Positions 1 through 64,000 of a stretch of DNA of 64,000 nt are shown here, piece by piece. The notes under the pieces were generated by a model, which worked only from the letters and a program-made list of their open reading frames with translations, made no database searches and was not told where the DNA came from. Position 1 is the first letter of the stretch. Each line of letters opens with the position of its first letter. This stretch comes from the human T2T-CHM13v2.0 reference genome, Homo sapiens. The position numbers and the translations under genes were made by a program. The stretch is from assembly GCF_009914755.1 (NCBI RefSeq), contig NC_060946.1; one strand, written 5' to 3'.

Positions 1-455
1 TGAAAGTTTGTATCAGAACAATTAGACAAGGAAAATAACAAAGCTTTCCAGCTTGGAATAAAAGTAAAAATGTTACTGTTTGTAGATAATATAATTATGC
101 GTATATACAAAACCCTAGAGTGAAACAACAAAAACTGAACTAATAAATGCATTCATTAAGGTATCAGGATACATGACCAACATAAAAATACTTGTGGGGT
201 TTTTTTGTTTGTTTGAGATAGGGTCTCACTCTGTTGCCCAGGCTCATCTCAAACTCCTGTGCTCAAGTGATCCACCTTCCTTGGCCTCTAGCCTCTGAAA
301 GTGTGCAGGGACTACAGAAATGAGGCACTGCACCTGACCCTACATACAAATATTTGTTGCATTTCCATATAGTAACAACAAACTTTCCAAAAAAGAGAGA
401 AAGTTTCCAATTGCAATAGTATAAAAATAAGGAACTTAATCAAAATAAATGTAAA
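1..455 (+). mobile_element. Old LINE-1 ORF2-region fragment, interrupted by a short Alu-family insertion
   Basis: Degenerate match to the L1 ORF2 segment that encodes ...SLFADDMI.Y.ENP... (here gttactgtttgtagataatataattatg...aaaaccctaga). It is A-rich and has no intact ORF. Family assigned from memory of the consensus. Confidence 0.6.
198..341 (-). mobile_element. Truncated Alu monomer (FLAM/AluJ-like), antisense
   Basis: T-rich tail, then gagatagggtctcactctgttgcccaggct...ctcaagtgatccacc...ggcactgcacctgacc. Flanked by similar sequences cataaaaatacttgt / catacaaatatttgt, a likely degenerate TSD. Confidence 0.7.
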
Positions 456-457
456 GT

Positions 458-553
458 GACCGAGCATAGTGACTCACACCTGTAATGCCAGCACATTGGG
501 ATGCCAAGGTGGGGAGATCACTTGAGGCCAGGAGTTCCAGACTAGCCTGGCCA
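458..553 (+). mobile_element. Alu left-arm fragment
   Basis: gaccgagcatagtgactcacacctgtaatgccagcacattgggatgccaaggtggggagatcacttgaggccaggagttccagactagcctggcca is a recognisable Alu 5' end. Confidence 0.75.
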
Positions 554-1532
554 TTGTGTCACAAGGGTGCTGCTAGGTCTGTTGTTTAAATGGCATATAG
601 CAGCATTGTTTCATTTAAAGATGCAGTTTTCAAGAACCTATTTTGAACATTAAGTGAGAACTTACCATACATCTGTGTTTGAGTGATATGGGGTCTGCCT
701 TTGATGGTTGTATTACCAGAGATTTGGACAGTCATGGATTCTTTCTGGGCCATGGAAAGATTAAATATCCTTGAGGACATTAATCTATATGGCAGGCAGT
801 AGGGTAGGGTTTTACAGTTTGTCTGCATATGATGGCCCAAATACCATGTGTATGAATGGGATTGGCTTCTACTAACTACCTGGGAACAGGTTTCACAAGT
901 CTCCATGTGGGTCCCTGAGTGTGTACAACTGGCCATGGACTGTGGCTGTGAGAGCTAGAACTGAGTCACAGGGCTGCTTCAAGGAGCACAGTTGAGGCCA
1001 AGATCTGCAGGCCTGCCTCCAGGGCCATGGCTGGGTGTGTTTCCCTGCAGGTCACTTGATGGGAAGGACCACTTTTGGACTATAGCTGAAGGAGTTTGAG
1101 AGAGGTTGCAGAACTGCTTTGTAATCTTCAGTAAGACCAAGCTCGGTGCCCCATTTCCTTGTCTGTAGCCATGTCTGTGGGCCCTTGAGTTGGCCACCTG
1201 GATGAGGGCCTGCTTTTCCCAAATAACCCTTTTTGATCTTTGGCACCACTGAGGTTTCACAACCCTAACCATAGGCAAGCACCTTTCTACTTCCGTTTTC
1301 CAGGAGTTTACTATTTAAAATATCTTATATACGTGGAATCATACACTGTCACTTTGTTGGTGTCTTATCTCACTTAAAATAATGGCTTTAAGATTTATCC
1401 TTATTGTAGCATCTGACAAGATATTTTCATTTGATGCTAAAGAATATTTCATTGTATGTATAAGCCACATCTTTTTAAATCATTCATCTATTGAAGGGTG
1501 TTTGAGTTTTTTCACTTTTTGGCTTTTGTAAG

Positions 1533-1952
1533 TGATATAGCTTGGATCTGGGTCCCCATTCAAATCTCATGTCAAGTTGCAGTCCCTAGTGTTGGAGGTG
1601 GGCCTGGTGGGAGGTGATGGGATCGTAGGGTTGGCTTCTCACGAATGGTTTAGCAGCAGCCCCTTTGGTACTGTCTTTGCCATAGTGAGTGACTTCTTCT
1701 GAGATCTCATTTTTCAAAAGCATGTGGCACCTTCCCTCTCGTGCTCTCTTGTTCCTGCTCCCACCATGTGAGATGACTCTCTGTCCCTTGTCTTTCTGCC
1801 ATGACTGGAAGCTTTTCAAGGCCTCCCCTAAAGCAGAAGCTGCTATGCTTGCCGTACAGCCTGCAGAACCATAAGCCAATTAAACCTCTTTTTAAAATAA
1901 ATTACCAAGTCTCAGGAATTTTCTTATAGCACTGCAAGAATAAACTAATACA
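1533..1952 (+). mobile_element. MaLR solo LTR (MSTA/MSTB type)
   Basis: Begins tgatatagcttggatctgggtccccattcaaatctcatg, has the typical ...ccaattaaacctctttt...aaattacc.agtctcagg, and ends ...actaataca. About 420 bp, inserted into an L1 fragment. Confidence 0.8.
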
Positions 1953-3170
1953 GTGAATATGGATGTGCAAATACTTCTTTCAGGTATACATTGCATACTT
2001 TAAATAGATGCTCAGAAGTGGAATTACTGGGTCATACAGTAACTTTATTTTTAATTTTTGGAGGAACCTCCATACATTTTTCAGGTGGCTGCATCACGTT
2101 TTTCCCACCAACAGTGTACAAGGGTTTCAATTTCTCTACATTGTTGACAATATATATTATTTTTTGTTTGCTTGATATTGGCCATCTTAATACACAGTAA
2201 TACCTCATTGTGGTTTTTCTTTACATTTTTCTAAAGATTAGAATTTTTTTTCAATAATTGTGTATTTCATCTTTGGAGAAACATTTTCATCTCTTGTCTA
2301 TTAGTCATGTAACTTTTTGTTTTTTTTTTGGAGTTGTTCTGGATGTTATCTTCTGTCAAATATATGTATATTTTGGCTTTTCTGCTGCTTAGGTGGGACT
2401 CTTACTAAAACTTTAATGTGGAGAGATAAATTTAATGTAGTCCTACTTTTCTGTGCTTTTGAATTTTTTGCTCATGTGTTTGATGTTACATGCAAGAAAA
2501 CATTGCTGGGATCAATGTCATAATCTTCCTATATTTTCTTCTAAAGATTGTATAATTATAATTCTTACATTTAAATATTTAACTCATTCAAGACAGTTTT
2601 TGTATATGGTTCAGGGGAAGGATCCAACCTCAGTTTTTTCATATGGATATAGAGTTTTCCAACACCATCTATTGAAGAGACTGTCTTTCTCTTATTGTGT
2701 GGTTATAGCAACCTTGTTGAAGATCATTTGAACATATACACAGTGGTTTGTTTTTGAGTTCTGTGTTCTGTTCCATCATCTATTTGTCTTCTTGCAAGTA
2801 CCACACTGTTTTTATTTAGCTTTGTTTTCTGTTCTAAAAACAGGAAACGTTGTGCATGTAACTTTGTTCTTGTTTTCTAAGAATGTTTGGGCTATCAGTG
2901 GTCCTTTGAAATTCCATGTAAAAGTTAAGAATTGTAAAAAATACTTTTTCACAAAGTATTATTTTTATTTTCATTAGGCTTACGTTGAATTTGAATATCA
3001 CTGTGTAGTATGGTCATTTAACAATATCAAATCAACTGACACAGATAAGAATATGTTCAAGAGTGTGTTGAGTTTCACAGGTTTTTGGATTTGGCAATTT
3101 TGCTTCTGCTTTTGATTTCCAGTTTTATTACAGGTGGTATGAAAGGATGTGTTGTATAATTCAGTGTTGT
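1953..3170 (-). mobile_element. Old L1 (L1M-type) ORF2/3' region, antisense, degenerate
   Basis: T-rich strand with L1 antisense motifs (cagaagtggaattactgggtcata; cccaccaacagtgtacaagggtt; ttttccaacaccatctattgaagagactgtc). The same element appears to continue on the left side of the LTR (~1290-1532). Confidence 0.7.
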
Positions 3171-3174
3171 ATGA

Positions 3175-3292
3175 TGAGAACTACGCTCAATACTTTGATG
3201 ACCAAATAATCTGTACAACAAACCTCCATGACAGAAGTTTGCCAGTATAAGAAACCTGCACATATACTCTGAACTTAAAGTTTAAAAAAAAA
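3175..3292 (+). mobile_element. L1PB-like 3' end with poly(A) remnant
   Basis: aaataatctgtacaacaaacctccatgaca...aaacctgcacatatactctgaacttaaag followed by an A-run. Confidence 0.6.
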
Positions 3293-3876
3293 GGGTGGGG
3301 GGGTTGTTTTGCATTCTAACAGGTTGTCCATGAAACAACAGTTACTCATTTTCTTCTCCACTTAACCCCGACACAGTTTAGTCTTCTTTCTGTTTCTATG
3401 AGTTTAACTACTTTAGGTATCTTACATAAGTGGAATTATATCGTTTCTGTCCTTTTGTGCCTGGGCTTCTTCCACATAAATAAAGCCTTAAAAATGTATC
3501 CTTATTGTGGATTTAACAAAATTTTCTGCTTTTAAGAAGCTGAGTAATATTTAATTATTTATATATTTGAAATTGTCTTTATTCATTTATTTATTAAGAA
3601 AAGTTCTTTTCACTTACTTGCTTTTGTAGATAATGCTACCGTGAATATGGATGTGTAAATTACTCTTCATTTGATAATATATGCAAGGAACTATTTGTGT
3701 TCTTTATTCTGTTTCACTGGTATTTTAAAATTGAGTTATAAAGTATTTCAATTACTATAACTTTATAATAGGTGTTTAAAATCAGGAGGTATGGTGCTTA
3801 TGATGTTGTTTCTCTTTTTGACAGTTGTTCAGCACTTCTGGTCTCTTCAGTTCTGATATGATTTTAGGATTGCTTC

Positions 3877-4149
<273 letters not shown>

Positions 4150-4574
4150 AGGATTGCGTCTTATGTTAATGAGAAATATGCATAGCTGTCATCCGAAGTA
4201 TACCACCATTCCCTTCAGCACTCTACGTCAGAGGAGACACGTCAGGGGAGACAAAATTCCTCTTCGGACAGTCCCTCAAAAGACAGGAATGAGGACATAT
4301 ATTCCACATTTCTCTTTGTCTCCTGAGGAAGAAGCATAGAGTTGGGAGTTTCTCCTGGATTGCACCATGCTGTATTGGGAGGAGGTCAGGCTGCGCTGGG
4401 CATATCTAATAAGCTTTTTCTTCTCTTCTACATGTTTTTGGCATTGTGCTCAACTGAAGTAGTACAAATTCTTAACTATGTTCAGGAATTCTCACAAAGG
4501 CAATGTGATCAGCGTGGTGTTAAGTTCATATATCTATGAAGAAACGAGGACCAGTGGTGTTTGTTTTTACGCTT

Positions 4575-4808
4575 TTCATTTTAAATTTATATTTTATTTA
4601 TTATTTTAATTTTTGTGAGTACGTAGTACCTATATGTATCTATGGATTATATCAGTGATTTTGATGAAGGCATGAAATGCACAAAAATAACATCAGATAA
4701 ATGGTTATTCATTGCCTCAACTATTTGTTCTTTATTTTACGAACAATCTAATAACATTCTTTTAGTTACTTAAAAATGTACAATTAAATTGCTTTGACTA
4801 TAGTCACT
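4575..4808 (-). mobile_element. L1MA-type 3' end, antisense, truncated at the array boundary
   Basis: T-rich tail, then ...ttttgatgaaggcatg...cttttagttacttaaaaatgtacaattaaattgctttgactatagtcac, which is typical of L1MA 3' UTRs. It stops abruptly where the array begins. Confidence 0.65.
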
Positions 4809-5089
4809 CCCGACCAGAGAAAAACCCTGTAGACATTAGTCACTCCTCATTCTGTCTCAAACCCTCTCCCTGACCCTCAGCCCTAGGTAGCAACTACCTA
4901 GTGCGATCAATCCCATATGCATAGATTTCCATATTGTGGACATTTCCTATAAGCGGAATTGCACAATAGGGGAGCTGTTATGACTGACATAACACGTAGC
5001 ACAATATTTTCAAGATTCGTCCACATTGTAGGCTTACCCACAGGGGGAAACCATTTTATTGGGGGCTTTTAGTAACACCGGTGTTTTCT

Positions 5090-5200
5090 CCTTCCTTACG
5101 TCCTTCTTTCCTTCCTTCCTTCCTTCCTTCCTGACTTCCTTCTTTCCTTCCCTCATTCCTCCTATTTCTCTCTTACTCCTTCTGCCCTCTCTCTTTCCTA
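5090..5200 (+). repeat. (TTCC)n / pyrimidine-rich microsatellite, present in every unit with variable length
   Basis: ttccttccttcc... tract; copies near 11390, 17840, 24115, 30545, 36830, 43270, 49555, 55985 and 62430. Confidence 0.9.
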
Positions 5201-5385
5201 TGCCTTAGGTGAATCCCACATTCTGCGTTTTTTTGGGGAAATCCTTGAAAGGTGCAGGAAAATTGTGTTATTGTAACTATTTACCGTTATCTCTCTTTCA
5301 CGGCTCTCCATCAGTTGTGAACATCTATTGGTTTATCCCAAGTCACTAAGCATATTTTCATTAGGTAAACCTGTTTTTCCTTATA

Positions 5386-5517
5386 CAGCTGTTTCTGGAG
5401 TATAGGGTCGCATACTCATAAACCCAGTGTAACTCAGAAACGCATCTAATATTCCAGTAAACCCATCATAACGTTGAAAAATCGTAAATCAAACCATCAT
5501 AAGTCACGGTTTGTCCG
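5386..5517 (+). mobile_element. MER47/Tigger-family DNA transposon remnant (in every unit)
   Basis: ta|cag(c/a)tg...cataaaccca...aaacccatcataacgttgaaaaatcgtaaatcaaaccatcataagtc..gtccg resembles the MER47 MITE consensus as I recall it. Confidence 0.5.
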
Positions 5518-5904
5518 TGGATATGGGCGTCATCAATTCCATTGTATTCAGTAATGCTGTACACCATTAACAATGGCAGACTGATTGGGAGTGGATATTG
5601 ATAGCATTATAAAAGTCAGTTATTAGAGGGATACTTCTTTAACCTGACTGAAGAACTGATCTAATGGCTTTAGTACAGTGCATGATTATGTGCGATGTTT
5701 TGAGACAGAGTAGTACATTTGTGAATGAAATTTTATGGCTTTTTTTTCACTTAGTAGGAACCATTGTGTGTGGAAAAGTGAGAAAATGGCTTTATGCTGT
5801 AGGGTCTGGCATTCATTGTAGATGTAAGCTGATTTTTCTGTGAGCAAATCTTATTCAATAAAATACTACTCTTTATACTAAAAAACAAAAACAGTGGTGA
5901 TGTG

Positions 5905-6236
5905 TGGTCATTACCCTCAGCAAACTTATCCAGGGAAAAGAAAACCAAACGCCACAACTCACTTATAATGGGAGCTGAAAAATGAGATCCCATGGACACA
6001 GGAAGGGGAACAACACACACTGGGGCCTTCCGGGAGACAGAGCGTTAAGAAAAACAGCTACTGCATGCTGGGCTTAATACCTAGGTGATGGGTTGACAGG
6101 TGCAGCAAACCACCATGGCACACGTTAACCTTAGTAACAAATCTGCACATCCTGCACATATACCCCAGAACTTAGGAACGAAACGAAACAAAAGACAACG
6201 AAAAAGCAATAGCAAAACGCTAAAGGCAAAATAAAG
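5905..6236 (+). mobile_element. L1PA (older primate subfamily) 3' UTR fragment with decayed A-tail (in every unit)
   Basis: cctcagcaaact...ctcacttataa.tgggagctga...ggacaca..gaggggaacaacacacactgggg...aatacctaggtgatgggttgacaggtgcagcaaaccaccatggcacacg...cctgcacat.taccccagaactta, then an A-rich tail. Confidence 0.85.
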
Positions 6237-6369
6237 TTTCAAACTGAGAAAGTGACAGACCAACGTCTGGTTCAAATCATGGTTCTCAACCCAGGTGCCA
6301 TAAGGTCGGGATAAAGGATGTGATTACATATTGTCAATAAGACATGCAGCAAATGACCAGAATGATTAT

Positions 6370-6842
6370 TCTCAACATATGTGTGTCTTCTAATTCAATG
6401 GTGACGCTATCTACCGGGACATAGCATTAGATTCCAAAGGGCCGAGTCCCGCCAGACAGGCCTCCCACACTAATAACAATGGGAAGCCCTACGTTGCTTT
6501 ACCTGTGCTTCTCAGCCACTGGCTATAAATCAGGTTGCCACCACTCCCAGATTTAGTTGCATTCATTTGCTGGAAGAGCTCACAGCACGCAGGGAAACAC
6601 TTACATCTGCCGTTGTATTTTAGCGGACATTGCACAAAGTTCAGAAATAAATGTGGGGCCCGGCACGTGGGGAGGGGCGCACTACCTTCCAGGAAGTGTT
6701 ATCCGGAAGCTCTCTGAACCCAGTCCTTTTGGGTTTTGATGGAGACCTCATTCTATAGGCATGATGGGTTAAACCATAGGCTATTGGTGATCAACTCCAC
6801 CTGGGGCTCTCCACCCTCCCTGGAAATTGGGGTTGAGGCTTT
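6370..6842. mobile_element. MER21-family LTR fragment (in every unit)
   Basis: Diagnostic MER21 segments: ggctataaatc.gg; atttgctggaagagctcacag..cagggaaacacttac; ggaagctctctgaacccagtccttttgggtttt.atggag; ggctattggtgatcaactc.acct; ccctccctgga..ttgggg. Confidence 0.7.
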
Positions 6843-6920
6843 GCCATTCTCAGTCTGACTAAAAGAATTTACCCAAACGGAATTTTAAAACAGATGAGCA
6901 TAACTGGAATCTTAATTAGA

Positions 6921-6931
6921 TGATTGGATTA
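6921..6931 (-). promoter_or_regulatory. DUX4/double-homeodomain-type binding motif TAATCCAATCA
   Basis: The + strand reads TGATTGGATTA, an exact fit to the DUX4 consensus TAAYYYAATCA. It is conserved in all 9 complete units (6921, 13229, 19658, 25938, 32363, 38663, 45088, 51376, 57823). Binding itself is not shown. Confidence 0.55.
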
Positions 6932-7393
6932 TCTGGAGCCACACCTTGATATTCCTAACCCGAGCACCCTCATCCAACGAATGCTCCACCCAACTGGCTC
7001 CCAAGTCTCTACGTGGTTCCAGAGCAAAAGGATGTTGATACAACGCATATCTCCACCTTTTCTTCAAAGTCTTTTCGCTTACACGGAAAGACTTCTTCAA
7101 CTGCCATGCATCAGGGTCAGGGGGAGGTCTTGTTACAACACAGATCTGCGGATCTCCGGCGTTTGACTGTGGCAAGGATGCTGCTGGTGTCAAAACCACA
7201 ACGTGGGAACCACAGAACCACTAGTGGGTTTTCAGTGTTTCAGTGCATACAATTCCTAATATTTCTGGCCAAGAAAACTTGTAAGTTCTTAGATTGTCCC
7301 AAAGGTGGCGCATGAAATCAAAGCAGGAGAACAGTTTCCTACGAGGTGTAGCCTGGGAAAGTTGGGGGTGACTGATGGAAAGGAGGAGTGAAG

Positions 7394-7465
7394 CTCCGCC
7401 CTTTCCGCTGCTAGGCTGCGCCCGAGGCTATTTAAACCCACCCTGGCTGGCCTGTACTCAGATCT
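7394..7465 (+). promoter_or_regulatory. Predicted Pol II core promoter: GC box, TATA-like box and initiator
   Basis: CTCCGCCC (7394-7401, an Sp/KLF GC box), TATTTAAA (7429-7436), and Inr CTCA(+1)GA with A at 7460, 31 bp after the TATA T. Local CpG enrichment. TATA positions in the other units: 13737, 20166, 26446, 32871, 39171, 45596, 51884, 58331. Confidence 0.65.
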
Positions 7466-7585
7466 TCGCGGAGCGGATCAGCGGCCGGAGCGTTTGGCGG
7501 ACTCTGCGTGGACTTGGAGCTCACAGCGTCTTGCGACTTGGAAGCGGGTTCAGAGGACGGGACAGAACACTTGGGCAAGTGAATC

Positions 7586-7624
<39 letters not shown>

Positions 7625-7737
7625 CATTGGTTGGTTGATTTCCATTTTCTTAAGGGGCACATACCTCACACCGCACACACACAAACACACACACGCACAC
7701 ACACACGCACACGCACACGCACACACACGCACACGCA
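7586..7737 (+). repeat. (TCTG)n and (CA/CG)n microsatellites in the predicted 5' leader
   Basis: (TCTG)9 in unit 1, with 9,7,5,6,7,6,7,6,6 copies across units 1-9. It is followed by a ~65-bp alternating CACACGCACA tract. Confidence 0.9.
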
Positions 7738-7799
7738 CTCCTTCCTTCTGCGAGTTAGAACATTAGTAGGGGCCCCTGGGAGCTGCAGGTTTCCTAATC

Positions 7800-10781
7800 A
7801 TGTCTGCACCTAAGAACAGTAGGGTCTTGTCTGGCTCTTCTTATGAACGGTTCCCCAGCCCGGACTCCCCAAGGTCCATGCGAGCCTCACCCAGCTTCTC
7901 CCTCTCCCCTCTCAGAAACTCAGGCTTAAGGGGAAGCTCCTCACCAGGGATCCGGAGCTACCATTCACCATCCCCTAGGGCTTCACCACACTCACCTCTG
8001 TCGTCACCAGAATCCCACAAGCTCCCATTTCCCTGTCCTCACCGTGATGGGCAATCAATGAAGCCATTGGGCTCTCCCGTGTCCTCTTCTGAGGATTCCT
8101 CAGAGTCCCCACGTTCATCAATAATATACCACATGTTCTTACTGCCATCACCCAGCAGCTCACCCCCAGCTCTCGGGGGGTCTCCTGTGTCTCCCAGCTA
8201 CTCTCCAAACAACCCCAGATTTCAGCTGCGGTCAGCCCCCCACACCCAGGAATCACCTACAAACTCACGAGCCTCACTTTGCTCCACCCCCGTGTCTTTC
8301 ATCTCTTCACCCCCAGGCCTCAGGGACTCTCCTGTGGCTCCCAGTTACTCTCCAGCCATCCCCAGGTTCCTGCGGGAGTCAGCCCCATGCGCCCAGGAGT
8401 CCCCCAGAGACTCACAGGTCTCGGGAGATTATGAGCGGTCCCCCAGCCCTGACTCCTCAAGATTCATGTCTGTCTCACCCAGCTTCTCCCTCTCCCCTCC
8501 CAGAAACTCAGACCCAAGGGGCAGCTCCTCACCAGGGATGTGGAAGTCCTCTACATCATCCCGCAGGGCTTCACCACTCTCACATCCGTCATCAACAGAA
8601 TTCCACAACTTTACGTTTCCCTTTCCTAACCAAGCAGGACAGTCACTCATGTCATTGTGTTCTCCCGTGACCTCCTCTGGAGATTCTTCACAGTCACCTC
8701 ATTCATCAATAATATACCATATGTTCTTACTGCCATCATCCAGCAGCTCACCCCCAGCCACCCATGACTCTCCTGTCTGTCCCAGCTACTCTCCAACTAC
8801 GCCCAGATTTCAGCGGGAGTCTGTACCCCACACCACAGAAACACCTACAAACTCACAGACCTCAGTGAGATCCTCGCCAGTCTCTCTCACGTCTTCACCC
8901 CCAGCCCTTACGGACCCTCCAGTCTGTCCCAGCTACTCTCCAACCACGCCCACATTTCAGCGCGGGTCAGTTCCAGGAACCCAGGGATCACCACCAAGCC
9001 CACCGCTTTCACTGAGTTACTCCCCAGTCTCTAGCACGTCTTTATCTCCAACCCTCAGGGACTCGCCTGTCTGTCCCAGCTACTCTCCAAACACGCCCAC
9101 ACTTCAGCGGGAGTCCGTTGCAGGCACCCAGAAGTCACCATCAAACTCACCAATTTCACTGCGTTACTCCCCAGTCTCTCTCATGTCTTCACCATCCCTC
9201 AGGGACTCTCCCGTCTGTCCCAGCTACTCTCCAACCACGCCCACATTTCAGCTGGAGTCAGTTCCAGGCACCCAGGAATCACCACCAAACTCACCAATTT
9301 CACTCAGTTACTCCTCAGTCTCTAGCACGTCTTTATCTCCAACCCTCAGGGACTCTCCTGTGTGTCCCAGCTACTCTCCAACCACGCCCACACTTCAGCG
9401 GGAGTCAGTTCCAGGCACCCAGGAATCACCACCAAACTCACCAATTTCACTCAATTACTCTCCAGTCTCTCTCGTGTCTTCACCAGCCCTCAGGGACTCT
9501 CCTGTCTGTCCCAGCTACTCTCCAACCACGCCCACATTTCAGCTGGAGTCAGTTCCAGGCACCCCGGAGTCACCACCAAACTCACCAGTTTCACTCAGTT
9601 ACTCCCCGGTCTCTCTCATGTCTTCACCCCCAGCCCTCAGGGACTCTCCTGTGCGTCCCAGCTACTCTCCAACCATGCCCAGATTTCAGCGGGAGTCAGT
9701 TCCAGGCACCCATGTGTCATCACCAAACTCAGCAGTTTCACTGAGTTACTCCCCAGTCTCTCTCATGTCTTCACCCCCAGACCCCTGGGACTCTCCTGTC
9801 TGTCCCAGCTACTCTCCCACCACGCCCAGATTTCAGCGGGAGTCAGCCTCCCACACTCCGGAATCAGATACAGACTCACAGACTTCACTGAGCTCCTCCC
9901 TGGTCTCTCTCAGGTCTTTGCCCTCATCCCACAGGGACTCTTGTGTCTCTTTCAGCTACTCTCAAAACTTCTCTAGATTCCAGCTGGAGTCAGTTCCAGG
10001 CACCCACGATACACCACCGAACTCACGAATTTCACTGACTTACTCCCCTGTCTCCCTCATGTTCTCACCCCCAGCCCTCAGGGACTCTTCTGTCTCTCTC
10101 AGCTACTCTCCAACCATCTCCAGATTTCACCTGGAGTCAGCTTCCCACACCCTGGAATCACCTGCAAACTCACGGACCTTACTGCAACCATCCCCCATTT
10201 CTTTCACCTCTTCACCCCCTGCCTTCAGGGACTCTCCTGGGTCTCCCAGCTTCTCTCCAGCCTTCCCCAGATTTCTGCCACAGTCAGCCCCAGGCACCCA
10301 GGACAACCCTAGACACTCACAGGCCTCACCAGACTATCTCCCTATGACCTGTACCTATACAGGGATGGCTCCCACGCATCCCTCAGTGACCCCAAACCCA
10401 TCTCAACTTACACTCAGGCACTCCCAGGGCCTGACAGCTACACCCCGTTATTGTCCTTCAGTTCGAAGCCCTGGCCAATCTACTAGCCCACATGACGCAG
10501 TTACCTGGCCATTTCTCCACGGTTCCCGGGAGGGCCCCACACCCAGCCGCACAAGAGCCCCTCCTGCATTCCGTCCTCACACGCAGGCCTGTCCATCTAC
10601 TTGCTACTGTCACACTCTTGCCAGCAGAAGAGGCCCCTGTAATGGCCGATATCACCACCCAGTCTATCCTCACCCCACAGCTGTGCAGCGGGAACCCCCT
10701 GCTGGCCCACGTGGCTGCCACAGCCCATGCTGGCACGACGCTCCAGCAGGTCGGCGTCCCTGCGGGCCAAACTACCGGTGA
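7800..10781 (+). CDS. Ser/Pro/Thr-rich Pol II CTD-like repeat protein, type A (993 aa), unit 1
   Basis: Uninterrupted 2982-bp ORF. The ATG has A at -3 and is the first ATG after the predicted TSS. It contains 49-aa repeats with PSYSPTTP. Translation is unproven. Confidence 0.6.
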   Translation: MSAPKNSRVLSGSSYERFPSPDSPRSMRASPSFSLSPLRNSGLRGSSSPGIRSYHSPSPRASPHSPLSSPESHKLPFPCPHRDGQSMKPLGSPVSSSEDSSESPRSSIIYHMFLLPSPSSSPPALGGSPVSPSYSPNNPRFQLRSAPHTQESPTNSRASLCSTPVSFISSPPGLRDSPVAPSYSPAIPRFLRESAPCAQESPRDSQVSGDYERSPSPDSSRFMSVSPSFSLSPPRNSDPRGSSSPGMWKSSTSSRRASPLSHPSSTEFHNFTFPFPNQAGQSLMSLCSPVTSSGDSSQSPHSSIIYHMFLLPSSSSSPPATHDSPVCPSYSPTTPRFQRESVPHTTETPTNSQTSVRSSPVSLTSSPPALTDPPVCPSYSPTTPTFQRGSVPGTQGSPPSPPLSLSYSPVSSTSLSPTLRDSPVCPSYSPNTPTLQRESVAGTQKSPSNSPISLRYSPVSLMSSPSLRDSPVCPSYSPTTPTFQLESVPGTQESPPNSPISLSYSSVSSTSLSPTLRDSPVCPSYSPTTPTLQRESVPGTQESPPNSPISLNYSPVSLVSSPALRDSPVCPSYSPTTPTFQLESVPGTPESPPNSPVSLSYSPVSLMSSPPALRDSPVRPSYSPTMPRFQRESVPGTHVSSPNSAVSLSYSPVSLMSSPPDPWDSPVCPSYSPTTPRFQRESASHTPESDTDSQTSLSSSLVSLRSLPSSHRDSCVSFSYSQNFSRFQLESVPGTHDTPPNSRISLTYSPVSLMFSPPALRDSSVSLSYSPTISRFHLESASHTLESPANSRTLLQPSPISFTSSPPAFRDSPGSPSFSPAFPRFLPQSAPGTQDNPRHSQASPDYLPMTCTYTGMAPTHPSVTPNPSQLTLRHSQGLTATPRYCPSVRSPGQSTSPHDAVTWPFLHGSREGPTPSRTRAPPAFRPHTQACPSTCYCHTLASRRGPCNGRYHHPVYPHPTAVQREPPAGPRGCHSPCWHDAPAGRRPCGPNYR
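8150..10400 (+). repeat. ACRO1-type 147-bp satellite block, coding within the long ORF (in every unit)
   Basis: Core cccagctactctcc (or a variant) at 8193 and 8340, then 8781, 8928, 9075, 9219, 9366, 9510, 9657, 9804, 9951, 10098 and 10245. Spacing is 147 bp, or 144 bp in two places. Long units have one extra monomer. Confidence 0.85.
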
Positions 10782-10989
10782 CATGTCTAGCGTGACCCTC
10801 CTTCCTGGCAGTGACACTGTTGATGTGAACCCCAATTTCACATCTGTCATTTGTAAATAGGACCATTTTCCCTTTTCGCTCTCCCTTCCATTCACAGGGC
10901 TTTTCATTCTCTCTGTTACTGCCTCCGTTTCAGATATTTACTCACCTTTTTCTCTCTCACTATGTCTGCCGTGGGCTCCATGAGAGTGC

Positions 10990-11325
10990 GCCACATAAGA
11001 TTCCCCCATTAAAAGTCATGAATTGAGTGGCTTTTAGTATACCTGTGGTTGTGCACATTCAAATTTAATTCGCAATTCATTGTAGAACGTCTTATCACTC
11101 CCGGCCAGAGAAAAACCCTGTAGACATTAGTCACTCCTCATTCTGTCTCAAACCCTCTCCCTGACCCTCAGCCCTAGGTAGCAACTACCTAGTGCGATCA
11201 ATCCCATATGCATAGATTATCATATTGTGGACATTTCCTATAAGCGGAATTACACAATAGGTGAGCTGTTATGACTGACATAACACGTAGCACAATATTT
11301 TCAAGATTCGTCCACATTGTAGGCT
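10990..11325 (-). mobile_element. Old L1M (MB/ME-like) 3' end fragment, antisense (in every unit)
   Basis: cccatt.aaagt...aattgagtggcttttagtata...gttgtgca...tagaac...cattagtcactcc.catt...attgtggacatttc.tataa..ggaatt...ttttcaagattc.tcca..ttgtag matches the L1M 3' antisense pattern. Confidence 0.6.
11008..11052 (+). terminator. Candidate polyadenylation signal ATTAAA plus GT-rich downstream element
   Basis: ATTAAA lies 227 bp after the stop codon, followed by gagtggcttttagtatacctgtggttgtg. The offset is the same in all units (17455, 23729, 30160, 36442, 42885, 49167, 55598, 62045). Confidence 0.45.
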
Positions 11326-13893
11326 TACCCACAGGGGGAAACCATTTTATTGGGGGCTTTTAGTAACACCGGTGTTTTCTCCTTCCTTACATCCTTCTTT
11401 CCATCCTTCCTTCCTTCCTTCCTTCCTTCCTTCCTTCCTGACTTCCTTCTTTCCTTCCCTCCTTCCTCCTATTTCTCTCTTACTCCTTCTGCCCTCTCTC
11501 TTTCCTATGCCTTAGGTGCATCCCACATTCTGCGTTTTTTTGGGGGAAATCCTCGACAGGTGCAGGAAAATTGTGTTATTGTAACTATTTACCGTTATCT
11601 CTCTTTCACGGCTCTCCATCAGTTGTGAACATCTATTGGTTTATCCCAAGTCACTAAGCATATTTTCATTAGGTAAACCTGTTTTTCCTTATACAGCTGT
11701 TTCTGGAGTATAGGGTCGCATACTCATAAACCCAGTGTAACTCAGAAACGCATCTAATATTCCAGTAAACCCATCATAACGTTGAAAAATCGTAAATCAA
11801 ACCATCATAAGTCACGGTTTGTCCGTGGATATGGGCGTCATCAATTCCATTGTATTCAGTAATGCTGTACACCATTAACAATGGCAGACTGATTGGGAGT
11901 GGATATTGATAGCATTATAAAAGTCAGTTATTAGAGGGATACTTCTTTAACCTGACTGAAGAACTGATCTAATGGCTTTAGTACAGTGCATGATTATGTG
12001 CGATGTTTTGAGACAGAGTAGTGCATTTGTGAATGAAATTTTATGGCTTTTTTTTCACTTAGTAGGAACCATTGTGTGTGGAAAAGTGAGAAAATGGCTT
12101 TCTGCTGTAGGGTCTGGCATTCATTGTAGATGTAAGCTTATTTTTCTGTGAGCAAATCTTATTCAATAAAATACTACTCTTTATACTAAAAAACAAAAAC
12201 AGTGGTGATGTGTGGTCATTACCCTCAGCAAACTTATCCAGGGAAAAGAAAACCAAACGCCACAACTCACTTATAATGGGAGCTGAAAAATGAGATCCCA
12301 TGGACACAGGAAGGGGAACAACACACACTGGGGCCTTCCGGGAGACAGAGCGTTAAGAAAAACAGCTACTGCATGCTGGGCCTAATACCTAGGTGATGGG
12401 TTGACAGGTGCAGCAAACCACCATGGCACACGTTAACCTTAGTAACAAACCTGCACATCCTGCACATATACCCCAGAACTTAGGAACGAAACGAAACAAA
12501 AGACAACGAAAAAGCAATAGCAAAACGCTAAAGGCAAAATAAAGTTTCAAACTGAGAAAGTGACAGACCAACGTCTGGTTGAAATCATGGTTCTCAACCC
12601 AGGTGCCATAAGGTCGGGATAAAGGATGTGATTACATATTGTCAATAAGACATGCAGCAAATGACCAGAATGATTATTCTCAACATATGTGTGTCTTCTA
12701 ATTCAATGGTGACGCTATCTACCGGGACATAGCATTAGATTCCAAAGGGCCGAGTCCCGCCAGACAGGCCTCCCACAATAATAACAATGGGAAGCCCTAC
12801 GTTGCTTTACCTGTGCTTCTCAGCCACTGGCTATAAATCAGGTTGCCACCACTCCCAGATTTAGTTGCATTCATTTGCTGGAAGAGCTCACAGCACGCAG
12901 GGAAACACTTACATCTGCCGTTGTATTTTAGCGGACATTGCACAAAGTTCAGAAATAAATGTGGGGCCCGGCACGTGGGGAGGGGCGCACTACCTTCCAG
13001 GAAGTGTTATCCGGAAGCTCTCTGAACCCAGTCCTTTTGGGTTTTGATGGAGACCTCATTCTATAGGCATGATGGGTTAAACCATAGGCTATTGGTGATC
13101 AACTCCACCTGGGGCTCTCCACCCTCCCTGGAAATTGGGGTTGAGGCTTTGCCATCCTCAGTCTGACTAAAAGAATTTACCCAAACGGAATTTTAAAACA
13201 GATGAGCATAACTGGAATCTTAATTAGATGATTGGATTATCTGGAGCCACACCTTGATATTCCTAACCCGAGCACCCTCATCCAACGAATGCTCCACCCA
13301 ACTGGCTCCGAAGTCTCTACGTGGTTCCAGAGCAAAAGGATGTTGATACAACGCATATCTCCACCTTTTCTTCAAAGTCTTTTCGCTTACACGGAAAGAC
13401 TTCTTCAACTGCCATGCATCAGGGTCAGGGGGAGGTCTTGTTACAACACAGATCTGCGGATCTCCGGCGTTTGACTGTGGCAAGGATGCTGCTGGTGTCA
13501 AAACCACAACGTGGGAACCACAGAACCACTAGTGGGTTTTCAGTGTTTCAGTGCATAGAATTCCTAATATTTCTGGCCAAGAAAACTTGTAAGTTCTTAG
13601 ATTGTCCCAAAGGTGGCGCATGAAATCAAAGCAGGAGAACAGTTTCCTACGAGGTGTAGCCTGGGAAAGTTGGGGGTGACTGATGGAAAGGAGGAGTGAA
13701 GCTCCGCCCTTTCCGCTGCTAGGCTGCGCCCGAGGCTATTTAAACCCACCCTGGCTGGCCTGTACTCAGATCTTCGCGGAGCGGATCAGCGGCCGGAGCG
13801 TTTGGCGGACTCTGCGTGGACTTGGAGCTCACAGCGTCTTGCGACTTGGAAGCGGATTCAGAGGACAGGACAGAACACTTGGGCAAGTGAATC

Positions 13894-13924
<31 letters not shown>

Positions 13925-14099
13925 CATTGGTTGGTTGATTTCCATTTTCTTAAGGGGCACATACCTCACACCGCACACACACAAACACACACACGCACAC
14001 ACACACGCACACGCACACGCACACACACGCACACACACTCCTTCCTTCTGCGAGTTAGAACATTAGTAGGGGCCCCTGGGAGCTGCAGGTTTCCTAATC

Positions 14100-17000
14100 A
14101 TGTCTGCACCTAAGAACGGTAGGGTCTTGTCTGGCTCTTCTTATGAACGGTCCCCCAGCCCGGACTCCCCAAGGTCCATGCGAACCTCACCCAGCTTCCC
14201 CCTCTCCCCTCTCAGAAACTCAGGCTTAAGGGGAAGCTCCTCACCAGGGATCCGGAGCTACCATTCACCATCCCCTAGGGCTTCACCACACTCACCTCTG
14301 TCATCACCAGAATCCCACAAGCTCCCATTTCCCTGTCCTCACCGTGATGGGCAATCAATGAAGCCATTGGGCTCTCCCGTGTCCTCCACTGAGGATTCCT
14401 CAGAGTCCCCACGTTCATCAATAATATACCACATGTTCTTACTGCCATCACCCAGCAGCTCACCCCAGGCTCTCGGGGGGTCTCCTGTGTCTCCCAGCTA
14501 CTCTCCAAACAACCCCAGATTTCAGCTGCAGTCAGCCCCCCACACCCAGGAATCACCTACAAACTCACGAGCCTCACTTTGCTCCACCCCTGCGTCTTTC
14601 ATCTCTTCACCCCAAGGCCTCAGGGACTCTCCTGTGGCTCCCAGTTACTCTCCAGCCATCCCCAGGTTCCTGCGGGAGTCAGCCCCATGCGCCCAGGAGT
14701 CCCCCAGAGACTCACAGGTCTCGGGAGATTATGAGCGGTCCCCCAGCCCTGACTCCTCAAGATTCATGCCTGCCTCACCCAGCTTCTCCCTCTCCCCTCC
14801 CAGAAACTCAGACCCAAGGGGCAGCTCCTCACCAGGGATGTGGAAGTCCTCTACATCATCCCGCAGGGCTTCACCACTCTCACATCCGTCATCAACAGAA
14901 TTCCACAACTTTACGTTTCCCATTCCTAACCAAGCAGGACAGTCACTCATGTCATTGTGTTCTCCCGTGACCTCCTCTGGAGATTCTTCACAGTCACCTC
15001 ATTCATCAATAATATACCATATGTTCTTACTGCCATCATCCAGCAGCTCACCCCCAGCCACCCATGACTCTCCTGTCTGTCCCAGCTACTCTCCAACTAC
15101 GCCCAGATTTCAGCGGGAGTCTGTACCCCACACCCCAGAAACACCTACAAACTCACAGACCTCAGTGAGATCCTCGCCAGTCTCTCTCACGTCTTCACCC
15201 CCAGCCCTTACGGACCCTCCAGTCTGTCCCAGCTACTCTCCAACCACGCCCACATTTCAGCGCGGGTCAGTTCCAGGAACCCAGGGATCACCACCAAGCC
15301 CACCGCTTTCACTGAGTTACTCCCCAGTCTCTAGCACGTCTTTATCTCCAACCCTCAGGGACTCGCCTGTCTGTCCCAGCTACTCTCCAAACACGCCCAC
15401 ACTTCAGCGGGAGTCCGTTGCAGGCACCCAGAAGTCACCACCAAACTCACCAATTTCACTGCGTTACTCCCCAGTCTCTCTCATGTCTTCACCATCCCTC
15501 AGGGACTCTCCCGTCTGTCCCAGCTACTCTCCAACCACGCCCACATTTCAGCTGGAGTCAGTTCCAGGCACTCCGGAATCACCACCAAACTCACCAATTT
15601 CACTCAGTTACTCCTCAGTCTCTAGCACGTCTCTATCTCCAACCCTCAGGGACTCTCCTGTGTGTCCCAGCTACTCTCCAACCACGCCCACACTTCAGCG
15701 GGAGTCAGTTCCAGGCACCCAGGAATCACCACCAAACTCACCAATTTCACTCAGTTACTCCTCAGTCTCTAGCACGTCTTTATCTCCAACCCTCAGGGAC
15801 TCTCCTGTGTGTCCCAGCTACTCTCCAACCACGCCCACACTTCAGCGGGAGTCAGTTCCAGGCACCCAGGAATCACCACCAAACTCACCAATTTCACTCA
15901 ATTACTCTCCAGTCTCTCTCGTGTCTTCACCAGCCCTCAGGGACTCTCCTGTCTGTCCCAGCTACTCTCCAACCACGCCCACATTTCAGCTGGAGTCAGT
16001 TCCAGGCACCCCGGAGTCACCACCAAACTCACCGGTTTCACTCAGTTACTCCTCGGTCTCTCTCATGTCTTCACCCCCAGCCCTCAGGGACTCTCCTGTG
16101 TGTCCCAGCTACTCTCCAACCATGCCCAGATTTCAGCGGGAGTCAGTTCCAGGCACCCATGTATCACCACCAAACTCAGCAGTTTCACTGAGTTACTCCC
16201 CAGTCTCTCTCATGTCTTCACCCCCAGACCCCTGGGACTCTCCTGTCTGTCCCAGCTACTCTCCCACCACGCCCAGATTTCAGCGGGAGTCAGCCTCCCA
16301 CACTCCGGAATCAGATACAGACTCACAGACCTCACTGAACTCCTCCCTGGTCTCTCTCAGGTCTTTGCCCTCATCCCACAGGGACTCTTGTGTCTCTTTC
16401 AGCTACTCTCAAAACTTCTCTAGATTCCAGCTGGAGTCAGTTCCAGGCACCCACGATACACCACCGAACTCACGAATTTCACTGACTTACTCCCCAGTCT
16501 CCCTCATGTTCTCACCCCCAGCCCTCAGGGACTCTTCTGTCTCTCTCAGCTACTCTCCAACCATCTCCAGATTTCACCTGGAGTCAGCTTCCCACACCCT
16601 GGAATCACCTGCAAACTCACGGACCTTACTGCAACCATCCCCCATTTCTTTCACCTCTTCACCCCCTGCCTTCAGGGACTCTCCTGGGTCTCCCAGCTTC
16701 TCTCCAGCCTTCCCCAGATTTCTGCCACAGTCAGCCCCAGGCACCCAGGACAACCCTAGACACTCACAGGCCTCACCAGACTATCTCCCTATGACCTGTA
16801 CCTATACAGGGATGGCTCCCACGCATAGCTCAGTGACCCCAAACCCATCTCCACTTACACTCAGGCACTCCCAGGGCCTGACAGCTACTCCCCGTTATTG
16901 TCCTTCAGTTCGAAGCCCTGGCCAATCTACTAGCCCACATGACGCAGTTACCTGGCCATTTCTCCACGGTTCCCAGGAGGGCCCCACACCCAGCCGCACA

Positions 17001-17228
17001 AGAGCCCCTCCTGCATTCCGTCCTCACACGCAGGCCTGTCCATCTACTTGCTACTGTCACACTCTTGCCAGCAGAAGAGGCCCCTGTAATGGCCGATATC
17101 ACCACCCAGTCTATCCTCACCCCACAGCTGTGCAGCGGGAACCCCCTGCTGGCCCACGTGGCTGCCACAGCCCATGCTGGCACGACGCTCCAGCAGGTCG
17201 GCGTCCCTGCGGGCCAAACTACCGGTGA
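14100..17228 (+). CDS. CTD-like repeat protein, type B (1042 aa), unit 2
   Basis: Intact ORF with one extra in-frame 147-bp monomer (15754-15900) relative to type A and about 20 aa substitutions. Confidence 0.6.
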   Translation: MSAPKNGRVLSGSSYERSPSPDSPRSMRTSPSFPLSPLRNSGLRGSSSPGIRSYHSPSPRASPHSPLSSPESHKLPFPCPHRDGQSMKPLGSPVSSTEDSSESPRSSIIYHMFLLPSPSSSPQALGGSPVSPSYSPNNPRFQLQSAPHTQESPTNSRASLCSTPASFISSPQGLRDSPVAPSYSPAIPRFLRESAPCAQESPRDSQVSGDYERSPSPDSSRFMPASPSFSLSPPRNSDPRGSSSPGMWKSSTSSRRASPLSHPSSTEFHNFTFPIPNQAGQSLMSLCSPVTSSGDSSQSPHSSIIYHMFLLPSSSSSPPATHDSPVCPSYSPTTPRFQRESVPHTPETPTNSQTSVRSSPVSLTSSPPALTDPPVCPSYSPTTPTFQRGSVPGTQGSPPSPPLSLSYSPVSSTSLSPTLRDSPVCPSYSPNTPTLQRESVAGTQKSPPNSPISLRYSPVSLMSSPSLRDSPVCPSYSPTTPTFQLESVPGTPESPPNSPISLSYSSVSSTSLSPTLRDSPVCPSYSPTTPTLQRESVPGTQESPPNSPISLSYSSVSSTSLSPTLRDSPVCPSYSPTTPTLQRESVPGTQESPPNSPISLNYSPVSLVSSPALRDSPVCPSYSPTTPTFQLESVPGTPESPPNSPVSLSYSSVSLMSSPPALRDSPVCPSYSPTMPRFQRESVPGTHVSPPNSAVSLSYSPVSLMSSPPDPWDSPVCPSYSPTTPRFQRESASHTPESDTDSQTSLNSSLVSLRSLPSSHRDSCVSFSYSQNFSRFQLESVPGTHDTPPNSRISLTYSPVSLMFSPPALRDSSVSLSYSPTISRFHLESASHTLESPANSRTLLQPSPISFTSSPPAFRDSPGSPSFSPAFPRFLPQSAPGTQDNPRHSQASPDYLPMTCTYTGMAPTHSSVTPNPSPLTLRHSQGLTATPRYCPSVRSPGQSTSPHDAVTWPFLHGSQEGPTPSRTRAPPAFRPHTQACPSTCYCHTLASRRGPCNGRYHHPVYPHPTAVQREPPAGPRGCHSPCWHDAPAGRRPCGPNYR

Positions 17229-20200
17229 CATGTCTAGCGTGACCCTCCTTCCTGGCAGTGACACTGTTGATGTGAACCCCAATTTCACATCTGTCATTTG
17301 TAAATAGGACCATTTTCCCTTTTCGCTCTCCCTTCCATTCACAGGGCTTTTCATTCTCTCTGTTACTGCCTCCGTTTCAGATATTTACTCACCTTTTTCT
17401 CTCTCACTATGTCTGCCGTGGTCTCCATGAGAGTGCGCCACATAAGATTCCCCCATTAAAAGTCATGAATTGAGTGGCTTTTAGTATACCTGTGGTTGTG
17501 CACATTCAAATTTAATTCGCAATTCATTGTAGAACGTCTTATCACTCCCGGCCAGAGAAAAACCCTGTAGACATTAGTCACTCCTCATTCTGTCTCAAAC
17601 CCTCTCCCTGACCCGCAGCCCTAGGTAGCAACTACCTAGTGCGATCAATCCCATATGCATAGATTACCATATTGTGGACATTTCCTATAAGCGGAATTAC
17701 ACAATAGGTGAGCTGTTATGACTGACATAACACGTAGCACAATATTTTCAAGATTCGTCCACATTGTAGGCTTACCCACAGGGGGAAACCATTTTATTGG
17801 GGGCTTTTAGTAACACCGGTGTTTTCTCCTTCCTTACGTCCTTCTTTCCTTCCTTCCTTCCTTCCTTCCTGACTTCCTTCTTTCCTTCCCTCCTTCCTCC
17901 TATTTCTCTCTAACTCCTTCTGCCCTCTCTCTTTCCTATGCCTTAGGTGCATCCCACATTCTGCGTTTTTTTGGGGAAATCCTCGACAGGTGCAGGAAAA
18001 TTGTGTTATTGTAACTATTTACCGTTATCTCTCTTTCACGGCTCTCCATCAGTTGTGAACATCTATTGGTTTATCCCAAGTCACTAAGCATATTTTCATT
18101 AGGTAAACCTGTTTTTCCTTATACAGCTGTTTCTGGAGTATAGGGTCGCATACTCATAAACCCAGTGTAACTCAGAAACGCATCTAATATTCCAGTAAAC
18201 CCATCATAACGTTGAAAAATCGTAAATCAAACCATCATAAGTCACGGTTTGTCCGTGGATATGGGCGTCATCAATTCCATTGTATTCAGTAATGCTGTAC
18301 ACCATTAACAATGGCAGACTGATTGGGAGTGGATATTGATAGCATTATAAAAGTCAGTTATTAGAGGGATACTTCTTTAACCTGACTGAAGAACTGATCT
18401 AATGGCTTTAGTACAGTGCATGATTATGTGCGATGTTTTGAGACAGAGTAGTACATCTGTGAATGAAATTTTATGGCTTTTTTTTCACTTAGTAGGAACC
18501 ATTGTGTGTGGAAAAGTGAGAAAATGGCTTTATGCTGTAGGGTCTGGCATTCATTGTAGATGTAAGCTGATTTTTCTGTGAGCAAATCTTATTCAATAAA
18601 ATACTACTCTTTATACTAAAAAACAAAAACAGTGGTGATGTGTGGTCATTATCCTCAGCAAACTTATCCGGGGAAAGAAAACCAAACGCCACAACTCACT
18701 TATAATGGGAGCTGAAAAATGAGATCCCATGGACACAGGAAGGGGAAGAACACACACTGAGGCCTTCCGGGAGACAGAGCGTTAAGAAAAACAGCTACTG
18801 CATGCTGGGCCTAATACCTAGGTGATGGGTTGACAGGTGCAGCAAACCACCATGGCACACGTTTACCTTAGTAACAAATCTGCACATCCTGCACATATAC
18901 CCCAGAACTTAGGAACGAAACGAAACAAAAGACAACGAAAAAACAATAGCAAAACGCTAAAGGCAAAATAAAGTTTCAAACTGAGAAAGTGACAGACCAA
19001 CGTCTGGTTCAAATCATGGTTCTCAACCCAGGTGCCATAAGGTCGGGATAAAGGATGTGATTACATATTGTCAATAAGACATGCAGCAAATGACCAGAAT
19101 GATTATTCTCAACATATGTGTGTCTTCTAATTCAATGGTGACGCTATCTACCGGGACATAGCATTAGATTCCAAAGGGCCGAGTCCCGCCAGACAGGCCT
19201 CCCACACTAATAACAATGGGAAGCCCTACGTTGCTTTACCTGTGCTTCTCAGCCACTGGCTATAAATCAGGTTGCCACCACTCCCAGATTTAGTTGCATT
19301 CATTTGCTGGAAGAGCTCACAGCACGCAGGGAAACACTTACATCTGCCGTTGTATTTTAGCGGACATTGCACAAAGTTCAGAAATAAATGTGGGGCCCGG
19401 CACGTGGGGAGGGGCGCACTACCTTCCAGGAAGTGTTATCCGGAAGCTCTCTGAACCCAGTCCTTTTGGGTTTTGATGGAGACCTCATTCTATAGGCATG
19501 ATGGGTTAAACCATAGGCTATTGGTGATCAACTCCACCTGGGGCTCTCCACCCTCCCTGGAAATTGGGGTTGAGGTTTTGCCATTCTCAGTCTGACTAAA
19601 AGAATTTACCCAAACGGAATTTTAAAACAGATGAGCATAACTGGAATCTTAATTAGATGATTGGATTATCTGGAGCCACACCTTGATATTCCTAACCCGA
19701 GCACCCTCATCCAACGAATGCTCCACCCAACTGGCTCCCAAGTCTCTACGTGGTTCCAGAGCAAAAGGATGTTGATACAACGCATATCTCCACCTTTTCT
19801 TCAAAGTCTTTTCGCTTACACGGAAAGACTTCTTCAACTGCCATGCATCAGGGTCAGGGGGAGGTCTTGTTACAACCCAGATCTGCGGATCTCCGGCGTT
19901 TGACTGTGGCAAGGATGCTGCTGGTGTCAAAACCACAACGTGGGAACCACAGAACCACTAGTGGGTTTTCAGTGTTTCAGTGCATACAATTCCTAATATT
20001 TCTGGCCAAGAAAACTTGTAAGTTCTTAGATTGTCCCAAAGGTGGCGCATGAAATCAAAGCAGGAGAACAGTTTCCTACGAGGTGTAGCCTGGGAAAGTT
20101 GGGGGTGACTGATGGAAAGGAGGAGTGAAGCTCCGCCCTTTCCGCTGCTAGGCTGCGCCCGAGGCTATTTAAACCCACCCTGGCTGGCCTGTACTCAGAT

Positions 20201-20520
20201 CTTCGCGGAGCGGATCAGCGGCCGGAGCGTTTGGCGGACTCTGCGTGGACTTGGAGCTCACAGCGTCTTGCGACTTGGAAGCGGGTTCAGAGGACAGGAC
20301 AGAACACTTGGGCAAGTGAATCTCTGTCTGTCTGTCTGTCTGTCTCATTGGTTGGTTGATTTCCATTTTCTTAAGGGGCACATACCTCACACCGCACACA
20401 CACAAACACACACACGCACACACACACGCACACGCACACGCACACACACGCACACACACTCCTTCCTTCTGCGAGTTAGAACATTAGTAGGGGCCCCTGG
20501 GAGCTGCAGGTTTCCTAATC

Positions 20521-23502
20521 ATGTCTGCACCTAAGAACAGTAGGGTCTTGTCTGGCTCTTCTTATGAACGGTTCCCCAGCCCGGACTCCCCAAGGTCCAT
20601 GCGAGCCTCACCCAGCTTCTCCCTCTCCCCTCTCAGAAACTCAGGCTTAAGGGGAAGCTCCTCACCAGGGATCCGGAGCTACCATTCACCATCCCCTAGG
20701 GCTTCACCACACTCACCTCTGTCGTCACCAGAATCCCACAAGCTCCCATTTCCCTGTCCTCACCGTGATGGGCAATCAATGAAGCCATTGGGCTCTCCCG
20801 TGTCCTCTTCTGAGGATTCCTCAGAGTCCCCACGTTCATCAATAATATACCACATGTTCTTACTGCCATCACCCAGCAGCTCACCCCCAGCTCTCGGGGG
20901 GTCTCCTGTGTCTCCCAGCTACTCTCCAAACAACCCCAGATTTCAGCTGCGGTCAGCCCCCCACACCCAGGAATCACCTACAAACTCACGAGCCTCACTT
21001 TGCTCCACCCCCGTGTCTTTCATCTCTTCACCCCCAGGCCTCAGGGACTCTCCTGTGGCTCCCAGTTACTCTCCAGCCATCCCCAGGTTCCTGCGGGAGT
21101 CAGCCCCATGCGCCCAGGAGTCCCCCAGAGACTCACAGGTCTCGGGAGATTATGAGCGGTCCCCCAGCCCTGACTCCTCAAGATTCATGTCTGTCTCACC
21201 CAGCTTCTCCCTCTCCCCTCCCAGAAACTCAGACCCAAGGGGCAGCTCCTCACCAGGGATGTGGAAGTCCTCTACATCATCCCGCAGGGCTTCACCACTC
21301 TCACATCCGTCATCAACAGAATTCCACAACTTTACGTTTCCCTTTCCTAACCAAGCAGGACAGTCACTCATGTCATTGTGTTCTCCCGTGACCTCCTCTG
21401 GAGATTCTTCACAGTCACCTCATTCATCAATAATATACCATATGTTCTTACTGCCATCATCCAGCAGCTCACCCCCAGCCACCCATGACTCTCCTGTCTG
21501 TCCCAGCTACTCTCCAACTACGCCCAGATTTCAGCGGGAGTCTGTACCCCACACCACAGAAACACCTACAAACTCACAGACCTCAGTGAGATCCTCGCCA
21601 GTCTCTCTCACGTCTTCACCCCCAGCCCTTACGGACCCTCCAGTCTGTCCCAGCTACTCTCCAACCACGCCCACATTTCAGCGCGGGTCAGTTCCAGGAA
21701 CCCAGGGATCACCACCAAGCCCACCGCTTTCACTGAGTTACTCCCCAGTCTCTAGCACGTCTTTATCTCCAACCCTCAGGGACTCGCCTGTCTGTCCCAG
21801 CTACTCTCCAAACACGCCCACACTTCAGCGGGAGTCCGTTGCAGGCACCCAGAAGTCACCATCAAACTCACCAATTTCACTGCGTTACTCCCCAGTCTCT
21901 CTCATGTCTTCACCATCCCTCAGGGACTCTCCCGTCTGTCCCAGCTACTCTCCAACCACGCCCACATTTCAGCTGGAGTCAGTTCCAGGCACCCAGGAAT
22001 CACCACCAAACTCACCAATTTCACTCAGTTACTCCTCAGTCTCTAGCACGTCTTTATCTCCAACCCTCAGGGACTCTCCTGTGTGTCCCAGCTACTCTCC
22101 AACCACGCCCACACTTCAGCGGGAGTCAGTTCCAGGCACCCAGGAATCACCACCAAACTCACCAATTTCACTCAATTACTCTCCAGTCTCTCTCGTGTCT
22201 TCACCAGCCCTCAGGGACTCTCCTGTCTGTCCCAGCTACTCTCCAACCACGCCCACATTTCAGCTGGAGTCAGTTCCAGGCACCCCGGAGTCACCACCAA
22301 ACTCACCAGTTTCACTCAGTTACTCCCCGGTCTCTCTCATGTCTTCACCCCCAGCCCTCAGGGACTCTCCTGTGCGTCCCAGCTACTCTCCAACCATGCC
22401 CAGATTTCAGCGGGAGTCAGTTCCAGGCACCCATGTGTCATCACCAAACTCAGCAGTTTCACTGAGTTACTCCCCAGTCTCTCTCATGTCTTCACCCCCA
22501 GACCCCTGGGACTCTCCTGTCTGTCCCAGCTACTCTCCCACCACGCCCAGATTTCAGCGGGAGTCAGCCTCCCACACTCCGGAATCAGATACAGACTCAC
22601 AGACTTCACTGAGCTCCTCCCTGGTCTCTCTCAGGTCTTTGCCCTCATCCCACAGGGACTCTTGTGTCTCTTTCAGCTACTCTCAAAACTTCTCTAGATT
22701 CCAGCTGGAGTCAGTTCCAGGCACCCACGATACACCACCGAACTCACGAATTTCACTGACTTACTCCACTGTCTCCCTCATGTTCTCACCCCCAGCCCTC
22801 AGGGACTCTTCTGTCTCTCTCAGCTACTCTCCAACCATCTCCAGATTTCACCTGGAGTCAGCTTCCCACACCCTGGAATCACCTGCAAACTCACGGACCT
22901 TACTGCAACCATCCCCCATTTCTTTCACCTCTTCACCCCCTGCCTTCAGGGACTCTCCTGGGTCTCCCAGCTTCTCTCCAGCCTTCCCCAGATTTCTGCC
23001 ACAGTCAGCCCCAGGCACCCAGGACAACCCTAGACACTCACAGGCCTCACCAGACTATCTCCCTATGACCTGTACCTATACAGGGATGGCTCCCACGCAT
23101 CCCTCAGTGACCCCAAACCCATCTCAACTTACACTCAGGCACTCCCAGGGCCTGACAGCTACACCCCGTTATTGTCCTTCAGTTCGAAGCCCTGGCCAAT
23201 CTACTAGCCCACATGACGCAGTTACCTGGCCATTTCTCCACGGTTCCCGGGAGGGCCCCACACCCAGTCGCACAAGAGCCCCTCCTGCATTCCGTCCTCA
23301 CACGCAGGCCTGTCCATCTACTTGCTACTGTCACACTCTTGCCAGCAGAAGAGGCCCCTGTAATGGCCGATATCACCACCCAGTCTATCCTCACCCCACA
23401 GCTGTGCAGCGGGAACCCCCTGCTGGCCCACGTGGCTGCCACAGCCCATGCTGGCACGACGCTCCAGCAGGTCGGCGTCCCTGCGGGCCAAACTACCGGT
23501 GA
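20521..23502 (+). CDS. CTD-like repeat protein, type A (993 aa), unit 3
   Basis: Intact ORF; carries the LTYSTV variant shared with unit 7. Confidence 0.6.
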   Translation: MSAPKNSRVLSGSSYERFPSPDSPRSMRASPSFSLSPLRNSGLRGSSSPGIRSYHSPSPRASPHSPLSSPESHKLPFPCPHRDGQSMKPLGSPVSSSEDSSESPRSSIIYHMFLLPSPSSSPPALGGSPVSPSYSPNNPRFQLRSAPHTQESPTNSRASLCSTPVSFISSPPGLRDSPVAPSYSPAIPRFLRESAPCAQESPRDSQVSGDYERSPSPDSSRFMSVSPSFSLSPPRNSDPRGSSSPGMWKSSTSSRRASPLSHPSSTEFHNFTFPFPNQAGQSLMSLCSPVTSSGDSSQSPHSSIIYHMFLLPSSSSSPPATHDSPVCPSYSPTTPRFQRESVPHTTETPTNSQTSVRSSPVSLTSSPPALTDPPVCPSYSPTTPTFQRGSVPGTQGSPPSPPLSLSYSPVSSTSLSPTLRDSPVCPSYSPNTPTLQRESVAGTQKSPSNSPISLRYSPVSLMSSPSLRDSPVCPSYSPTTPTFQLESVPGTQESPPNSPISLSYSSVSSTSLSPTLRDSPVCPSYSPTTPTLQRESVPGTQESPPNSPISLNYSPVSLVSSPALRDSPVCPSYSPTTPTFQLESVPGTPESPPNSPVSLSYSPVSLMSSPPALRDSPVRPSYSPTMPRFQRESVPGTHVSSPNSAVSLSYSPVSLMSSPPDPWDSPVCPSYSPTTPRFQRESASHTPESDTDSQTSLSSSLVSLRSLPSSHRDSCVSFSYSQNFSRFQLESVPGTHDTPPNSRISLTYSTVSLMFSPPALRDSSVSLSYSPTISRFHLESASHTLESPANSRTLLQPSPISFTSSPPAFRDSPGSPSFSPAFPRFLPQSAPGTQDNPRHSQASPDYLPMTCTYTGMAPTHPSVTPNPSQLTLRHSQGLTATPRYCPSVRSPGQSTSPHDAVTWPFLHGSREGPTPSRTRAPPAFRPHTQACPSTCYCHTLASRRGPCNGRYHHPVYPHPTAVQREPPAGPRGCHSPCWHDAPAGRRPCGPNYR

Positions 23503-26500
23503 CATGTCTAGCGTGACCCTCCTTCCTGGCAGTGACACTGTTGATGTGAACCCCAATTTCACATCTGTCATTTGTAAATAGGACCATTTTCCCTTTTCGC
23601 TCTCCCTTCCATTCACAGGGCTTTTCATTCTCTCTGTTACTGCCTCCGTTTCAGATATTTACTCACCTTTTTCTCTCTCACTATGTCTGCCGTGGTCTCC
23701 ATGAGAGTGCGCCACATAAGATTCCCCCATTAAAAGTCATGAATTGAGTGGCTTTTAGTATACCTGTGGTTGTGCACATTCAAATTTAATTCGCAATTCA
23801 TTGTAGAACGTCTTATCACTCCCGGCCAGAGAAAAACCCTGTAGACATTAGTCACTCCTCATTCTGTCTCAAACCCTCTCCCTGACCCTCAGCCCTAGGT
23901 AGCAACTACCTAGTGCGATCAATCCCATATGCATAGATTATCATATTGTGGACATTTCCTATAAGCGGAATTACACAATAGGTGAGCTGTTATGACTGAC
24001 ATAACACGTAGCACAATATTTTCAAGATTCGTCCACATTGTAGGCTTACCCACAGGGGGAAACCATTTTATTGGGGGCTTTTAGTAACACCGGTGTTTTC
24101 TCCTTCCTTACATCCTTCTTTCCATCCTTCCTTCCTTCCTTCCTTCCTGACTTCCTTCTTTCCTTCCCTCCTTCCTCCTATTTCTCTCTTACTCCTTCTG
24201 CCCTCTCTCTTTCCTATGCCTTAGGTGCATCCCACATTCTGCGTTTTTTTGGGGGAAATCCTCGACAGGTGCAGGAAAATTGTGTTATTGTAACTATTTA
24301 CCGTTATCTCTCTTTCACGGCTCTCCATCAGTTGTGAACATCTATTGGTTTATCCCAAGTCACTAAGCATATTTTCATTAGGTAAACCTGTTTTTCCTTA
24401 TACAGATGTTTCTGGAGTATAGGGTCGCATACTCATAAACCCAGTGTAACTCAGAAACGCATCTAATATTCCAGTAAACCCATCATAACGTTGAAAAATC
24501 GTAAATCAAACCATCATAAGTCACGGTTTGTCCGTGGATATGGGCGTCATCAATTCCATTGTATTCAGTAATGCTGTACACCATTAACAATGGCAGACTG
24601 ATTGGGAGTGGATATTGATAGCATTATAAAAGTCAGTTATTAGAGGGATACTTCTTTAACCTGACTGAAGAACTGATCTAATGGCTTTAGTACAGTGCAT
24701 GATTATGTGCGATGTTTTGAGACAGAGTAGTACATTTGTGAATGAAATTTTATGGCTTTTTTTTCACTTAGTAGGAACCATTGTGTGTGGAAAAGTGAGA
24801 AAATGGCTTTATGCTGTAGGGTCTGGCATTCATTGTAGATGTAAGCTTATTTATCTGTGAGCAAATCTTATTCAATAAAATACTACTCTTTATACTAAAA
24901 AACAAAAACAGTGGTGATGTGTGGTCATTACCCTCAGCAAACTTATCCAGGGAAAAGAAAACCAAACGCCACAACTCACTTATAATGGGAGCTGAAAAAT
25001 GAGATCCCATGGACACAGGAAGGGGAACAACACACACTGGGGCCTTCCGGGAGACAGAGCGTTAAGAAAAACAGCTACTGCATGCTGGGCCTAATACCTA
25101 GGTGATGGGTTGACAGGTGCAGCAAACCACCATGGCACACGTTAACCTTAGTAACAAATCTGCACATCCTGCACATATACCCCAGAACTTAGGAACGAAA
25201 CGAAACAAAAGACAACGAAAAAGCAACAGCAAAACGCTAAAGGCAAAATAGAGTTTCAAACTGAGAAAGTGACAGACCAACGTCTGGTTCAAATCATGGT
25301 TCTCAACCCAGGTGCCATAAGGTCGGGATAAAGGATGTGGTTACATATTTTCAATAAGACATGCAGCAAATGACCAGAATGATTATTCTCAACATATGTG
25401 TGTCTTCTAATTCAATGGTGACGCTATCTACCGGGACATAGCATTAGATTCCAAAGGGCCGAGTCCCGCCAGACAGGCCTCCCACACTAATAACAATGGG
25501 AAGCCCTACGTTGCTTTACCTGTGCTTCTCAGCCACTGGCTATAAATCAGGTTGCCACCACTCCCAGATTTAGTTGCATTCATTTGCTGGAAGAGCTCAC
25601 AGCACGCAGGGAAACACTTACATTTGCCGTTGTATTTTAGCGGACATTGCACAAAGTTCAGAAAAAAATGTGGGGCCCGGCATGTGGGGAGGGGCGCACT
25701 ACCTTCCAGGAAGTGCTATCCAGAAGCTCTCTGAACCCAGTCCTTTTGGGTTTTGATGGAGACCTCATTCTATAGGCATGATGGGTTAAACCATAGGCTA
25801 TTGGTGATCAACTCCACCTGGGGCTCTCCACCCTCCCTGGAAATTGGGGTTGAGGCTTTGCCATCCTCAGTCTGACTAAAAGAATTTACCCAAACGGAAT
25901 TTTAAAACAGATGAGCATAACTGGAATCTTAATTAGATGATTGGATTATCTGGAGCCACACCTTGATATTCCTAACCCGAGCACCCTCATCCAACGAATG
26001 CTCCACCCAACTGGCTCCCAAGTCTCTACGTGGTTCCAGAGCAAAAGGATGTTGATACAACGCATATCTCCACCTTTTCTTCAAAGTCTTTTCGCTTACA
26101 CGGAAAGACTTCTTCAACTGCCATGCATCAGGGTCAGGGGGAGGTCTTGTTACAACCCAGATCTGCGGATCTCCGGCGTTTGACTGTGGCAAGGATGCTG
26201 CTGGTGTCAAAACCACAACGTGGGAACCACAGAACCACTAGTGGGTTTTCAGTGTTTCAGTGCATACAATTCCTAATATATCTGGCCAAGAAAACTTGTA
26301 AGTTCTTAGATTGTCCCAAAGGTGGCGCATGAAATCAAAGCAGGAGAACAGTTTCCTACGAGGTGTAGCCTGGGAAAGTTGGGGGTGACTGATGGAAAGG
26401 AGGAGTGAAGCTCCGCCCTTTCCGCTGCTAGGCTGCGCCCGAGGCTATTTAAACCCACCCTGGCTGGCCTGTACTCAGATCTTCGCGGAGCGGATCAGCG

Positions 26501-26804
26501 GCCGGAGCGTTTGGTGGACTCTGCGTGGACTTGGAGCTCACAGCGTCTTGCGACTTGGAAGCGGATTCAGAGGACAGGACAGAACACTTGGGCAAGTGAA
26601 TCTCTGTCTGTCTGTCTGTCTGTCTGTCTCATTGGTTGGTTGATTTCCATTTTCTTAAGGGGCACATACCTCACACCGCACACACACAAACACACACACG
26701 CACACACACACGCACACGCACACGCACACACACGCACACACACTCCTTCCTTCTGCGAGTTAGAACATTAGTAGGGGCCCCTGGGAGCTGCAGGTTTCCT
26801 AATC

Positions 26805-29800
26805 ATGTCTGCACCTAAGAACGGTAGGGTCTTGTCTGGCTCTTCTTATGAACGGTCCCCCAGCCCGGACTCCCCAAGGTCCATGCGAACCTCACCCAGC
26901 TTCCCCCTCTCCCCTCTCAGAAACTCAGGCTTAAGGGGAAGCTCCTCACCAGGGATCCGGAGCTACCATTCACCATCCCCTAGGGCTTCACCACACTCAC
27001 CTCTGTCATCACCAGAATCCCACAAGCTCCCATTTCCCTGTCCTCACCGTGATGGGCAATCAATGAAGCCATTGGGCTCTCCAGTGTCCTCCTCTGAGGA
27101 TTCCTCAGAGTCCCCACGTTCATCAATAATATACCACATGTTCTTACTGCCATCACCCAGCAGCTCACCCCAGGCTCTCGGGGGGTCTCCCGTGTCTCCC
27201 AGCTACTCTCCAAACAACCCCAGATTTCAGCTGCAGTCAGCCCCCCACACCCAGGAATCACCTACAAACTCACGAGCCTCACTTTGCTCCACCCCTGCGT
27301 CTTTCATCTCTTCACCCCAAGGCCTCAGGGACTCTCCTGTGGCTCCCAGTTACTCTCCAGCCATCCCCAGGTTCCTGCGGGAGTCAGCCCCATGCGCCCA
27401 GGAGTCCCCCAGAGACTCACAGGTCTCGGGAGATTATGAGCGGTCCCCCAGCCCTGACTCCTCAAGATTCATGCCTGCCTCACCCAGCTTCTCCCTCTCC
27501 CCTCCCAGAAACTCAGACCCAAGGGGCAGCTCCTCACCAGGGATGTGGAAGTCCTCTACATCATCCCGCAGGGCTTCACCACTCTCACATCCGTCATCAA
27601 CAGAATTCCACAACTTTACGTTTCCCATTCCTAACCAAGCAGGACAGTCACTCATGTCATTGTGTTCTCCCGTGACCTCCTCTGGAGATTCTTCACAGTC
27701 ACCTCATTCATCAATAATATACCATATGTTCTTACTGCCATCATCCAGCAGCTCACCCCCAGCCACCCATGACTCTCCTGTCTGTCCCAGCTACTCTCCA
27801 ACTACGCCCAGATTTCAGCGGGAGTCTGTACCCCACACCCCAGAAACACCTACAAACTCACAGACCTCAGTGAGATCCTCGCCAGTCTCTCTCACGTCTT
27901 CACCCCCAGCCCTTACGGACCCTCCAGTCTGTCCCAGCTACTCTCCAACCACGCCCACATTTCAGCGCGGGTCAGTTCCAGGAACCCAGGGATCACCACC
28001 AAGCCCACCGCTTTCACTGAGTTACTCCCCAGTCTCTAGCACGTCTTTATCTCCAACCCTCAGGGACTCGCCTGTCTGTCCCAGCTACTCTCCAAACACG
28101 CCCACACTTCAGCGGGAGTCCGTTGCAGGCACCCAGAAGTCACCACCAAACTCACCAATTTCACTGCGTTACTCCCCAGTCTCTCTCATGTCTTCACCAT
28201 CCCTCAGGGACTCTCCCGTCTGTCCCAGCTACTCTCCAACCACGCCCACATTTCAGCTGGAGTCAGTTCCAGGCACCCCGGAATCACCACCAAACTCACC
28301 AATTTCACTCAGTTACTCCTCAGTCTCTAGCACGTCTCTATCTCCAACCCTCAGGGACTCTCCTGTGTGTCCCAGCTACTCTCCAACCACGCCCACACTT
28401 CAGCGGGAGTCAGTTCCAGGCACCCAGGAATCACCACCAAACTCACCAATTTCACTCAGTTACTCCTCAGTCTCTAGCACGTCTTTATCTCCAACCCTCA
28501 GGGACTCTCCTGTGTGTCCCAGCTACTCTCCAACCACGCCCACACTTCAGCGGGAGTCAGTTCCAGGCACCCAGGAATCACCACCAAACTCACCAATTTC
28601 ACTCAATTACTCTCCAGTCTCTCTCGTGTCTTCACCAGCCCTCAGGGACTCTCCTGTCTGTCCCAGCTACTCTCCAACCACGCCCACATTTCAGCTGGAG
28701 TCAGTTCCAGGCACCCCGGAGTCACCACCAAACTCACCGGTTTCACTCAGTTACTCCTCGGTCTCTCTCATGTCTTCACCCCCAGCCCTCAGGGACTCTC
28801 CTGTGTGTCCCAGCTACTCTCCAACCATGCCCAGATTTCAGCGGGAGTCAGTTCCAGGCACCCATGTATCACCACCAAACTCAGCAGTTTCACTGAGTTA
28901 CTCCCCAGTCTCTCTCATGTCTTCACCCCCAGACCCCTGGGACTCTCCTGTCTGTCCCAGCTACTCTCCCACCACGCCCAGATTTCAGCGGGAGTCAGCC
29001 TCCCACACTCCGGAATCAGATACAGACTCACAGACCTCACTGAACTCCTCCCTGGTCTCTCTCAGGTCTTTGCCCTCATCCCACAGGGACTCTTGTGTCT
29101 CTTTCAGCTACTCTCAAAACTTCTCTAGATTCCAGCTGGAGTCAGTTCCAGGCACCCACGATACACCACCGAACTCACGAATTTCACTGACTTACTCCCC
29201 AGTCTCCCTCATGTTCTCACCCCCAGCCCTCAGGGACTCTTCTGTCTCTCTCAGCTACTCTCCAACCATCTCCAGATTTCACCTGGAGTCAGCTTCCCAC
29301 ACCCTGGAATCACCTGCAAACTCACGGACCTTACTGCAACCATCCCCCATTTCTTTCACCTCTTCACCCCCTGCCTTCAGGGACTCTCCTGGGTCTCCCA
29401 GCTTCTCTCCAGCCTTCCCCAGATTTCTGCCACAGTCAGCCCCAGGCACCCAGGACAACCCTAGACACTCACAGGCCTCACCAGACTATCTCCCTATGAC
29501 CTGTACCTATACAGGGATGGCTCCCACGCATAGCTCAGTGACCCCAAACCCATCTCCACTTACACTCAGGCACTCCCAGGGCCTGACAGCTACTCCCCGT
29601 TATTGTCCTTCAGTTCGAAGCCCTGGCCAATCTACTAGCCCACATGACGCAGTTACCTGGCCATTTCTCCACGGTTCCCAGGAGGGCCCCACACCCAGCC
29701 GCACAAGAGCCCCTCCTGCATTCCGTCCTCACACGCAGGCCTGTCCATCTACTTGCTACTGTCACACTCTTGCCAGCAGAAGAGGCCCCTGTAATGGCCG

Positions 29801-29933
29801 ATATCACCACCCAGTCTATCCTCACCCCACAGCTGTGCAGCGGGAACCCCCTGCTGGCCCACGTGGCTGCCACAGCCCATGCTGGCACGACGCTCCAGCA
29901 GGTCGGCGTCCCTGCGGGCCAAACTACCGGTGA
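26805..29933 (+). CDS. CTD-like repeat protein, type B (1042 aa), unit 4
   Basis: Intact ORF with type B diagnostic residues throughout. Confidence 0.6.
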   Translation: MSAPKNGRVLSGSSYERSPSPDSPRSMRTSPSFPLSPLRNSGLRGSSSPGIRSYHSPSPRASPHSPLSSPESHKLPFPCPHRDGQSMKPLGSPVSSSEDSSESPRSSIIYHMFLLPSPSSSPQALGGSPVSPSYSPNNPRFQLQSAPHTQESPTNSRASLCSTPASFISSPQGLRDSPVAPSYSPAIPRFLRESAPCAQESPRDSQVSGDYERSPSPDSSRFMPASPSFSLSPPRNSDPRGSSSPGMWKSSTSSRRASPLSHPSSTEFHNFTFPIPNQAGQSLMSLCSPVTSSGDSSQSPHSSIIYHMFLLPSSSSSPPATHDSPVCPSYSPTTPRFQRESVPHTPETPTNSQTSVRSSPVSLTSSPPALTDPPVCPSYSPTTPTFQRGSVPGTQGSPPSPPLSLSYSPVSSTSLSPTLRDSPVCPSYSPNTPTLQRESVAGTQKSPPNSPISLRYSPVSLMSSPSLRDSPVCPSYSPTTPTFQLESVPGTPESPPNSPISLSYSSVSSTSLSPTLRDSPVCPSYSPTTPTLQRESVPGTQESPPNSPISLSYSSVSSTSLSPTLRDSPVCPSYSPTTPTLQRESVPGTQESPPNSPISLNYSPVSLVSSPALRDSPVCPSYSPTTPTFQLESVPGTPESPPNSPVSLSYSSVSLMSSPPALRDSPVCPSYSPTMPRFQRESVPGTHVSPPNSAVSLSYSPVSLMSSPPDPWDSPVCPSYSPTTPRFQRESASHTPESDTDSQTSLNSSLVSLRSLPSSHRDSCVSFSYSQNFSRFQLESVPGTHDTPPNSRISLTYSPVSLMFSPPALRDSSVSLSYSPTISRFHLESASHTLESPANSRTLLQPSPISFTSSPPAFRDSPGSPSFSPAFPRFLPQSAPGTQDNPRHSQASPDYLPMTCTYTGMAPTHSSVTPNPSPLTLRHSQGLTATPRYCPSVRSPGQSTSPHDAVTWPFLHGSQEGPTPSRTRAPPAFRPHTQACPSTCYCHTLASRRGPCNGRYHHPVYPHPTAVQREPPAGPRGCHSPCWHDAPAGRRPCGPNYR

Positions 29934-32900
29934 CATGTCTAGCGTGACCCTCCTTCCTGGCAGTGACACTGTTGATGTGAACCCCAATTTCACATCTGTC
30001 ATTTGTAAATAGGACCATTTTCCCTTTTCGCTCTCCCTTCCATTCACAGGGCTTTTCATTCTCTCTGTTACTGCCTCCGTTTCAGATATTTACTCACCTT
30101 TTTCTCTCTCACTATGTCTGCCGTGGTCTCCATGAGAGTGCGCCACATAAGATTCCCCCATTAAAAGTCATGAATTGAGTGGCTTTTAGTATACCTGTGG
30201 TTGTGCACATTCAAATTTAATTCGCAATTCATTGTAGAACGTCTTATCACTCCCGGCCAGAGAAAAACCCTGTAGACATTAGTCACTCCTCATTCTGTCT
30301 CAAACCCTCTCCCTGACCCGCAGCCCTAGGTAGCAACTACCTAGTGCGATCAATCCCATATGCATAGATTACCATATTGTGGACATTTCCTATAAGCGGA
30401 ATTACACAATAGGTGAGCTGTTATGACTGACATAACACGTAGCACAATATTTTCAAGATTCGTCCACATTGTAGGCTTACCCACAGGGGGAAACCATTTT
30501 ATTGGGGGCTTTTAGTAACACCGGTGTTTTCTCCTTCCTTACGTCCTTCTTTCCTTCCTTCCTTCCTTCCTTCCTGACTTCCTTCTTTCCTTCCCTCCTT
30601 CCTCCTATTTCTCTCTAACTCCTTCTGCCCTCTCTCTTTCCTATGCCTTAGGTGCATCCCACATTCTGCGTTTTTTTGGGGAAATCCTCGACAGGTGCAG
30701 GAAAATTGTGTTATTGTAACTATTTACCGTTATCTCTCTTTCACGGCTCTCCATCAGTTGTGAACATCTATTGGTTTATCCCAAGTCACTAAGCATATTT
30801 TCATTAGGTAAACCTGTTTTTCCTTATACAGCTGTTTCTGGAGTATAGGGTCGCATACTCATAAACCCAGTGTAACTCAGAAACGCATCTAATATTCCAG
30901 TAAACCCATCATAACGTTGAAAAATCGTAAATCAAACCATCATAAGTCACGGTTTGTCCGTGGATATGGGCGTCATCAATTCCATTGTATTCAGTAATGC
31001 TGTACACCATTAACAATGGCAGACTGATTGGGAGTGGATATTGATAGCATTATAAAAGTCAGTTATTAGAGGGATACTTCTTTAACCTGACTGAAGAACT
31101 GATCTAATGGCTTTAGTACAGTGCATGATTATGTGCGATGTTTTGAGACAGAGTAGTACATCTGTGAATGAAATTTTATGGCTTTTTTTTCACTTAGTAG
31201 GAACCATTGTGTGTGGAAAAGTGAGAAAATGGCTTTATGCTGTAGGGTCTGGCATTCATTGTAGATGTAAGCTGATTTTTCTGTGAGCAAATCTTATTCA
31301 ATAAAATACTACTCTTTATACTAAAAAACAAAAACAGTGGTGATGTGTGGTCATTATCCTCAGCAAACTTATCCGGGGAAAGAAAACCAAACGCCACAAC
31401 TCACTTATAATGGGAGCTGAAAAATGAGATCCCATGGACACAGGAAGGGGAAGAACACACACTGAGGCCTTCCGGGAGACAGAGCGTTAAGAAAAACAGC
31501 TACTGCATGCTGGGCCTAATACCTAGGTGATGGGTTGACAGGTGCAGCAAACCACCATGGCACACGTTTACCTTAGTAACAAATCTGCACATCCTGCACA
31601 TATACCCCAGAACTTAGGAACGAAACGAAACAAAAGACAACGAAAAAACAATAGCAAAACGCTAAAGGCAAAATAAAGTTTCAAACTGAGAAAGTGACAG
31701 ACCAACGTCTGGTTCAAATCATGGTTCTCAACCCAGGTGCCATAAGGTCGGGATAAAGGATGTGATTACATATTGTCAATAAGACATGCAGCAAATGACC
31801 AGAATGATTATTCTCAACATATGTGTGTCTTCTAATTCAATGGTGACGCTATCTACCGGGACATAGCATTAGATTCCAAAGGGCCGAGTCCCGCCAGACA
31901 GGCCTCCCACACTAATAACAATGGGAAGCCCTACGTTGCTTTACCTGTGCTTCTCAGCCACTGGCTATAAATCAGGTTGCCACCACTCCCAGATTTAGTT
32001 GCATTCATTTGCTGGAAGAGCTCACAGCACGCAGGGAAACACTTACATCTGCCGTTGTATTTTAGCGGACATTGCACAAAGTTCAGAAATAAATGTGGGG
32101 CCCGGCACGTGGGGAGGGGCGCACTACCTTCCAGGAAGTGTTATCCGGAAGCTCTCTGAACCCAGTCCTTTTGGGTTTTGATGGAGACCTCATTCTATAG
32201 GCATGATGGGTTAAACCATAGGCTATTGGTGATCAACTCCACCTGGGGCTCTCCACCCTCCCTGGAAATTGGGGTTGAGGTTTTGCCATTCTCAGTCTGA
32301 CTAAAAGAATTTACCCAAACGGAATTTTAAAACAGATGAGCATAACTGGAATCTTAATTAGATGATTGGATTATCTGGAGCCACACCTTGATATTCCTAA
32401 CCCGAGCACCCTCATCCAACGAATGCTCCACCCAACTGGCTCCCAAGTCTCTACGTGGTTCCAGAGCAAAAGGATGTTGATACAACGCATATCTCCACCT
32501 TTTCTTCAAAGTCTTTTCGCTTACACGGAAAGACTTCTTCAACTGCCATGCATCAGGGTCAGGGGGAGGTCTTGTTACAACCCAGATCTGCGGATCTCCG
32601 GCGTTTGACTGTGGCAAGGATGCTGCTGGTGTCAAAACCACAACGTGGGAACCACAGAACCACTAGTGGGTTTTCAGTGTTTCAGTGCATACAATTCCTA
32701 ATATTTCTGGCCAAGAAAACTTGTAAGTTCTTAGATTGTCCCAAAGGTGGCGCATGAAATCAAAGCAGGAGAACAGTTTCCTACGAGGTGTAGCCTGGGA
32801 AAGTTGGGGGTGACTGATGGAAAGGAGGAGTGAAGCTCCGCCCTTTCCGCTGCTAGGCTGCGCCCGAGGCTATTTAAACCCACCCTGGCTGGCCTGTACT

Positions 32901-33027
32901 CAGATCTTCGCGGAGCGGATCAGCGGCCGGAGCGTTTGGCGGACTCTGCGTGGACTTGGAGCTCACAGCGTCTTGCGACTTGGAAGCGGGTTCAGAGGAC
33001 AGGACAGAACACTTGGGCAAGTGAATC

Positions 33028-33058
<31 letters not shown>

Positions 33059-33233
33059 CATTGGTTGGTTGATTTCCATTTTCTTAAGGGGCACATACCT
33101 CACACCGCACACACACAAACACACACACGCACACACACACGCACACGCACACGCACACACACGCACACACACTCCTTCCTTCTGCGAGTTAGAACATTAG
33201 TAGGGGCCCCTGGGAGCTGCAGGTTTCCTAATC

Positions 33234-36215
33234 ATGTCTGCACCTAAGAACAGTAGGGTCTTGTCTGGCTCTTCTTATGAACGGTTCCCCAGCCCGGACT
33301 CCCCAAGGTCCATGCGAGCCTCACCCAGCTTCTCCCTCTCCCCTCTCAGAAACTCAGGCTTAAGGGGAAGCTCCTCACCAGGGATCCGGAGCTACCATTC
33401 ACCATCCCCTAGGGCTTCACCACACTCACCTCTGTCGTCACCAGAATCCCACAAGCTCCCATTTCCCTGTCCTCACCGTGATGGGCAATCAATGAAGCCA
33501 TTGGGCTCTCCCGTGTCCTCTTCTGAGGATTCCTCAGAGTCCCCACGTTCATCAATAATATACCACATGTTCTTACTGCCATCACCCAGCAGCTCACCCC
33601 CAGCTCTCGGGGGGTCTCCTGTGTCTCCCAGCTACTCTCCAAACAACCCCAGATTTCAGCTGCGGTCAGCCCCCCACACCCAGGAATCACCTACAAACTC
33701 ACGAGCCTCACTTTGCTCCACCCCCGTGTCTTTCATCTCTTCACCCCCAGGCCTCAGGGACTCTCCTGTGGCTCCCAGTTACTCTCCAGCCATCCCCAGG
33801 TTCCTGCGGGAGTCAGCCCCATGCGCCCAGGAGTCCCCCAGAGACTCACAGGTCTCGGGAGATTATGAGCGGTCCCCCAGCCCTGACTCCTCAAGATTCA
33901 TGTCTGTCTCACCCAGCTTCTCCCTCTCCCCTCCCAGAAACTCAGACCCAAGGGGCAGCTCCTCACCAGGGATGTGGAAGTCCTCTACATCATCCCGCAG
34001 GGCTTCACCACTCTCACATCCGTCATCAACAGAATTCCACAACTTTACGTTTCCCTTTCCTAACCAAGCAGGACAGTCACTCATGTCATTGTGTTCTCCC
34101 GTGACCTCCTCTGGAGATTCTTCACAGTCACCTCATTCATCAATAATATACCATATGTTCTTACTGCCATCATCCAGCAGCTCACCCCCAGCCACCCATG
34201 ACTCTCCTGTCTGTCCCAGCTACTCTCCAACTACGCCCAGATTTCAGCGGGAGTCTGTACCCCACACCACAGAAACACCTACAAACTCACAGACCTCAGT
34301 GAGATCCTCGCCAGTCTCTCTCACGTCTTCACCCCCAGCCCTTACGGACCCTCCAGTCTGTCCCAGCTACTCTCCAACCACGCCCACATTTCAGCGCGGG
34401 TCAGTTCCAGGAACCCAGGGATCACCACCAAGCCCACCGCTTTCACTGAGTTACTCCCCAGTCTCTAGCACGTCTTTATCTCCAACCCTCAGGGACTCGC
34501 CTGTCTGTCCCAGCTACTCTCCAAACACGCCCACACTTCAGCGGGAGTCCGTTGCAGGCACCCAGAAGTCACCATCAAACTCACCAATTTCACTGCGTTA
34601 CTCCCCAGTCTCTCTCATGTCTTCACCATCCCTCAGGGACTCTCCCGTCTGTCCCAGCTACTCTCCAACCACGCCCACATTTCAGCTGGAGTCAGTTCCA
34701 GGCACCCAGGAATCACCACCAAACTCACCAATTTCACTCAGTTACTCCTCAGTCTCTAGCACGTCTTTATCTCCAACCCTCAGGGACTCTCCTGTGTGTC
34801 CCAGCTACTCTCCAACCACGCCCACACTTCAGCGGGAGTCAGTTCCAGGCACCCAGGAATCACCACCAAACTCACCAATTTCACTCAATTACTCTCCAGT
34901 CTCTCTCGTGTCTTCACCAGCCCTCAGGGACTCTCCTGTCTGTCCCAGCTACTCTCCAACCACGCCCACATTTCAGCTGGAGTCAGTTCCAGGCACCCCG
35001 GAGTCACCACCAAACTCACCAGTTTCACTCAGTTACTCCCCGGTCTCTCTCATGTCTTCACCCCCAGCCCTCAGGGACTCTCCTGTGCGTCCCAGCTACT
35101 CTCCAACCATGCCCAGATTTCAGCGGGAGTCAGTTCCAGGCACCCATGTGTCATCACCAAACTCAGCAGTTTCACTGAGTTACTCCCCAGTCTCTCTCAT
35201 GTCTTCACCCCCAGACCCCTGGGACTCTCCTGTCTGTCCCAGCTACTCTCCCACCACGCCCAGATTTCAGCGGGAGTCAGCCTCCCACACTCCGGAATCA
35301 GATACAGACTCACAGACTTCACTGAGCTCCTCCCTGGTCTCTCTCAGGTCTTTGCCCTCATCCCACAGGGACTCTTGTGTCTCTTTCAGCTACTCTCAAA
35401 ACTTCTCTAGATTCCAGCTGGAGTCAGTTCCAGGCACCCACGATACACCACCGAACTCACGAATTTCACTGACTTACTCCCCTGTCTCCCTCATGTTCTC
35501 ACCCCCAGCCCTCAGGGACTCTTCTGTCTCTCTCAGCTACTCTCCAACCATCTCCAGATTTCACCTGGAGTCAGCTTCCCACACCCTGGAATCACCTGCA
35601 AACTCACGGACCTTACTGCAACCATCCCCCATTTCTTTCACCTATTCACCCCCTGCCTTCAGGGACTCTCCTGGGTCTCCCAGCTTCTCTCCAGCCTTCC
35701 CCAGATTTCTGCCACAGTCAGCCCCAGGCACCCAGGACAACCCTAGACACTCACAGGCCTCACCAGACTATCTCCCTATGACCTGTACCTATACAGGGAT
35801 GGCTCCCACGCATCCCTCAGTGACCCCAAACCCATCTCAACTTACACTCAGGCACTCCCAGGGCCTGACAGCTACACCCCGTTATTGTCCTTCAGTTCGA
35901 AGCCCTGGCCAATCTACTAGCCCACATGACGCAGTTACCTGGCCATTTCTCCACGGTTCCCGGGAGGGCCCCACACCCAGCCGCACAAGAGCCCCTCCTG
36001 CATTCCGTCCTCACACGCAGGCCTGTCCATCTACTTGCTACTGTCACACTCTTGCCAGCAGAAGAGGCCCCTGTAATGGCCGATATCACCACCCAGTCTA
36101 TCCTCACCCCACAGCTGTGCAGCGGGAACCCCCTGCTGGCCCACGTGGCTGCCACAGCCCATGCTGGCACGACGCTCCAGCAGGTCGGCGTCCCTGCGGG
36201 CCAAACTACCGGTGA
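33234..36215 (+). CDS. CTD-like repeat protein, type A (993 aa), unit 5
   Basis: Intact ORF; has a private FTYSPP variant. Confidence 0.6.
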   Translation: MSAPKNSRVLSGSSYERFPSPDSPRSMRASPSFSLSPLRNSGLRGSSSPGIRSYHSPSPRASPHSPLSSPESHKLPFPCPHRDGQSMKPLGSPVSSSEDSSESPRSSIIYHMFLLPSPSSSPPALGGSPVSPSYSPNNPRFQLRSAPHTQESPTNSRASLCSTPVSFISSPPGLRDSPVAPSYSPAIPRFLRESAPCAQESPRDSQVSGDYERSPSPDSSRFMSVSPSFSLSPPRNSDPRGSSSPGMWKSSTSSRRASPLSHPSSTEFHNFTFPFPNQAGQSLMSLCSPVTSSGDSSQSPHSSIIYHMFLLPSSSSSPPATHDSPVCPSYSPTTPRFQRESVPHTTETPTNSQTSVRSSPVSLTSSPPALTDPPVCPSYSPTTPTFQRGSVPGTQGSPPSPPLSLSYSPVSSTSLSPTLRDSPVCPSYSPNTPTLQRESVAGTQKSPSNSPISLRYSPVSLMSSPSLRDSPVCPSYSPTTPTFQLESVPGTQESPPNSPISLSYSSVSSTSLSPTLRDSPVCPSYSPTTPTLQRESVPGTQESPPNSPISLNYSPVSLVSSPALRDSPVCPSYSPTTPTFQLESVPGTPESPPNSPVSLSYSPVSLMSSPPALRDSPVRPSYSPTMPRFQRESVPGTHVSSPNSAVSLSYSPVSLMSSPPDPWDSPVCPSYSPTTPRFQRESASHTPESDTDSQTSLSSSLVSLRSLPSSHRDSCVSFSYSQNFSRFQLESVPGTHDTPPNSRISLTYSPVSLMFSPPALRDSSVSLSYSPTISRFHLESASHTLESPANSRTLLQPSPISFTYSPPAFRDSPGSPSFSPAFPRFLPQSAPGTQDNPRHSQASPDYLPMTCTYTGMAPTHPSVTPNPSQLTLRHSQGLTATPRYCPSVRSPGQSTSPHDAVTWPFLHGSREGPTPSRTRAPPAFRPHTQACPSTCYCHTLASRRGPCNGRYHHPVYPHPTAVQREPPAGPRGCHSPCWHDAPAGRRPCGPNYR

Positions 36216-39200
36216 CATGTCTAGCGTGACCCTCCTTCCTGGCAGTGACACTGTTGATGTGAACCCCAATTTCACATCTGTCATTTGTAAATAGGACCAT
36301 TTTCCCTTTTCGCTCTCCCTTCCATTCACAGGGCTTTTCATTCTCTCTGTTACTGCCTCCGTTTCAGATATTTACTCACCTTTTTCTCTCTCACTATGTC
36401 TGCCGTGGGCTCCATGAGAGTGCGCCACATAAGATTCCCCCATTAAAAGTCATGAATTGAGTGGCTTTTAGTATACCTGTGGTTGTGCACATTCAAATTT
36501 AATTCGCAATTCATTGTAGAACGTCTTATCACTCCCGGCCAGAGAAAAACCCTGTAGACATTAGTCACTCCTCATTCTGTCTCAAACCCTCTCCCTGACC
36601 CTCAGCCCTAGGTAGCAACTACCTAGTGCGATCAATCCCATATGCATAGATTATCATATTGTGGACATTTCCTATAAGCGGAATTACACAATAGGTGAGC
36701 TGTTATGACTGACATAACACGTAGCACAATATTTTCAAGATTCGTCCACATTGTAGGCTTACCCACAGGGGGAAACCATTTTATTGGGGGCTTTTAGTAA
36801 CACCGGTGTTTTCTCCTTCCTTACATCCTTCTTTCCATCCTTCCTTCCTTCCTTCCTTCCTTCCTTCCTTCCTGACTTCCTTCTTTCCTTCCCTCCTTCC
36901 TCCTATTTCTCTCTTACTCCTTCTGCCCTCTCTCTTTCCTATGCCTTAGGTGCATCCCACATTCTGCGTTTTTTTGGGGGAAATCCTCGACAGGTGCAGG
37001 AAAATTGTGTTATTGTAACTATTTACCGTTATCTCTCTTTCACGGCTCTCCATCAGTTGTGAACATCTATTGGTTTATCCCAAGTCACTAAGCATATTTT
37101 CATTAGGTAAACCTGTTTTTCCTTATACAGCTGTTTCTGGAGTATAGGGTCGCATACTCATAAACCCAGTGTAACTCAGAAACGCATCTAATATTCCAGT
37201 AAACCCATCATAACGTTGAAAAATCGTAAATCAAACCATCATAAGTCACGGTTTGTCCGTGGATATGGGCGTCATCAATTCCATTGTATTCAGTAATGCT
37301 GTACACCATTAACAATGGCAGACTGATTGGGAGTGGATATTGATAGCATTATAAAAGTCAGTTATTAGAGGGATACTTCTTTAACCTGACTGAAGAACTG
37401 ATCTAATGGCTTTAGTACAGTGCATGATTATGTGCGATGTTTTGAGACAGAGTAGTGCATTTGTGAATGAAATTTTATGGCTTTTTTTTCACTTAGTAGG
37501 AACCATTGTGTGTGGAAAAGTGAGAAAATGGCTTTCTGCTGTAGGGTCTGGCATTCATTGTAGATGTAAGCTTATTTTTCTGTGAGCAAATCTTATTCAA
37601 TAAAATACTACTCTTTATACTAAAAAACAAAAACAGTGGTGATGTGTGGTCATTACCCTCAGCAAACTTATCCAGGGAAAAGAAAACCAAACGCCACAAC
37701 TCACTTATAATGGGAGCTGAAAAATGAGATCCCATGGACACAGGAAGGGGAACAACACACACTGGGGCCTTCCGGGAGACAGAGCGTTAAGAAAAACAGC
37801 TACTGCATGCTGGGCCTAATACCTAGGTGATGGGTTGACAGGTGCAGCAAACCACCATGGCACACGTTAACCTTAGTAACAAATCTGCACATCCTGCACA
37901 TATACCCCAGAACTTAGGAACGAAACGAAACAAAAGACAACGAAAAAGCAACAGCAAAACGCTAAAGGCAAAATAGAGTTTCAAACTGAGAAAGTGACAG
38001 ACCAACGTCTGGTTCAAATCATGGTTCTCAACCCAGGTGCCATAAGGTCGGGATAAAGGATGTGGTTACATATTTTCAATAAGACATGCAGCAAATGACC
38101 AGAATGATTATTCTCAACATATGTGTGTCTTCTAATTCAATGGTGACGCTATCTACCGGGACATAGCATTAGATTCCAAAGGGCCGAGTCCCGCCAGACA
38201 GGCCTCCCACACTAATAACAATGGGAAGCCCTACGTTGCTTTACCTGTGCTTCTCAGCCACTGGCTATAAATCAGGTTGCCACCACTCCCAGATTTAGTT
38301 GCATTCATTTGCTGGAAGAGCTCACAGCACGCAGGGAAACACTTACATTTGCCGTTGTATTTTAGCGGACATTGCACAAAGTTCAGAAAAAAATGTGGGG
38401 CCCGGCATGTGGGGAGGGGCGCACTACCTTCCAGGAAGTGCTATCCAGAAGCTCTCTGAACCCAGTCCTTTTGGGTTTTGATGGAGACCTCATTCTATAG
38501 GCATGATGGGTTAAACCATAGGCTATTGGTGATCAACTCCACCTGGGGCTCTCCACCCTCCCTGGAAATTGGGGTTGAGGCTTTGCCATCCTCAGTCTGA
38601 CTAAAAGAATTTACCCAAACGGAATTTTAAAACAGATGAGCATAACTGGAATCTTAATTAGATGATTGGATTATCTGGAGCCACACCTTGATATTCCTAA
38701 CCCGAGCACCCTCATCCAACGAATGCTCCACCCAACTGGCTCCCAAGTCTCTACGTGGTTCCAGAGCAAAAGGATGTTGATACAACGCATATCTCCACCT
38801 TTTCTTCAAAGTCTTTTCGCTTACACGGAAAGACTTCTTCAACTGCCATGCATCAGGGTCAGGGGGAGGTCTTGTTACAACCCAGATCTGCGGATCTCCG
38901 GCGTTTGACTGTGGCAAGGATGCTGCTGGTGTCAAAACCACAACGTGGGAACCACAGAACCACTAGTGGGTTTTCAGTGTTTCAGTGCATACAATTCCTA
39001 ATATATCTGGCCAAGAAAACTTGTAAGTTCTTAGATTGTCCCAAAGGTGGCGCATGAAATCAAAGCAGGAGAACAGTTTCCTACGAGGTGTAGCCTGGGA
39101 AAGTTGGGGGTGACTGATGGAAAGGAGGAGTGAAGCTCCGCCCTTTCCGCTGCTAGGCTGCGCCCGAGGCTATTTAAACCCACCCTGGCTGGCCTGTACT

Positions 39201-39529
39201 CAGATCTTCGCGGAGCGGATCAGCGGCCGGAGCGTTTGGTGGACTCTGCGTGGACTTGGAGCTCACAGCGTCTTGCGACTTGGAAGCGGATTCAGAGGAC
39301 AGGACAGAACACTTGGGCAAGTGAATCTCTGTCTGTCTGTCTGTCTGTCTGTCTCATTGGTTGGTTGATTTCCATTTTCTTAAGGGGCACATACCTCACA
39401 CCGCACACACACAAACACACACACGCACACACACACGCACACGCACACGCACACACACGCACACACACTCCTTCCTTCTGCGAGTTAGAACATTAGTAGG
39501 GGCCCCTGGGAGCTGCAGGTTTCCTAATC

Positions 39530-42500
39530 ATGTCTGCACCTAAGAACGGTAGGGTCTTGTCTGGCTCTTCTTATGAACGGTCCCCCAGCCCGGACTCCCC
39601 AAGGTCCATGCGAACCTCACCCAGCTTCCCCCTCTCCCCTCTCAGAAACTCAGGCTTAAGGGGAAGCTCCTCACCAGGGATCCGGAGCTACCATTCACCA
39701 TCCCCTAGGGCTTCACCACACTCACCTCTGTCATCACCAGAATCCCACAAGCTCCCATTTCCCTGTCCTCACCGTGATGGGCAATCAATGAAGCCATTGG
39801 GCTCTCCAGTGTCCTCCTCTGAGGATTCCTCAGAGTCCCCACGTTCATCAATAATATACCACATGTTCTTACTGCCATCACCCAGCAGCTCACCCCAGGC
39901 TCTCGGGGGGTCTCCCGTGTCTCCCAGCTACTCTCCAAACAACCCCAGATTTCAGCTGCAGTCAGCCCCCCACACCCAGGAATCACCTACAAACTCACGA
40001 GCCTCACTTTGCTCCACCCCTGCGTCTTTCATCTCTTCACCCCAAGGCCTCAGGGACTCTCCTGTGGCTCCCAGTTACTCTCCAGCCATCCCCAGGTTCC
40101 TGCGGGAGTCAGCCCCATGCGCCCAGGAGTCCCCCAGAGACTCACAGGTCTCGGGAGATTATGAGCGGTCCCCCAGCCCTGACTCCTCAAGATTCATGCC
40201 TGCCTCACCCAGCTTCTCCCTCTCCCCTCCCAGAAACTCAGACCCAAGGGGCAGCTCCTCACCAGGGATGTGGAAGTCCTCTACATCATCCCGCAGGGCT
40301 TCACCACTCTCACATCCGTCATCAACAGAATTCCACAACTTTACGTTTCCCATTCCTAACCAAGCAGGACAGTCACTCATGTCATTGTGTTCTCCCGTGA
40401 CCTCCTCTGGAGATTCTTCACAGTCACCTCATTCATCAATAATATACCATATGTTCTTACTGCCATCATCCAGCAGCTCACCCCCAGCCACCCATGACTC
40501 TCCTGTCTGTCCCAGCTACTCTCCAACTACGCCCAGATTTCAGCGGGAGTCTGTACCCCACACCCCAGAAACACCTACAAACTCACAGACCTCAGTGAGA
40601 TCCTCGCCAGTCTCTCTCACGTCTTCACCCCCAGCCCTTACGGACCCTCCAGTCTGTCCCAGCTACTCTCCAACCACGCCCACATTTCAGCGCGGGTCAG
40701 TTCCAGGAACCCAGGGATCACCACCAAGCCCACCGCTTTCACTGAGTTACTCCCCAGTCTCTAGCACGTCTTTATCTCCAACCCTCAGGGACTCGCCTGT
40801 CTGTCCCAGCTACTCTCCAAACACGCCCACACTTCAGCGGGAGTCCGTTGCAGGCACCCAGAAGTCACCACCAAACTCACCAATTTCACTGCGTTACTCC
40901 CCAGTCTCTCTCATGTCTTCACCATCCCTCAGGGACTCTCCCGTCTGTCCCAGCTACTCTCCAACCACGCCCACATTTCAGCTGGAGTCAGTTCCAGGCA
41001 CCCCGGAATCACCACCAAACTCACCAATTTCACTCAGTTACTCCTCAGTCTCTAGCACGTCTCTATCTCCAACCCTCAGGGACTCTCCTGTGTGTCCCAG
41101 CTACTCTCCAACCACGCCCACACTTCAGCGGGAGTCAGTTCCAGGCACCCAGGAATCACCACCAAACTCACCAATTTCACTCAGTTACTCCTCAGTCTCT
41201 AGCACGTCTTTATCTCCAACCCTCAGGGACTCTCCTGTGTGTCCCAGCTACTCTCCAACCACGCCCACACTTCAGCGGGAGTCAGTTCCAGGCACCCAGG
41301 AATCACCACCAAACTCACCAATTTCACTCAATTACTCTCCAGTCTCTCTCGTGTCTTCACCAGCCCTCAGGGACTCTCCTGTCTGTCCCAGCTACTCTCC
41401 AACCACGCCCACATTTCAGCTGGAGTCAGTTCCAGGCACCCCGGAGTCACCACCAAACTCACCGGTTTCACTCAGTTACTCCTCGGTCTCTCTCATGTCT
41501 TCACCCCCAGCCCTCAGGGACTCTCCTGTGTGTCCCAGCTACTCTCCAACCATGCCCAGATTTCAGCGGGAGTCAGTTCCAGGCACCCATGTATCACCAC
41601 CAAACTCAGCAGTTTCACTGAGTTACTCCCCAGTCTCTCTCATGTCTTCACCCCCAGACCCCTGGGACTCTCCTGTCTGTCCCAGCTACTCTCCCACCAC
41701 GCCCAGATTTCAGCGGGAGTCAGCCTCCCACACTCCGGAATCAGATACAGACTCACAGACCTCACTGAACTCCTCCCTGGTCTCTCTCAGGTCTTTGCCC
41801 TCATCCCACAGGGACTCTTGTGTCTCTTTCAGCTACTCTCAAAACTTCTCTAGATTCCAGCTGGAGTCAGTTCCAGGCACCCACGATACACCACCGAACT
41901 CACGAATTTCACTGACTTACTCCCCAGTCTCCCTCATGTTCTCACCCCCAGCCCTCAGGGACTCTTCTGTCTCTCTCAGCTACTCTCCAACCATCTCCAG
42001 ATTTCACCTGGAGTCAGCTTCCCACACCCTGGAATCACCTGCAAACTCACGGACCTTACTGCAACCATCCCCCATTTCTTTCACCTCTTCACCCCCTGCC
42101 TTCAGGGACTCTCCTGGGTCTCCCAGCTTCTCTCCAGCCTTCCCCAGATTTCTGCCACAGTCAGCCCCAGGCACCCAGGACAACCCTAGACACTCACAGG
42201 CCTCACCAGACTATCTCCCTATGACCTGTACCTATACAGGGATGGCTCCCACGCATAGCTCAGTGACCCCAAACCCATCTCCACTTACACTCAGGCACTC
42301 CCAGGGCCTGACAGCTACTCCCCGTTATTGTCCTTCAGTTCGAAGCCCTGGCCAATCTACTAGCCCACATGACGCAGTTACCTGGCCATTTCTCCACGGT
42401 TCCCAGGAGGGCCCCACACCCAGCCGCACAAGAGCCCCTCCTGCATTCCGTCCTCACACGCAGGCCTGTCCATCTACTTGCTACTGTCACACTCTTGCCA

Positions 42501-42658
42501 GCAGAAGAGGCCCCTGTAATGGCCGATATCACCACCCAGTCTATCCTCACCCCACAGCTGTGCAGCGGGAACCCCCTGCTGGCCCACGTGGCTGCCACAG
42601 CCCATGCTGGCACGACGCTCCAGCAGGTCGGCGTCCCTGCGGGCCAAACTACCGGTGA
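39530..42658 (+). CDS. CTD-like repeat protein, type B (1042 aa), unit 6
   Basis: Intact ORF; the protein appears identical to unit 4. Confidence 0.6.
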   Translation: MSAPKNGRVLSGSSYERSPSPDSPRSMRTSPSFPLSPLRNSGLRGSSSPGIRSYHSPSPRASPHSPLSSPESHKLPFPCPHRDGQSMKPLGSPVSSSEDSSESPRSSIIYHMFLLPSPSSSPQALGGSPVSPSYSPNNPRFQLQSAPHTQESPTNSRASLCSTPASFISSPQGLRDSPVAPSYSPAIPRFLRESAPCAQESPRDSQVSGDYERSPSPDSSRFMPASPSFSLSPPRNSDPRGSSSPGMWKSSTSSRRASPLSHPSSTEFHNFTFPIPNQAGQSLMSLCSPVTSSGDSSQSPHSSIIYHMFLLPSSSSSPPATHDSPVCPSYSPTTPRFQRESVPHTPETPTNSQTSVRSSPVSLTSSPPALTDPPVCPSYSPTTPTFQRGSVPGTQGSPPSPPLSLSYSPVSSTSLSPTLRDSPVCPSYSPNTPTLQRESVAGTQKSPPNSPISLRYSPVSLMSSPSLRDSPVCPSYSPTTPTFQLESVPGTPESPPNSPISLSYSSVSSTSLSPTLRDSPVCPSYSPTTPTLQRESVPGTQESPPNSPISLSYSSVSSTSLSPTLRDSPVCPSYSPTTPTLQRESVPGTQESPPNSPISLNYSPVSLVSSPALRDSPVCPSYSPTTPTFQLESVPGTPESPPNSPVSLSYSSVSLMSSPPALRDSPVCPSYSPTMPRFQRESVPGTHVSPPNSAVSLSYSPVSLMSSPPDPWDSPVCPSYSPTTPRFQRESASHTPESDTDSQTSLNSSLVSLRSLPSSHRDSCVSFSYSQNFSRFQLESVPGTHDTPPNSRISLTYSPVSLMFSPPALRDSSVSLSYSPTISRFHLESASHTLESPANSRTLLQPSPISFTSSPPAFRDSPGSPSFSPAFPRFLPQSAPGTQDNPRHSQASPDYLPMTCTYTGMAPTHSSVTPNPSPLTLRHSQGLTATPRYCPSVRSPGQSTSPHDAVTWPFLHGSQEGPTPSRTRAPPAFRPHTQACPSTCYCHTLASRRGPCNGRYHHPVYPHPTAVQREPPAGPRGCHSPCWHDAPAGRRPCGPNYR

Positions 42659-45600
42659 CATGTCTAGCGTGACCCTCCTTCCTGGCAGTGACACTGTTGA
42701 TGTGAACCCCAATTTCACATCTGTCATTTGTAAATAGGACCATTTTCCCTTTTCGCTCTCCCTTCCATTCACAGGGCTTTTCATTCTCTCTGTTACTGCC
42801 TCCGTTTCAGATATTTACTCACCTTTTTCTCTCTCACTATGTCTGCCGTGGTCTCCATGAGAGTGCGCCACATAAGATTCCCCCATTAAAAGTCATGAAT
42901 TGAGTGGCTTTTAGTATACCTGTGGTTGTGCACATTCAAATTTAATTCGCAATTCATTGTAGAACGTCTTATCACTCCCGGCCAGAGAAAAACCCTGTAG
43001 ACATTAGTCACTCCTCATTCTGTCTCAAACCCTCTCCCTGACCCGCAGCCCTAGGTAGCAACTACCTAGTGCGATCAATCCCATATGCATAGATTACCAT
43101 ATTGTGGACATTTCCTATAAGCGGAATTACACAATAGGTGAGCTGTTATGACTGACATAACACGTAGCACAATATTTTCAAGATTCGTCCACATTGTAGG
43201 CTTACCCACAGGGGGAAACCATTTTATTGGGGGCTTTTAGTAACACCGGTGTTTTCTCCTTCCTTACGTCCTTCTTTCCTTCCTTCCTTCCTTCCTTCCT
43301 GACTTCCTTCTTTCCTTCCCTCCTTCCTCCTATTTCTCTCTAACTCCTTCTGCCCTCTCTCTTTCCTATGCCTTAGGTGCATCCCACATTCTGCGTTTTT
43401 TTGGGGAAATCCTCGACAGGTGCAGGAAAATTGTGTTATTGTAACTATTTACCGTTATCTCTCTTTCACGGCTCTCCATCAGTTGTGAACATCTATTGGT
43501 TTATCCCAAGTCACTAAGCATATTTTCATTAGGTAAACCTGTTTTTCCTTATACAGCTGTTTCTGGAGTATAGGGTCGCATACTCATAAACCCAGTGTAA
43601 CTCAGAAACGCATCTAATATTCCAGTAAACCCATCATAACGTTGAAAAATCGTAAATCAAACCATCATAAGTCACGGTTTGTCCGTGGATATGGGCGTCA
43701 TCAATTCCATTGTATTCAGTAATGCTGTACACCATTAACAATGGCAGACTGATTGGGAGTGGATATTGATAGCATTATAAAAGTCAGTTATTAGAGGGAT
43801 ACTTCTTTAACCTGACTGAAGAACTGATCTAATGGCTTTAGTACAGTGCATGATTATGTGCGATGTTTTGAGACAGAGTAGTACATCTGTGAATGAAATT
43901 TTATGGCTTTTTTTTCACTTAGTAGGAACCATTGTGTGTGGAAAAGTGAGAAAATGGCTTTATGCTGTAGGGTCTGGCATTCATTGTAGATGTAAGCTGA
44001 TTTTTCTGTGAGCAAATCTTATTCAATAAAATACTACTCTTTATACTAAAAAACAAAAACAGTGGTGATGTGTGGTCATTATCCTCAGCAAACTTATCCG
44101 GGGAAAGAAAACCAAACGCCACAACTCACTTATAATGGGAGCTGAAAAATGAGATCCCATGGACACAGGAAGGGGAAGAACACACACTGAGGCCTTCCGG
44201 GAGACAGAGCGTTAAGAAAAACAGCTACTGCATGCTGGGCCTAATACCTAGGTGATGGGTTGACAGGTGCAGCAAACCACCATGGCACACGTTTACCTTA
44301 GTAACAAATCTGCACATCCTGCACATATACCCCAGAACTTAGGAACGAAACGAAACAAAAGACAACGAAAAAACAATAGCAAAACGCTAAAGGCAAAATA
44401 AAGTTTCAAACTGAGAAAGTGACAGACCAACGTCTGGTTCAAATCATGGTTCTCAACCCAGGTGCCATAAGGTCGGGATAAAGGATGTGATTACATATTG
44501 TCAATAAGACATGCAGCAAATGACCAGAATGATTATTCTCAACATATGTGTGTCTTCTAATTCAATGGTGACGCTATCTACCGGGACATAGCATTAGATT
44601 CCAAAGGGCCGAGTCCCGCCAGACAGGCCTCCCACACTAATAACAATGGGAAGCCCTACGTTGCTTTACCTGTGCTTCTCAGCCACTGGCTATAAATCAG
44701 GTTGCCACCACTCCCAGATTTAGTTGCATTCATTTGCTGGAAGAGCTCACAGCACGCAGGGAAACACTTACATCTGCCGTTGTATTTTAGCGGACATTGC
44801 ACAAAGTTCAGAAATAAATGTGGGGCCCGGCACGTGGGGAGGGGCGCACTACCTTCCAGGAAGTGTTATCCGGAAGCTCTCTGAACCCAGTCCTTTTGGG
44901 TTTTGATGGAGACCTCATTCTATAGGCATGATGGGTTAAACCATAGGCTATTGGTGATCAACTCCACCTGGGGCTCTCCACCCTCCCTGGAAATTGGGGT
45001 TGAGGTTTTGCCATTCTCAGTCTGACTAAAAGAATTTACCCAAACGGAATTTTAAAACAGATGAGCATAACTGGAATCTTAATTAGATGATTGGATTATC
45101 TGGAGCCACACCTTGATATTCCTAACCCGAGCACCCTCATCCAACGAATGCTCCACCCAACTGGCTCCCAAGTCTCTACGTGGTTCCAGAGCAAAAGGAT
45201 GTTGATACAACGCATATCTCCACCTTTTCTTCAAAGTCTTTTCGCTTACACGGAAAGACTTCTTCAACTGCCATGCATCAGGGTCAGGGGGAGGTCTTGT
45301 TACAACCCAGATCTGCGGATCTCCGGCGTTTGACTGTGGCAAGGATGCTGCTGGTGTCAAAACCACAACGTGGGAACCACAGAACCACTAGTGGGTTTTC
45401 AGTGTTTCAGTGCATACAATTCCTAATATTTCTGGCCAAGAAAACTTGTAAGTTCTTAGATTGTCCCAAAGGTGGCGCATGAAATCAAAGCAGGAGAACA
45501 GTTTCCTACGAGGTGTAGCCTGGGAAAGTTGGGGGTGACTGATGGAAAGGAGGAGTGAAGCTCCGCCCTTTCCGCTGCTAGGCTGCGCCCGAGGCTATTT

Positions 45601-45752
45601 AAACCCACCCTGGCTGGCCTGTACTCAGATCTTCGCGGAGCGGATCAGCGGCCGGAGCGTTTGGCGGACTCTGCGTGGACTTGGAGCTCACAGCGTCTTG
45701 CGACTTGGAAGCGGGTTCAGAGGACAGGACAGAACACTTGGGCAAGTGAATC

Positions 45753-45783
<31 letters not shown>

Positions 45784-45958
45784 CATTGGTTGGTTGATTT
45801 CCATTTTCTTAAGGGGCACATACCTCACACCGCACACACACAAACACACACACGCACACACACACGCACACGCACACGCACACACACGCACACACACTCC
45901 TTCCTTCTGCGAGTTAGAACATTAGTAGGGGCCCCTGGGAGCTGCAGGTTTCCTAATC

Positions 45959-48940
45959 ATGTCTGCACCTAAGAACAGTAGGGTCTTGTCTGGCTCTTCT
46001 TATGAACGGTTCCCCAGCCCGGACTCCCCAAGGTCCATGCGAGCCTCACCCAGCTTCTCCCTCTCCCCTCTCAGAAACTCAGGCTTAAGGGGAAGCTCCT
46101 CACCAGGGATCCGGAGCTACCATTCACCATCCCCTAGGGCTTCACCACACTCACCTCTGTCGTCACCAGAATCCCACAAGCTCCCATTTCCCTGTCCTCA
46201 CCGTGATGGGCAATCAATGAAGCCATTGGGCTCTCCCGTGTCCTCTTCTGAGGATTCCTCAGAGTCCCCACGTTCATCAATAATATACCACATGTTCTTA
46301 CTGCCATCACCCAGCAGCTCACCCCCAGCTCTCGGGGGGTCTCCTGTGTCTCCCAGCTACTCTCCAAACAACCCCAGATTTCAGCTGCGGTCAGCCCCCC
46401 ACACCCAGGAATCACCTACAAACTCACGAGCCTCACTTTGCTCCACCCCCGTGTCTTTCATCTCTTCACCCCCAGGCCTCAGGGACTCTCCTGTGGCTCC
46501 CAGTTACTCTCCAGCCATCCCCAGGTTCCTGCGGGAGTCAGCCCCATGCGCCCAGGAGTCCCCCAGAGACTCACAGGTCTCGGGAGATTATGAGCGGTCC
46601 CCCAGCCCTGACTCCTCAAGATTCATGTCTGTCTCACCCAGCTTCTCCCTCTCCCCTCCCAGAAACTCAGACCCAAGGGGCAGCTCCTCACCAGGGATGT
46701 GGAAGTCCTCTACATCATCCCGCAGGGCTTCACCACTCTCACATCCGTCATCAACAGAATTCCACAACTTTACGTTTCCCTTTCCTAACCAAGCAGGACA
46801 GTCACTCATGTCATTGTGTTCTCCCGTGACCTCCTCTGGAGATTCTTCACAGTCACCTCATTCATCAATAATATACCATATGTTCTTACTGCCATCATCC
46901 AGCAGCTCACCCCCAGCCACCCATGACTCTCCTGTCTGTCCCAGCTACTCTCCAACTACGCCCAGATTTCAGCGGGAGTCTGTACCCCACACCACAGAAA
47001 CACCTACAAACTCACAGACCTCAGTGAGATCCTCGCCAGTCTCTCTCACGTCTTCACCCCCAGCCCTTACGGACCCTCCAGTCTGTCCCAGCTACTCTCC
47101 AACCACGCCCACATTTCAGCGCGGGTCAGTTCCAGGAACCCAGGGATCACCACCAAGCCCACCGCTTTCACTGAGTTACTCCCCAGTCTCTAGCACGTCT
47201 TTATCTCCAACCCTCAGGGACTCGCCTGTCTGTCCCAGCTACTCTCCAAACACGCCCACACTTCAGCGGGAGTCCGTTGCAGGCACCCAGAAGTCACCAT
47301 CAAACTCACCAATTTCACTGCGTTACTCCCCAGTCTCTCTCATGTCTTCACCATCCCTCAGGGACTCTCCCGTCTGTCCCAGCTACTCTCCAACCACGCC
47401 CACATTTCAGCTGGAGTCAGTTCCAGGCACCCAGGAATCACCACCAAACTCACCAATTTCACTCAGTTACTCCTCAGTCTCTAGCACGTCTTTATCTCCA
47501 ACCCTCAGGGACTCTCCTGTGTGTCCCAGCTACTCTCCAACCACGCCCACACTTCAGCGGGAGTCAGTTCCAGGCACCCAGGAATCACCACCAAACTCAC
47601 CAATTTCACTCAATTACTCTCCAGTCTCTCTCGTGTCTTCACCAGCCCTCAGGGACTCTCCTGTCTGTCCCAGCTACTCTCCAACCACGCCCACATTTCA
47701 GCTGGAGTCAGTTCCAGGCACCCCGGAGTCACCACCAAACTCACCAGTTTCACTCAGTTACTCCCCGGTCTCTCTCATGTCTTCACCCCCAGCCCTCAGG
47801 GACTCTCCTGTGCGTCCCAGCTACTCTCCAACCATGCCCAGATTTCAGCGGGAGTCAGTTCCAGGCACCCATGTGTCATCACCAAACTCAGCAGTTTCAC
47901 TGAGTTACTCCCCAGTCTCTCTCATGTCTTCACCCCCAGACCCCTGGGACTCTCCTGTCTGTCCCAGCTACTCTCCCACCACGCCCAGATTTCAGCGGGA
48001 GTCAGCCTCCCACACTCCGGAATCAGATACAGACTCACAGACTTCACTGAGCTCCTCCCTGGTCTCTCTCAGGTCTTTGCCCTCATCCCACAGGGACTCT
48101 TGTGTCTCTTTCAGCTACTCTCAAAACTTCTCTAGATTCCAGCTGGAGTCAGTTCCAGGCACCCACGATACACCACCGAACTCACGAATTTCACTGACTT
48201 ACTCCACTGTCTCCCTCATGTTCTCACCCCCAGCCCTCAGGGACTCTTCTGTCTCTCTCAGCTACTCTCCAACCATCTCCAGATTTCACCTGGAGTCAGC
48301 TTCCCACACCCTGGAATCACCTGCAAACTCACGGACCTTACTGCAACCATCCCCCATTTCTTTCACCTCTTCACCCCCTGCCTTCAGGGACTCTCCTGGG
48401 TCTCCCAGCTTCTCTCCAGCCTTCCCCAGATTTCTGCCACAGTCAGCCCCAGGCACCCAGGACAACCCTAGACACTCACAGGCCTCACCAGACTATCTCC
48501 CTATGACCTGTACCTATACAGGGATGGCTCCCACGCATCCCTCAGTGACCCCAAACCCATCTCAACTTACACTCAGGCACTCCCAGGGCCTGACAGCTAC
48601 ACCCCGTTATTGTCCTTCAGTTCGAAGCCCTGGCCAATCTACTAGCCCACATGACGCAGTTACCTGGCCATTTCTCCACGGTTCCCGGGAGGGCCCCACA
48701 CCCAGTCGCACAAGAGCCCCTCCTGCATTCCGTCCTCACACGCAGGCCTGTCCATCTACTTGCTACTGTCACACTCTTGCCAGCAGAAGAGGCCCCTGTA
48801 ATGGCCGATATCACCACCCAGTCTATCCTCACCCCACAGCTGTGCAGCGGGAACCCCCTGCTGGCCCACGTGGCTGCCACAGCCCATGCTGGCACGACGC
48901 TCCAGCAGGTCGGCGTCCCTGCGGGCCAAACTACCGGTGA
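45959..48940 (+). CDS. CTD-like repeat protein, type A (993 aa), unit 7
   Basis: Intact ORF; the protein appears identical to unit 3. Confidence 0.6.
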   Translation: MSAPKNSRVLSGSSYERFPSPDSPRSMRASPSFSLSPLRNSGLRGSSSPGIRSYHSPSPRASPHSPLSSPESHKLPFPCPHRDGQSMKPLGSPVSSSEDSSESPRSSIIYHMFLLPSPSSSPPALGGSPVSPSYSPNNPRFQLRSAPHTQESPTNSRASLCSTPVSFISSPPGLRDSPVAPSYSPAIPRFLRESAPCAQESPRDSQVSGDYERSPSPDSSRFMSVSPSFSLSPPRNSDPRGSSSPGMWKSSTSSRRASPLSHPSSTEFHNFTFPFPNQAGQSLMSLCSPVTSSGDSSQSPHSSIIYHMFLLPSSSSSPPATHDSPVCPSYSPTTPRFQRESVPHTTETPTNSQTSVRSSPVSLTSSPPALTDPPVCPSYSPTTPTFQRGSVPGTQGSPPSPPLSLSYSPVSSTSLSPTLRDSPVCPSYSPNTPTLQRESVAGTQKSPSNSPISLRYSPVSLMSSPSLRDSPVCPSYSPTTPTFQLESVPGTQESPPNSPISLSYSSVSSTSLSPTLRDSPVCPSYSPTTPTLQRESVPGTQESPPNSPISLNYSPVSLVSSPALRDSPVCPSYSPTTPTFQLESVPGTPESPPNSPVSLSYSPVSLMSSPPALRDSPVRPSYSPTMPRFQRESVPGTHVSSPNSAVSLSYSPVSLMSSPPDPWDSPVCPSYSPTTPRFQRESASHTPESDTDSQTSLSSSLVSLRSLPSSHRDSCVSFSYSQNFSRFQLESVPGTHDTPPNSRISLTYSTVSLMFSPPALRDSSVSLSYSPTISRFHLESASHTLESPANSRTLLQPSPISFTSSPPAFRDSPGSPSFSPAFPRFLPQSAPGTQDNPRHSQASPDYLPMTCTYTGMAPTHPSVTPNPSQLTLRHSQGLTATPRYCPSVRSPGQSTSPHDAVTWPFLHGSREGPTPSRTRAPPAFRPHTQACPSTCYCHTLASRRGPCNGRYHHPVYPHPTAVQREPPAGPRGCHSPCWHDAPAGRRPCGPNYR

Positions 48941-51900
48941 CATGTCTAGCGTGACCCTCCTTCCTGGCAGTGACACTGTTGATGTGAACCCCAATTTCAC
49001 ATCTGTCATTTGTAAATAGGACCATTTTCCCTTTTCGCTCTCCCTTCCATTCACAGGGCTTTTCATTCTCTCTGTTACTGCCTCCGTTTCAGATATTTAC
49101 TCACCTTTTTCTCTCTCACTATGTCTGCCGTGGTCTCCATGAGAGTGCGCCACATAAGATTCCCCCATTAAAAGTCATGAATTGAGTGGCTTTTAGTATA
49201 CCTGTGGTTGTGCACATTCAAATTTAATTCGCAATTCATTGTAGAACGTCTTATCACTCCCGGCCAGAGAAAAACCCTGTAGACATTAGTCACTCCTCAT
49301 TCTGTCTCAAACCCTCTCCCTGACCCTCAGCCCTAGGTAGCAACTACCTAGTGCGATCAATCCCATATGCATAGATTATCATATTGTGGACATTTCCTAT
49401 AAGCGGAATTACACAATAGGTGAGCTGTTATGACTGACATAACACGTAGCACAATATTTTCAAGATTCGTCCACATTGTAGGCTTACCCACAGGGGGAAA
49501 CCATTTTATTGGGGGCTTTTAGTAACACCGGTGTTTTCTCCTTCCTTACATCCTTCTTTCCATCCTTCCTTCCTTCCTTCCTTCCTGACTTCCTTCTTTC
49601 CTTCCCTCCTTCCTCCTATTTCTCTCTTACTCCTTCTGCCCTCTCTCTTTCCTATGCCTTAGGTGCATCCCACATTCTGCGTTTTTTTGGGGGAAATCCT
49701 CGACAGGTGCAGGAAAATTGTGTTATTGTAACTATTTACCGTTATCTCTCTTTCACGGCTCTCCATCAGTTGTGAACATCTATTGGTTTATCCCAAGTCA
49801 CTAAGCATATTTTCATTAGGTAAACCTGTTTTTCCTTATACAGATGTTTCTGGAGTATAGGGTCGCATACTCATAAACCCAGTGTAACTCAGAAACGCAT
49901 CTAATATTCCAGTAAACCCATCATAACGTTGAAAAATCGTAAATCAAACCATCATAAGTCACGGTTTGTCCGTGGATATGGGCGTCATCAATTCCATTGT
50001 ATTCAGTAATGCTGTACACCATTAACAATGGCAGACTGATTGGGAGTGGATATTGATAGCATTATAAAAGTCAGTTATTAGAGGGATACTTCTTTAACCT
50101 GACTGAAGAACTGATCTAATGGCTTTAGTACAGTGCATGATTATGTGCGATGTTTTGAGACAGAGTAGTACATTTGTGAATGAAATTTTATGGCTTTTTT
50201 TTCACTTAGTAGGAACCATTGTGTGTGGAAAAGTGAGAAAATGGCTTTATGCTGTAGGGTCTGGCATTCATTGTAGATGTAAGCTTATTTATCTGTGAGC
50301 AAATCTTATTCAATAAAATACTACTCTTTATACTAAAAAACAAAAACAGTGGTGATGTGTGGTCATTACCCTCAGCAAACTTATCCAGGGAAAAGAAAAC
50401 CAAACGCCACAACTCACTTATAATGGGAGCTGAAAAATGAGATCCCATGGACACAGGAAGGGGAACAACACACACTGGGGCCTTCCGGGAGACAGAGCGT
50501 TAAGAAAAACAGCTACTGCATGCTGGGCCTAATACCTAGGTGATGGGTTGACAGGTGCAGCAAACCACCATGGCACACGTTAACCTTAGTAACAAATCTG
50601 CACATCCTGCACATATACCCCAGAACTTAGGAACGAAACGAAACAAAAGACAACGAAAAAGCAACAGCAAAACGCTAAAGGCAAAATAGAGTTTCAAACT
50701 GAGAAAGTGACAGACCAACGTCTGGTTCAAATCATGGTTCTCAACCCAGGTGCCATAAGGTCGGGATAAAGGATGTGGTTACATATTTTCAATAAGACAT
50801 GCAGCAAATGACCAGAATGATTATTCTCAACATATGTGTGTCTTCTAATTCAATGGTGACGCTATCTACCGGGACATAGCATTAGATTCCAAAGGGCCGA
50901 GTCCCGCCAGACAGGCCTCCCACACTAATAACAATGGGAAGCCCTACGTTGCTTTACCTGTGCTTCTCAGCCACTGGCTATAAATCAGGTTGCCACCACT
51001 CCCAGATTTAGTTGCATTCATTTGCTGGAAGAGCTCACAGCACGCAGGGAAACACTTACATTTGCCGTTGTATTTTAGCGGACATTGCACAAAGTTCAGA
51101 AAAAAATGTGGGGCCCGGCATGTGGGGAGGGGCGCACTACCTTCCAGGAAGTGCTATCCAGAAGCTCTCTGAACCCAGTCCTTTTGGGTTTTGATGGAGA
51201 CCTCATTCTATAGGCATGATGGGTTAAACCATAGGCTATTGGTGATCAACTCCACCTGGGGCTCTCCACCCTCCCTGGAAATTGGGGTTGAGGCTTTGCC
51301 ATCCTCAGTCTGACTAAAAGAATTTACCCAAACGGAATTTTAAAACAGATGAGCATAACTGGAATCTTAATTAGATGATTGGATTATCTGGAGCCACACC
51401 TTGATATTCCTAACCCGAGCACCCTCATCCAACGAATGCTCCACCCAACTGGCTCCCAAGTCTCTACGTGGTTCCAGAGCAAAAGGATGTTGATACAACG
51501 CATATCTCCACCTTTTCTTCAAAGTCTTTTCGCTTACACGGAAAGACTTCTTCAACTGCCATGCATCAGGGTCAGGGGGAGGTCTTGTTACAACCCAGAT
51601 CTGCGGATCTCCGGCGTTTGACTGTGGCAAGGATGCTGCTGGTGTCAAAACCACAACGTGGGAACCACAGAACCACTAGTGGGTTTTCAGTGTTTCAGTG
51701 CATACAATTCCTAATATATCTGGCCAAGAAAACTTGTAAGTTCTTAGATTGTCCCAAAGGTGGCGCATGAAATCAAAGCAGGAGAACAGTTTCCTACGAG
51801 GTGTAGCCTGGGAAAGTTGGGGGTGACTGATGGAAAGGAGGAGTGAAGCTCCGCCCTTTCCGCTGCTAGGCTGCGCCCGAGGCTATTTAAACCCACCCTG

Positions 51901-52242
51901 GCTGGCCTGTACTCAGATCTTCGCGGAGCGGATCAGCGGCCGGAGCGTTTGGTGGACTCTGCGTGGACTTGGAGCTCACAGCGTCTTGCGACTTGGAAGC
52001 GGATTCAGAGGACAGGACAGAACACTTGGGCAAGTGAATCTCTGTCTGTCTGTCTGTCTGTCTGTCTCATTGGTTGGTTGATTTCCATTTTCTTAAGGGG
52101 CACATACCTCACACCGCACACACACAAACACACACACGCACACACACACGCACACGCACACGCACACACACGCACACACACTCCTTCCTTCTGCGAGTTA
52201 GAACATTAGTAGGGGCCCCTGGGAGCTGCAGGTTTCCTAATC

Positions 52243-55200
52243 ATGTCTGCACCTAAGAACGGTAGGGTCTTGTCTGGCTCTTCTTATGAACGGTCCCCCA
52301 GCCCGGACTCCCCAAGGTCCATGCGAACCTCACCCAGCTTCCCCCTCTCCCCTCTCAGAAACTCAGGCTTAAGGGGAAGCTCCTCACCAGGGATCCGGAG
52401 CTACCATTCACCATCCCCTAGGGCTTCACCACACTCACCTCTGTCATCACCAGAATCCCACAAGCTCCCATTTCCCTGTCCTCACCGTGATGGGCAATCA
52501 ATGAAGCCATTGGGCTCTCCAGTGTCCTCCTCTGAGGATTCCTCAGAGTCCCCACGTTCATCAATAATATACCACATGTTCTTACTGCCATCACCCAGCA
52601 GCTCACCCCAGGCTCTCGGGGGGTCTCCCGTGTCTCCCAGCTACTCTCCAAACAACCCCAGATTTCAGCTGCAGTCAGCCCCCCACACCCAGGAATCACC
52701 TACAAACTCACGAGCCTCACTTTGCTCCACCCCTGCGTCTTTCATCTCTTCACCCCAAGGCCTCAGGGACTCTCCTGTGGCTCCCAGTTACTCTCCAGCC
52801 ATCCCCAGGTTCCTGCGGGAGTCAGCCCCATGCGCCCAGGAGTCCCCCAGAGACTCACAGGTCTCGGGAGATTATGAGCGGTCCCCCAGCCCTGACTCCT
52901 CAAGATTCATGCCTGCCTCACCCAGCTTCTCCCTCTCCCCTCCCAGAAACTCAGACCCAAGGGGCAGCTCCTCACCAGGGATGTGGAAGTCCTCTACATC
53001 ATCCCGCAGGGCTTCACCACTCTCACATCCGTCATCAACAGAATTCCACAACTTTACGTTTCCCATTCCTAACCAAGCAGGACAGTCACTCATGTCATTG
53101 TGTTCTCCCGTGACCTCCTCTGGAGATTCTTCACAGTCACCTCATTCATCAATAATATACCATATGTTCTTACTGCCATCATCCAGCAGCTCACCCCCAG
53201 CCACCCATGACTCTCCTGTCTGTCCCAGCTACTCTCCAACTACGCCCAGATTTCAGCGGGAGTCTGTACCCCACACCCCAGAAACACCTACAAACTCACA
53301 GACCTCAGTGAGATCCTCGCCAGTCTCTCTCACGTCTTCACCCCCAGCCCTTACGGACCCTCCAGTCTGTCCCAGCTACTCTCCAACCACGCCCACATTT
53401 CAGCGCGGGTCAGTTCCAGGAACCCAGGGATCACCACCAAGCCCACCGCTTTCACTGAGTTACTCCCCAGTCTCTAGCACGTCTTTATCTCCAACCCTCA
53501 GGGACTCGCCTGTCTGTCCCAGCTACTCTCCAAACACGCCCACACTTCAGCGGGAGTCCGTTGCAGGCACCCAGAAGTCACCACCAAACTCACCAATTTC
53601 ACTGCGTTACTCCCCAGTCTCTCTCATGTCTTCACCATCCCTCAGGGACTCTCCCGTCTGTCCCAGCTACTCTCCAACCACGCCCACATTTCAGCTGGAG
53701 TCAGTTCCAGGCACCCCGGAATCACCACCAAACTCACCAATTTCACTCAGTTACTCCTCAGTCTCTAGCACGTCTCTATCTCCAACCCTCAGGGACTCTC
53801 CTGTGTGTCCCAGCTACTCTCCAACCACGCCCACACTTCAGCGGGAGTCAGTTCCAGGCACCCAGGAATCACCACCAAACTCACCAATTTCACTCAGTTA
53901 CTCCTCAGTCTCTAGCACGTCTTTATCTCCAACCCTCAGGGACTCTCCTGTGTGTCCCAGCTACTCTCCAACCACGCCCACACTTCAGCGGGAGTCAGTT
54001 CCAGGCACCCAGGAATCACCACCAAACTCACCAATTTCACTCAATTACTCTCCAGTCTCTCTCGTGTCTTCACCAGCCCTCAGGGACTCTCCTGTCTGTC
54101 CCAGCTACTCTCCAACCACGCCCACATTTCAGCTGGAGTCAGTTCCAGGCACCCCGGAGTCACCACCAAACTCACCAGTTTCACTCAGTTACTCCCCGGT
54201 CTCTCTCATGTCTTCACCCCCAGCCCTCAGGGACTCTCCTGTGCGTCCCAGCTACTCTCCAACCATGCCCAGATTTCAGCGGGAGTCAGTTCCAGGCACC
54301 CATGTGTCATCACCAAACTCAGCAGTTTCACTGAGTTACTCCCCAGTCTCTCTCATGTCTTCACCCCCAGACCCCTGGGACTCTCCTGTCTGTCCCAGCT
54401 ACTCTCCCACCACGCCCAGATTTCAGCGGGAGTCAGCCTCCCACACTCCGGAATCAGATACAGACTCACAGACTTCACTGAGCTCCTCCCTGGTCTCTCT
54501 CAGGTCTTTGCCCTCATCCCACAGGGACTCTTGTGTCTCTTTCAGCTACTCTCAAAACTTCTCTAGATTCCAGCTGGAGTCAGTTCCAGGCACCCACGAT
54601 ACACCACCGAACTCACGAATTTCACTGACTTACTCCCCTGTCTCCCTCATGTTCTCACCCCCAGCCCTCAGGGACTCTTCTGTCTCTCTCAGCTACTCTC
54701 CAACCATCTCCAGATTTCACCTGGAGTCAGCTTCCCACACCCTGGAATCACCTGCAAACTCACGGACCTTACTGCAACCATCCCCCATTTCTTTCACCTC
54801 TTCACCCCCTGCCTTCAGGGACTCTCCTGGGTCTCCCAGCTTCTCTCCAGCCTTCCCCAGATTTCTGCCACAGTCAGCCCCAGGCACCCAGGACAACCCT
54901 AGACACTCACAGGCCTCACCAGACTATCTCCCTATGACCTGTACCTATACAGGGATGGCTCCCACGCATCCCTCAGTGACCCCAAACCCATCTCAACTTA
55001 CACTCAGGCACTCCCAGGGCCTGACAGCTACACCCCGTTATTGTCCTTCAGTTCGAAGCCCTGGCCAATCTACTAGCCCACATGACGCAGTTACCTGGCC
55101 ATTTCTCCACGGTTCCCGGGAGGGCCCCACACCCAGCCGCACAAGAGCCCCTCCTGCATTCCGTCCTCACACGCAGGCCTGTCCATCTACTTGCTACTGT

Positions 55201-55371
55201 CACACTCTTGCCAGCAGAAGAGGCCCCTGTAATGGCCGATATCACCACCCAGTCTATCCTCACCCCACAGCTGTGCAGCGGGAACCCCCTGCTGGCCCAC
55301 GTGGCTGCCACAGCCCATGCTGGCACGACGCTCCAGCAGGTCGGCGTCCCTGCGGGCCAAACTACCGGTGA
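52243..55371 (+). CDS. CTD-like repeat protein, B/A recombinant (1042 aa), unit 8
   Basis: Intact ORF with a type B N-terminal half, including the extra monomer, and type A C-terminal residues (SPVRPSY, THVSSPN, THPSV, GSREG). Confidence 0.6.
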   Translation: MSAPKNGRVLSGSSYERSPSPDSPRSMRTSPSFPLSPLRNSGLRGSSSPGIRSYHSPSPRASPHSPLSSPESHKLPFPCPHRDGQSMKPLGSPVSSSEDSSESPRSSIIYHMFLLPSPSSSPQALGGSPVSPSYSPNNPRFQLQSAPHTQESPTNSRASLCSTPASFISSPQGLRDSPVAPSYSPAIPRFLRESAPCAQESPRDSQVSGDYERSPSPDSSRFMPASPSFSLSPPRNSDPRGSSSPGMWKSSTSSRRASPLSHPSSTEFHNFTFPIPNQAGQSLMSLCSPVTSSGDSSQSPHSSIIYHMFLLPSSSSSPPATHDSPVCPSYSPTTPRFQRESVPHTPETPTNSQTSVRSSPVSLTSSPPALTDPPVCPSYSPTTPTFQRGSVPGTQGSPPSPPLSLSYSPVSSTSLSPTLRDSPVCPSYSPNTPTLQRESVAGTQKSPPNSPISLRYSPVSLMSSPSLRDSPVCPSYSPTTPTFQLESVPGTPESPPNSPISLSYSSVSSTSLSPTLRDSPVCPSYSPTTPTLQRESVPGTQESPPNSPISLSYSSVSSTSLSPTLRDSPVCPSYSPTTPTLQRESVPGTQESPPNSPISLNYSPVSLVSSPALRDSPVCPSYSPTTPTFQLESVPGTPESPPNSPVSLSYSPVSLMSSPPALRDSPVRPSYSPTMPRFQRESVPGTHVSSPNSAVSLSYSPVSLMSSPPDPWDSPVCPSYSPTTPRFQRESASHTPESDTDSQTSLSSSLVSLRSLPSSHRDSCVSFSYSQNFSRFQLESVPGTHDTPPNSRISLTYSPVSLMFSPPALRDSSVSLSYSPTISRFHLESASHTLESPANSRTLLQPSPISFTSSPPAFRDSPGSPSFSPAFPRFLPQSAPGTQDNPRHSQASPDYLPMTCTYTGMAPTHPSVTPNPSQLTLRHSQGLTATPRYCPSVRSPGQSTSPHDAVTWPFLHGSREGPTPSRTRAPPAFRPHTQACPSTCYCHTLASRRGPCNGRYHHPVYPHPTAVQREPPAGPRGCHSPCWHDAPAGRRPCGPNYR

Positions 55372-58300
55372 CATGTCTAGCGTGACCCTCCTTCCTGGCA
55401 GTGACACTGTTGATGTGAACCCCAATTTCACATCTGTCATTTGTAAATAGGACCATTTTCCCTTTTCGCTCTCCCTTCCATTCACAGGGCTTTTCATTCT
55501 CTCTGTTACTGCCTCCGTTTCAGATATTTACTCACCTTTTTCTCTCTCACTATGTCTGCCGTGGGCTCCATGAGAGTGCGCCACATAAGATTCCCCCATT
55601 AAAAGTCATGAATTGAGTGGCTTTTAGTATACCTGTGGTTGTGCACATTCAAATTTAATTCGCAATTCATTGTAGAACGTCTTATCACTCCCGGCCAGAG
55701 AAAAACCCTGTAGACATTAGTCACTCCTCATTCTGTCTCAAACCCTCTCCCTGACCCTCAGCCCTAGGTAGCAACTACCTAGTGCGATCAATCCCATATG
55801 CATAGATTATCATATTGTGGACATTTCCTATAAGCGGAATTACACAATAGGTGAGCTGTTATGACTGACATAACACGTAGCACAATATTTTCAAGATTCG
55901 TCCACATTGTAGGCTTACCCACAGGGGGAAACCATTTTATTGGGGGCTTTTAGTAACACCGGTGTTTTCTCCTTCCTTACATCCTTCTTTCCATCCTTCC
56001 TTCCTTCCTTCCTTCCTTCCTTCCTTCCTTCCTGACTTCCTTCTTTCCTTCCCTCCTTCCTCCTATTTCTCTCTTACTCCTTCTGCCCTCTCTCTTTCCT
56101 ATGCCTTAGGTGCATCCCACATTCTGCGTTTTTTTGGGGGAAATCCTCGACAGGTGCAGGAAAATTGTGTTATTGTAACTATTTACCGTTATCTCTCTTT
56201 CACGGCTCTCCATCAGTTGTGAACATCTATTGGTTTATCCCAAGTCACTAAGCATATTTTCATTAGGTAAACCTGTTTTTCCTTATACAGCTGTTTCTGG
56301 AGTATAGGGTCGCATACTCATAAACCCAGTGTAACTCAGAAACGCATCTAATATTCCAGTAAACCCATCATAACGTTGAAAAATCGTAAATCAAACCATC
56401 ATAAGTCACGGTTTGTCCGTGGATATGGGCGTCATCAATTCCATTGTATTCAGTAATGCTGTACACCATTAACAATGGCAGACTGATTGGGAGTGGATAT
56501 TGATAGCATTATAAAAGTCAGTTATTAGAGGGATACTTCTTTAACCTGACTGAAGAACTGATCTAATGGCTTTAGTACAGTGCATGATTATGTGCGATGT
56601 TTTGAGACAGAGTAGTACATTTGTGAATGAAATTTTATGGCTTTTTTTTCACTTAGTAGGAACCATTGTGTGTGGAAAAGTGAGAAAATGGCTTTATGCT
56701 GTAGGGTCTGGCATTCATTGTAGATGTAAGCTTATTTATCTGTGAGCAAATCTTATTCAATAAAATACTACTCTTTATACTAAAAAACAAAAACAGTGGT
56801 GATGTGTGGTCATTACCCTCAGCAAACTTATCCAGGGAAAAGAAAACCAAACGCCACAACTCACTTATAATGGGAGCTGAAAAATGAGATCCCATGGACA
56901 CAGGAAGGGGAACAACACACACTGGGGCCTTCCGGGAGACAGAGCGTTAAGAAAAACAGCTACTGCATGCTGGGCCTAATACCTAGGTGATGGGTTGACA
57001 GGTGCAGCAAACCACCATGGCACACGTTAACCTTAGTAACAAATCTGCACATCCTGCACATATACCCCAGAACTTAGGAACGAAACGAAACAAAAGACAA
57101 CGAAAAAGCAACAGCAAAACGCTAAAGGCAAAATAGAGTTTCAAACTGAGAAAGTGACAGACCAACGTCTGGTTCAAATCATGGTTCTCAACCCAGGTGC
57201 CATAAGGTCGGGATAAAGGATGTGGTTACATATTTTCAATAAGACATGCAGCAAATGACCAGAATGATTATTCTCAACATATGTGTGTCTTCTAATTCAA
57301 TGGTGACGCTATCTACCGGGACATAGCATTAGATTCCAAAGGGCCGAGTCCCGCCAGACAGGCCTCCCACACTAATAACAATGGGAAGCCCTACGTTGCT
57401 TTACCTGTGCTTCTCAGCCACTGGCTATAAATCAGGTTGCCACCACTCCCAGATTTAGTTGCATTCATTTGCTGGAAGAGCTCACAGCACGCAGGGAAAC
57501 ACTTACATTTGCCGTTGTATTTTAGCGGACATTGCACAAAGTTCAGAAAAAAATGTGGGGCCCGGCATGTGGGGAGGGGCGCACTACCTTCCAGGAAGTG
57601 CTATCCAGAAGCTCTCTGAACCCAGTCCTTTTGGGTTTTGATGGAGACCTCATTCTATAGGCATGATGGGTTAAACCATAGGCTATTGGTGATCAACTCC
57701 ACCTGGGGCTCTCCACCCTCCCTGGAAATTGGGGTTGAGGCTTTGCCATCCTCAGTCTGACTAAAAGAATTTACCCAAACGGAATTTTAAAACAGATGAG
57801 CATAACTGGAATCTTAATTAGATGATTGGATTATCTGGAGCCACACCTTGATATTCCTAACCCGAGCACCCTCATCCAACGAATGCTCCACCCAACTGGC
57901 TCCCAAGTCTCTACGTGGTTCCAGAGCAAAAGGATGTTGATACAACGCATATCTCCACCTTTTCTTCAAAGTCTTTTCGCTTACACGGAAAGACTTCTTC
58001 AACTGCCATGCATCAGGGTCAGGGGGAGGTCTTGTTACAACCCAGATCTGCGGATCTCCGGCGTTTGACTGTGGCAAGGATGCTGCTGGTGTCAAAACCA
58101 CAACGTGGGAACCACAGAACCACTAGTGGGTTTTCAGTGTTTCAGTGCATACAATTCCTAATATATCTGGCCAAGAAAACTTGTAAGTTCTTAGATTGTC
58201 CCAAAGGTGGCGCATGAAATCAAAGCAGGAGAACAGTTTCCTACGAGGTGTAGCCTGGGAAAGTTGGGGGTGACTGATGGAAAGGAGGAGTGAAGCTCCG

Positions 58301-58689
58301 CCCTTTCCGCTGCTAGGCTGCGCCCGAGGCTATTTAAACCCACCCTGGCTGGCCTGTACTCAGATCTTCGCGGAGCGGATCAGCGGCCGGAGCGTTTGGT
58401 GGACTCTGCGTGGACTTGGAGCTCACAGCGTCTTGCGACTTGGAAGCGGATTCAGAGGACAGGACAGAACACTTGGGCAAGTGAATCTCTGTCTGTCTGT
58501 CTGTCTGTCTGTCTCATTGGTTGGTTGATTTCCATTTTCTTAAGGGGCACATACCTCACACCGCACACACACAAACACACACACGCACACACACACGCAC
58601 ACGCACACGCACACACACGCACACACACTCCTTCCTTCTGCGAGTTAGAACATTAGTAGGGGCCCCTGGGAGCTGCAGGTTTCCTAATC

Positions 58690-61600
58690 ATGTCTGCACC
58701 TAAGAACGGTAGGGTCTTGTCTGGCTCTTCTTATGAACGGTCCCCCAGCCCGGACTCCCCAAGGTCCATGCGAACCTCACCCAGCTTCCCCCTCTCCCCT
58801 CTCAGAAACTCAGGCTTAAGGGGAAGCTCCTCACCAGGGATCCGGAGCTACCATTCACCATCCCCTAGGGCTTCACCACACTCACCTCTGTCATCACCAG
58901 AATCCCACAAGCTCCCATTTCCCTGTCCTCACCGTGATGGGCAATCAATGAAGCCATTGGGCTCTCCCGTGTCCTCCTCTGAGGATTCCTCAGAGTCCCC
59001 ACGTTCATCAATAATATACCACATGTTCTTACTGCCATCACCCAGCAGCTCACCCCAGGCTCTCGGGGGGTCTCCCGTGTCTCCCAGCTACTCTCCAAAC
59101 AACCCCAGATTTCAGCTGCAGTCAGCCCCCCACACCCAGGAATCACCTACAAACTCACGAGCCTCACTTTGCTCCACCCCTGCGTCTTTCATCTCTTCAC
59201 CCCAAGGCCTCAGGGACTCTCCTGTGGCTCCCAGTTACTCTCCAGCCATCCCCAGGTTCCTGCGGGAGTCAGCCCCATGCGCCCAGGAGTCCCCCAGAGA
59301 CTCACAGGTCTCGGGAGATTATGAGCGGTCCCCCAGCCCTGACTCCTCAAGATTCATGCCTGCCTCACCCAGCTTCTCCCTCTCCCCTCCCAGAAACTCA
59401 GACCCAAGGGGCAGCTCCTCACCAGGGATGTGGAAGTCCTCTACATCATCCCGCAGGGCTTCACCACTCTCACATCCGTCATCAACAGAATTCCACAACT
59501 TTACGTTTCCCATTCCTAACCAAGCAGGACAGTCACTCATGTCATTGTGTTCTCCCGTGACCTCCTCTGGAGATTCTTCACAGTCACCTCATTCATCAAT
59601 AATATACCATATGTTCTTACTGCCATCATCCAGCAGCTCACCCCCAGCCACCCATGACTCTCCTGTCTGTCCCAGCTACTCTCCAACTACGCCCAGATTT
59701 CAGCGGGAGTCTGTACCCCACACCCCAGAAACACCTACAAACTCACAGACCTCAGTGAGATCCTCGCCAGTCTCTCTCACGTCTTCACCCCCAGCCCTTA
59801 CGGACCCTCCAGTCTGTCCCAGCTACTCTCCAACCACGCCCACATTTCAGCGCGGGTCAGTTCCAGGAACCCAGGGATCACCACCAAGCCCACCGCTTTC
59901 ACTGAGTTACTCCCCAGTCTCTAGCACGTCTTTATCTCCAACCCTCAGGGACTCGCCTGTCTGTCCCAGCTACTCTCCAAACACGCCCACACTTCAGCGG
60001 GAGTCCGTTGCAGGCACCCAGAAGTCACCACCAAACTCACCAATTTCACTGCGTTACTCCCCAGTCTCTCTCATGTCTTCACCATCCCTCAGGGACTCTC
60101 CCGTCTGTCCCAGCTACTCTCCAACCACGCCCACATTTCAGCTGGAGTCAGTTCCAGGCGCCCCGGAATCACCACCAAACTCACCAATTTCACTCAGTTA
60201 CTCCTCAGTCTCTAGCACGTCTCTATCTCCAACCCTCAGGGACTCTCCTGTGTGTCCCAGCTACTCTCCAACCACGCCCACACTTCAGCGGGAGTCAGTT
60301 CCAGGCACCCAGGAATCACCACCAAACTCACCAATTTCACTCAGTTACTCCTCAGTCTCTAGCACGTCTTTATCTCCAACCCTCAGGGACTCTCCTGTGT
60401 GTCCCAGCTACTCTCCAACCACGCCCACACTTCAGCGGGAGTCAGTTCCAGGCACCCAGGAATCACCACCAAACTCACCAATTTCACTCAATTACTCTCC
60501 AGTCTCTCTCGTGTCTTCACCAGCCCTCAGGGACTCTCCTGTCTGTCCCAGCTACTCTCCAACCACGCCCACATTTCAGCTGGAGTCAGTTCCAGGCACC
60601 CCGGAGTCACCACCAAACTCACCAGTTTCACTCAGTTACTCCCCGGTCTCTCTCATGTCTTCACCCCCAGCCCTCAGGGACTCTCCTGTGCGTCCCAGCT
60701 ACTCTCCAACCATGCCCAGATTTCAGCGGGAGTCAGTTCCAGGCACCCATGTGTCATCACCAAACTCAGCAGTTTCACTGAGTTACTCCCCAGTCTCTCT
60801 CATGTCTTCACCCCCAGACCCCTGGGACTCTCCTGTCTGTCCCAGCTACTCTCCCACCACGCCCAGATTTCAGCGGGAGTCAGCCTCCCACACTCCGGAA
60901 TCAGATACAGACTCACAGACTTCACTGAGCTCCTCCCTGGTCTCTCTCAGGTCTTTGCCCTCATCCCACAGGGACTCTTGTGTCTCTTTCAGCTACTCTC
61001 AAAACTTCTCTAGATTCCAGCTGGAGTCAGTTCCAGGCACCCACGATACACCACCGAACTCACGAATTTCACTGACTTACTCCCCTGTCTCCCTCATGTT
61101 CTCACCCCCAGCCCTCAGGGACTCTTCTGTCTCTCTCAGCTACTCTCCAACCATCTCCAGATTTCACCTGGAGTCAGCTTCCCACACCCTGGAATCACCT
61201 GCAAACTCACGGACCTTACTGCAACCATCCCCCATTTCTTTCACCTCTTCACCCCCTGCCTTCAGGGACTCTCCTGGGTCTCCCAGCTTCTCTCCAGCCT
61301 TCCCCAGATTTCTGCCACAGTCAGCCCCAGGCACCCAGGACAACCCTAGACACTCACAGGCCTCACCAGACTATCTCCCTATGACCTGTACCTATACAGG
61401 GATGGCTCCCACGCATCCCTCAGTGACCCCAAACCCATCTCAACTTACACTCAGGCACTCCCAGGGCCTGACAGCTACACCCCGTTATTGTCCTTCAGTT
61501 CGAAGCCCTGGCCAATCTACTAGCCCACATGACGCAGTTACCTGGCCATTTCTCCACGGTTCCCGGGAGGGCCCCACACCCAGCCGCACAAGAGCCCCTC

Positions 61601-61818
61601 CTGCATTCCGTCCTCACACGCAGGCCTGTCCATCTACTTGCTACTGTCACACTCTTGCCAGCAGAAGAGGCCCCTGTAATGGCCGATATCACCACCCAGT
61701 CTATCCTCACCCCACAGCTGTGCAGCGGGAACCCCCTGCTGGCCCACGTGGCTGCCACAGCCCATGCTGGCACGACGCTCCAGCAGGTCGGCGTCCCTGC
61801 GGGCCAAACTACCGGTGA
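58690..61818 (+). CDS. CTD-like repeat protein, B/A recombinant (1042 aa), unit 9
   Basis: Same hybrid structure as unit 8, plus a private PGAPES variant. Confidence 0.6.
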   Translation: MSAPKNGRVLSGSSYERSPSPDSPRSMRTSPSFPLSPLRNSGLRGSSSPGIRSYHSPSPRASPHSPLSSPESHKLPFPCPHRDGQSMKPLGSPVSSSEDSSESPRSSIIYHMFLLPSPSSSPQALGGSPVSPSYSPNNPRFQLQSAPHTQESPTNSRASLCSTPASFISSPQGLRDSPVAPSYSPAIPRFLRESAPCAQESPRDSQVSGDYERSPSPDSSRFMPASPSFSLSPPRNSDPRGSSSPGMWKSSTSSRRASPLSHPSSTEFHNFTFPIPNQAGQSLMSLCSPVTSSGDSSQSPHSSIIYHMFLLPSSSSSPPATHDSPVCPSYSPTTPRFQRESVPHTPETPTNSQTSVRSSPVSLTSSPPALTDPPVCPSYSPTTPTFQRGSVPGTQGSPPSPPLSLSYSPVSSTSLSPTLRDSPVCPSYSPNTPTLQRESVAGTQKSPPNSPISLRYSPVSLMSSPSLRDSPVCPSYSPTTPTFQLESVPGAPESPPNSPISLSYSSVSSTSLSPTLRDSPVCPSYSPTTPTLQRESVPGTQESPPNSPISLSYSSVSSTSLSPTLRDSPVCPSYSPTTPTLQRESVPGTQESPPNSPISLNYSPVSLVSSPALRDSPVCPSYSPTTPTFQLESVPGTPESPPNSPVSLSYSPVSLMSSPPALRDSPVRPSYSPTMPRFQRESVPGTHVSSPNSAVSLSYSPVSLMSSPPDPWDSPVCPSYSPTTPRFQRESASHTPESDTDSQTSLSSSLVSLRSLPSSHRDSCVSFSYSQNFSRFQLESVPGTHDTPPNSRISLTYSPVSLMFSPPALRDSSVSLSYSPTISRFHLESASHTLESPANSRTLLQPSPISFTSSPPAFRDSPGSPSFSPAFPRFLPQSAPGTQDNPRHSQASPDYLPMTCTYTGMAPTHPSVTPNPSQLTLRHSQGLTATPRYCPSVRSPGQSTSPHDAVTWPFLHGSREGPTPSRTRAPPAFRPHTQACPSTCYCHTLASRRGPCNGRYHHPVYPHPTAVQREPPAGPRGCHSPCWHDAPAGRRPCGPNYR

Positions 61819-64000
61819 CATGTCTAGCGTGACCCTCCTTCCTGGCAGTGACACTGTTGATGTGAACCCCAATTTCACATCTGTCATTTGTAAATAGGAC
61901 CATTTTCCCTTTTCGCTCTCCCTTCCATTCACAGGGCTTTTCATTCTCTCTGTTACTGCCTCCGTTTCAGATATTTACTCACCTTTTTCTCTCTCACTAT
62001 GTCTGCCGTGGTCTCCATGAGAGTGCGCCACATAAGATTCCCCCATTAAAAGTCATGAATTGAGTGGCTTTTAGTATACCTGTGGTTGTGCACATTCAAA
62101 TTTAATTCGCAATTCATTGTAGAACGTCTTATCACTCCCGGCCAGAGAAAAACCCTGTAGACATTAGTCACTCCTCATTCTGTCTCAAACCCTCTCCCTG
62201 ACCCTCAGCCCTAGGTAGCAACTACCTAGTGCGATCAATCCCATATGCATAGATTATCATATTGTGGACATTTCCTATAAGCGGAATTACACAATAGGTG
62301 AGCTGTTATGACTGACATAACACGTAGCACAATATTTTCAAGATTCGTCCACATTGTAGGCTTACCCACAGGGGGAAACCATTTTATTGGGGGCTTTTAG
62401 TAACACCGGTGTTTTCTCCTTCCTTACATCCTTCTTTCCATCCTTCCTTCCTTCCTTCCTTCCTGACTTCCTTCTTTCCTTCCCTCCTTCCTCCTATTTC
62501 TCTCTTACTCCTTCTGCCCTCTCTCTTTCCTATGCCTTAGGTGCATCCCACATTCTGCGTTTTTTTGGGGGAAATCCTCGACAGGTGCAGGAAAATTGTG
62601 TTATTGTAACTATTTACCGTTATCTCTCTTTCACGGCTCTCCATCAGTTGTGAACATCTATTGGTTTATCCCAAGTCACTAAGCATATTTTCATTAGGTA
62701 AACCTGTTTTTCCTTATACAGCTGTTTCTGGAGTATAGGGTCGCATACTCATAAACCCAGTGTAACTCAGAAACGCATCTAATATTCCAGTAAACCCATC
62801 ATAACGTTGAAAAATCGTAAATCAAACCATCATAAGTCACGGTTTGTCCGTGGATATGGGCGTCATCAATTCCATTGTATTCAGTAATGCTGTACACCAT
62901 TAACAATGGCAGACTGATTGGGAGTGGATATTGATAGCATTATAAAAGTCAGTTATTAGAGGGATACTTCTTTAACCTGACTGAAGAACTGATCTAATGG
63001 CTTTAGTACAGTGCATGATTATGTGCGATGTTTTGAGACAGAGTAGTACATTTGTGAATGAAATTTTATGGCTTTTTTTTCACTTAGTAGGAACCATTGT
63101 GTGTGGAAAAGTGAGAAAATGGCTTTATGCTGTAGGGTCTGGCATTCATTGTAGATGTAAGCTTATTTTTCTGTGAGCAAATCTTATTCAATAAAATACT
63201 ACTCTTTATACTAAAAAACAAAAACAGTGGTGATGTGTGGTCATTACCCTCAGCAAACTTATCCAGGGAAAAGAAAACCAAACGCCACAACTCACTTATA
63301 ATGGGAGCTGAAAAATGAGATCCCATGGACACAGGAAGGGGAACAACACACACTGGGGCCTTCCGGGAGACAGAGCGTTAAGAAAAACAGCTACTGCATG
63401 CTGGGCCTAATACCTAGGTGATGGGTTGACAGGTGCAGCAAACCACCATGGCACACGTTAACCTTAGTAACAAATCTGCACATCCTGCACATATACCCCA
63501 GAACTTAGGAACGAAACGAAACAAAAGACAACGAAAAAGCAACAGCAAAACGCTAAAGGCAAAATAGAGTTTCAAACTGAGAAAGTGACAGACCAACGTC
63601 TGGTTCAAATCATGGTTCTCAACCCAGGTGCCATAAGGTCGGGATAAAGGATGTGGTTACATATTTTCAATAAGACATGCAGCAAATGACCAGAATGATT
63701 ATTCTCAACATATGTGTGTCTTCTAATTCAATGGTGACGCTATCTACCGGGACATAGCATTAGATTCCAAAGGGCCGAGTCCCGCCAGACAGGCCTCCCA
63801 CACTAATAACAATGGGAAGCCCTACGTTGCTTTACCTGTGCTTCTCAGCCACTGGCTATAAATCAGGTTGCCACCACTCCCAGATTTAGTTGCATTCATT
63901 TGCTGGAAGAGCTCACAGCACGCAGGGAAACACTTACATTTGCCGTTGTATTTTAGCGGACATTGCACAAAGTTCAGAAAAAAATGTGGGGCCCGGCATG

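What the first reader, a model, noticed from the sequence alone, without database searches (positions are those of the whole stretch)
4804..64000. A 'satellite' macro-array that looks like a tandem gene family encoding a stand-alone RNA Pol II CTD-like protein
Seen: all 9 complete ~6.3-kb units carry an intact ~1000-codon ORF with no stop or frameshift. Each is framed by a promoter and poly(A) signal and encodes a Ser/Pro/Thr-rich protein with about 13-14 PSYSPTTP-type cores and no polymerase catalytic domain or signal peptide. Known: the RPB1 CTD is a YSPTSPS heptad array phosphorylated by CDK7/9/12/13 and read by CID-domain proteins, capping enzyme, PIN1 and CTD phosphatases. Protein-coding macrosatellites exist in primates (D4Z4/DUX4, RS447/USP17L). 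Inference: this ACRO1 composite may be an amplified gene family producing a free CTD mimic (a kinase/phosphatase decoy or condensate scaffold). It would be missed because the region is repeat-masked and multi-mapping. Automated 'RPB1-like' or 'extensin-like' LOC models may already exist, but I know of no functional description.
Basis: partly seen in the sequence, partly recalled or inferred. Interest (0 to 1): 0.92.

Follow-up and report, generated by a model that had tools for sequence, protein, structure and literature searches.

The report
Known ACRO repeat carrying long ORF
This is the already described ACRO repeat of human acrocentric chromosome arms; each 6.3-kb unit really does carry a roughly 1000-codon open reading frame that seems to have been kept open during primate evolution, but nothing yet shows that a protein is made or that it imitates the tail of RNA polymerase II.

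Summary
From 4804 the window is an array of 6.3-6.4 kb units, and all 9 complete units carry an open frame of 1003 or 1052 codons. The object is the known ACRO/ACRE composite satellite.

Much of the idea is already in print:
- Boots et al. 2020 (PMC7714431) reported that translated ACRO1 resembles the Pol II CTD.
- A 2025 preprint (PMC12746033) calls the array the site of a "putative protein coding gene".
- RefSeq has an "extensin-like" model.

The nine intact copies are not nine tests. They differ at only 38 columns, in a neutral pattern. Recent human paralogues also look near-neutral, and 25 of 150 scored copies genome-wide have shortened frames.

Older comparisons do suggest that the frame was kept open:
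- There are no stops in diverged segments where 5-8 are expected.
- Colinear ORFs occur in marmoset and in more distant relatives, with an almost invariant C-terminal block.

Each unit also looks like a gene, with a DUX4-type motif, a TATA-like box and no upstream ATG. CTD membership fails. Translation is plausible but unproven. The CTD-decoy function is unsupported.

The parts
4804..64000 (+). ACRO composite macrosatellite array (runs on beyond the window end)
   Evidence: Self-alignment starts at 4804. Copies on the same chromosome continue to about window-external position 226 kb.
7770..10781 (+). ORF A1, 1003 codons stop to stop; ATG at 7800
14070..17228 (+). ORF B1, 1052 codons; ATG at 14100
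20491..23502 (+). ORF A2, 1003 codons; ATG at 20521
26775..29933 (+). ORF B2, 1052 codons; ATG at 26805
33204..36215 (+). ORF A3, 1003 codons; ATG at 33234
39500..42658 (+). ORF B3, 1052 codons; ATG at 39530
45929..48940 (+). ORF A4, 1003 codons; ATG at 45959
52213..55371 (+). ORF B4, 1052 codons; ATG at 52243
58660..61818 (+). ORF B5, 1052 codons; ATG at 58690
8748..10303 (+). 147-bp ACRO1 tandem array inside ORF A1. The others are at 15048-16750, 21469-23024, 27753-29455, 34182-35737, 40478-42180, 46907-48462, 53191-54893 and 59638-61340.
   Evidence: TRF reports period 147, 10.6-11.6 copies and 80-82% matches. The unit has a 21-bp sub-period.
14130..14720 (+). N module 1 of ORF B1: about 98 aa of non-ACRO1 sequence plus two 49-aa repeats
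14721..15320 (+). N module 2 of ORF B1, an old duplicate of module 1
   Evidence: 588 aligned bases, 23.8% different, with a single 3-base indel. dN/dS is 0.65.
17022..17096 (+). Conserved C-terminal block (PHTQACPSTCYCHTLASRRGPCNGR) in ORF B1; the same block occurs in every unit
   Evidence: The block is nearly invariant across 11 aligned relatives.
7429..7436 (+). TATA-like box TATTTAAA, 371 bases before the ATG. The others start at 13737, 20166, 26446, 32871, 39171, 45596, 51884 and 58331.
   Evidence: Present in 9 of 9 units, with no ATG between the box and the ORF's ATG. The sequence was read.
6921..6931 (-). DUX4-type motif TAATCCAATCA. The others are at 13229, 19658, 25938, 32363, 38663, 45088, 51376 and 57823.
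   Evidence: There are 9 matches against 0.46 expected in the window, and 0 of 100 shuffles reached 9. This is one ancestral site copied nine times, and the consensus pattern was recalled.
11008..11013 (+). ATTAAA 227 bases after the stop. The others start at 17455, 23729, 30160, 36442, 42885, 49167, 55598 and 62045. AATAAA follows at about +1370.
   Evidence: this is a hexamer match only

Best explanation
What it is (secure). The window holds the first 9 complete units and a partial unit of the distal chr22 ACRO array. This is the known primate-specific 6.3-kb ACRO/ACRE composite satellite of acrocentric short arms.

Anatomy (shown here). Each unit is laid out like a transcription unit:
- a DUX4-type homeobox motif about 870 bases upstream;
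- a TATA-like box about 360 bases upstream;
- a leader with (TCTG)n and (CA)n tracts and no upstream ATG;
- an ATG with A at -3;
- a 993- or 1042-codon ORF counted from that ATG;
- ATTAAA 227 bases after the stop.

The ORF has four parts: N module 1 with two 49-aa repeats, a diverged duplicate of that module, then 10-12 more 49-aa repeats, then a non-repeated tail of about 150 aa containing an almost invariant CPSTCYCHTLA block. Each 147-bp ACRO1 unit is itself seven degenerate 21-bp units. Amplification therefore always preserves the frame.

How it most likely works (inferred). The unit is switched on from this LTR-type promoter when DUX4 is present, in the 4-8-cell embryo. The sense RNA carries an ORF that selection has kept open across primates. 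It is therefore probably translated into a fast-drifting, disordered, Ser/Pro-rich protein with about 100 Ser/Thr-Pro sites. What matters in such a protein would be length, composition and a few short motifs.

Not shown. Use of this promoter, translation, and any function remain unshown. The CTD-decoy function is not supported.
For: Anatomy.

ORF beyond chance: 0 stops against 14-19 in the sister frames, and a shuffle maximum of 604 codons.

Frame kept open in old sequence:
- Among the 14 diverged 147-bp copies, permuting the 168 observed changes gives a mean of 8.0 stops in this frame. Only 0.3% of 2000 permutations gave none; 0 were observed.
- The sister frames carry stops at 2 and 6 independent positions.
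- The two N modules differ at 23.8% of 588 bases. They have 0 lineage-specific stops in this frame against 4 and 6 in the sister frames, and dN/dS is 0.65 against 1.25 and 0.87.

Cross-species:
- A marmoset record of 832 aa is colinear from the same Met to the same tail.
- Unnamed relatives P0008 (361 aa), P0110 (355 aa, one repeat) and P0113 (575 aa; 36% identical over 542 aa, E=7e-41) keep the same order of parts and the C-terminal block.

Genome census: 125 of 150 scored human copies keep frames of at least 931 codons.

Literature (passages read):
- DUX4 activates ACRO1 transcription (PMC8990217; 10.64898/2025.12.22.696056).
- ACRO1 RNA peaks at the 4-cell stage (PMC6545021).
- ACRO1 is hypomethylated in the male germline (PMC5832720).
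Against: Recent change looks neutral.
- Among the 9 window copies, 38 variable columns split 10 synonymous to 28 non-synonymous, with codon positions 14:11:13.
- Among 7 paralogues, 188 variable columns split 63:129 plus 2 stops, with positions 59:61:74. That gives dN/dS of about 0.86, not distinguishable from 1. The shortfall of stops (2 against about 6.8 expected) is shared by the control frames (3 and 4).
- The ORF is no better conserved than its flanks between A and B units (31 against 24 substitutions over similar lengths).

Broken copies exist and spread.
- 25 of 150 scored copies have frames of 149-899 codons, and in the chr14 array they recur in a regular pattern.
- The chr4, chr21 and chr14 paralogues are interrupted or truncated.
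- The colobus and baboon records leave the frame near residue 250.
- Two 5'-truncated copies without the ATG are still open for 931 codons.

Other points.
- Protein databases list only open frames, so they cannot show broken orthologues.
- There is no domain, no relative outside ACRO copies (87 hits) and no confident fold (mean pLDDT 37, single sequence).
- Boots et al. found no stable ACRO1 transcript in HeLa cells and found that sense ACRO1 blocks Pol II elongation in cis.
- The region was picked because of its ORF, so nominal P values overstate the case.
Confidence: 0.4

Rival explanations
1. Incidental ORF. ACRO is a non-coding satellite. Its C-rich 147-bp unit (3 x 49) happened to lack stops in one frame, and amplification multiplied that frame. 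Any function lies in the RNA or the chromatin, for instance the published Pol II-binding, self-silencing sense RNA, or heterochromatin and nucleolar organisation in the early embryo.
For: - The period is a multiple of three, and the central repeats differ from consensus by only 5-10%.
- Recent variation is neutral.
- Broken units are propagated within arrays.
- A promoterless truncated copy is equally open.
- Frame-hopping relatives of 400-546 aa show that all three + frames are fairly open in the repeat core.
- The apparent lack of indels in the ORF is explained by context. Nearly all flank indels lie in microsatellites or homopolymer runs.
- The RNA-level function has experimental support (PMC7714431).
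Against: - It does not explain zero stops across about 700 codons of old, 20-30% diverged sequence, when the sister frames gained 4-8.
- It does not explain dN/dS of 0.65 between the modules.
- It does not explain the open non-repeated tail with an invariant block.
- It does not explain colinear ORFs at 36-47% identity.
Confidence: 0.4
2. One reading: the arrays produce a free mimic of the Pol II CTD that acts as a decoy for CTD kinases or phosphatases, or as a condensate scaffold.
For: - The 49-aa unit is seven degenerate heptads. Lags 21, 63 and 42 are the top three self-matches of the consensus, with 66 of 147 at lag 21 against a shuffle maximum of 64.
- Five of the seven heptads carry SP at positions 2-3, and one reads YSPTTPR.
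- phmmer finds yeast-type RPB1 CTDs at E=2e-8.
- There are about 100 Ser/Thr-Pro sites.
Against: - YSPTSPS occurs 0 times, and YSPT[TS]P only 6-7 times, 49 residues apart.
- There is no PF05001 match in the protein. None of the 17 genome matches lies in ACRO; they lie at POLR2A, chr16 and chr1.
- The phmmer hit carries a bias of 88 bits, and human RPB1 scores E of about 6.
- No RPB1 appears among the 87 hits of the exhaustive search.
- The core is RPRYAPATP in P0113, so the CTD-like residues are not what is conserved.
- Translation itself is unproven.
Confidence: 0.05
3. Origin claim (Boots et al.): ACRO1 descends from a copy of the POLR2A CTD coding sequence.
For: - The 21-bp sub-period is in frame with a YSPTxP heptad.
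- blastn of the ORF against the POLR2A CTD exon gives 305 short plus-strand hits. Codon-permuted versions of the same exon give a mean of 159. The summed score is 7518 against a maximum of 5824 in 100 permutations.
- The two share the codon pattern AGC-TAC-TCN-CCA-AC.
Against: - The best alignment is only 92 bases at 69.6% identity and 41 bits, and 15 of 100 codon-permuted controls reach that score.
- The excess of short hits can come from a single shared 18-21-base core multiplied by 14 x 52 repeats.
- The protein matches yeast CTDs better than the human one. That is the wrong way round for a primate-age copy.
Confidence: 0.1

Closest known systems
ACRO / 'ACRE' composite satellite (ACRO1 147-bp satellite in a 6-kb unit; Boots et al. 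2020, PMC7714431; 10.64898/2025.12.22.696095)
   Same: The 147-bp sub-repeat, the roughly 6-kb unit, the location on acrocentric short arms plus chr3 and chr4, and the CTD-like in-silico translation all match. This is that element.
   Different: Nothing differs in kind. Added here: the full ORF anatomy, the promoter-like features, the 21-bp sub-period, a census of open frames and tests for coding constraint.
D4Z4 macrosatellite encoding DUX4 (recalled knowledge)
   Same: A tandem unit of several kb with one intact ORF per unit. It is primate-specific, silent in somatic cells and active in cleavage-stage embryos.
   Different: DUX4 has recognised homeodomains and proven protein function. The ACRO ORF has no domain and no protein evidence. 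ACRO appears to be a target of DUX4 rather than its source.
RPB1 C-terminal domain (Pfam PF05001)
   Same: Seven-residue periodicity, SP at heptad positions 2-3, richness in Ser/Pro/Thr/Tyr, and predicted disorder.
   Different: One near-consensus heptad per 49 residues rather than tandem consensus heptads. There is no PF05001 match, and it is not attached to a polymerase.
RefSeq model LOC124908428 'extensin-like' (hub table)
   Same: Same strand and same start codon at 7800.
   Different: By arithmetic on the hub's coordinates, together, the model leaves the long frame through a 76-base intron (10386-10461) and continues in the 141-codon frame 10435-10860. It therefore omits the conserved C-terminal block. 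The extensin hallmark SPPPP (recalled) occurs 0 times.

Membership tests
ACRO/ACRE composite satellite | 147-bp ACRO1 sub-repeat arrays inside a tandem unit of about 6 kb | tested here: met
   TRF reports period 147 and 10.6-11.6 copies per unit. Units are 6300 and 6421 bases. This matches the description read.
ACRO/ACRE composite satellite | Location on acrocentric short arms | tested here: met
   Copies lie on contigs 13, 14, 15, 21 and 22, plus 3 and 4.
ACRO/ACRE composite satellite | Unit also contains L1PA10, MER21B and L1MB8 fragments (Dfam annotation quoted in 10.64898/2025.12.22.696095) | not testable with these tools
   No repeat library is on hand. 14 non-ORF frames gave no Pfam match.
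RPB1 CTD (PF05001) | Tandem heptads of consensus YSPTSPS | tested here: not met
   YSPTSPS occurs 0 times. YSPT[TS]P occurs 6-7 times, spaced 49 residues apart. The heptad period exists but is degenerate.
RPB1 CTD (PF05001) | Match to the curated Pfam repeat model | tested here: not met
   No family at E<=1 for either ORF. In the genome scan, 17 matches from 150 scored of 629 candidates all lie at chr17 (POLR2A), chr16 and chr1, and none lies in ACRO.
RPB1 CTD (PF05001) | Sequence similarity to CTDs beyond composition | tested here: inconclusive
   phmmer gives E=2e-8 to a yeast-type CTD with 88 bits of bias, and E of about 6 for human RPB1. No RPB1 appears among 87 hits in 1.84 billion representatives.
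Extensin (RefSeq label) | Ser-Pro(3-5) motifs (recalled definition) | tested here: not met
   SPPPP occurs 0 times in both ORF types.
Protein-coding macrosatellite (D4Z4/DUX4 type) | Intact ORF in each unit | tested here: met
   9 of 9 units in the window. 125 of 150 scored copies genome-wide.
Protein-coding macrosatellite (D4Z4/DUX4 type) | Purifying selection on the ORF | tested here: inconclusive
   Recent copies look neutral. Old segments avoid stops and give dN/dS of 0.65. No primate DNA was available.
Protein-coding macrosatellite (D4Z4/DUX4 type) | Sense mRNA and protein product | not testable with these tools
   The literature shows ACRO1 RNA in embryos and after DUX4 induction, but the passages read give no strand, no transcription start and no protein.

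The most novel reading that the evidence does not exclude
The ACRO arrays are a DUX4-driven, cleavage-stage multicopy gene family. Hundreds of copies on the acrocentric arms would encode a disordered Ser/Pro-rich protein. Its reading frame, its 49-residue repeat architecture, an IIYHMF motif and a C-terminal CPSTCYCHTLA block have been preserved across primates while the rest of the sequence drifts freely. With about 100 proline-directed phosphorylation sites and a heptad sub-period, such a protein could compete for CTD-directed kinases or join nucleolar or transcriptional condensates just as the embryonic genome switches on.
Probability: 0.3. Interest if true: 0.8.

Novelty: already known. 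Interest (0 to 1): 0.45.

Why it matters
If the ORF is translated, the acrocentric short arms would hold one of the largest human gene families. These arms have long been treated as gene-poor satellite DNA next to the rDNA. The family would be expressed at embryonic genome activation under DUX4, which bears on early development, on FSHD muscle and on tumours with demethylated satellites. If it is not translated, ACRO is a useful caution: a repeat whose period is a multiple of three can hold a 1000-codon frame, attract gene models ('extensin-like', 'RPB1-like') and seed spurious proteins in databases. Either way the question is now directly testable on complete assemblies.

Tried and rejected
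- Pfam on both ORF types: no match. Pfam on 14 frames from the rest of the unit and the pre-array region: no match.
- Rfam on 1-21000: only mir-571, outside the array.
- A CTCF-type consensus (recalled pattern) as a DNA-level reason for the conserved C-terminal block: 0 matches within 1 mismatch.
- The argument that the ORF lacks frameshifting indels while its flanks have 6-12 per comparison: rejected as evidence. Nearly all flank indels sit in (TCTG)n, (CA)n, (TTCC)n or homopolymer runs. The ORF has no run of 7 or more and only 2 runs of 6 or more.
- Fetching DNA of the distant relatives for a proper dN/dS: the search for related loci with P0110 found nothing in genome contigs or viral contigs.
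- The last homologue search with P0110: no named relatives beyond one colobus record.
- AlphaFold2 on the 993-aa product from a single sequence: mean pLDDT 37.4 and no confident fold. No fold search was made, as it would be meaningless.
- The Atlas search of the tail: only a 993-aa 'putative extensin-like' cluster at score 0.82, probably the protein's own cluster.
- Paper search was badly framed (any 2 of 4 terms). None of its 12 listed papers holds ACRO1, so it says nothing.
- 'extensin-like' together with 'acrocentric': 0 papers.
Full report
OBSERVATION

The window is chr22:62001-126000 of T2T-CHM13. From 4804 to the end it aligns to itself as units of 6300 bases (A) and 6421 bases (B). These alternate in a 12.7-kb higher-order repeat whose copies are 99.1-99.7% identical. 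The last two units are both B.

One search lists exactly nine stop-to-stop frames of at least 300 codons, all on the + strand: four of 1003 codons and five of 1052. In all nine the first Met is codon 11. In the first unit that is 7800, the CDS start of the RefSeq 'extensin-like' model in the hub's table.

Over the same stretch the two sister + frames hold 14-19 stops and the - strand frames hold 46-99. In 300 dinucleotide-preserving shuffles the longest open frame averaged 248 codons and never exceeded 604.

ANATOMY

The product counted from the Met (993 or 1042 aa) is 24% Ser, 18% Pro and 7% Thr. It has 83-89 SP and 15-18 TP sites. Its parts, in order, are:
- an N module of about 98 aa followed by two 49-aa repeats;
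- a diverged duplicate of that whole 196-aa block;
- 10-12 further 49-aa repeats;
- a non-repeated tail of about 150 aa.

The 49-aa repeat is the 147-bp ACRO1 satellite. The A and B ORFs differ by one 147-base unit.

The 147-bp consensus has a 21-bp sub-period. Lags 21, 63 and 42 are its three best self-matches, with 66 of 147 at lag 21 against a maximum of 64 in 2000 shuffles. The unit therefore reads as seven degenerate heptads: YSPTTPR, FQRESVP, GTQESPP, NSPISLS, YSPVSLT, SSPPALR and DSPVCPS.

Around the ORF, 9 of 9 units carry:
- TAATCCAATCA on the - strand, 863-879 bases before the ATG; this fits the recalled DUX4 consensus TAAYBBAATCA;
- TATTTAAA 355-371 bases before the ATG;
- no ATG between that box and the ORF's ATG;
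- A at -3;
- ATTAAA 227 bases after the stop, and AATAAA at about +1370.

These are consensus matches. Each is one ancestral site copied nine times.

WHAT IS ALREADY KNOWN

- Boots et al. 2020 (PMC7714431; passages read) described the 147-bp ACRO1 unit inside a 6-kb 'ACRE' higher-order repeat with LINE, LTR and DNA-transposon pieces. They called it primate-specific. They reported that translated ACRO1 shares 23 of 49 residues with the Pol II CTD. They showed that sense ACRO1 RNA binds Pol II and blocks elongation in cis. They found no stable transcript in HeLa cells and speculated on descent from CTD mRNA.
- A 2026 version of a preprint on ape acrocentrics (10.64898/2025.12.22.696095; passage read) describes ACRO as a 6-kb composite of ACRO1, L1PA10, MER21B and L1MB8. 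It calls ACRO the most acrocentric-specific repeat class in great apes.
- ACRO1 RNA peaks at the 4-cell stage (PMC6545021).
- ACRO1 is activated by DUX4 (PMC8990217; 10.64898/2025.12.22.696056).
- ACRO1 is hypomethylated in spermatogonial stem cells and sperm (PMC5832720).
[quoted passage not shown] 2020)' (PMC12746033).
- Of the 38 papers that hold the word ACRO1, 32 were listed. None is, by title or abstract, about a protein product.

The object, its CTD likeness and even the gene suspicion are thus in print.

RECENT EVOLUTION LOOKS NEUTRAL

The nine window ORFs differ at 0-34 of 3012 positions. Of the 38 variable columns, 10 are synonymous and 28 are not, and codon positions are 14:11:13. 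About 27-30% synonymous is expected with no constraint, and only about 1.3 stop-creating changes are expected. 'All nine intact' is therefore uninformative.

Between A and B units the ORF has 31 substitutions and the rest of the unit has 24, over similar lengths.

In the whole assembly, the status of the paralogues examined is:
- intact full-length ORFs at chr22:4.03-4.11 Mb, chr3:95.8 Mb, chr22:7.57 Mb and the distal arrays of chr15 and chr21;
- one stop in the chr4 copy;
- a stop and an early end in a chr21:2.35 Mb copy;
- truncation of a chr14:4.03 Mb copy;
- a frameshift in a chr21:6.54 Mb copy.

True divergence among seven of these paralogues is only 0.5-4.3%. Over their 891 shared codons there are 188 variable columns: 63 synonymous, 129 non-synonymous and 2 stops, with positions 59:61:74. 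That gives dN/dS of roughly 0.86, not separable from 1. About 6.8 stops were expected, but the control frames also fall short of expectation with 3 and 4.

Adding three more copies gave the same picture. Changes private to two 5'-truncated, ATG-less copies are 5 synonymous to 25 non-synonymous, against 61 to 128 (plus 2 stops) for the full-length copies. This contrast is suggestive but not significant. The truncated copies are still open for 931 codons.

A census using the tail as query scored 150 of 308 candidates. Of these, 125 sit in frames of at least 931 codons and 25 in frames of 149-899. In the chr14 array the shortened ones recur in a regular pattern, so broken units are copied along with intact ones.

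I first took the absence of small indels in the ORF as evidence of constraint, because flanks show 6-12 per comparison. I then rejected it. Almost all flank indels lie in microsatellites or homopolymer runs, which the ORF lacks.

OLDER EVOLUTION DOES NOT LOOK NEUTRAL

The 14 internal 147-bp copies differ from their consensus by 5-33%, 329 differences in all. They align with a single 3-base gap. Codon positions are 93:116:120 and the synonymous share is 0.337, against 0.28-0.30 expected and 0.217 and 0.311 in the control frames.

I permuted the 168 distinct changes among columns with the same consensus base, which keeps the observed mutation spectrum and shared ancestry. This gives a mean of 8.0 stops in this frame, and only 0.3% of 2000 permutations give none; 0 were observed. 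The sister frames have 6 and 8 stops, at 2 and 6 independent positions.

The two N-module blocks align over 588 bases with 23.8% differences and one 3-base indel. Their dN/dS is 0.65 in this frame against 1.25 and 0.87 in the sister frames. This frame has no lineage-specific stop, against 4 and 6 in the sister frames.

These tests overlap in part, since four repeats belong to the modules. The region was also chosen for its ORF, so the nominal values overstate the case. Even so, the direction is consistent.

RELATIVES

Reading all 1.84 billion representatives with HMMER gave 87 hits at E<=0.001. All are ACRO-like pieces of at most 607 aa. There is no RPB1 and no other family among them.

Word-indexed searches found the following:
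- A marmoset record named 'RPB1' by its source, 832 aa, colinear from the same Met to the same tail and 54% identical end to end. By eye, about 60 residues of it match another ACRO1 frame.
- Colobus and baboon 'RPB1-like' records that leave the frame near residue 250.
- Many fragments, some of which hop between frames.

Unnamed relatives are more telling:
- P0008 (361 aa) and P0110 (355 aa) have the N module, one or two repeats and the tail.
- P0113 (575 aa) is 36% identical over 542 aa (E=7e-41). It has its own amplified 49-aa repeats with the core RPRYAPATP, and the same tail.

In an 11-sequence alignment the block CPSTCYCHTLAxRR is nearly invariant while its surroundings vary. An IIYHMF motif is kept in both N modules and in P0110.

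About half of the aligned residues differ between human and marmoset, and 3-4% of random changes create stops. I therefore infer that ten or more stops would be expected without constraint. This is an inference, not a measurement.

The weaknesses are plain:
- Protein databases show only open frames.
- The marmoset record is a gene model.
- I had no primate DNA.

CTD COMPARISON

- YSPTSPS never occurs, and YSPT[TS]P occurs 6-7 times, 49 residues apart.
- PF05001 does not match the protein.
- In a scan of the whole assembly with PF05001, the 17 matches lie at POLR2A, chr16 and chr1, not in ACRO. Only 150 of 629 candidates were scored.
- phmmer against PDB sequences finds yeast-type CTDs at E=2e-8, but with 88 bits of bias. 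Human RPB1 scores E of about 6.
- At DNA level the best ORF-to-POLR2A alignment is 92 bases at 69.6% identity, a score reached by 15 of 100 codon-permuted controls. The number of short hits (305 against a mean of 159) exceeds all controls. One shared 18-21-base core could explain that excess.

The likeness is a real heptad periodicity with an SP signature. It is not CTD membership, and descent from POLR2A is open.

STRUCTURE

AlphaFold2 on the single sequence gave a mean pLDDT of 37.4, with 0 residues at 90 or above. This is consistent with disorder, though a single-sequence model is weak evidence.

VERDICT

The feature is real and is the known ACRO composite. I put about 0.4 on the reading that the ORF has been kept open by selection and is translated in the DUX4-driven cleavage-stage programme. 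I put about 0.4 on an incidental frame in an RNA- or chromatin-level satellite. I put about 0.05 on the CTD-decoy function.

The RefSeq model probably mis-states the 3' end. By the hub's coordinates, it switches through a 76-base intron into the 141-codon frame 10435-10860 and so drops the conserved tail.

Noticed in passing
window 1130-1214 (+): A full-length match to the mir-571 precursor family (RF03470): 90.6 bits against a gathering score of 40, E=5.5e-19. It lies in the sequence before the array.
   Followed up: no
proteins P0010 and P0016: Records 86-96% identical to the human ACRO ORF are annotated in a Plasmodium ovale wallikeri assembly as 'PIR Superfamily Protein', 'hypothetical protein' and 'RPB1, partial'. 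They look like human DNA contamination turned into proteins, as described for bacteria in PMC6581058.
   Followed up: partly
G000 contig 14, about 6.5-220 kb: In the distal chr14 ACRO array, shortened frames (810, 330, 892 and 457 codons) recur at regular spacing among 1003-codon units. Defective units have been copied as part of larger blocks.
   Followed up: no
L047 and L048 (G000 C22:10659400-10663400 and C21:7626700-7630700): Two near-identical copies (4 differences) are truncated at the 5' end inside N module 1 and joined to unrelated sequence. They are still open for 931 codons.
   Followed up: partly
window 10386-10461 and 10435-10860: The RefSeq model's 76-base intron moves the reading into a different, 141-codon frame and bypasses the long ORF's own last 132 codons and stop. 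This follows from arithmetic on the hub table.
   Followed up: partly
G000 C16:30912683-30912931 (-): Three matches to the Pfam CTD repeat model lie inside a 536-aa open frame on chr16, outside POLR2A. This is another heptad-bearing frame that I did not identify.
   Followed up: no
window about 20320-20460 and 24100-24170, and the same places in each unit: (TCTG)n and (CA)n tracts in the putative leader, and a (TTCC)n tract after the ORF, vary in length between paralogues by 4-36 bases.
   Followed up: partly
L019 (G000 C22:164429-170516): One unit of the same chr22 array has a 1248-codon frame, because a whole N-module block is duplicated once more.
   Followed up: no

What the first reader, a model, noticed from the sequence alone, without database searches (positions are those of the whole stretch)
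6913..6931. Perfect DUX4-type site ~530 bp upstream of each predicted TSS
Seen: TGATTGGATTA (reverse complement TAATCCAATCA), immediately preceded by a second homeodomain-like TAATTA. It is invariant in all 9 units and lies just outside the MER21 fragment. Known: DUX4 binds TAAYYYAATCA and activates cleavage-stage genes and repeats (ZSCAN4, PRAMEF, TRIM43, MBD3L, ERVL/MaLR, HSATII), many of them in tandem gene clusters. Inference: the array could be a zygotic-genome-activation or FSHD-induced gene cluster, which is when a Pol II CTD modulator would be most meaningful. Caveat: an 11-bp degenerate motif can occur by chance, and identity across units only reflects array homogenisation.
Basis: partly seen in the sequence, partly recalled or inferred. 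Interest (0 to 1): 0.72.

Follow-up and report, generated by a model that had tools for sequence, protein, structure and literature searches.

The report
DUX4-bound promoter of ACRO repeat arrays
Most copies of the 6-kb ACRO repeat on human acrocentric chromosomes carry, upstream of a predicted promoter, a DNA site that the early-embryo regulator DUX4 occupies in several copies that published binding data can map, which likely explains why DUX4 switches this repeat on.

Summary
The motif is real: TAATCCAATCA (minus strand, 6921-6931) in 9 of 9 units, about 530 bp upstream of a predicted TATA/Inr start and about 80 bp outside the LTR fragment. The array is the known ACRO composite, and nine identical copies are one event. 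Published DUX4 ChIP-seq (Young 2013, Table S1) has peaks whose best motif falls on this position in five mappable paralogues: chr2 x3 (one pair spaced exactly 5,905 bp in both assemblies) and chr4 x2, which carry the window's variant. The same study's Table S2 shows ACRO1 RNA up 15.8x with no binding inside the satellite; an upstream site would reconcile the two. Against: the site is single, only about 0.8% of single-motif peaks go with induction, none of the five loci is significantly induced, the 11-mer is no more conserved than its flanks, and 30 of 214 units have lost it, including a 26-unit subfamily with open frames in the two units read. TAATTA is not a DUX4 site. The protein shows pN/pS near 1, so 'CTD modulator' is unsupported. 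Verdict: bound site, probably the direct driver; a natural motif-less control makes it testable in public data.

The parts
6921..6931 (-). DUX4 consensus site TAATCCAATCA ('CC' variant), unit 1; also contains the K50-homeodomain core TAATCC
   Evidence: ChIP peaks on the paralogous position; in vitro binding of this variant
13229..13239 (-). same site, unit 2
19658..19668 (-). same site, unit 3
25938..25948 (-). same site, unit 4
32363..32373 (-). same site, unit 5
38663..38673 (-). same site, unit 6
45088..45098 (-). same site, unit 7
51376..51386 (-). same site, unit 8
57823..57833 (-). same site, unit 9
6913..6918 (.). TAATTA palindrome; not a DUX4 site; varies at 3 of 6 positions among paralogues
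   Evidence: PMC4730607
6390..6840 (.). Truncated LTR-type dispersed repeat fragment (MER21B by published annotation of the ACRO unit); ends about 80 bp before the site
   Evidence: family name, not tested against a repeat library
7394..7401 (+). GC box (CTCCGCCC), about -65 (predicted element)
7429..7436 (+). TATA-like box TATTTAAA, -31; present in 29 of 30 aligned copies
7458..7464 (+). Inr-like TCAGATC, predicted +1 at 7460; 28 of 30 aligned copies
7460..7578 (+). Predicted non-coding exon 1; GT donor at 7579 in 30 of 30 copies (the RefSeq model uses the same donor in unit 2, 13886); 5 older copies also have a GTAAGT donor at 7575
7579..7788 (+). Predicted intron with (TCTG)n and CA-rich repeats, ending in CTGCAG 11 bases before the first ATG
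7800..10781 (+). 993-aa Ser/Pro/Thr-rich ORF (993 or 1042 aa, open in 9 of 9 units); 7800 is the first ATG after the predicted start
8748..10303 (+). ACRO1 147-bp satellite block inside the ORF, about 1.8 kb downstream of the site
   Evidence: PMC7714431

Best explanation
The site is a DUX4 consensus element that DUX4 occupies in five mappable ACRO copies and likely also in these chr22 units, where it would act as a single upstream activator of a predicted TATA/Inr promoter and so likely drives the ACRO1 RNA seen on DUX4 expression. Shown: the motif and its position; binding at the paralogous position in DUX4-transduced myoblasts; binding and reporter activity of this variant in vitro; family-level induction without binding inside the satellite. 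Inferred: the start site at 7460, splicing of exon 1 to the ORF exon, occupancy of the acrocentric copies, dependence of induction on this site, and that the 4-cell ACRO1 peak has this cause. One site is weak; about 180 copies would sum to a visible signal. The site is older than the acrocentric amplification (older dispersed copies carry TAATTCAATCA, the amplified clade TAATCCAATCA) and was carried along with it; no selection on it is detectable.
For: Peaks in Young 2013 Table S1 (hg19): chr2:133,040,969-133,041,402 (height 141) and 133,046,748-133,047,308 (121), best motifs 5,905 bp apart, exactly the spacing of the homologous sites in two chr2 copies; chr2:162,137,020-162,137,400 (151), anchored by three neighbouring peaks whose motifs lie at -63, -63 and +19 bp of the predicted places; chr4 best motifs 49,296,723 (62) and 49,309,157 (102), 12,434 bp apart against 12,435 for two CC-variant copies, one of which is 97% identical to the window over 210 bp around the site. 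3 of 3 chr2 copies have a peak. Table S2: ACRO1 0 peaks, ChIP reads 1.1x, RNA 15.8x; only two rows of the table part read are higher. All four TAATYYAATCA variants bind and activate. Promoter anatomy kept in 28-30 of 30 copies; the non-LTR upstream region varies less than the LTR part (142 of 527 against 113 of 272 columns, p=4e-5). ACRO1 peaks at 4-cell, is reported as DUX4-induced and is the most hypomethylated satellite in FSHD mutant cells.
Against: One site per unit; single motifs are weak and only about 0.8% of single-motif peaks go with induced RNA. 0 of the 5 bound loci is significantly induced (two 'not expressed'; three up with FDR 0.62-0.97). 4 of 6 intact chr4 copies have no peak (mappability is a likely cause, untested). 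The 11-mer is not more conserved than other 11-mers (53-60% of windows have as few alleles; 3 of 8 fixed positions vary against 28% background). 30 of 214 units have lost it, and the two motif-less units read keep open frames of 1135 and 1377 aa. MER52D and LTR12D are induced more with almost no peaks, so indirect induction is common. A nanopore DUX4 study's two supplements hold no 'ACRO1'. One reanalysis has ACRO1 rising after the cleavage stage. The binding data come from over-expression, with 63,795 peaks.
Confidence: 0.55

Rival explanations
1. Bound but inert: DUX4 sits on the site as on tens of thousands of others, and ACRO1 RNA rises indirectly through loss of heterochromatin or DNA methylation or through DUX4's downstream factors acting on the TATA promoter.
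For: 0.8% base rate for single-motif peaks; 0 of 5 bound loci significant; other repeats induced without peaks; ACRO1 hypomethylation in FSHD cells; no detectable constraint and repeated loss of the site.
Against: A bound perfect site within 1 kb of a promoter has a chance of about 0.4-0.5%, and it lies on a repeat independently found to be strongly DUX4-induced; locus-level tests used reads with few mapping places and are nearly blind here.
Confidence: 0.3
2. In embryos the working factor is a K50 paired-like homeodomain protein (LEUTX, TPRX, OTX2) reading the TAATCC that the amplified clade gained, with DUX4 secondary.
For: TAATCC lies inside the site and is the only one in 6280-7460; 167 of 214 units have it; LEUTX is a TAATCC-targeting activator of the genome-activation stage (PMC6258689, search listing).
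Against: A 6-mer is common by chance; older copies lack TAATCC yet are DUX4-bound; induction occurs in myoblasts on DUX4 expression, though LEUTX is itself a DUX4 target (recalled).
Confidence: 0.08
3. The RNA does not start at the predicted promoter: it is read-through or starts in the LTR fragment or L1 pieces, so the site's distance to a 'TSS' is meaningless.
For: No 5'-end data seen; no stable transcript was detected in HeLa; the RefSeq model is a prediction with a 76-bp intron and a 6.5-kb exon (annotation in the finding).
Against: TATA at -31, Inr, GC box, donor and acceptor kept across copies 84-99% identical; the LTR is truncated and the least conserved part.
Confidence: 0.07

Closest known systems
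ACRO composite / ACRE with ACRO1 satellite (Warburton 2008 PMC2588610; Boots 2020 PMC7714431; great-ape acrocentric preprint 10.64898/2025.12.22.696095)
   Same: [quoted passage not shown]
   Different: The passages read describe no promoter, no DUX4 site and no motif-less subfamily.
DUX4 activation of ACRO1 and HSATII (Hendrickson 2017, as cited in PMC8990217 and PMC11467316; Young 2013 PMC3836709)
   Same: ACRO1 RNA is DUX4-induced.
   Different: HSATII carries arrayed motifs inside the satellite and is bound there; ACRO1 has no binding inside the satellite (1.1x) and a single site 1.8 kb upstream in non-repeat sequence. Hendrickson 2017 itself could not be read.
DUX4-driven MaLR/ERVL LTR promoters (THE1, MLT1, MLT2A1)
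   Same: Single DUX4 motif on a multi-copy element with induced RNA.
   Different: The site is outside the LTR fragment and the predicted start is a separate TATA promoter 530 bp away.
Clustered DUX4 target genes (ZSCAN4, PRAMEF, TRIM43/49, MBD3L; list recalled, ZSCAN4 multi-site)
   Same: Multi-copy family with a predicted Pol II promoter, a DUX4 site and an open frame also found in a marmoset record.
   Different: One site, not several; no purifying selection on the protein among human copies; no protein evidence seen.

Membership tests
Direct DUX4 target | Consensus double-TAAT 11-mer near the start site | tested here: met
   TAATCCAATCA at -539..-529 of a predicted start
Direct DUX4 target | DUX4 occupancy in cells | tested here: met
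   Met for 5 paralogous sites on chr2 and chr4; 4 of 6 intact chr4 copies have no peak
Direct DUX4 target | Occupancy of the chr22 copies themselves | not testable with these tools
   Peaks were called on hg19 with uniquely mapped reads; no reads available here
Direct DUX4 target | RNA induced by DUX4 | tested here: inconclusive
   Family level 15.8x; locus level 0 of 5 significant; absent from one nanopore study's supplements
Direct DUX4 target | Induction depends on the motif | not testable with these tools
   Needs a reporter or subfamily-resolved RNA-seq
Direct DUX4 target | Two or more motifs (typical of strong targets) | tested here: not met
   One strict site, no 1-mismatch site, 11 other 2-mismatch sites in 4800-11000; TAATTA not bound
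Direct DUX4 target | Motif more conserved than its flanks | tested here: not met
   human paralogues only, 11 columns, low power; no primate genomes on hand
Cleavage-stage (genome activation) transcript | Transient expression at 4-8 cells | tested here: inconclusive
   4-cell peak of ACRO1 reads; rise after cleavage in another reanalysis; not resolved to copies
LTR-derived DUX4 promoter | Motif lies inside an LTR | tested here: not met
   LTR similarity ends near 6840; peaks labelled 'Unique'
Functional protein-coding gene family | Purifying selection on the ORF | tested here: not met
   pN/pS 0.53-2.57, centred near 1, over 28 pairs of 8 human copies, first 260 codons; frame open in many copies and in a marmoset record
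ACRO composite repeat | About 6-kb unit with 147-bp ACRO1 block and MER21 fragment, arrayed on acrocentrics | tested here: met
   a published ACRO FISH primer starts at 6931

The most novel reading that the evidence does not exclude
The ACRO arrays are a roughly 200-copy, DUX4-switched cleavage-stage gene family of the acrocentric short arms: DUX4 binds this site, fires a TATA promoter and makes a spliced RNA coding for a 1000-residue Ser/Pro/Thr-rich protein conserved as an open frame since New World monkeys, so that the arms that build nucleoli are transcribed by Pol II at genome activation and in FSHD muscle, with subfamilies tuned on or off by loss of the site.
Probability: 0.15. Interest if true: 0.82.

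Novelty: new member of a known kind. Interest (0 to 1): 0.58.

Why it matters
ACRO is described as the repeat class most specific to great-ape acrocentrics, rivalling rDNA, with embryo expression but little analysis. DUX4 induction of ACRO1 has been reported without, in what I could read, a cis-element. This site supplies one and explains why the satellite is induced but not bound. About 179 ACRO units would be about 1% of all perfect DUX4 sites in the genome (179 of 16,955), nearly all invisible to hg19/hg38 peak calling, so they could also act as a DUX4 sink (speculation). A 26-unit subfamily that lost the site gives a built-in control that existing public reads can test. It bears on human genome activation, FSHD markers and copy-number variation of the short arms.

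Tried and rejected
Invariance across 9 units as evidence: rejected. TAATTA as a second DUX4 element: rejected. LTR origin of the site: rejected; an older, unrecognised transposon origin was not tested because no repeat library is on hand. Selection on the 11-mer: not found; the core promoter is the least variable 40-column window but only p=0.068 after column shuffling. Co-decay of site and ORF: not found. CTD-modulator reading: unsupported. Peaks for the chr1 copy: inconclusive, no anchor. Peaks for chr19, chr20, chr21 and chr22 copies: not visible, Table S1 is held to row 49,232 of 63,795 peaks. 'ACRO1' in five supplements of PMC8990217: 0 hits, two large tables unreadable. Hendrickson 2017 and the journal version of Hoyt 2022 are not held. 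One paper search returned nothing relevant.

Full report
Observation. The sequence at 6913-6931 is TAATTA, two bases, then TGATTGGATTA. The 11-mer is the only strict TAAYYYAATCA match in each of the 9 units and lies 498 bp before TATTTAAA in all 9. An Inr-like TCAGATC gives a predicted +1 at 7460, with the TATA box at -31 and a GC box near -65. The units are about 99% identical here, and 2535 of 3852 11-column windows are invariant, so the nine copies are one event. As one event the chance is 0.4% per kb of upstream sequence and 2.3% per unit; the genome has 16,955 TAATYYAATCA sites.

What the array is. A 6.3-6.45-kb unit with a 147-bp satellite at 8748-10303 inside a 993/1042-aa ORF that is open in 9 of 9 units. 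This is the ACRO composite: Boots 2020 (PMC7714431; parts 1-3 of 5 read) describe it and its CTD likeness; Warburton 2008 (passages) give a FISH primer that starts at 6931; a great-ape preprint (passages) lists ACRO1, L1PA10, MER21B and L1MB8 and calls ACRO the most acrocentric-specific class. Seven dispersed copies of the LTR align to about 6390-6840 and no further, so the site is about 80 bp outside it.

The site across the genome. A flank-anchored search found 225 matches. I could read the motif in 214 distinct units (103, three of them; 72; 26; 10; 3): TAATCCAATCA 167, TAATTCAATCA 12, TAATGCAATCA 5, broken 30. At least 11 matches were not read. In a 30-row alignment and tree the TC variant marks the older dispersed copies (chr2, 19, 20 and a divergent acrocentric clade) and the CC variant the amplified clade. 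A subfamily of 10 units on chr15 and 16 on chr21 has lost the site; the two such units read have open frames of 1135 and 1377 aa. The 11-mer is not more conserved than other 11-mers. The non-LTR upstream region varies less than the LTR part (142 of 527 against 113 of 272 non-CpG columns); TATA, Inr and the 7579 donor are kept in 29, 28 and 30 of 30 rows, and the acceptor before the ATG in 7 of 7 other copies. Rows are related, so these p-values are only indicative.

Is it bound? Zhang 2016 (PMC4730607, passages) tested TAATCCAATCA directly: all four variants bind and activate, TAATTA is not bound, single sites are weak and two are about 20-fold stronger. Young 2013 (PMC3836709; passages and parts of Tables S1 and S2) lists hg19 peaks from DUX4-transduced myoblasts. 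Aiming with recalled offsets, I found two chr2 peaks with best motifs at 133,041,212 and 133,047,117; their spacing, 5,905 bp, equals that of the homologous sites in two chr2 ACRO copies. A third chr2 peak (162,137,203) maps to the third copy, with three neighbouring peaks anchoring within -63, -63 and +19 bp, two of them on 1-mismatch motifs. On chr4 two peaks are 12,434 bp apart against 12,435 for two CC-variant copies, the only one of 28 pairs that fits. So 3 of 3 chr2 copies and 2 of 6 intact chr4 copies are bound; neither broken chr4 copy has a peak, which does not discriminate because four intact ones lack one too. All five are labelled 'Unique'. The assignment rests on spacing, not on a liftover. 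chr1 was inconclusive; later chromosomes are cut off; the window's own copies could not appear.

Is it induced? Table S2 gives ACRO1: 61 copies, 0 peaks, ChIP reads 1.1x, RNA 15.8x; no read count or p-value is given. Induction without binding in the satellite is what a site 1.8 kb upstream would give. Two papers cite Hendrickson 2017 for DUX4 induction of ACRO1 (passages; the paper itself not seen). ACRO1 peaks at 4-cell (passages) and is the most hypomethylated satellite in FSHD mutant cells (passages). Against: 0 of 5 bound loci is significant within 1 kb; only about 0.8% of single-motif peaks go with induction; MER52D and LTR12D are induced more with one or two peaks; a nanopore study's supplements do not list ACRO1; another reanalysis has ACRO1 rising after cleavage (passages).

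Mechanism. Most likely (0.55): DUX4 binds the single site, recruits p300/CBP (named as a DUX4 partner) and activates the TATA promoter; exon 1 (7460-7578) splices to 7789 and the RNA runs through the satellite. I put binding of the acrocentric copies at about 0.85 and dependence of induction on the site at about 0.6 given binding. Weak output per copy would be summed over about 180 units, and nascent ACRO1 RNA dampens its own elongation. Rivals: bound but inert with indirect induction (0.3), K50 homeodomain factors on TAATCC (0.08; LEUTX from a search listing), or no real start here (0.07).

The protein. A predicted marmoset protein of 832 aa starts at the same Met and shares 215 of the first 300 residues, so the frame is old if that record is right. 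But pN/pS among 8 human copies is near 1 and the marmoset has 1 YSP[ST][ST]P against 6.

Novelty. DUX4 induction of ACRO1 is known, and the peaks are in a 2013 table, unrecognised as ACRO. Searches for a described site and the passages read showed none, but Hendrickson 2017 and several supplements were out of reach. I rate it a new member of a known kind, a DUX4-bound promoter on a repeat family, with a natural control that makes the question directly testable. Interest 0.58.

Noticed in passing
G000 chr15:90,959-155,072 and chr21:106,372-217,317 (L053, L054, L056, L066, L067): A 26-unit ACRO subfamily has lost the DUX4 site and also changed the TAATTA, yet the two units read have longer open frames (1135, 1377 aa); it abuts motif-bearing units in the same arrays.
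   Followed up: partly
L054 (chr15/chr21 subfamily) and L080, L081 (chr4): Both multi-copy losses of the site are two-base changes that create a CpG inside the motif, at different positions. Unexplained.
   Followed up: no
hg19 chr4:49,316,359-49,316,745 (L083 or L084, depending on orientation): A strong DUX4 peak (height 207, 0 motifs called) inside the chr4 ACRO array; it maps to window-equivalent about 5840 or about 8290, where only 2-mismatch motifs lie.
   Followed up: partly
P0002: Predicted marmoset protein, 832 aa, named as RPB1 by its source, is an ACRO ORF relative with the same N-terminus (57% over 816 aligned residues).
   Followed up: partly
L057 (chr19:47,231,716-47,231,761): One chr19 copy has two consensus DUX4 sites 35 bp apart in opposite orientation; it would be the best candidate for strong induction.
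   Followed up: no
L039, L047, L048, L049 and chr13:9.35 Mb: A divergent ACRO clade (about 85% identical to the window) has one copy on each of the five acrocentrics; by recalled coordinates these sit at the proximal edge of the rDNA arrays.
   Followed up: no
window 4804-61790: Units 1-8 alternate between 993-aa and 1042-aa ORFs (one extra 147-bp monomer), an A/B dimer of about 12.7 kb; the alternation breaks at units 8-9.
   Followed up: no
L035-L038, L040: Truncated ACRO copies on chr1, 14, 21 and 22 sit head to head with an inverted ORF fragment and keep the promoter and site.
   Followed up: no
L072:532 (chr11 dispersed LTR copy): One of 7 dispersed LTR copies has a DUX4 consensus inside the LTR, near the position where ACRO units have only a decayed match (about 6762-6772); Young Table S2 lists MER21B as 3.1x enriched for peaks.
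   Followed up: partly
window 3825-14929: The RefSeq model LOC124908428 joins the unit-1 ORF over a 76-bp intron to the promoter exon of unit 2; it looks like a model artefact across repeat units, though its donor at 13886 matches the conserved donor.
   Followed up: partly

What the first reader, a model, noticed from the sequence alone, without database searches (positions are those of the whole stretch)
8760..10400. The 147-bp satellite monomer is exactly seven 21-bp heptads in Pol II CTD register
Seen: one monomer parses as DSPVCPS / YSPTTPT / FQLESVP / GTQESPP / NSPISLS / YSPVSLM / SSPPALR (7 x 7 = 49 aa = 147 bp). Five heptads keep S2-P3, two keep Y1, four keep S5 (one keeps S5-P6) and two keep S7. 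The best heptad, YSPTTP(T/R), differs from YSPTSPS only at positions 5 and 7. The DNA core CCC AGC TAC TCT CCA ACC encodes PSYSPT, as in the CTD. Inference: this satellite may descend from a captured POLR2A CTD-coding segment (retrocopy or exon duplication) that diverged and was re-amplified as a 7-heptad unit. That would be a satellite of protein-coding origin; convergence is the alternative.
Basis: partly seen in the sequence, partly recalled or inferred. Interest (0 to 1): 0.85.

Follow-up and report, generated by a model that had tools for sequence, protein, structure and literature searches.

The report
ACRO1 satellite with CTD-like heptads
This is the known human ACRO1 satellite, whose likeness to the tail of RNA polymerase II is real but already published, and it also sits inside a long open reading frame that monkeys and rabbit share.

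Summary
The 147-bp array is there, and its monomer is seven 21-bp sub-repeats: period-21 z 6.9, protein lag 7 P 5e-5. It matches (YSPTSPS)x7 at 22 of 49 positions, against 12.6 +/- 1.4 for residue shuffles.

It is not new. This is the ACRO1 satellite inside the 6-kb ACRO composite. Boots et al. [quoted passage not shown]

I could not test descent from POLR2A at DNA level, and it remains unshown:
- The 21-mer consensus matches the heptad at only 4/7, chance 7.5%.
- Pfam's CTD model does not hit.
- Nothing outside the CTD matches RPB1.
- Other lineages are no closer to the heptad, at 19-22/49.

What I add:
- The periodicity lies only in codon positions 1 and 2.
- The frame is stop-free for 1003 or 1052 codons in 9 of 9 units.
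- Collinear predicted proteins exist in marmoset, titi monkey and rabbit.

So a coding origin is plausible, through an old ORF of its own rather than a recent CTD capture.

The parts
4814..64000 (.). ACRO composite macrosatellite. Units of 6284-6447 bp alternate between two subtypes. The left edge of the array is near 4814.
   Evidence: Spacing of the 147-bp arrays. Shared 20-mers with later units start at 4814. Units A and B differ by 55 mismatches in 6.3 kb.
8748..10303 (+). ACRO1 147-bp array of the finding, 10.6 copies. Each monomer is 7 x 21 bp.
   Evidence: TRF. Periodicity tests.
9495..9641 (+). The most CTD-like single monomer, matching (YSPTSPS)x7 at 23 of 49 positions.
8178..8471 (+). 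Two diverged ACRO1 monomers upstream of the main array, in the same frame.
7770..10781 (+). Stop-free frame of 1003 codons. It has a Met at 7800, a repeat domain and a Cys/His-rich tail.
   Evidence: Collinear with marmoset, rabbit and other predicted proteins.
7884..8471 (+). First copy of a 588-bp (4 x 147 bp) internal duplication. The second copy is 8472-9059. The copies are 73% identical without any indel.
10377..10781 (+). Non-repeat C-terminal tail of the ORF, with the conserved stretch ACPSxCYCH..A.R...NG..HHP.
   Evidence: Alignment A1: 75% identity to marmoset and 43% to rabbit. AlphaFold2 gives no fold, pLDDT 41.
6921..6931 (-). TAATCCAATCA, a match to the DUX4 binding consensus (motif recalled from memory). 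It occurs once per unit, about 870 bp upstream of the Met.
   Evidence: 9 matches in the window, one per unit, against 0.29 expected. This is one independent site copied nine times.
14070..17228 (+). The same ORF in the next unit: 1052 codons, with one extra 147-bp monomer. Further copies are at 20491-23502, 26775-29933, 33204-36215, 39500-42658, 45929-48940, 52213-55371 and 58660-61818.
   Evidence: 9 of 9 open. (147-bp in-frame insertion).

Best explanation
The array is the known ACRO1 satellite. It lies inside the 6.3/6.4-kb ACRO composite macrosatellite of the distal acrocentric short arms.

Its 147-bp monomer really is seven 21-bp sub-repeats. The periodicity exists only at codon positions 1 and 2 of the + strand frame that reads DSPVCPS YSPTTPR ..., so it is a protein-level feature.

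That frame belongs to a 1003/1052-codon ORF. The ORF has a Met start, about 20 repeats of 49 codons and a Cys/His-rich tail. It is present in every unit and is collinear with predicted proteins of New World monkeys and rabbit.

My reading (inferred): ACRO1 is the expanded 49-codon repeat of an old, fast-evolving, disordered-protein ORF. That ORF was later amplified together with its flanks into a macrosatellite. Its Ser-Pro heptads resemble the Pol II CTD at motif level. Independent origin is more likely than a capture of POLR2A, but descent is not excluded.

In present-day human copies I detect no constraint on the amino-acid sequence.

What the element does is known only at RNA level, and from the literature. 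The sense RNA binds Pol II and blocks elongation in cis in a reporter construct. [quoted passage not shown]
For: Identity as ACRO1/ACRO:
- 147-bp monomer in arrays within units of about 6.3 kb.
- This matches the published description: 147 bp, 1.3-2.4 kb arrays plus a short array, 6-kb unit, 23/49 identity to the CTD.

Periodicity:
- DNA period 21 has z 6.9.
- Protein lag 7 has P 5e-5.
- By codon position, z is 8.9, 4.1 and -0.3.
- Position 3 carries the least sub-repeat identity in 27 of 29 distinct monomers.

ORF:
- Open in 9 of 9 units.
- Stop trinucleotides on the + strand of the ORF fall 0, 14 and 17 by frame. Dinucleotide shuffles of the three non-array parts give P(no in-frame stop) of 0.040, 0.167 and 0.058.
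- No indel occurs in a 588-bp duplication that is 27% diverged.
- Between unit subtypes, the only ORF indel is one 147-bp in-frame insertion. The non-ORF part has four indels, of 16, 1, 1 and 8 bp.

Homologues:
- Marmoset, 832 aa, collinear from MSASKN to the tail.
- Rabbit, 575 aa, 35% identity over 582 aligned positions, E 2e-41, including the non-repeat tail motif.
- Titi monkey and two short forms with 1-2 monomers.
- 49-aa and 7-aa periods are present in human, marmoset and rabbit.

Specificity of the CTD likeness:
- 13 of 13 PDB hits at E <= 10 are RPB1 CTDs.
- In the 1.84-billion-protein library, 48 of 50 hits are ACRO-like and the other 2 are Pol II CTDs.

RNA function and expression come from passages read in PMC7714431, PMC6545021, PMC8990217 and PMC12776069.
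Against: - No coding constraint shows in recent evolution. Between monomers, diversity by codon position is 0.195, 0.25 and 0.246 (P 0.26). The synonymous fraction is 0.31 against 0.29 expected.
- Between unit subtypes there are 9 synonymous and 22 non-synonymous differences, and the ORF is no less diverged than the rest of the unit.
- The internal duplication gives omega 0.65, with no significant position bias.
- The whole + strand is poor in stops: 31 in 3 kb, against 186 on the - strand. Long frames therefore come more easily here.
- Many of the 48 related database proteins hop between the three + frames. The marmoset protein reads one monomer in frame +1. Frameshifted copies therefore exist.
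- All homologues are computer-predicted proteins, and I saw no DNA for them.
- By my recalled estimate of neutral divergence, 76% marmoset identity in the tail is about what unconstrained sequence would give.
- Boots et al. found no stable ACRO1 transcript in HeLa cells.
Confidence: 0.55

Rival explanations
1. 2020. A piece of POLR2A CTD-coding sequence (retrocopy or exon duplication) was captured, diverged, and was re-amplified as a seven-heptad unit. On this view the heptads are homologous to CTD heptads.
For: - 22/49 match to (YSPTSPS)x7 against 12.6 +/- 1.4 for residue shuffles, with a maximum of 20 in 20,000 shuffles.
- Heptads 1 and 2 read DSPVSPS YSPTxPR in the older-looking copies, each 5/7.
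- The only non-ACRO hits in two unbiased protein searches are Pol II CTDs.
- The coding-type position pattern fits any coding source, including the CTD.
- NCBI's naming pipeline labelled the marmoset and rabbit models RPB1.
Against: - The majority 21-mer gives only 4/7. Chance is 7.5% for >=4 and 0.46% for >=5 per random 21-mer, before allowing for the many tandem repeats in a genome.
- Heptads 3 and 4 (FQRESVP, GTQESPP) are unlike the CTD in every lineage seen.
- Pfam's CTD repeat model gives no hit at E <= 10.
- There is no similarity to RPB1 outside the CTD.
- E-values are better for yeast CTDs (3.9e-9 to 1.9e-5) than for mammalian ones (0.015-0.2), with very large bias scores.
- Other lineages are not closer to the consensus.
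- The rabbit homologue means any capture would predate the primate-rabbit split. It could not be the recent, primate-only event proposed in print.
Confidence: 0.15
2. A plain non-coding satellite. On this view the long frame, the Ser/Pro heptads and the CTD likeness are by-products of a C-rich, stop-poor 21-bp unit, and the database proteins are gene-predictor artefacts.
For: - Neutral pattern of recent substitutions.
- Low stop density in all three + frames, which carry ORFs of 242 and 216 aa in the other two.
- Frame-hopping predicted proteins.
- Heterochromatic setting at the tip of an acrocentric short arm (hub annotation).
- Register-keeping by unequal exchange can explain the lack of indels.
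Against: - 0 of 31 + strand stop trinucleotides fall in this frame, about 25 of them at independent positions.
- Periodicity is confined to codon positions 1 and 2.
- A 575-aa in-frame match to a rabbit protein includes a non-repetitive Cys/His motif.
- The Met start and the tail are conserved in five lineages or forms.
Confidence: 0.2
3. The element works as RNA, not protein. The sense transcript carries Pol II-binding aptamers that stall the transcribing polymerase and so silence the array in cis. On this view the CTD-like codons are what makes the RNA bind (the Boots et al. model). This can coexist with either origin.
For: From passages of PMC7714431:
- Genomic SELEX with yeast Pol II enriched ACRO1, with 1029 sense mappings against 1 antisense.
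- ACRO1 inserts of 0.3-1.4 kb abolished reporter RNA, while the reverse complement did not.
- The effect was co-transcriptional and acted in cis.

The + strand here is C- and A-rich, as described for such aptamers.
Against: - The evidence is a reporter system with yeast polymerase as bait.
- The codon-to-amino-acid binding idea is untested.
- The model does not explain the conserved Met, tail and frame.
- I ran no test of it here.
Confidence: 0.35

Closest known systems
ACRO1 satellite / ACRO composite ('ACRE') of human acrocentric short arms (Boots et al. 2020, PMC7714431; bioRxiv 10.64898/2025.12.22.696095)
   Same: 147-bp monomer. Arrays of about 1.5-1.7 kb plus a short second array. Unit of about 6 kb. 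Distal acrocentric p-arm. A translation about half identical to the CTD, with a heptad register.
   Different: Nothing at the level of the element; this is it. 'Open reading' occurs 0 times in the Boots paper, and my four ACRO1 literature searches turned up no report of the ORF. The rabbit homologue conflicts with that paper's 'primates only' statement.
C-terminal domain of RNA polymerase II largest subunit (RPB1/POLR2A), heptad YSPTSPS
   Same: 7-residue period. S2-P3 in five of seven heptads, Tyr1 in two, S5 in four. 22/49 identity to the consensus. HMMER aligns it in register with CTDs.
   Different: - Two of seven heptads are unrelated to the CTD.
- The repeat unit is 49 residues, not 7.
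- It is not attached to a polymerase body.
- There is no Pfam PF05001 hit.
- Homology is not shown.
D4Z4 macrosatellite carrying the DUX4 ORF (a macrosatellite with one ORF per unit)
   Same: Kilobase-scale tandem unit, each copy with a complete ORF. The expression window is cleavage-stage or DUX4-linked according to the literature.
   Different: DUX4 is a proven retrogene with a folded homeodomain protein. Here the ORF is a predicted disordered repeat protein with no evidence of translation.
Coding minisatellites (VNTR domains of mucin-type Ser/Pro/Thr-rich proteins)
   Same: The tandem repeat length is a multiple of three, the sequence is Ser/Pro/Thr-rich and disordered, and copy number differs between lineages: 1-2 monomers in the short forms against about 15-17 here.
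   Different: No signal peptide or mucin family match was found (Pfam). This comparison rests on general knowledge, not on a test.

Membership tests
ACRO1 satellite / ACRO composite | Tandem 147-bp monomer | tested here: met
   TRF gives period 147, 10.6-11.6 copies, in nine arrays. Spacings are 147 or 144 bp.
ACRO1 satellite / ACRO composite | Arrays embedded in a tandem unit of about 6 kb, with a long and a short ACRO1 block | tested here: met
   Array spacing is 6284-6447 bp. Each unit has a main array plus two upstream monomers at 8178-8471. The published description is quoted.
ACRO1 satellite / ACRO composite | Match to the Dfam/Repbase ACRO1 consensus, and L1PA10, MER21B and L1MB8 pieces in the unit | not testable with these tools
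   No repeat library is on hand. An indirect point: the published translation is 23/49 identical to the CTD, and mine is 22/49 to the consensus heptad.
ACRO1 satellite / ACRO composite | Location on an acrocentric short arm | not tested
   Taken from the hub's annotation (chr22:62001-126000 of T2T-CHM13).
Pol II CTD (RPB1 heptad repeats, Pfam PF05001) | Tandem heptads close to YSPTSPS | tested here: inconclusive
   22/49 overall. Heptads score 4, 5, 1, 2, 4, 4 and 2 of 7. This is above residue shuffles. The 21-mer consensus scores only 4/7.
Pol II CTD (RPB1 heptad repeats, Pfam PF05001) | Recognised by the family's profile | tested here: not met
   The Pfam scan at E <= 10 returned only PF14047 (E 2.1). 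PF05001 was absent.
Pol II CTD (RPB1 heptad repeats, Pfam PF05001) | Continuity with the RPB1 body or linker, or other POLR2A-derived flanks | tested here: not met
   All 13 PDB alignments fall in the CTD end of RPB1, chain residues about 1506-1840. The N-terminal part and the tail of the ORF match nothing.
Pol II CTD (RPB1 heptad repeats, Pfam PF05001) | Nucleotide homology to POLR2A CTD exons | not testable with these tools
Third codon positions show no periodic signal even within the monomer, so a synonymous-site test would have little power.
Macrosatellite-encoded protein gene (DUX4/D4Z4 type) | Intact ORF in each unit, conserved in other species | tested here: met
   9 of 9 units are open. 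Collinear predicted proteins exist in marmoset, titi monkey and rabbit.
Macrosatellite-encoded protein gene (DUX4/D4Z4 type) | Purifying selection on the protein; transcript and protein observed | tested here: not met
   Substitution patterns are neutral within the window. Transcription is known only from the literature. Translation is not testable here.

The most novel reading that the evidence does not exclude
Each ACRO unit carries a DUX4-responsive gene for a disordered protein of about 1000 residues, built from CTD-like Ser-Pro heptads. Its frame, start and tail have been kept since before the primate-rabbit split. At embryonic genome activation the protein would act as a CTD mimic, for example as a decoy for CTD kinases and phosphatases or as a client of Pol II condensates. 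The sense RNA would at the same time throttle its own transcription.
Probability: 0.08. Interest if true: 0.85.

Novelty: already known. Interest (0 to 1): 0.4.

Why it matters
The element is catalogued, and its CTD likeness and the idea of descent from CTD mRNA were published in 2020.

Two things could still matter. Neither turned up in my four ACRO1 literature searches, which cover only the held library.

First, the heptad signal is a codon-level signal. It sits in a long frame shared with New World monkeys and rabbit. That conflicts with the published view that ACRO1 is a recent, primate-only acquisition. It also turns 'satellite' into 'amplified coding repeat'.

Second, ACRO is described as the repeat class most strongly enriched on great-ape acrocentric chromosomes. 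[quoted passage not shown] A translated product would therefore be a new cleavage-stage protein encoded by hundreds of kilobases of supposed heterochromatin.

Tried and rejected
- Pfam scan of the 1003-aa frame: no CTD family, only a chance-level DCR match at E 2.1.
- AlphaFold2 on the three-species alignment of the tail: mean pLDDT 41, no secondary structure. I ran no fold search.
- Test for coding constraint between monomers: none found.
- Test for coding constraint between unit subtypes A and B: none found.
- Omega for the 588-bp internal duplication: 0.65, with position bias not significant.
Scores are human 22, marmoset 22, rabbit 19 and an unnamed short form 19 of 49. The only exception is that Ser5 of heptad 1 (Cys in the human array) looks ancestral.
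- 21-mer majority consensus: only 4/7, because column 17 splits T4/C3.
- Rfam over 1-21000: nothing in the array, and one miRNA-family match outside it.
- Comparison with POLR2A DNA, and codon-shuffled synonymous-site controls: not possible, because no tool holds the gene.
- Supplementary figures of Boots et al. (S3 on primate conservation, S7 on CTD mRNA) were not seen. They may bear on the primate-only claim.
Full report
**What is at the coordinates**

Tandem Repeats Finder reports a 147-bp array at 8748-10303, with 10.6 copies and 80% matches. Eight more arrays follow, spaced 6284-6447 bp apart and alternating between 1556 and 1703 bp. Monomer spacings are only 147 or 144 bp, or multiples of 147. 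Twenty-mers shared with the later units begin at window position 4814, so the left edge of the large array lies in the window. Two adjacent units differ by 55 mismatches in 6.3 kb, and one carries an extra 147-bp monomer.

**Identity**

This is the ACRO1 satellite inside the ACRO composite. Boots et al. 2020 (PMC7714431; abstract and passages read) describe a 147-bp consensus. It occurs as 1.3-2.4 kb and 256-bp arrays within a 6-kb higher-order unit that they call ACRE. A 2026 bioRxiv paper (10.64898/2025.12.22.696095; passages read) calls ACRO a 6-kb composite of ACRO1, L1PA10, MER21B and L1MB8. [quoted passage not shown] I could not match the sequence to the Dfam model, because no repeat library is on hand.

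- The consensus of 66 well-kept monomers has its best circular self-match at lag 21 (66/147, z 4.46), followed by lags 63 and 42. The period-21 column score is 6.9 sd above dinucleotide shuffles.
That is P 5e-5, or 2e-4 over lags 1-24.
- It matches (YSPTSPS)x7 at 22 of 49 positions. Residue shuffles give 12.6 +/- 1.4, with a maximum of 20 in 20,000. The other five frames score 3-11.
- The quoted 49-mer is a near-consensus, not a single monomer. The closest, at 9495-9641, differs at two residues and scores 23/49.

[quoted passage not shown] A search for ACRO1 together with CTD or heptad listed no further paper linking the two among the 10 shown.

**How specific is the likeness?**

phmmer of the 1003-residue frame against all PDB sequences gave 13 hits at E <= 10. 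All 13 are RPB1 and all fall in the CTD. E-values are 3.9e-9, 3.2e-7 and about 2e-5 for three yeast-type CTDs, and 0.015-0.2 for mammalian ones, with very large bias corrections. The PDB holds few other long low-complexity chains, so this alone is weak evidence.

A phmmer search of 488 residues of the array against 1.84 billion representative proteins is stronger. It gave 50 hits at E <= 1e-3. Forty-eight share five or more 5-mers with the window's own + frames, so they are ACRO-type predictions. The other two, at E 1.3e-4 and 9.1e-4, are Pol II CTDs carrying 22 and 25 YSPTSP motifs. No mucin- or extensin-type protein came up.

Against this, Pfam's CTD repeat model does not hit at E <= 10.

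**Is it descent from POLR2A?**

The indirect evidence is lukewarm.

- The majority consensus of the seven 21-mers encodes YSPVSLR, 4 of 7 matches. Column 17 splits T4/C3, which would give Pro6. Random 21-mers of the same base composition, read in all phases and on both strands, reach >=4 matches 7.5% of the time and >=5 matches 0.46% of the time.
- Sub-repeats 3 and 4 (FQRESVP, GTQESPP) share only 3-10 of 21 bases with the other five. They are unlike the CTD in every lineage I could see.
- Nothing in the frame matches RPB1 outside the CTD.
That is not borne out: species consensus monomers score 22 (human), 22 (marmoset) and 19 (rabbit) of 49, and the one monomer of an unnamed short form scores 19. 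The only change in the predicted direction is that heptad 1 reads DSPVSPS outside the human main array, so the Cys is derived.

**New evidence for a coding history**

1. Codon-shuffle controls hold the composition of each codon position fixed. Against them, the 21-bp periodicity is strong at position 1 (81 pairwise matches against 37.4 +/- 4.9, z 8.9) and at position 2 (69 against 50.3, z 4.1). It is absent at position 3 (36 against 37.6, z -0.3). Position 3 is the least periodic in 27 of 29 distinct monomers, though these are not independent. Tandem duplicates drifting without coding constraint would keep the same signal at all three positions.
2. The frame is stop-free from 7770 to 10781 (1003 codons, Met at 7800). 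Its counterparts are open in 9 of 9 units, at 1003 or 1052 codons, and no other frame in the 64 kb reaches 300 codons. Of the 31 stop trinucleotides on the + strand of this span, 0 lie in this frame, 14 in the second and 17 in the third. Dinucleotide shuffles of the three non-array parts give no in-frame stop with P 0.040, 0.167 and 0.058.
3. A 588-bp (4 x 147 bp) internal duplication is 27% diverged without a single indel. Between unit subtypes, the only ORF indel is the 147-bp monomer, whereas the non-ORF half has indels of 16, 1, 1 and 8 bp.
4. Homologues exist outside apes and outside primates.
   - A marmoset protein of 832 residues is collinear from MSASKN to the tail. Its source names it 'DNA-directed RNA polymerase II subunit RPB1'.
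   - A titi monkey protein and two short forms with one or two monomers share the start and/or the tail.
   - A rabbit protein of 575 residues, also named RPB1 by its source, aligns at 35% identity over 582 positions (E 2e-41, composition-adjusted). The alignment includes the non-repetitive stretch ACPSxCYCH..A.R...NG..HHP.
   - All three species show both the 49-residue period (z 25.6, 18.1, 10.6) and the 7-residue period (z 8.9, 4.5, 3.3).
   - This conflicts with the statement in Boots et al. that no non-primate carries a homologue and that the element is a very recent acquisition.

**Evidence against a working gene today**

- Between monomers, diversity by codon position is 0.195, 0.25 and 0.246 (P 0.26). 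The synonymous fraction is 0.31 against 0.29 expected.
- Between unit subtypes there are 9 synonymous and 22 non-synonymous differences. The ORF is at least as diverged as the rest of the unit.
- Omega for the internal duplication is 0.65, with no significant position bias.
- The + strand is stop-poor in every frame: 31 stop trinucleotides against 186 on the - strand.
- Many of the 48 database relatives switch between the three + frames, and the marmoset protein reads one monomer in frame +1.
- Every homologue is a computer prediction for which I saw no DNA.
- The tail does not fold in AlphaFold2 (pLDDT 41).
- The RefSeq model for this window splices from this frame into a different one at 10385/10462, while the homologues read straight through (hub annotation).

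**What it does**

Only RNA-level function has experimental support, and only from the literature.

- In genomic SELEX with yeast Pol II, ACRO1 was among the most enriched repeats, with 1029 sense mappings against 1 antisense.
- ACRO1 inserts of 0.3-1.4 kb abolished reporter RNA co-transcriptionally and in cis, while the reverse complement did not.
- No stable transcript was found in HeLa cells.
- ACRO1 expression peaks at the 4-cell stage (PMC6545021, passages).
- ACRO1 is stated to be activated by DUX4 (PMC8990217 introduction; PMC12776069).
- Each unit here carries one exact TAATCCAATCA about 870 bp upstream of the Met: 9 matches against 0.29 expected. This is one independent site copied nine times, and the motif itself is recalled from memory.

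**Verdict**

A protein-coding origin is plausible, but most simply through an old ORF of its own that carries a 49-codon repeat. A POLR2A capture is not shown and would have to be ancient.

My odds:
- Known ACRO1 satellite: near certain.
- Frame has a genuine coding history: about 0.55-0.7.
- Heptads homologous to the CTD: about 0.15.
- Functional protein in humans today: lower still.

Noticed in passing
window 1130-1214 (+): Full-length Rfam match to the mir-571 precursor family (RF03470, 90.6 bits against a gathering score of 40, E 5.5e-19). It lies in the non-ACRO sequence left of the array.
   Followed up: no
window 6921-6931 (-), and one site per unit (13229, 19658, 25938, 32363, 38663, 45088, 51376, 57823): Exact TAATCCAATCA, a DUX4-type site (motif recalled from memory), about 870 bp upstream of each ORF's Met. 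This fits published statements that DUX4 activates ACRO1 transcription.
   Followed up: partly
window 7770-61818: Units alternate between a 1003-codon and a 1052-codon form, making a dimer of about 12.7 kb. The last two units (52213 and 58660) are both the long form, so the alternation breaks there.
   Followed up: partly
window 10385/10462 and 10435-10860 (+): The RefSeq model splices out of the conserved frame into a second 141-codon frame. The marmoset, rabbit and short-form proteins all read straight through to the stop at 10779-10781.
   Followed up: partly
protein P0017 (rabbit, named by nr) and P0056 (unnamed, one monomer): Homologues of the ACRO ORF exist outside primates, and short forms exist with 1-2 monomers. 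This conflicts with the published 'primates only' statement and hints at a single-copy ancestral gene.
   Followed up: partly
window 7586-7738, 5089-5160, and the same places in each unit: Each unit carries (TCTG)n and CA-rich microsatellites just upstream of the ORF, and a (TCCT)n tract of 18-23 copies whose length differs between units.
   Followed up: no
window 7884-8471 vs 8472-9059: A 588-bp block, exactly four monomer lengths, is duplicated inside the ORF. The two copies are 73% identical without any indel, so the 'non-repeat' N-terminal part is itself in 147-bp register.
   Followed up: yes
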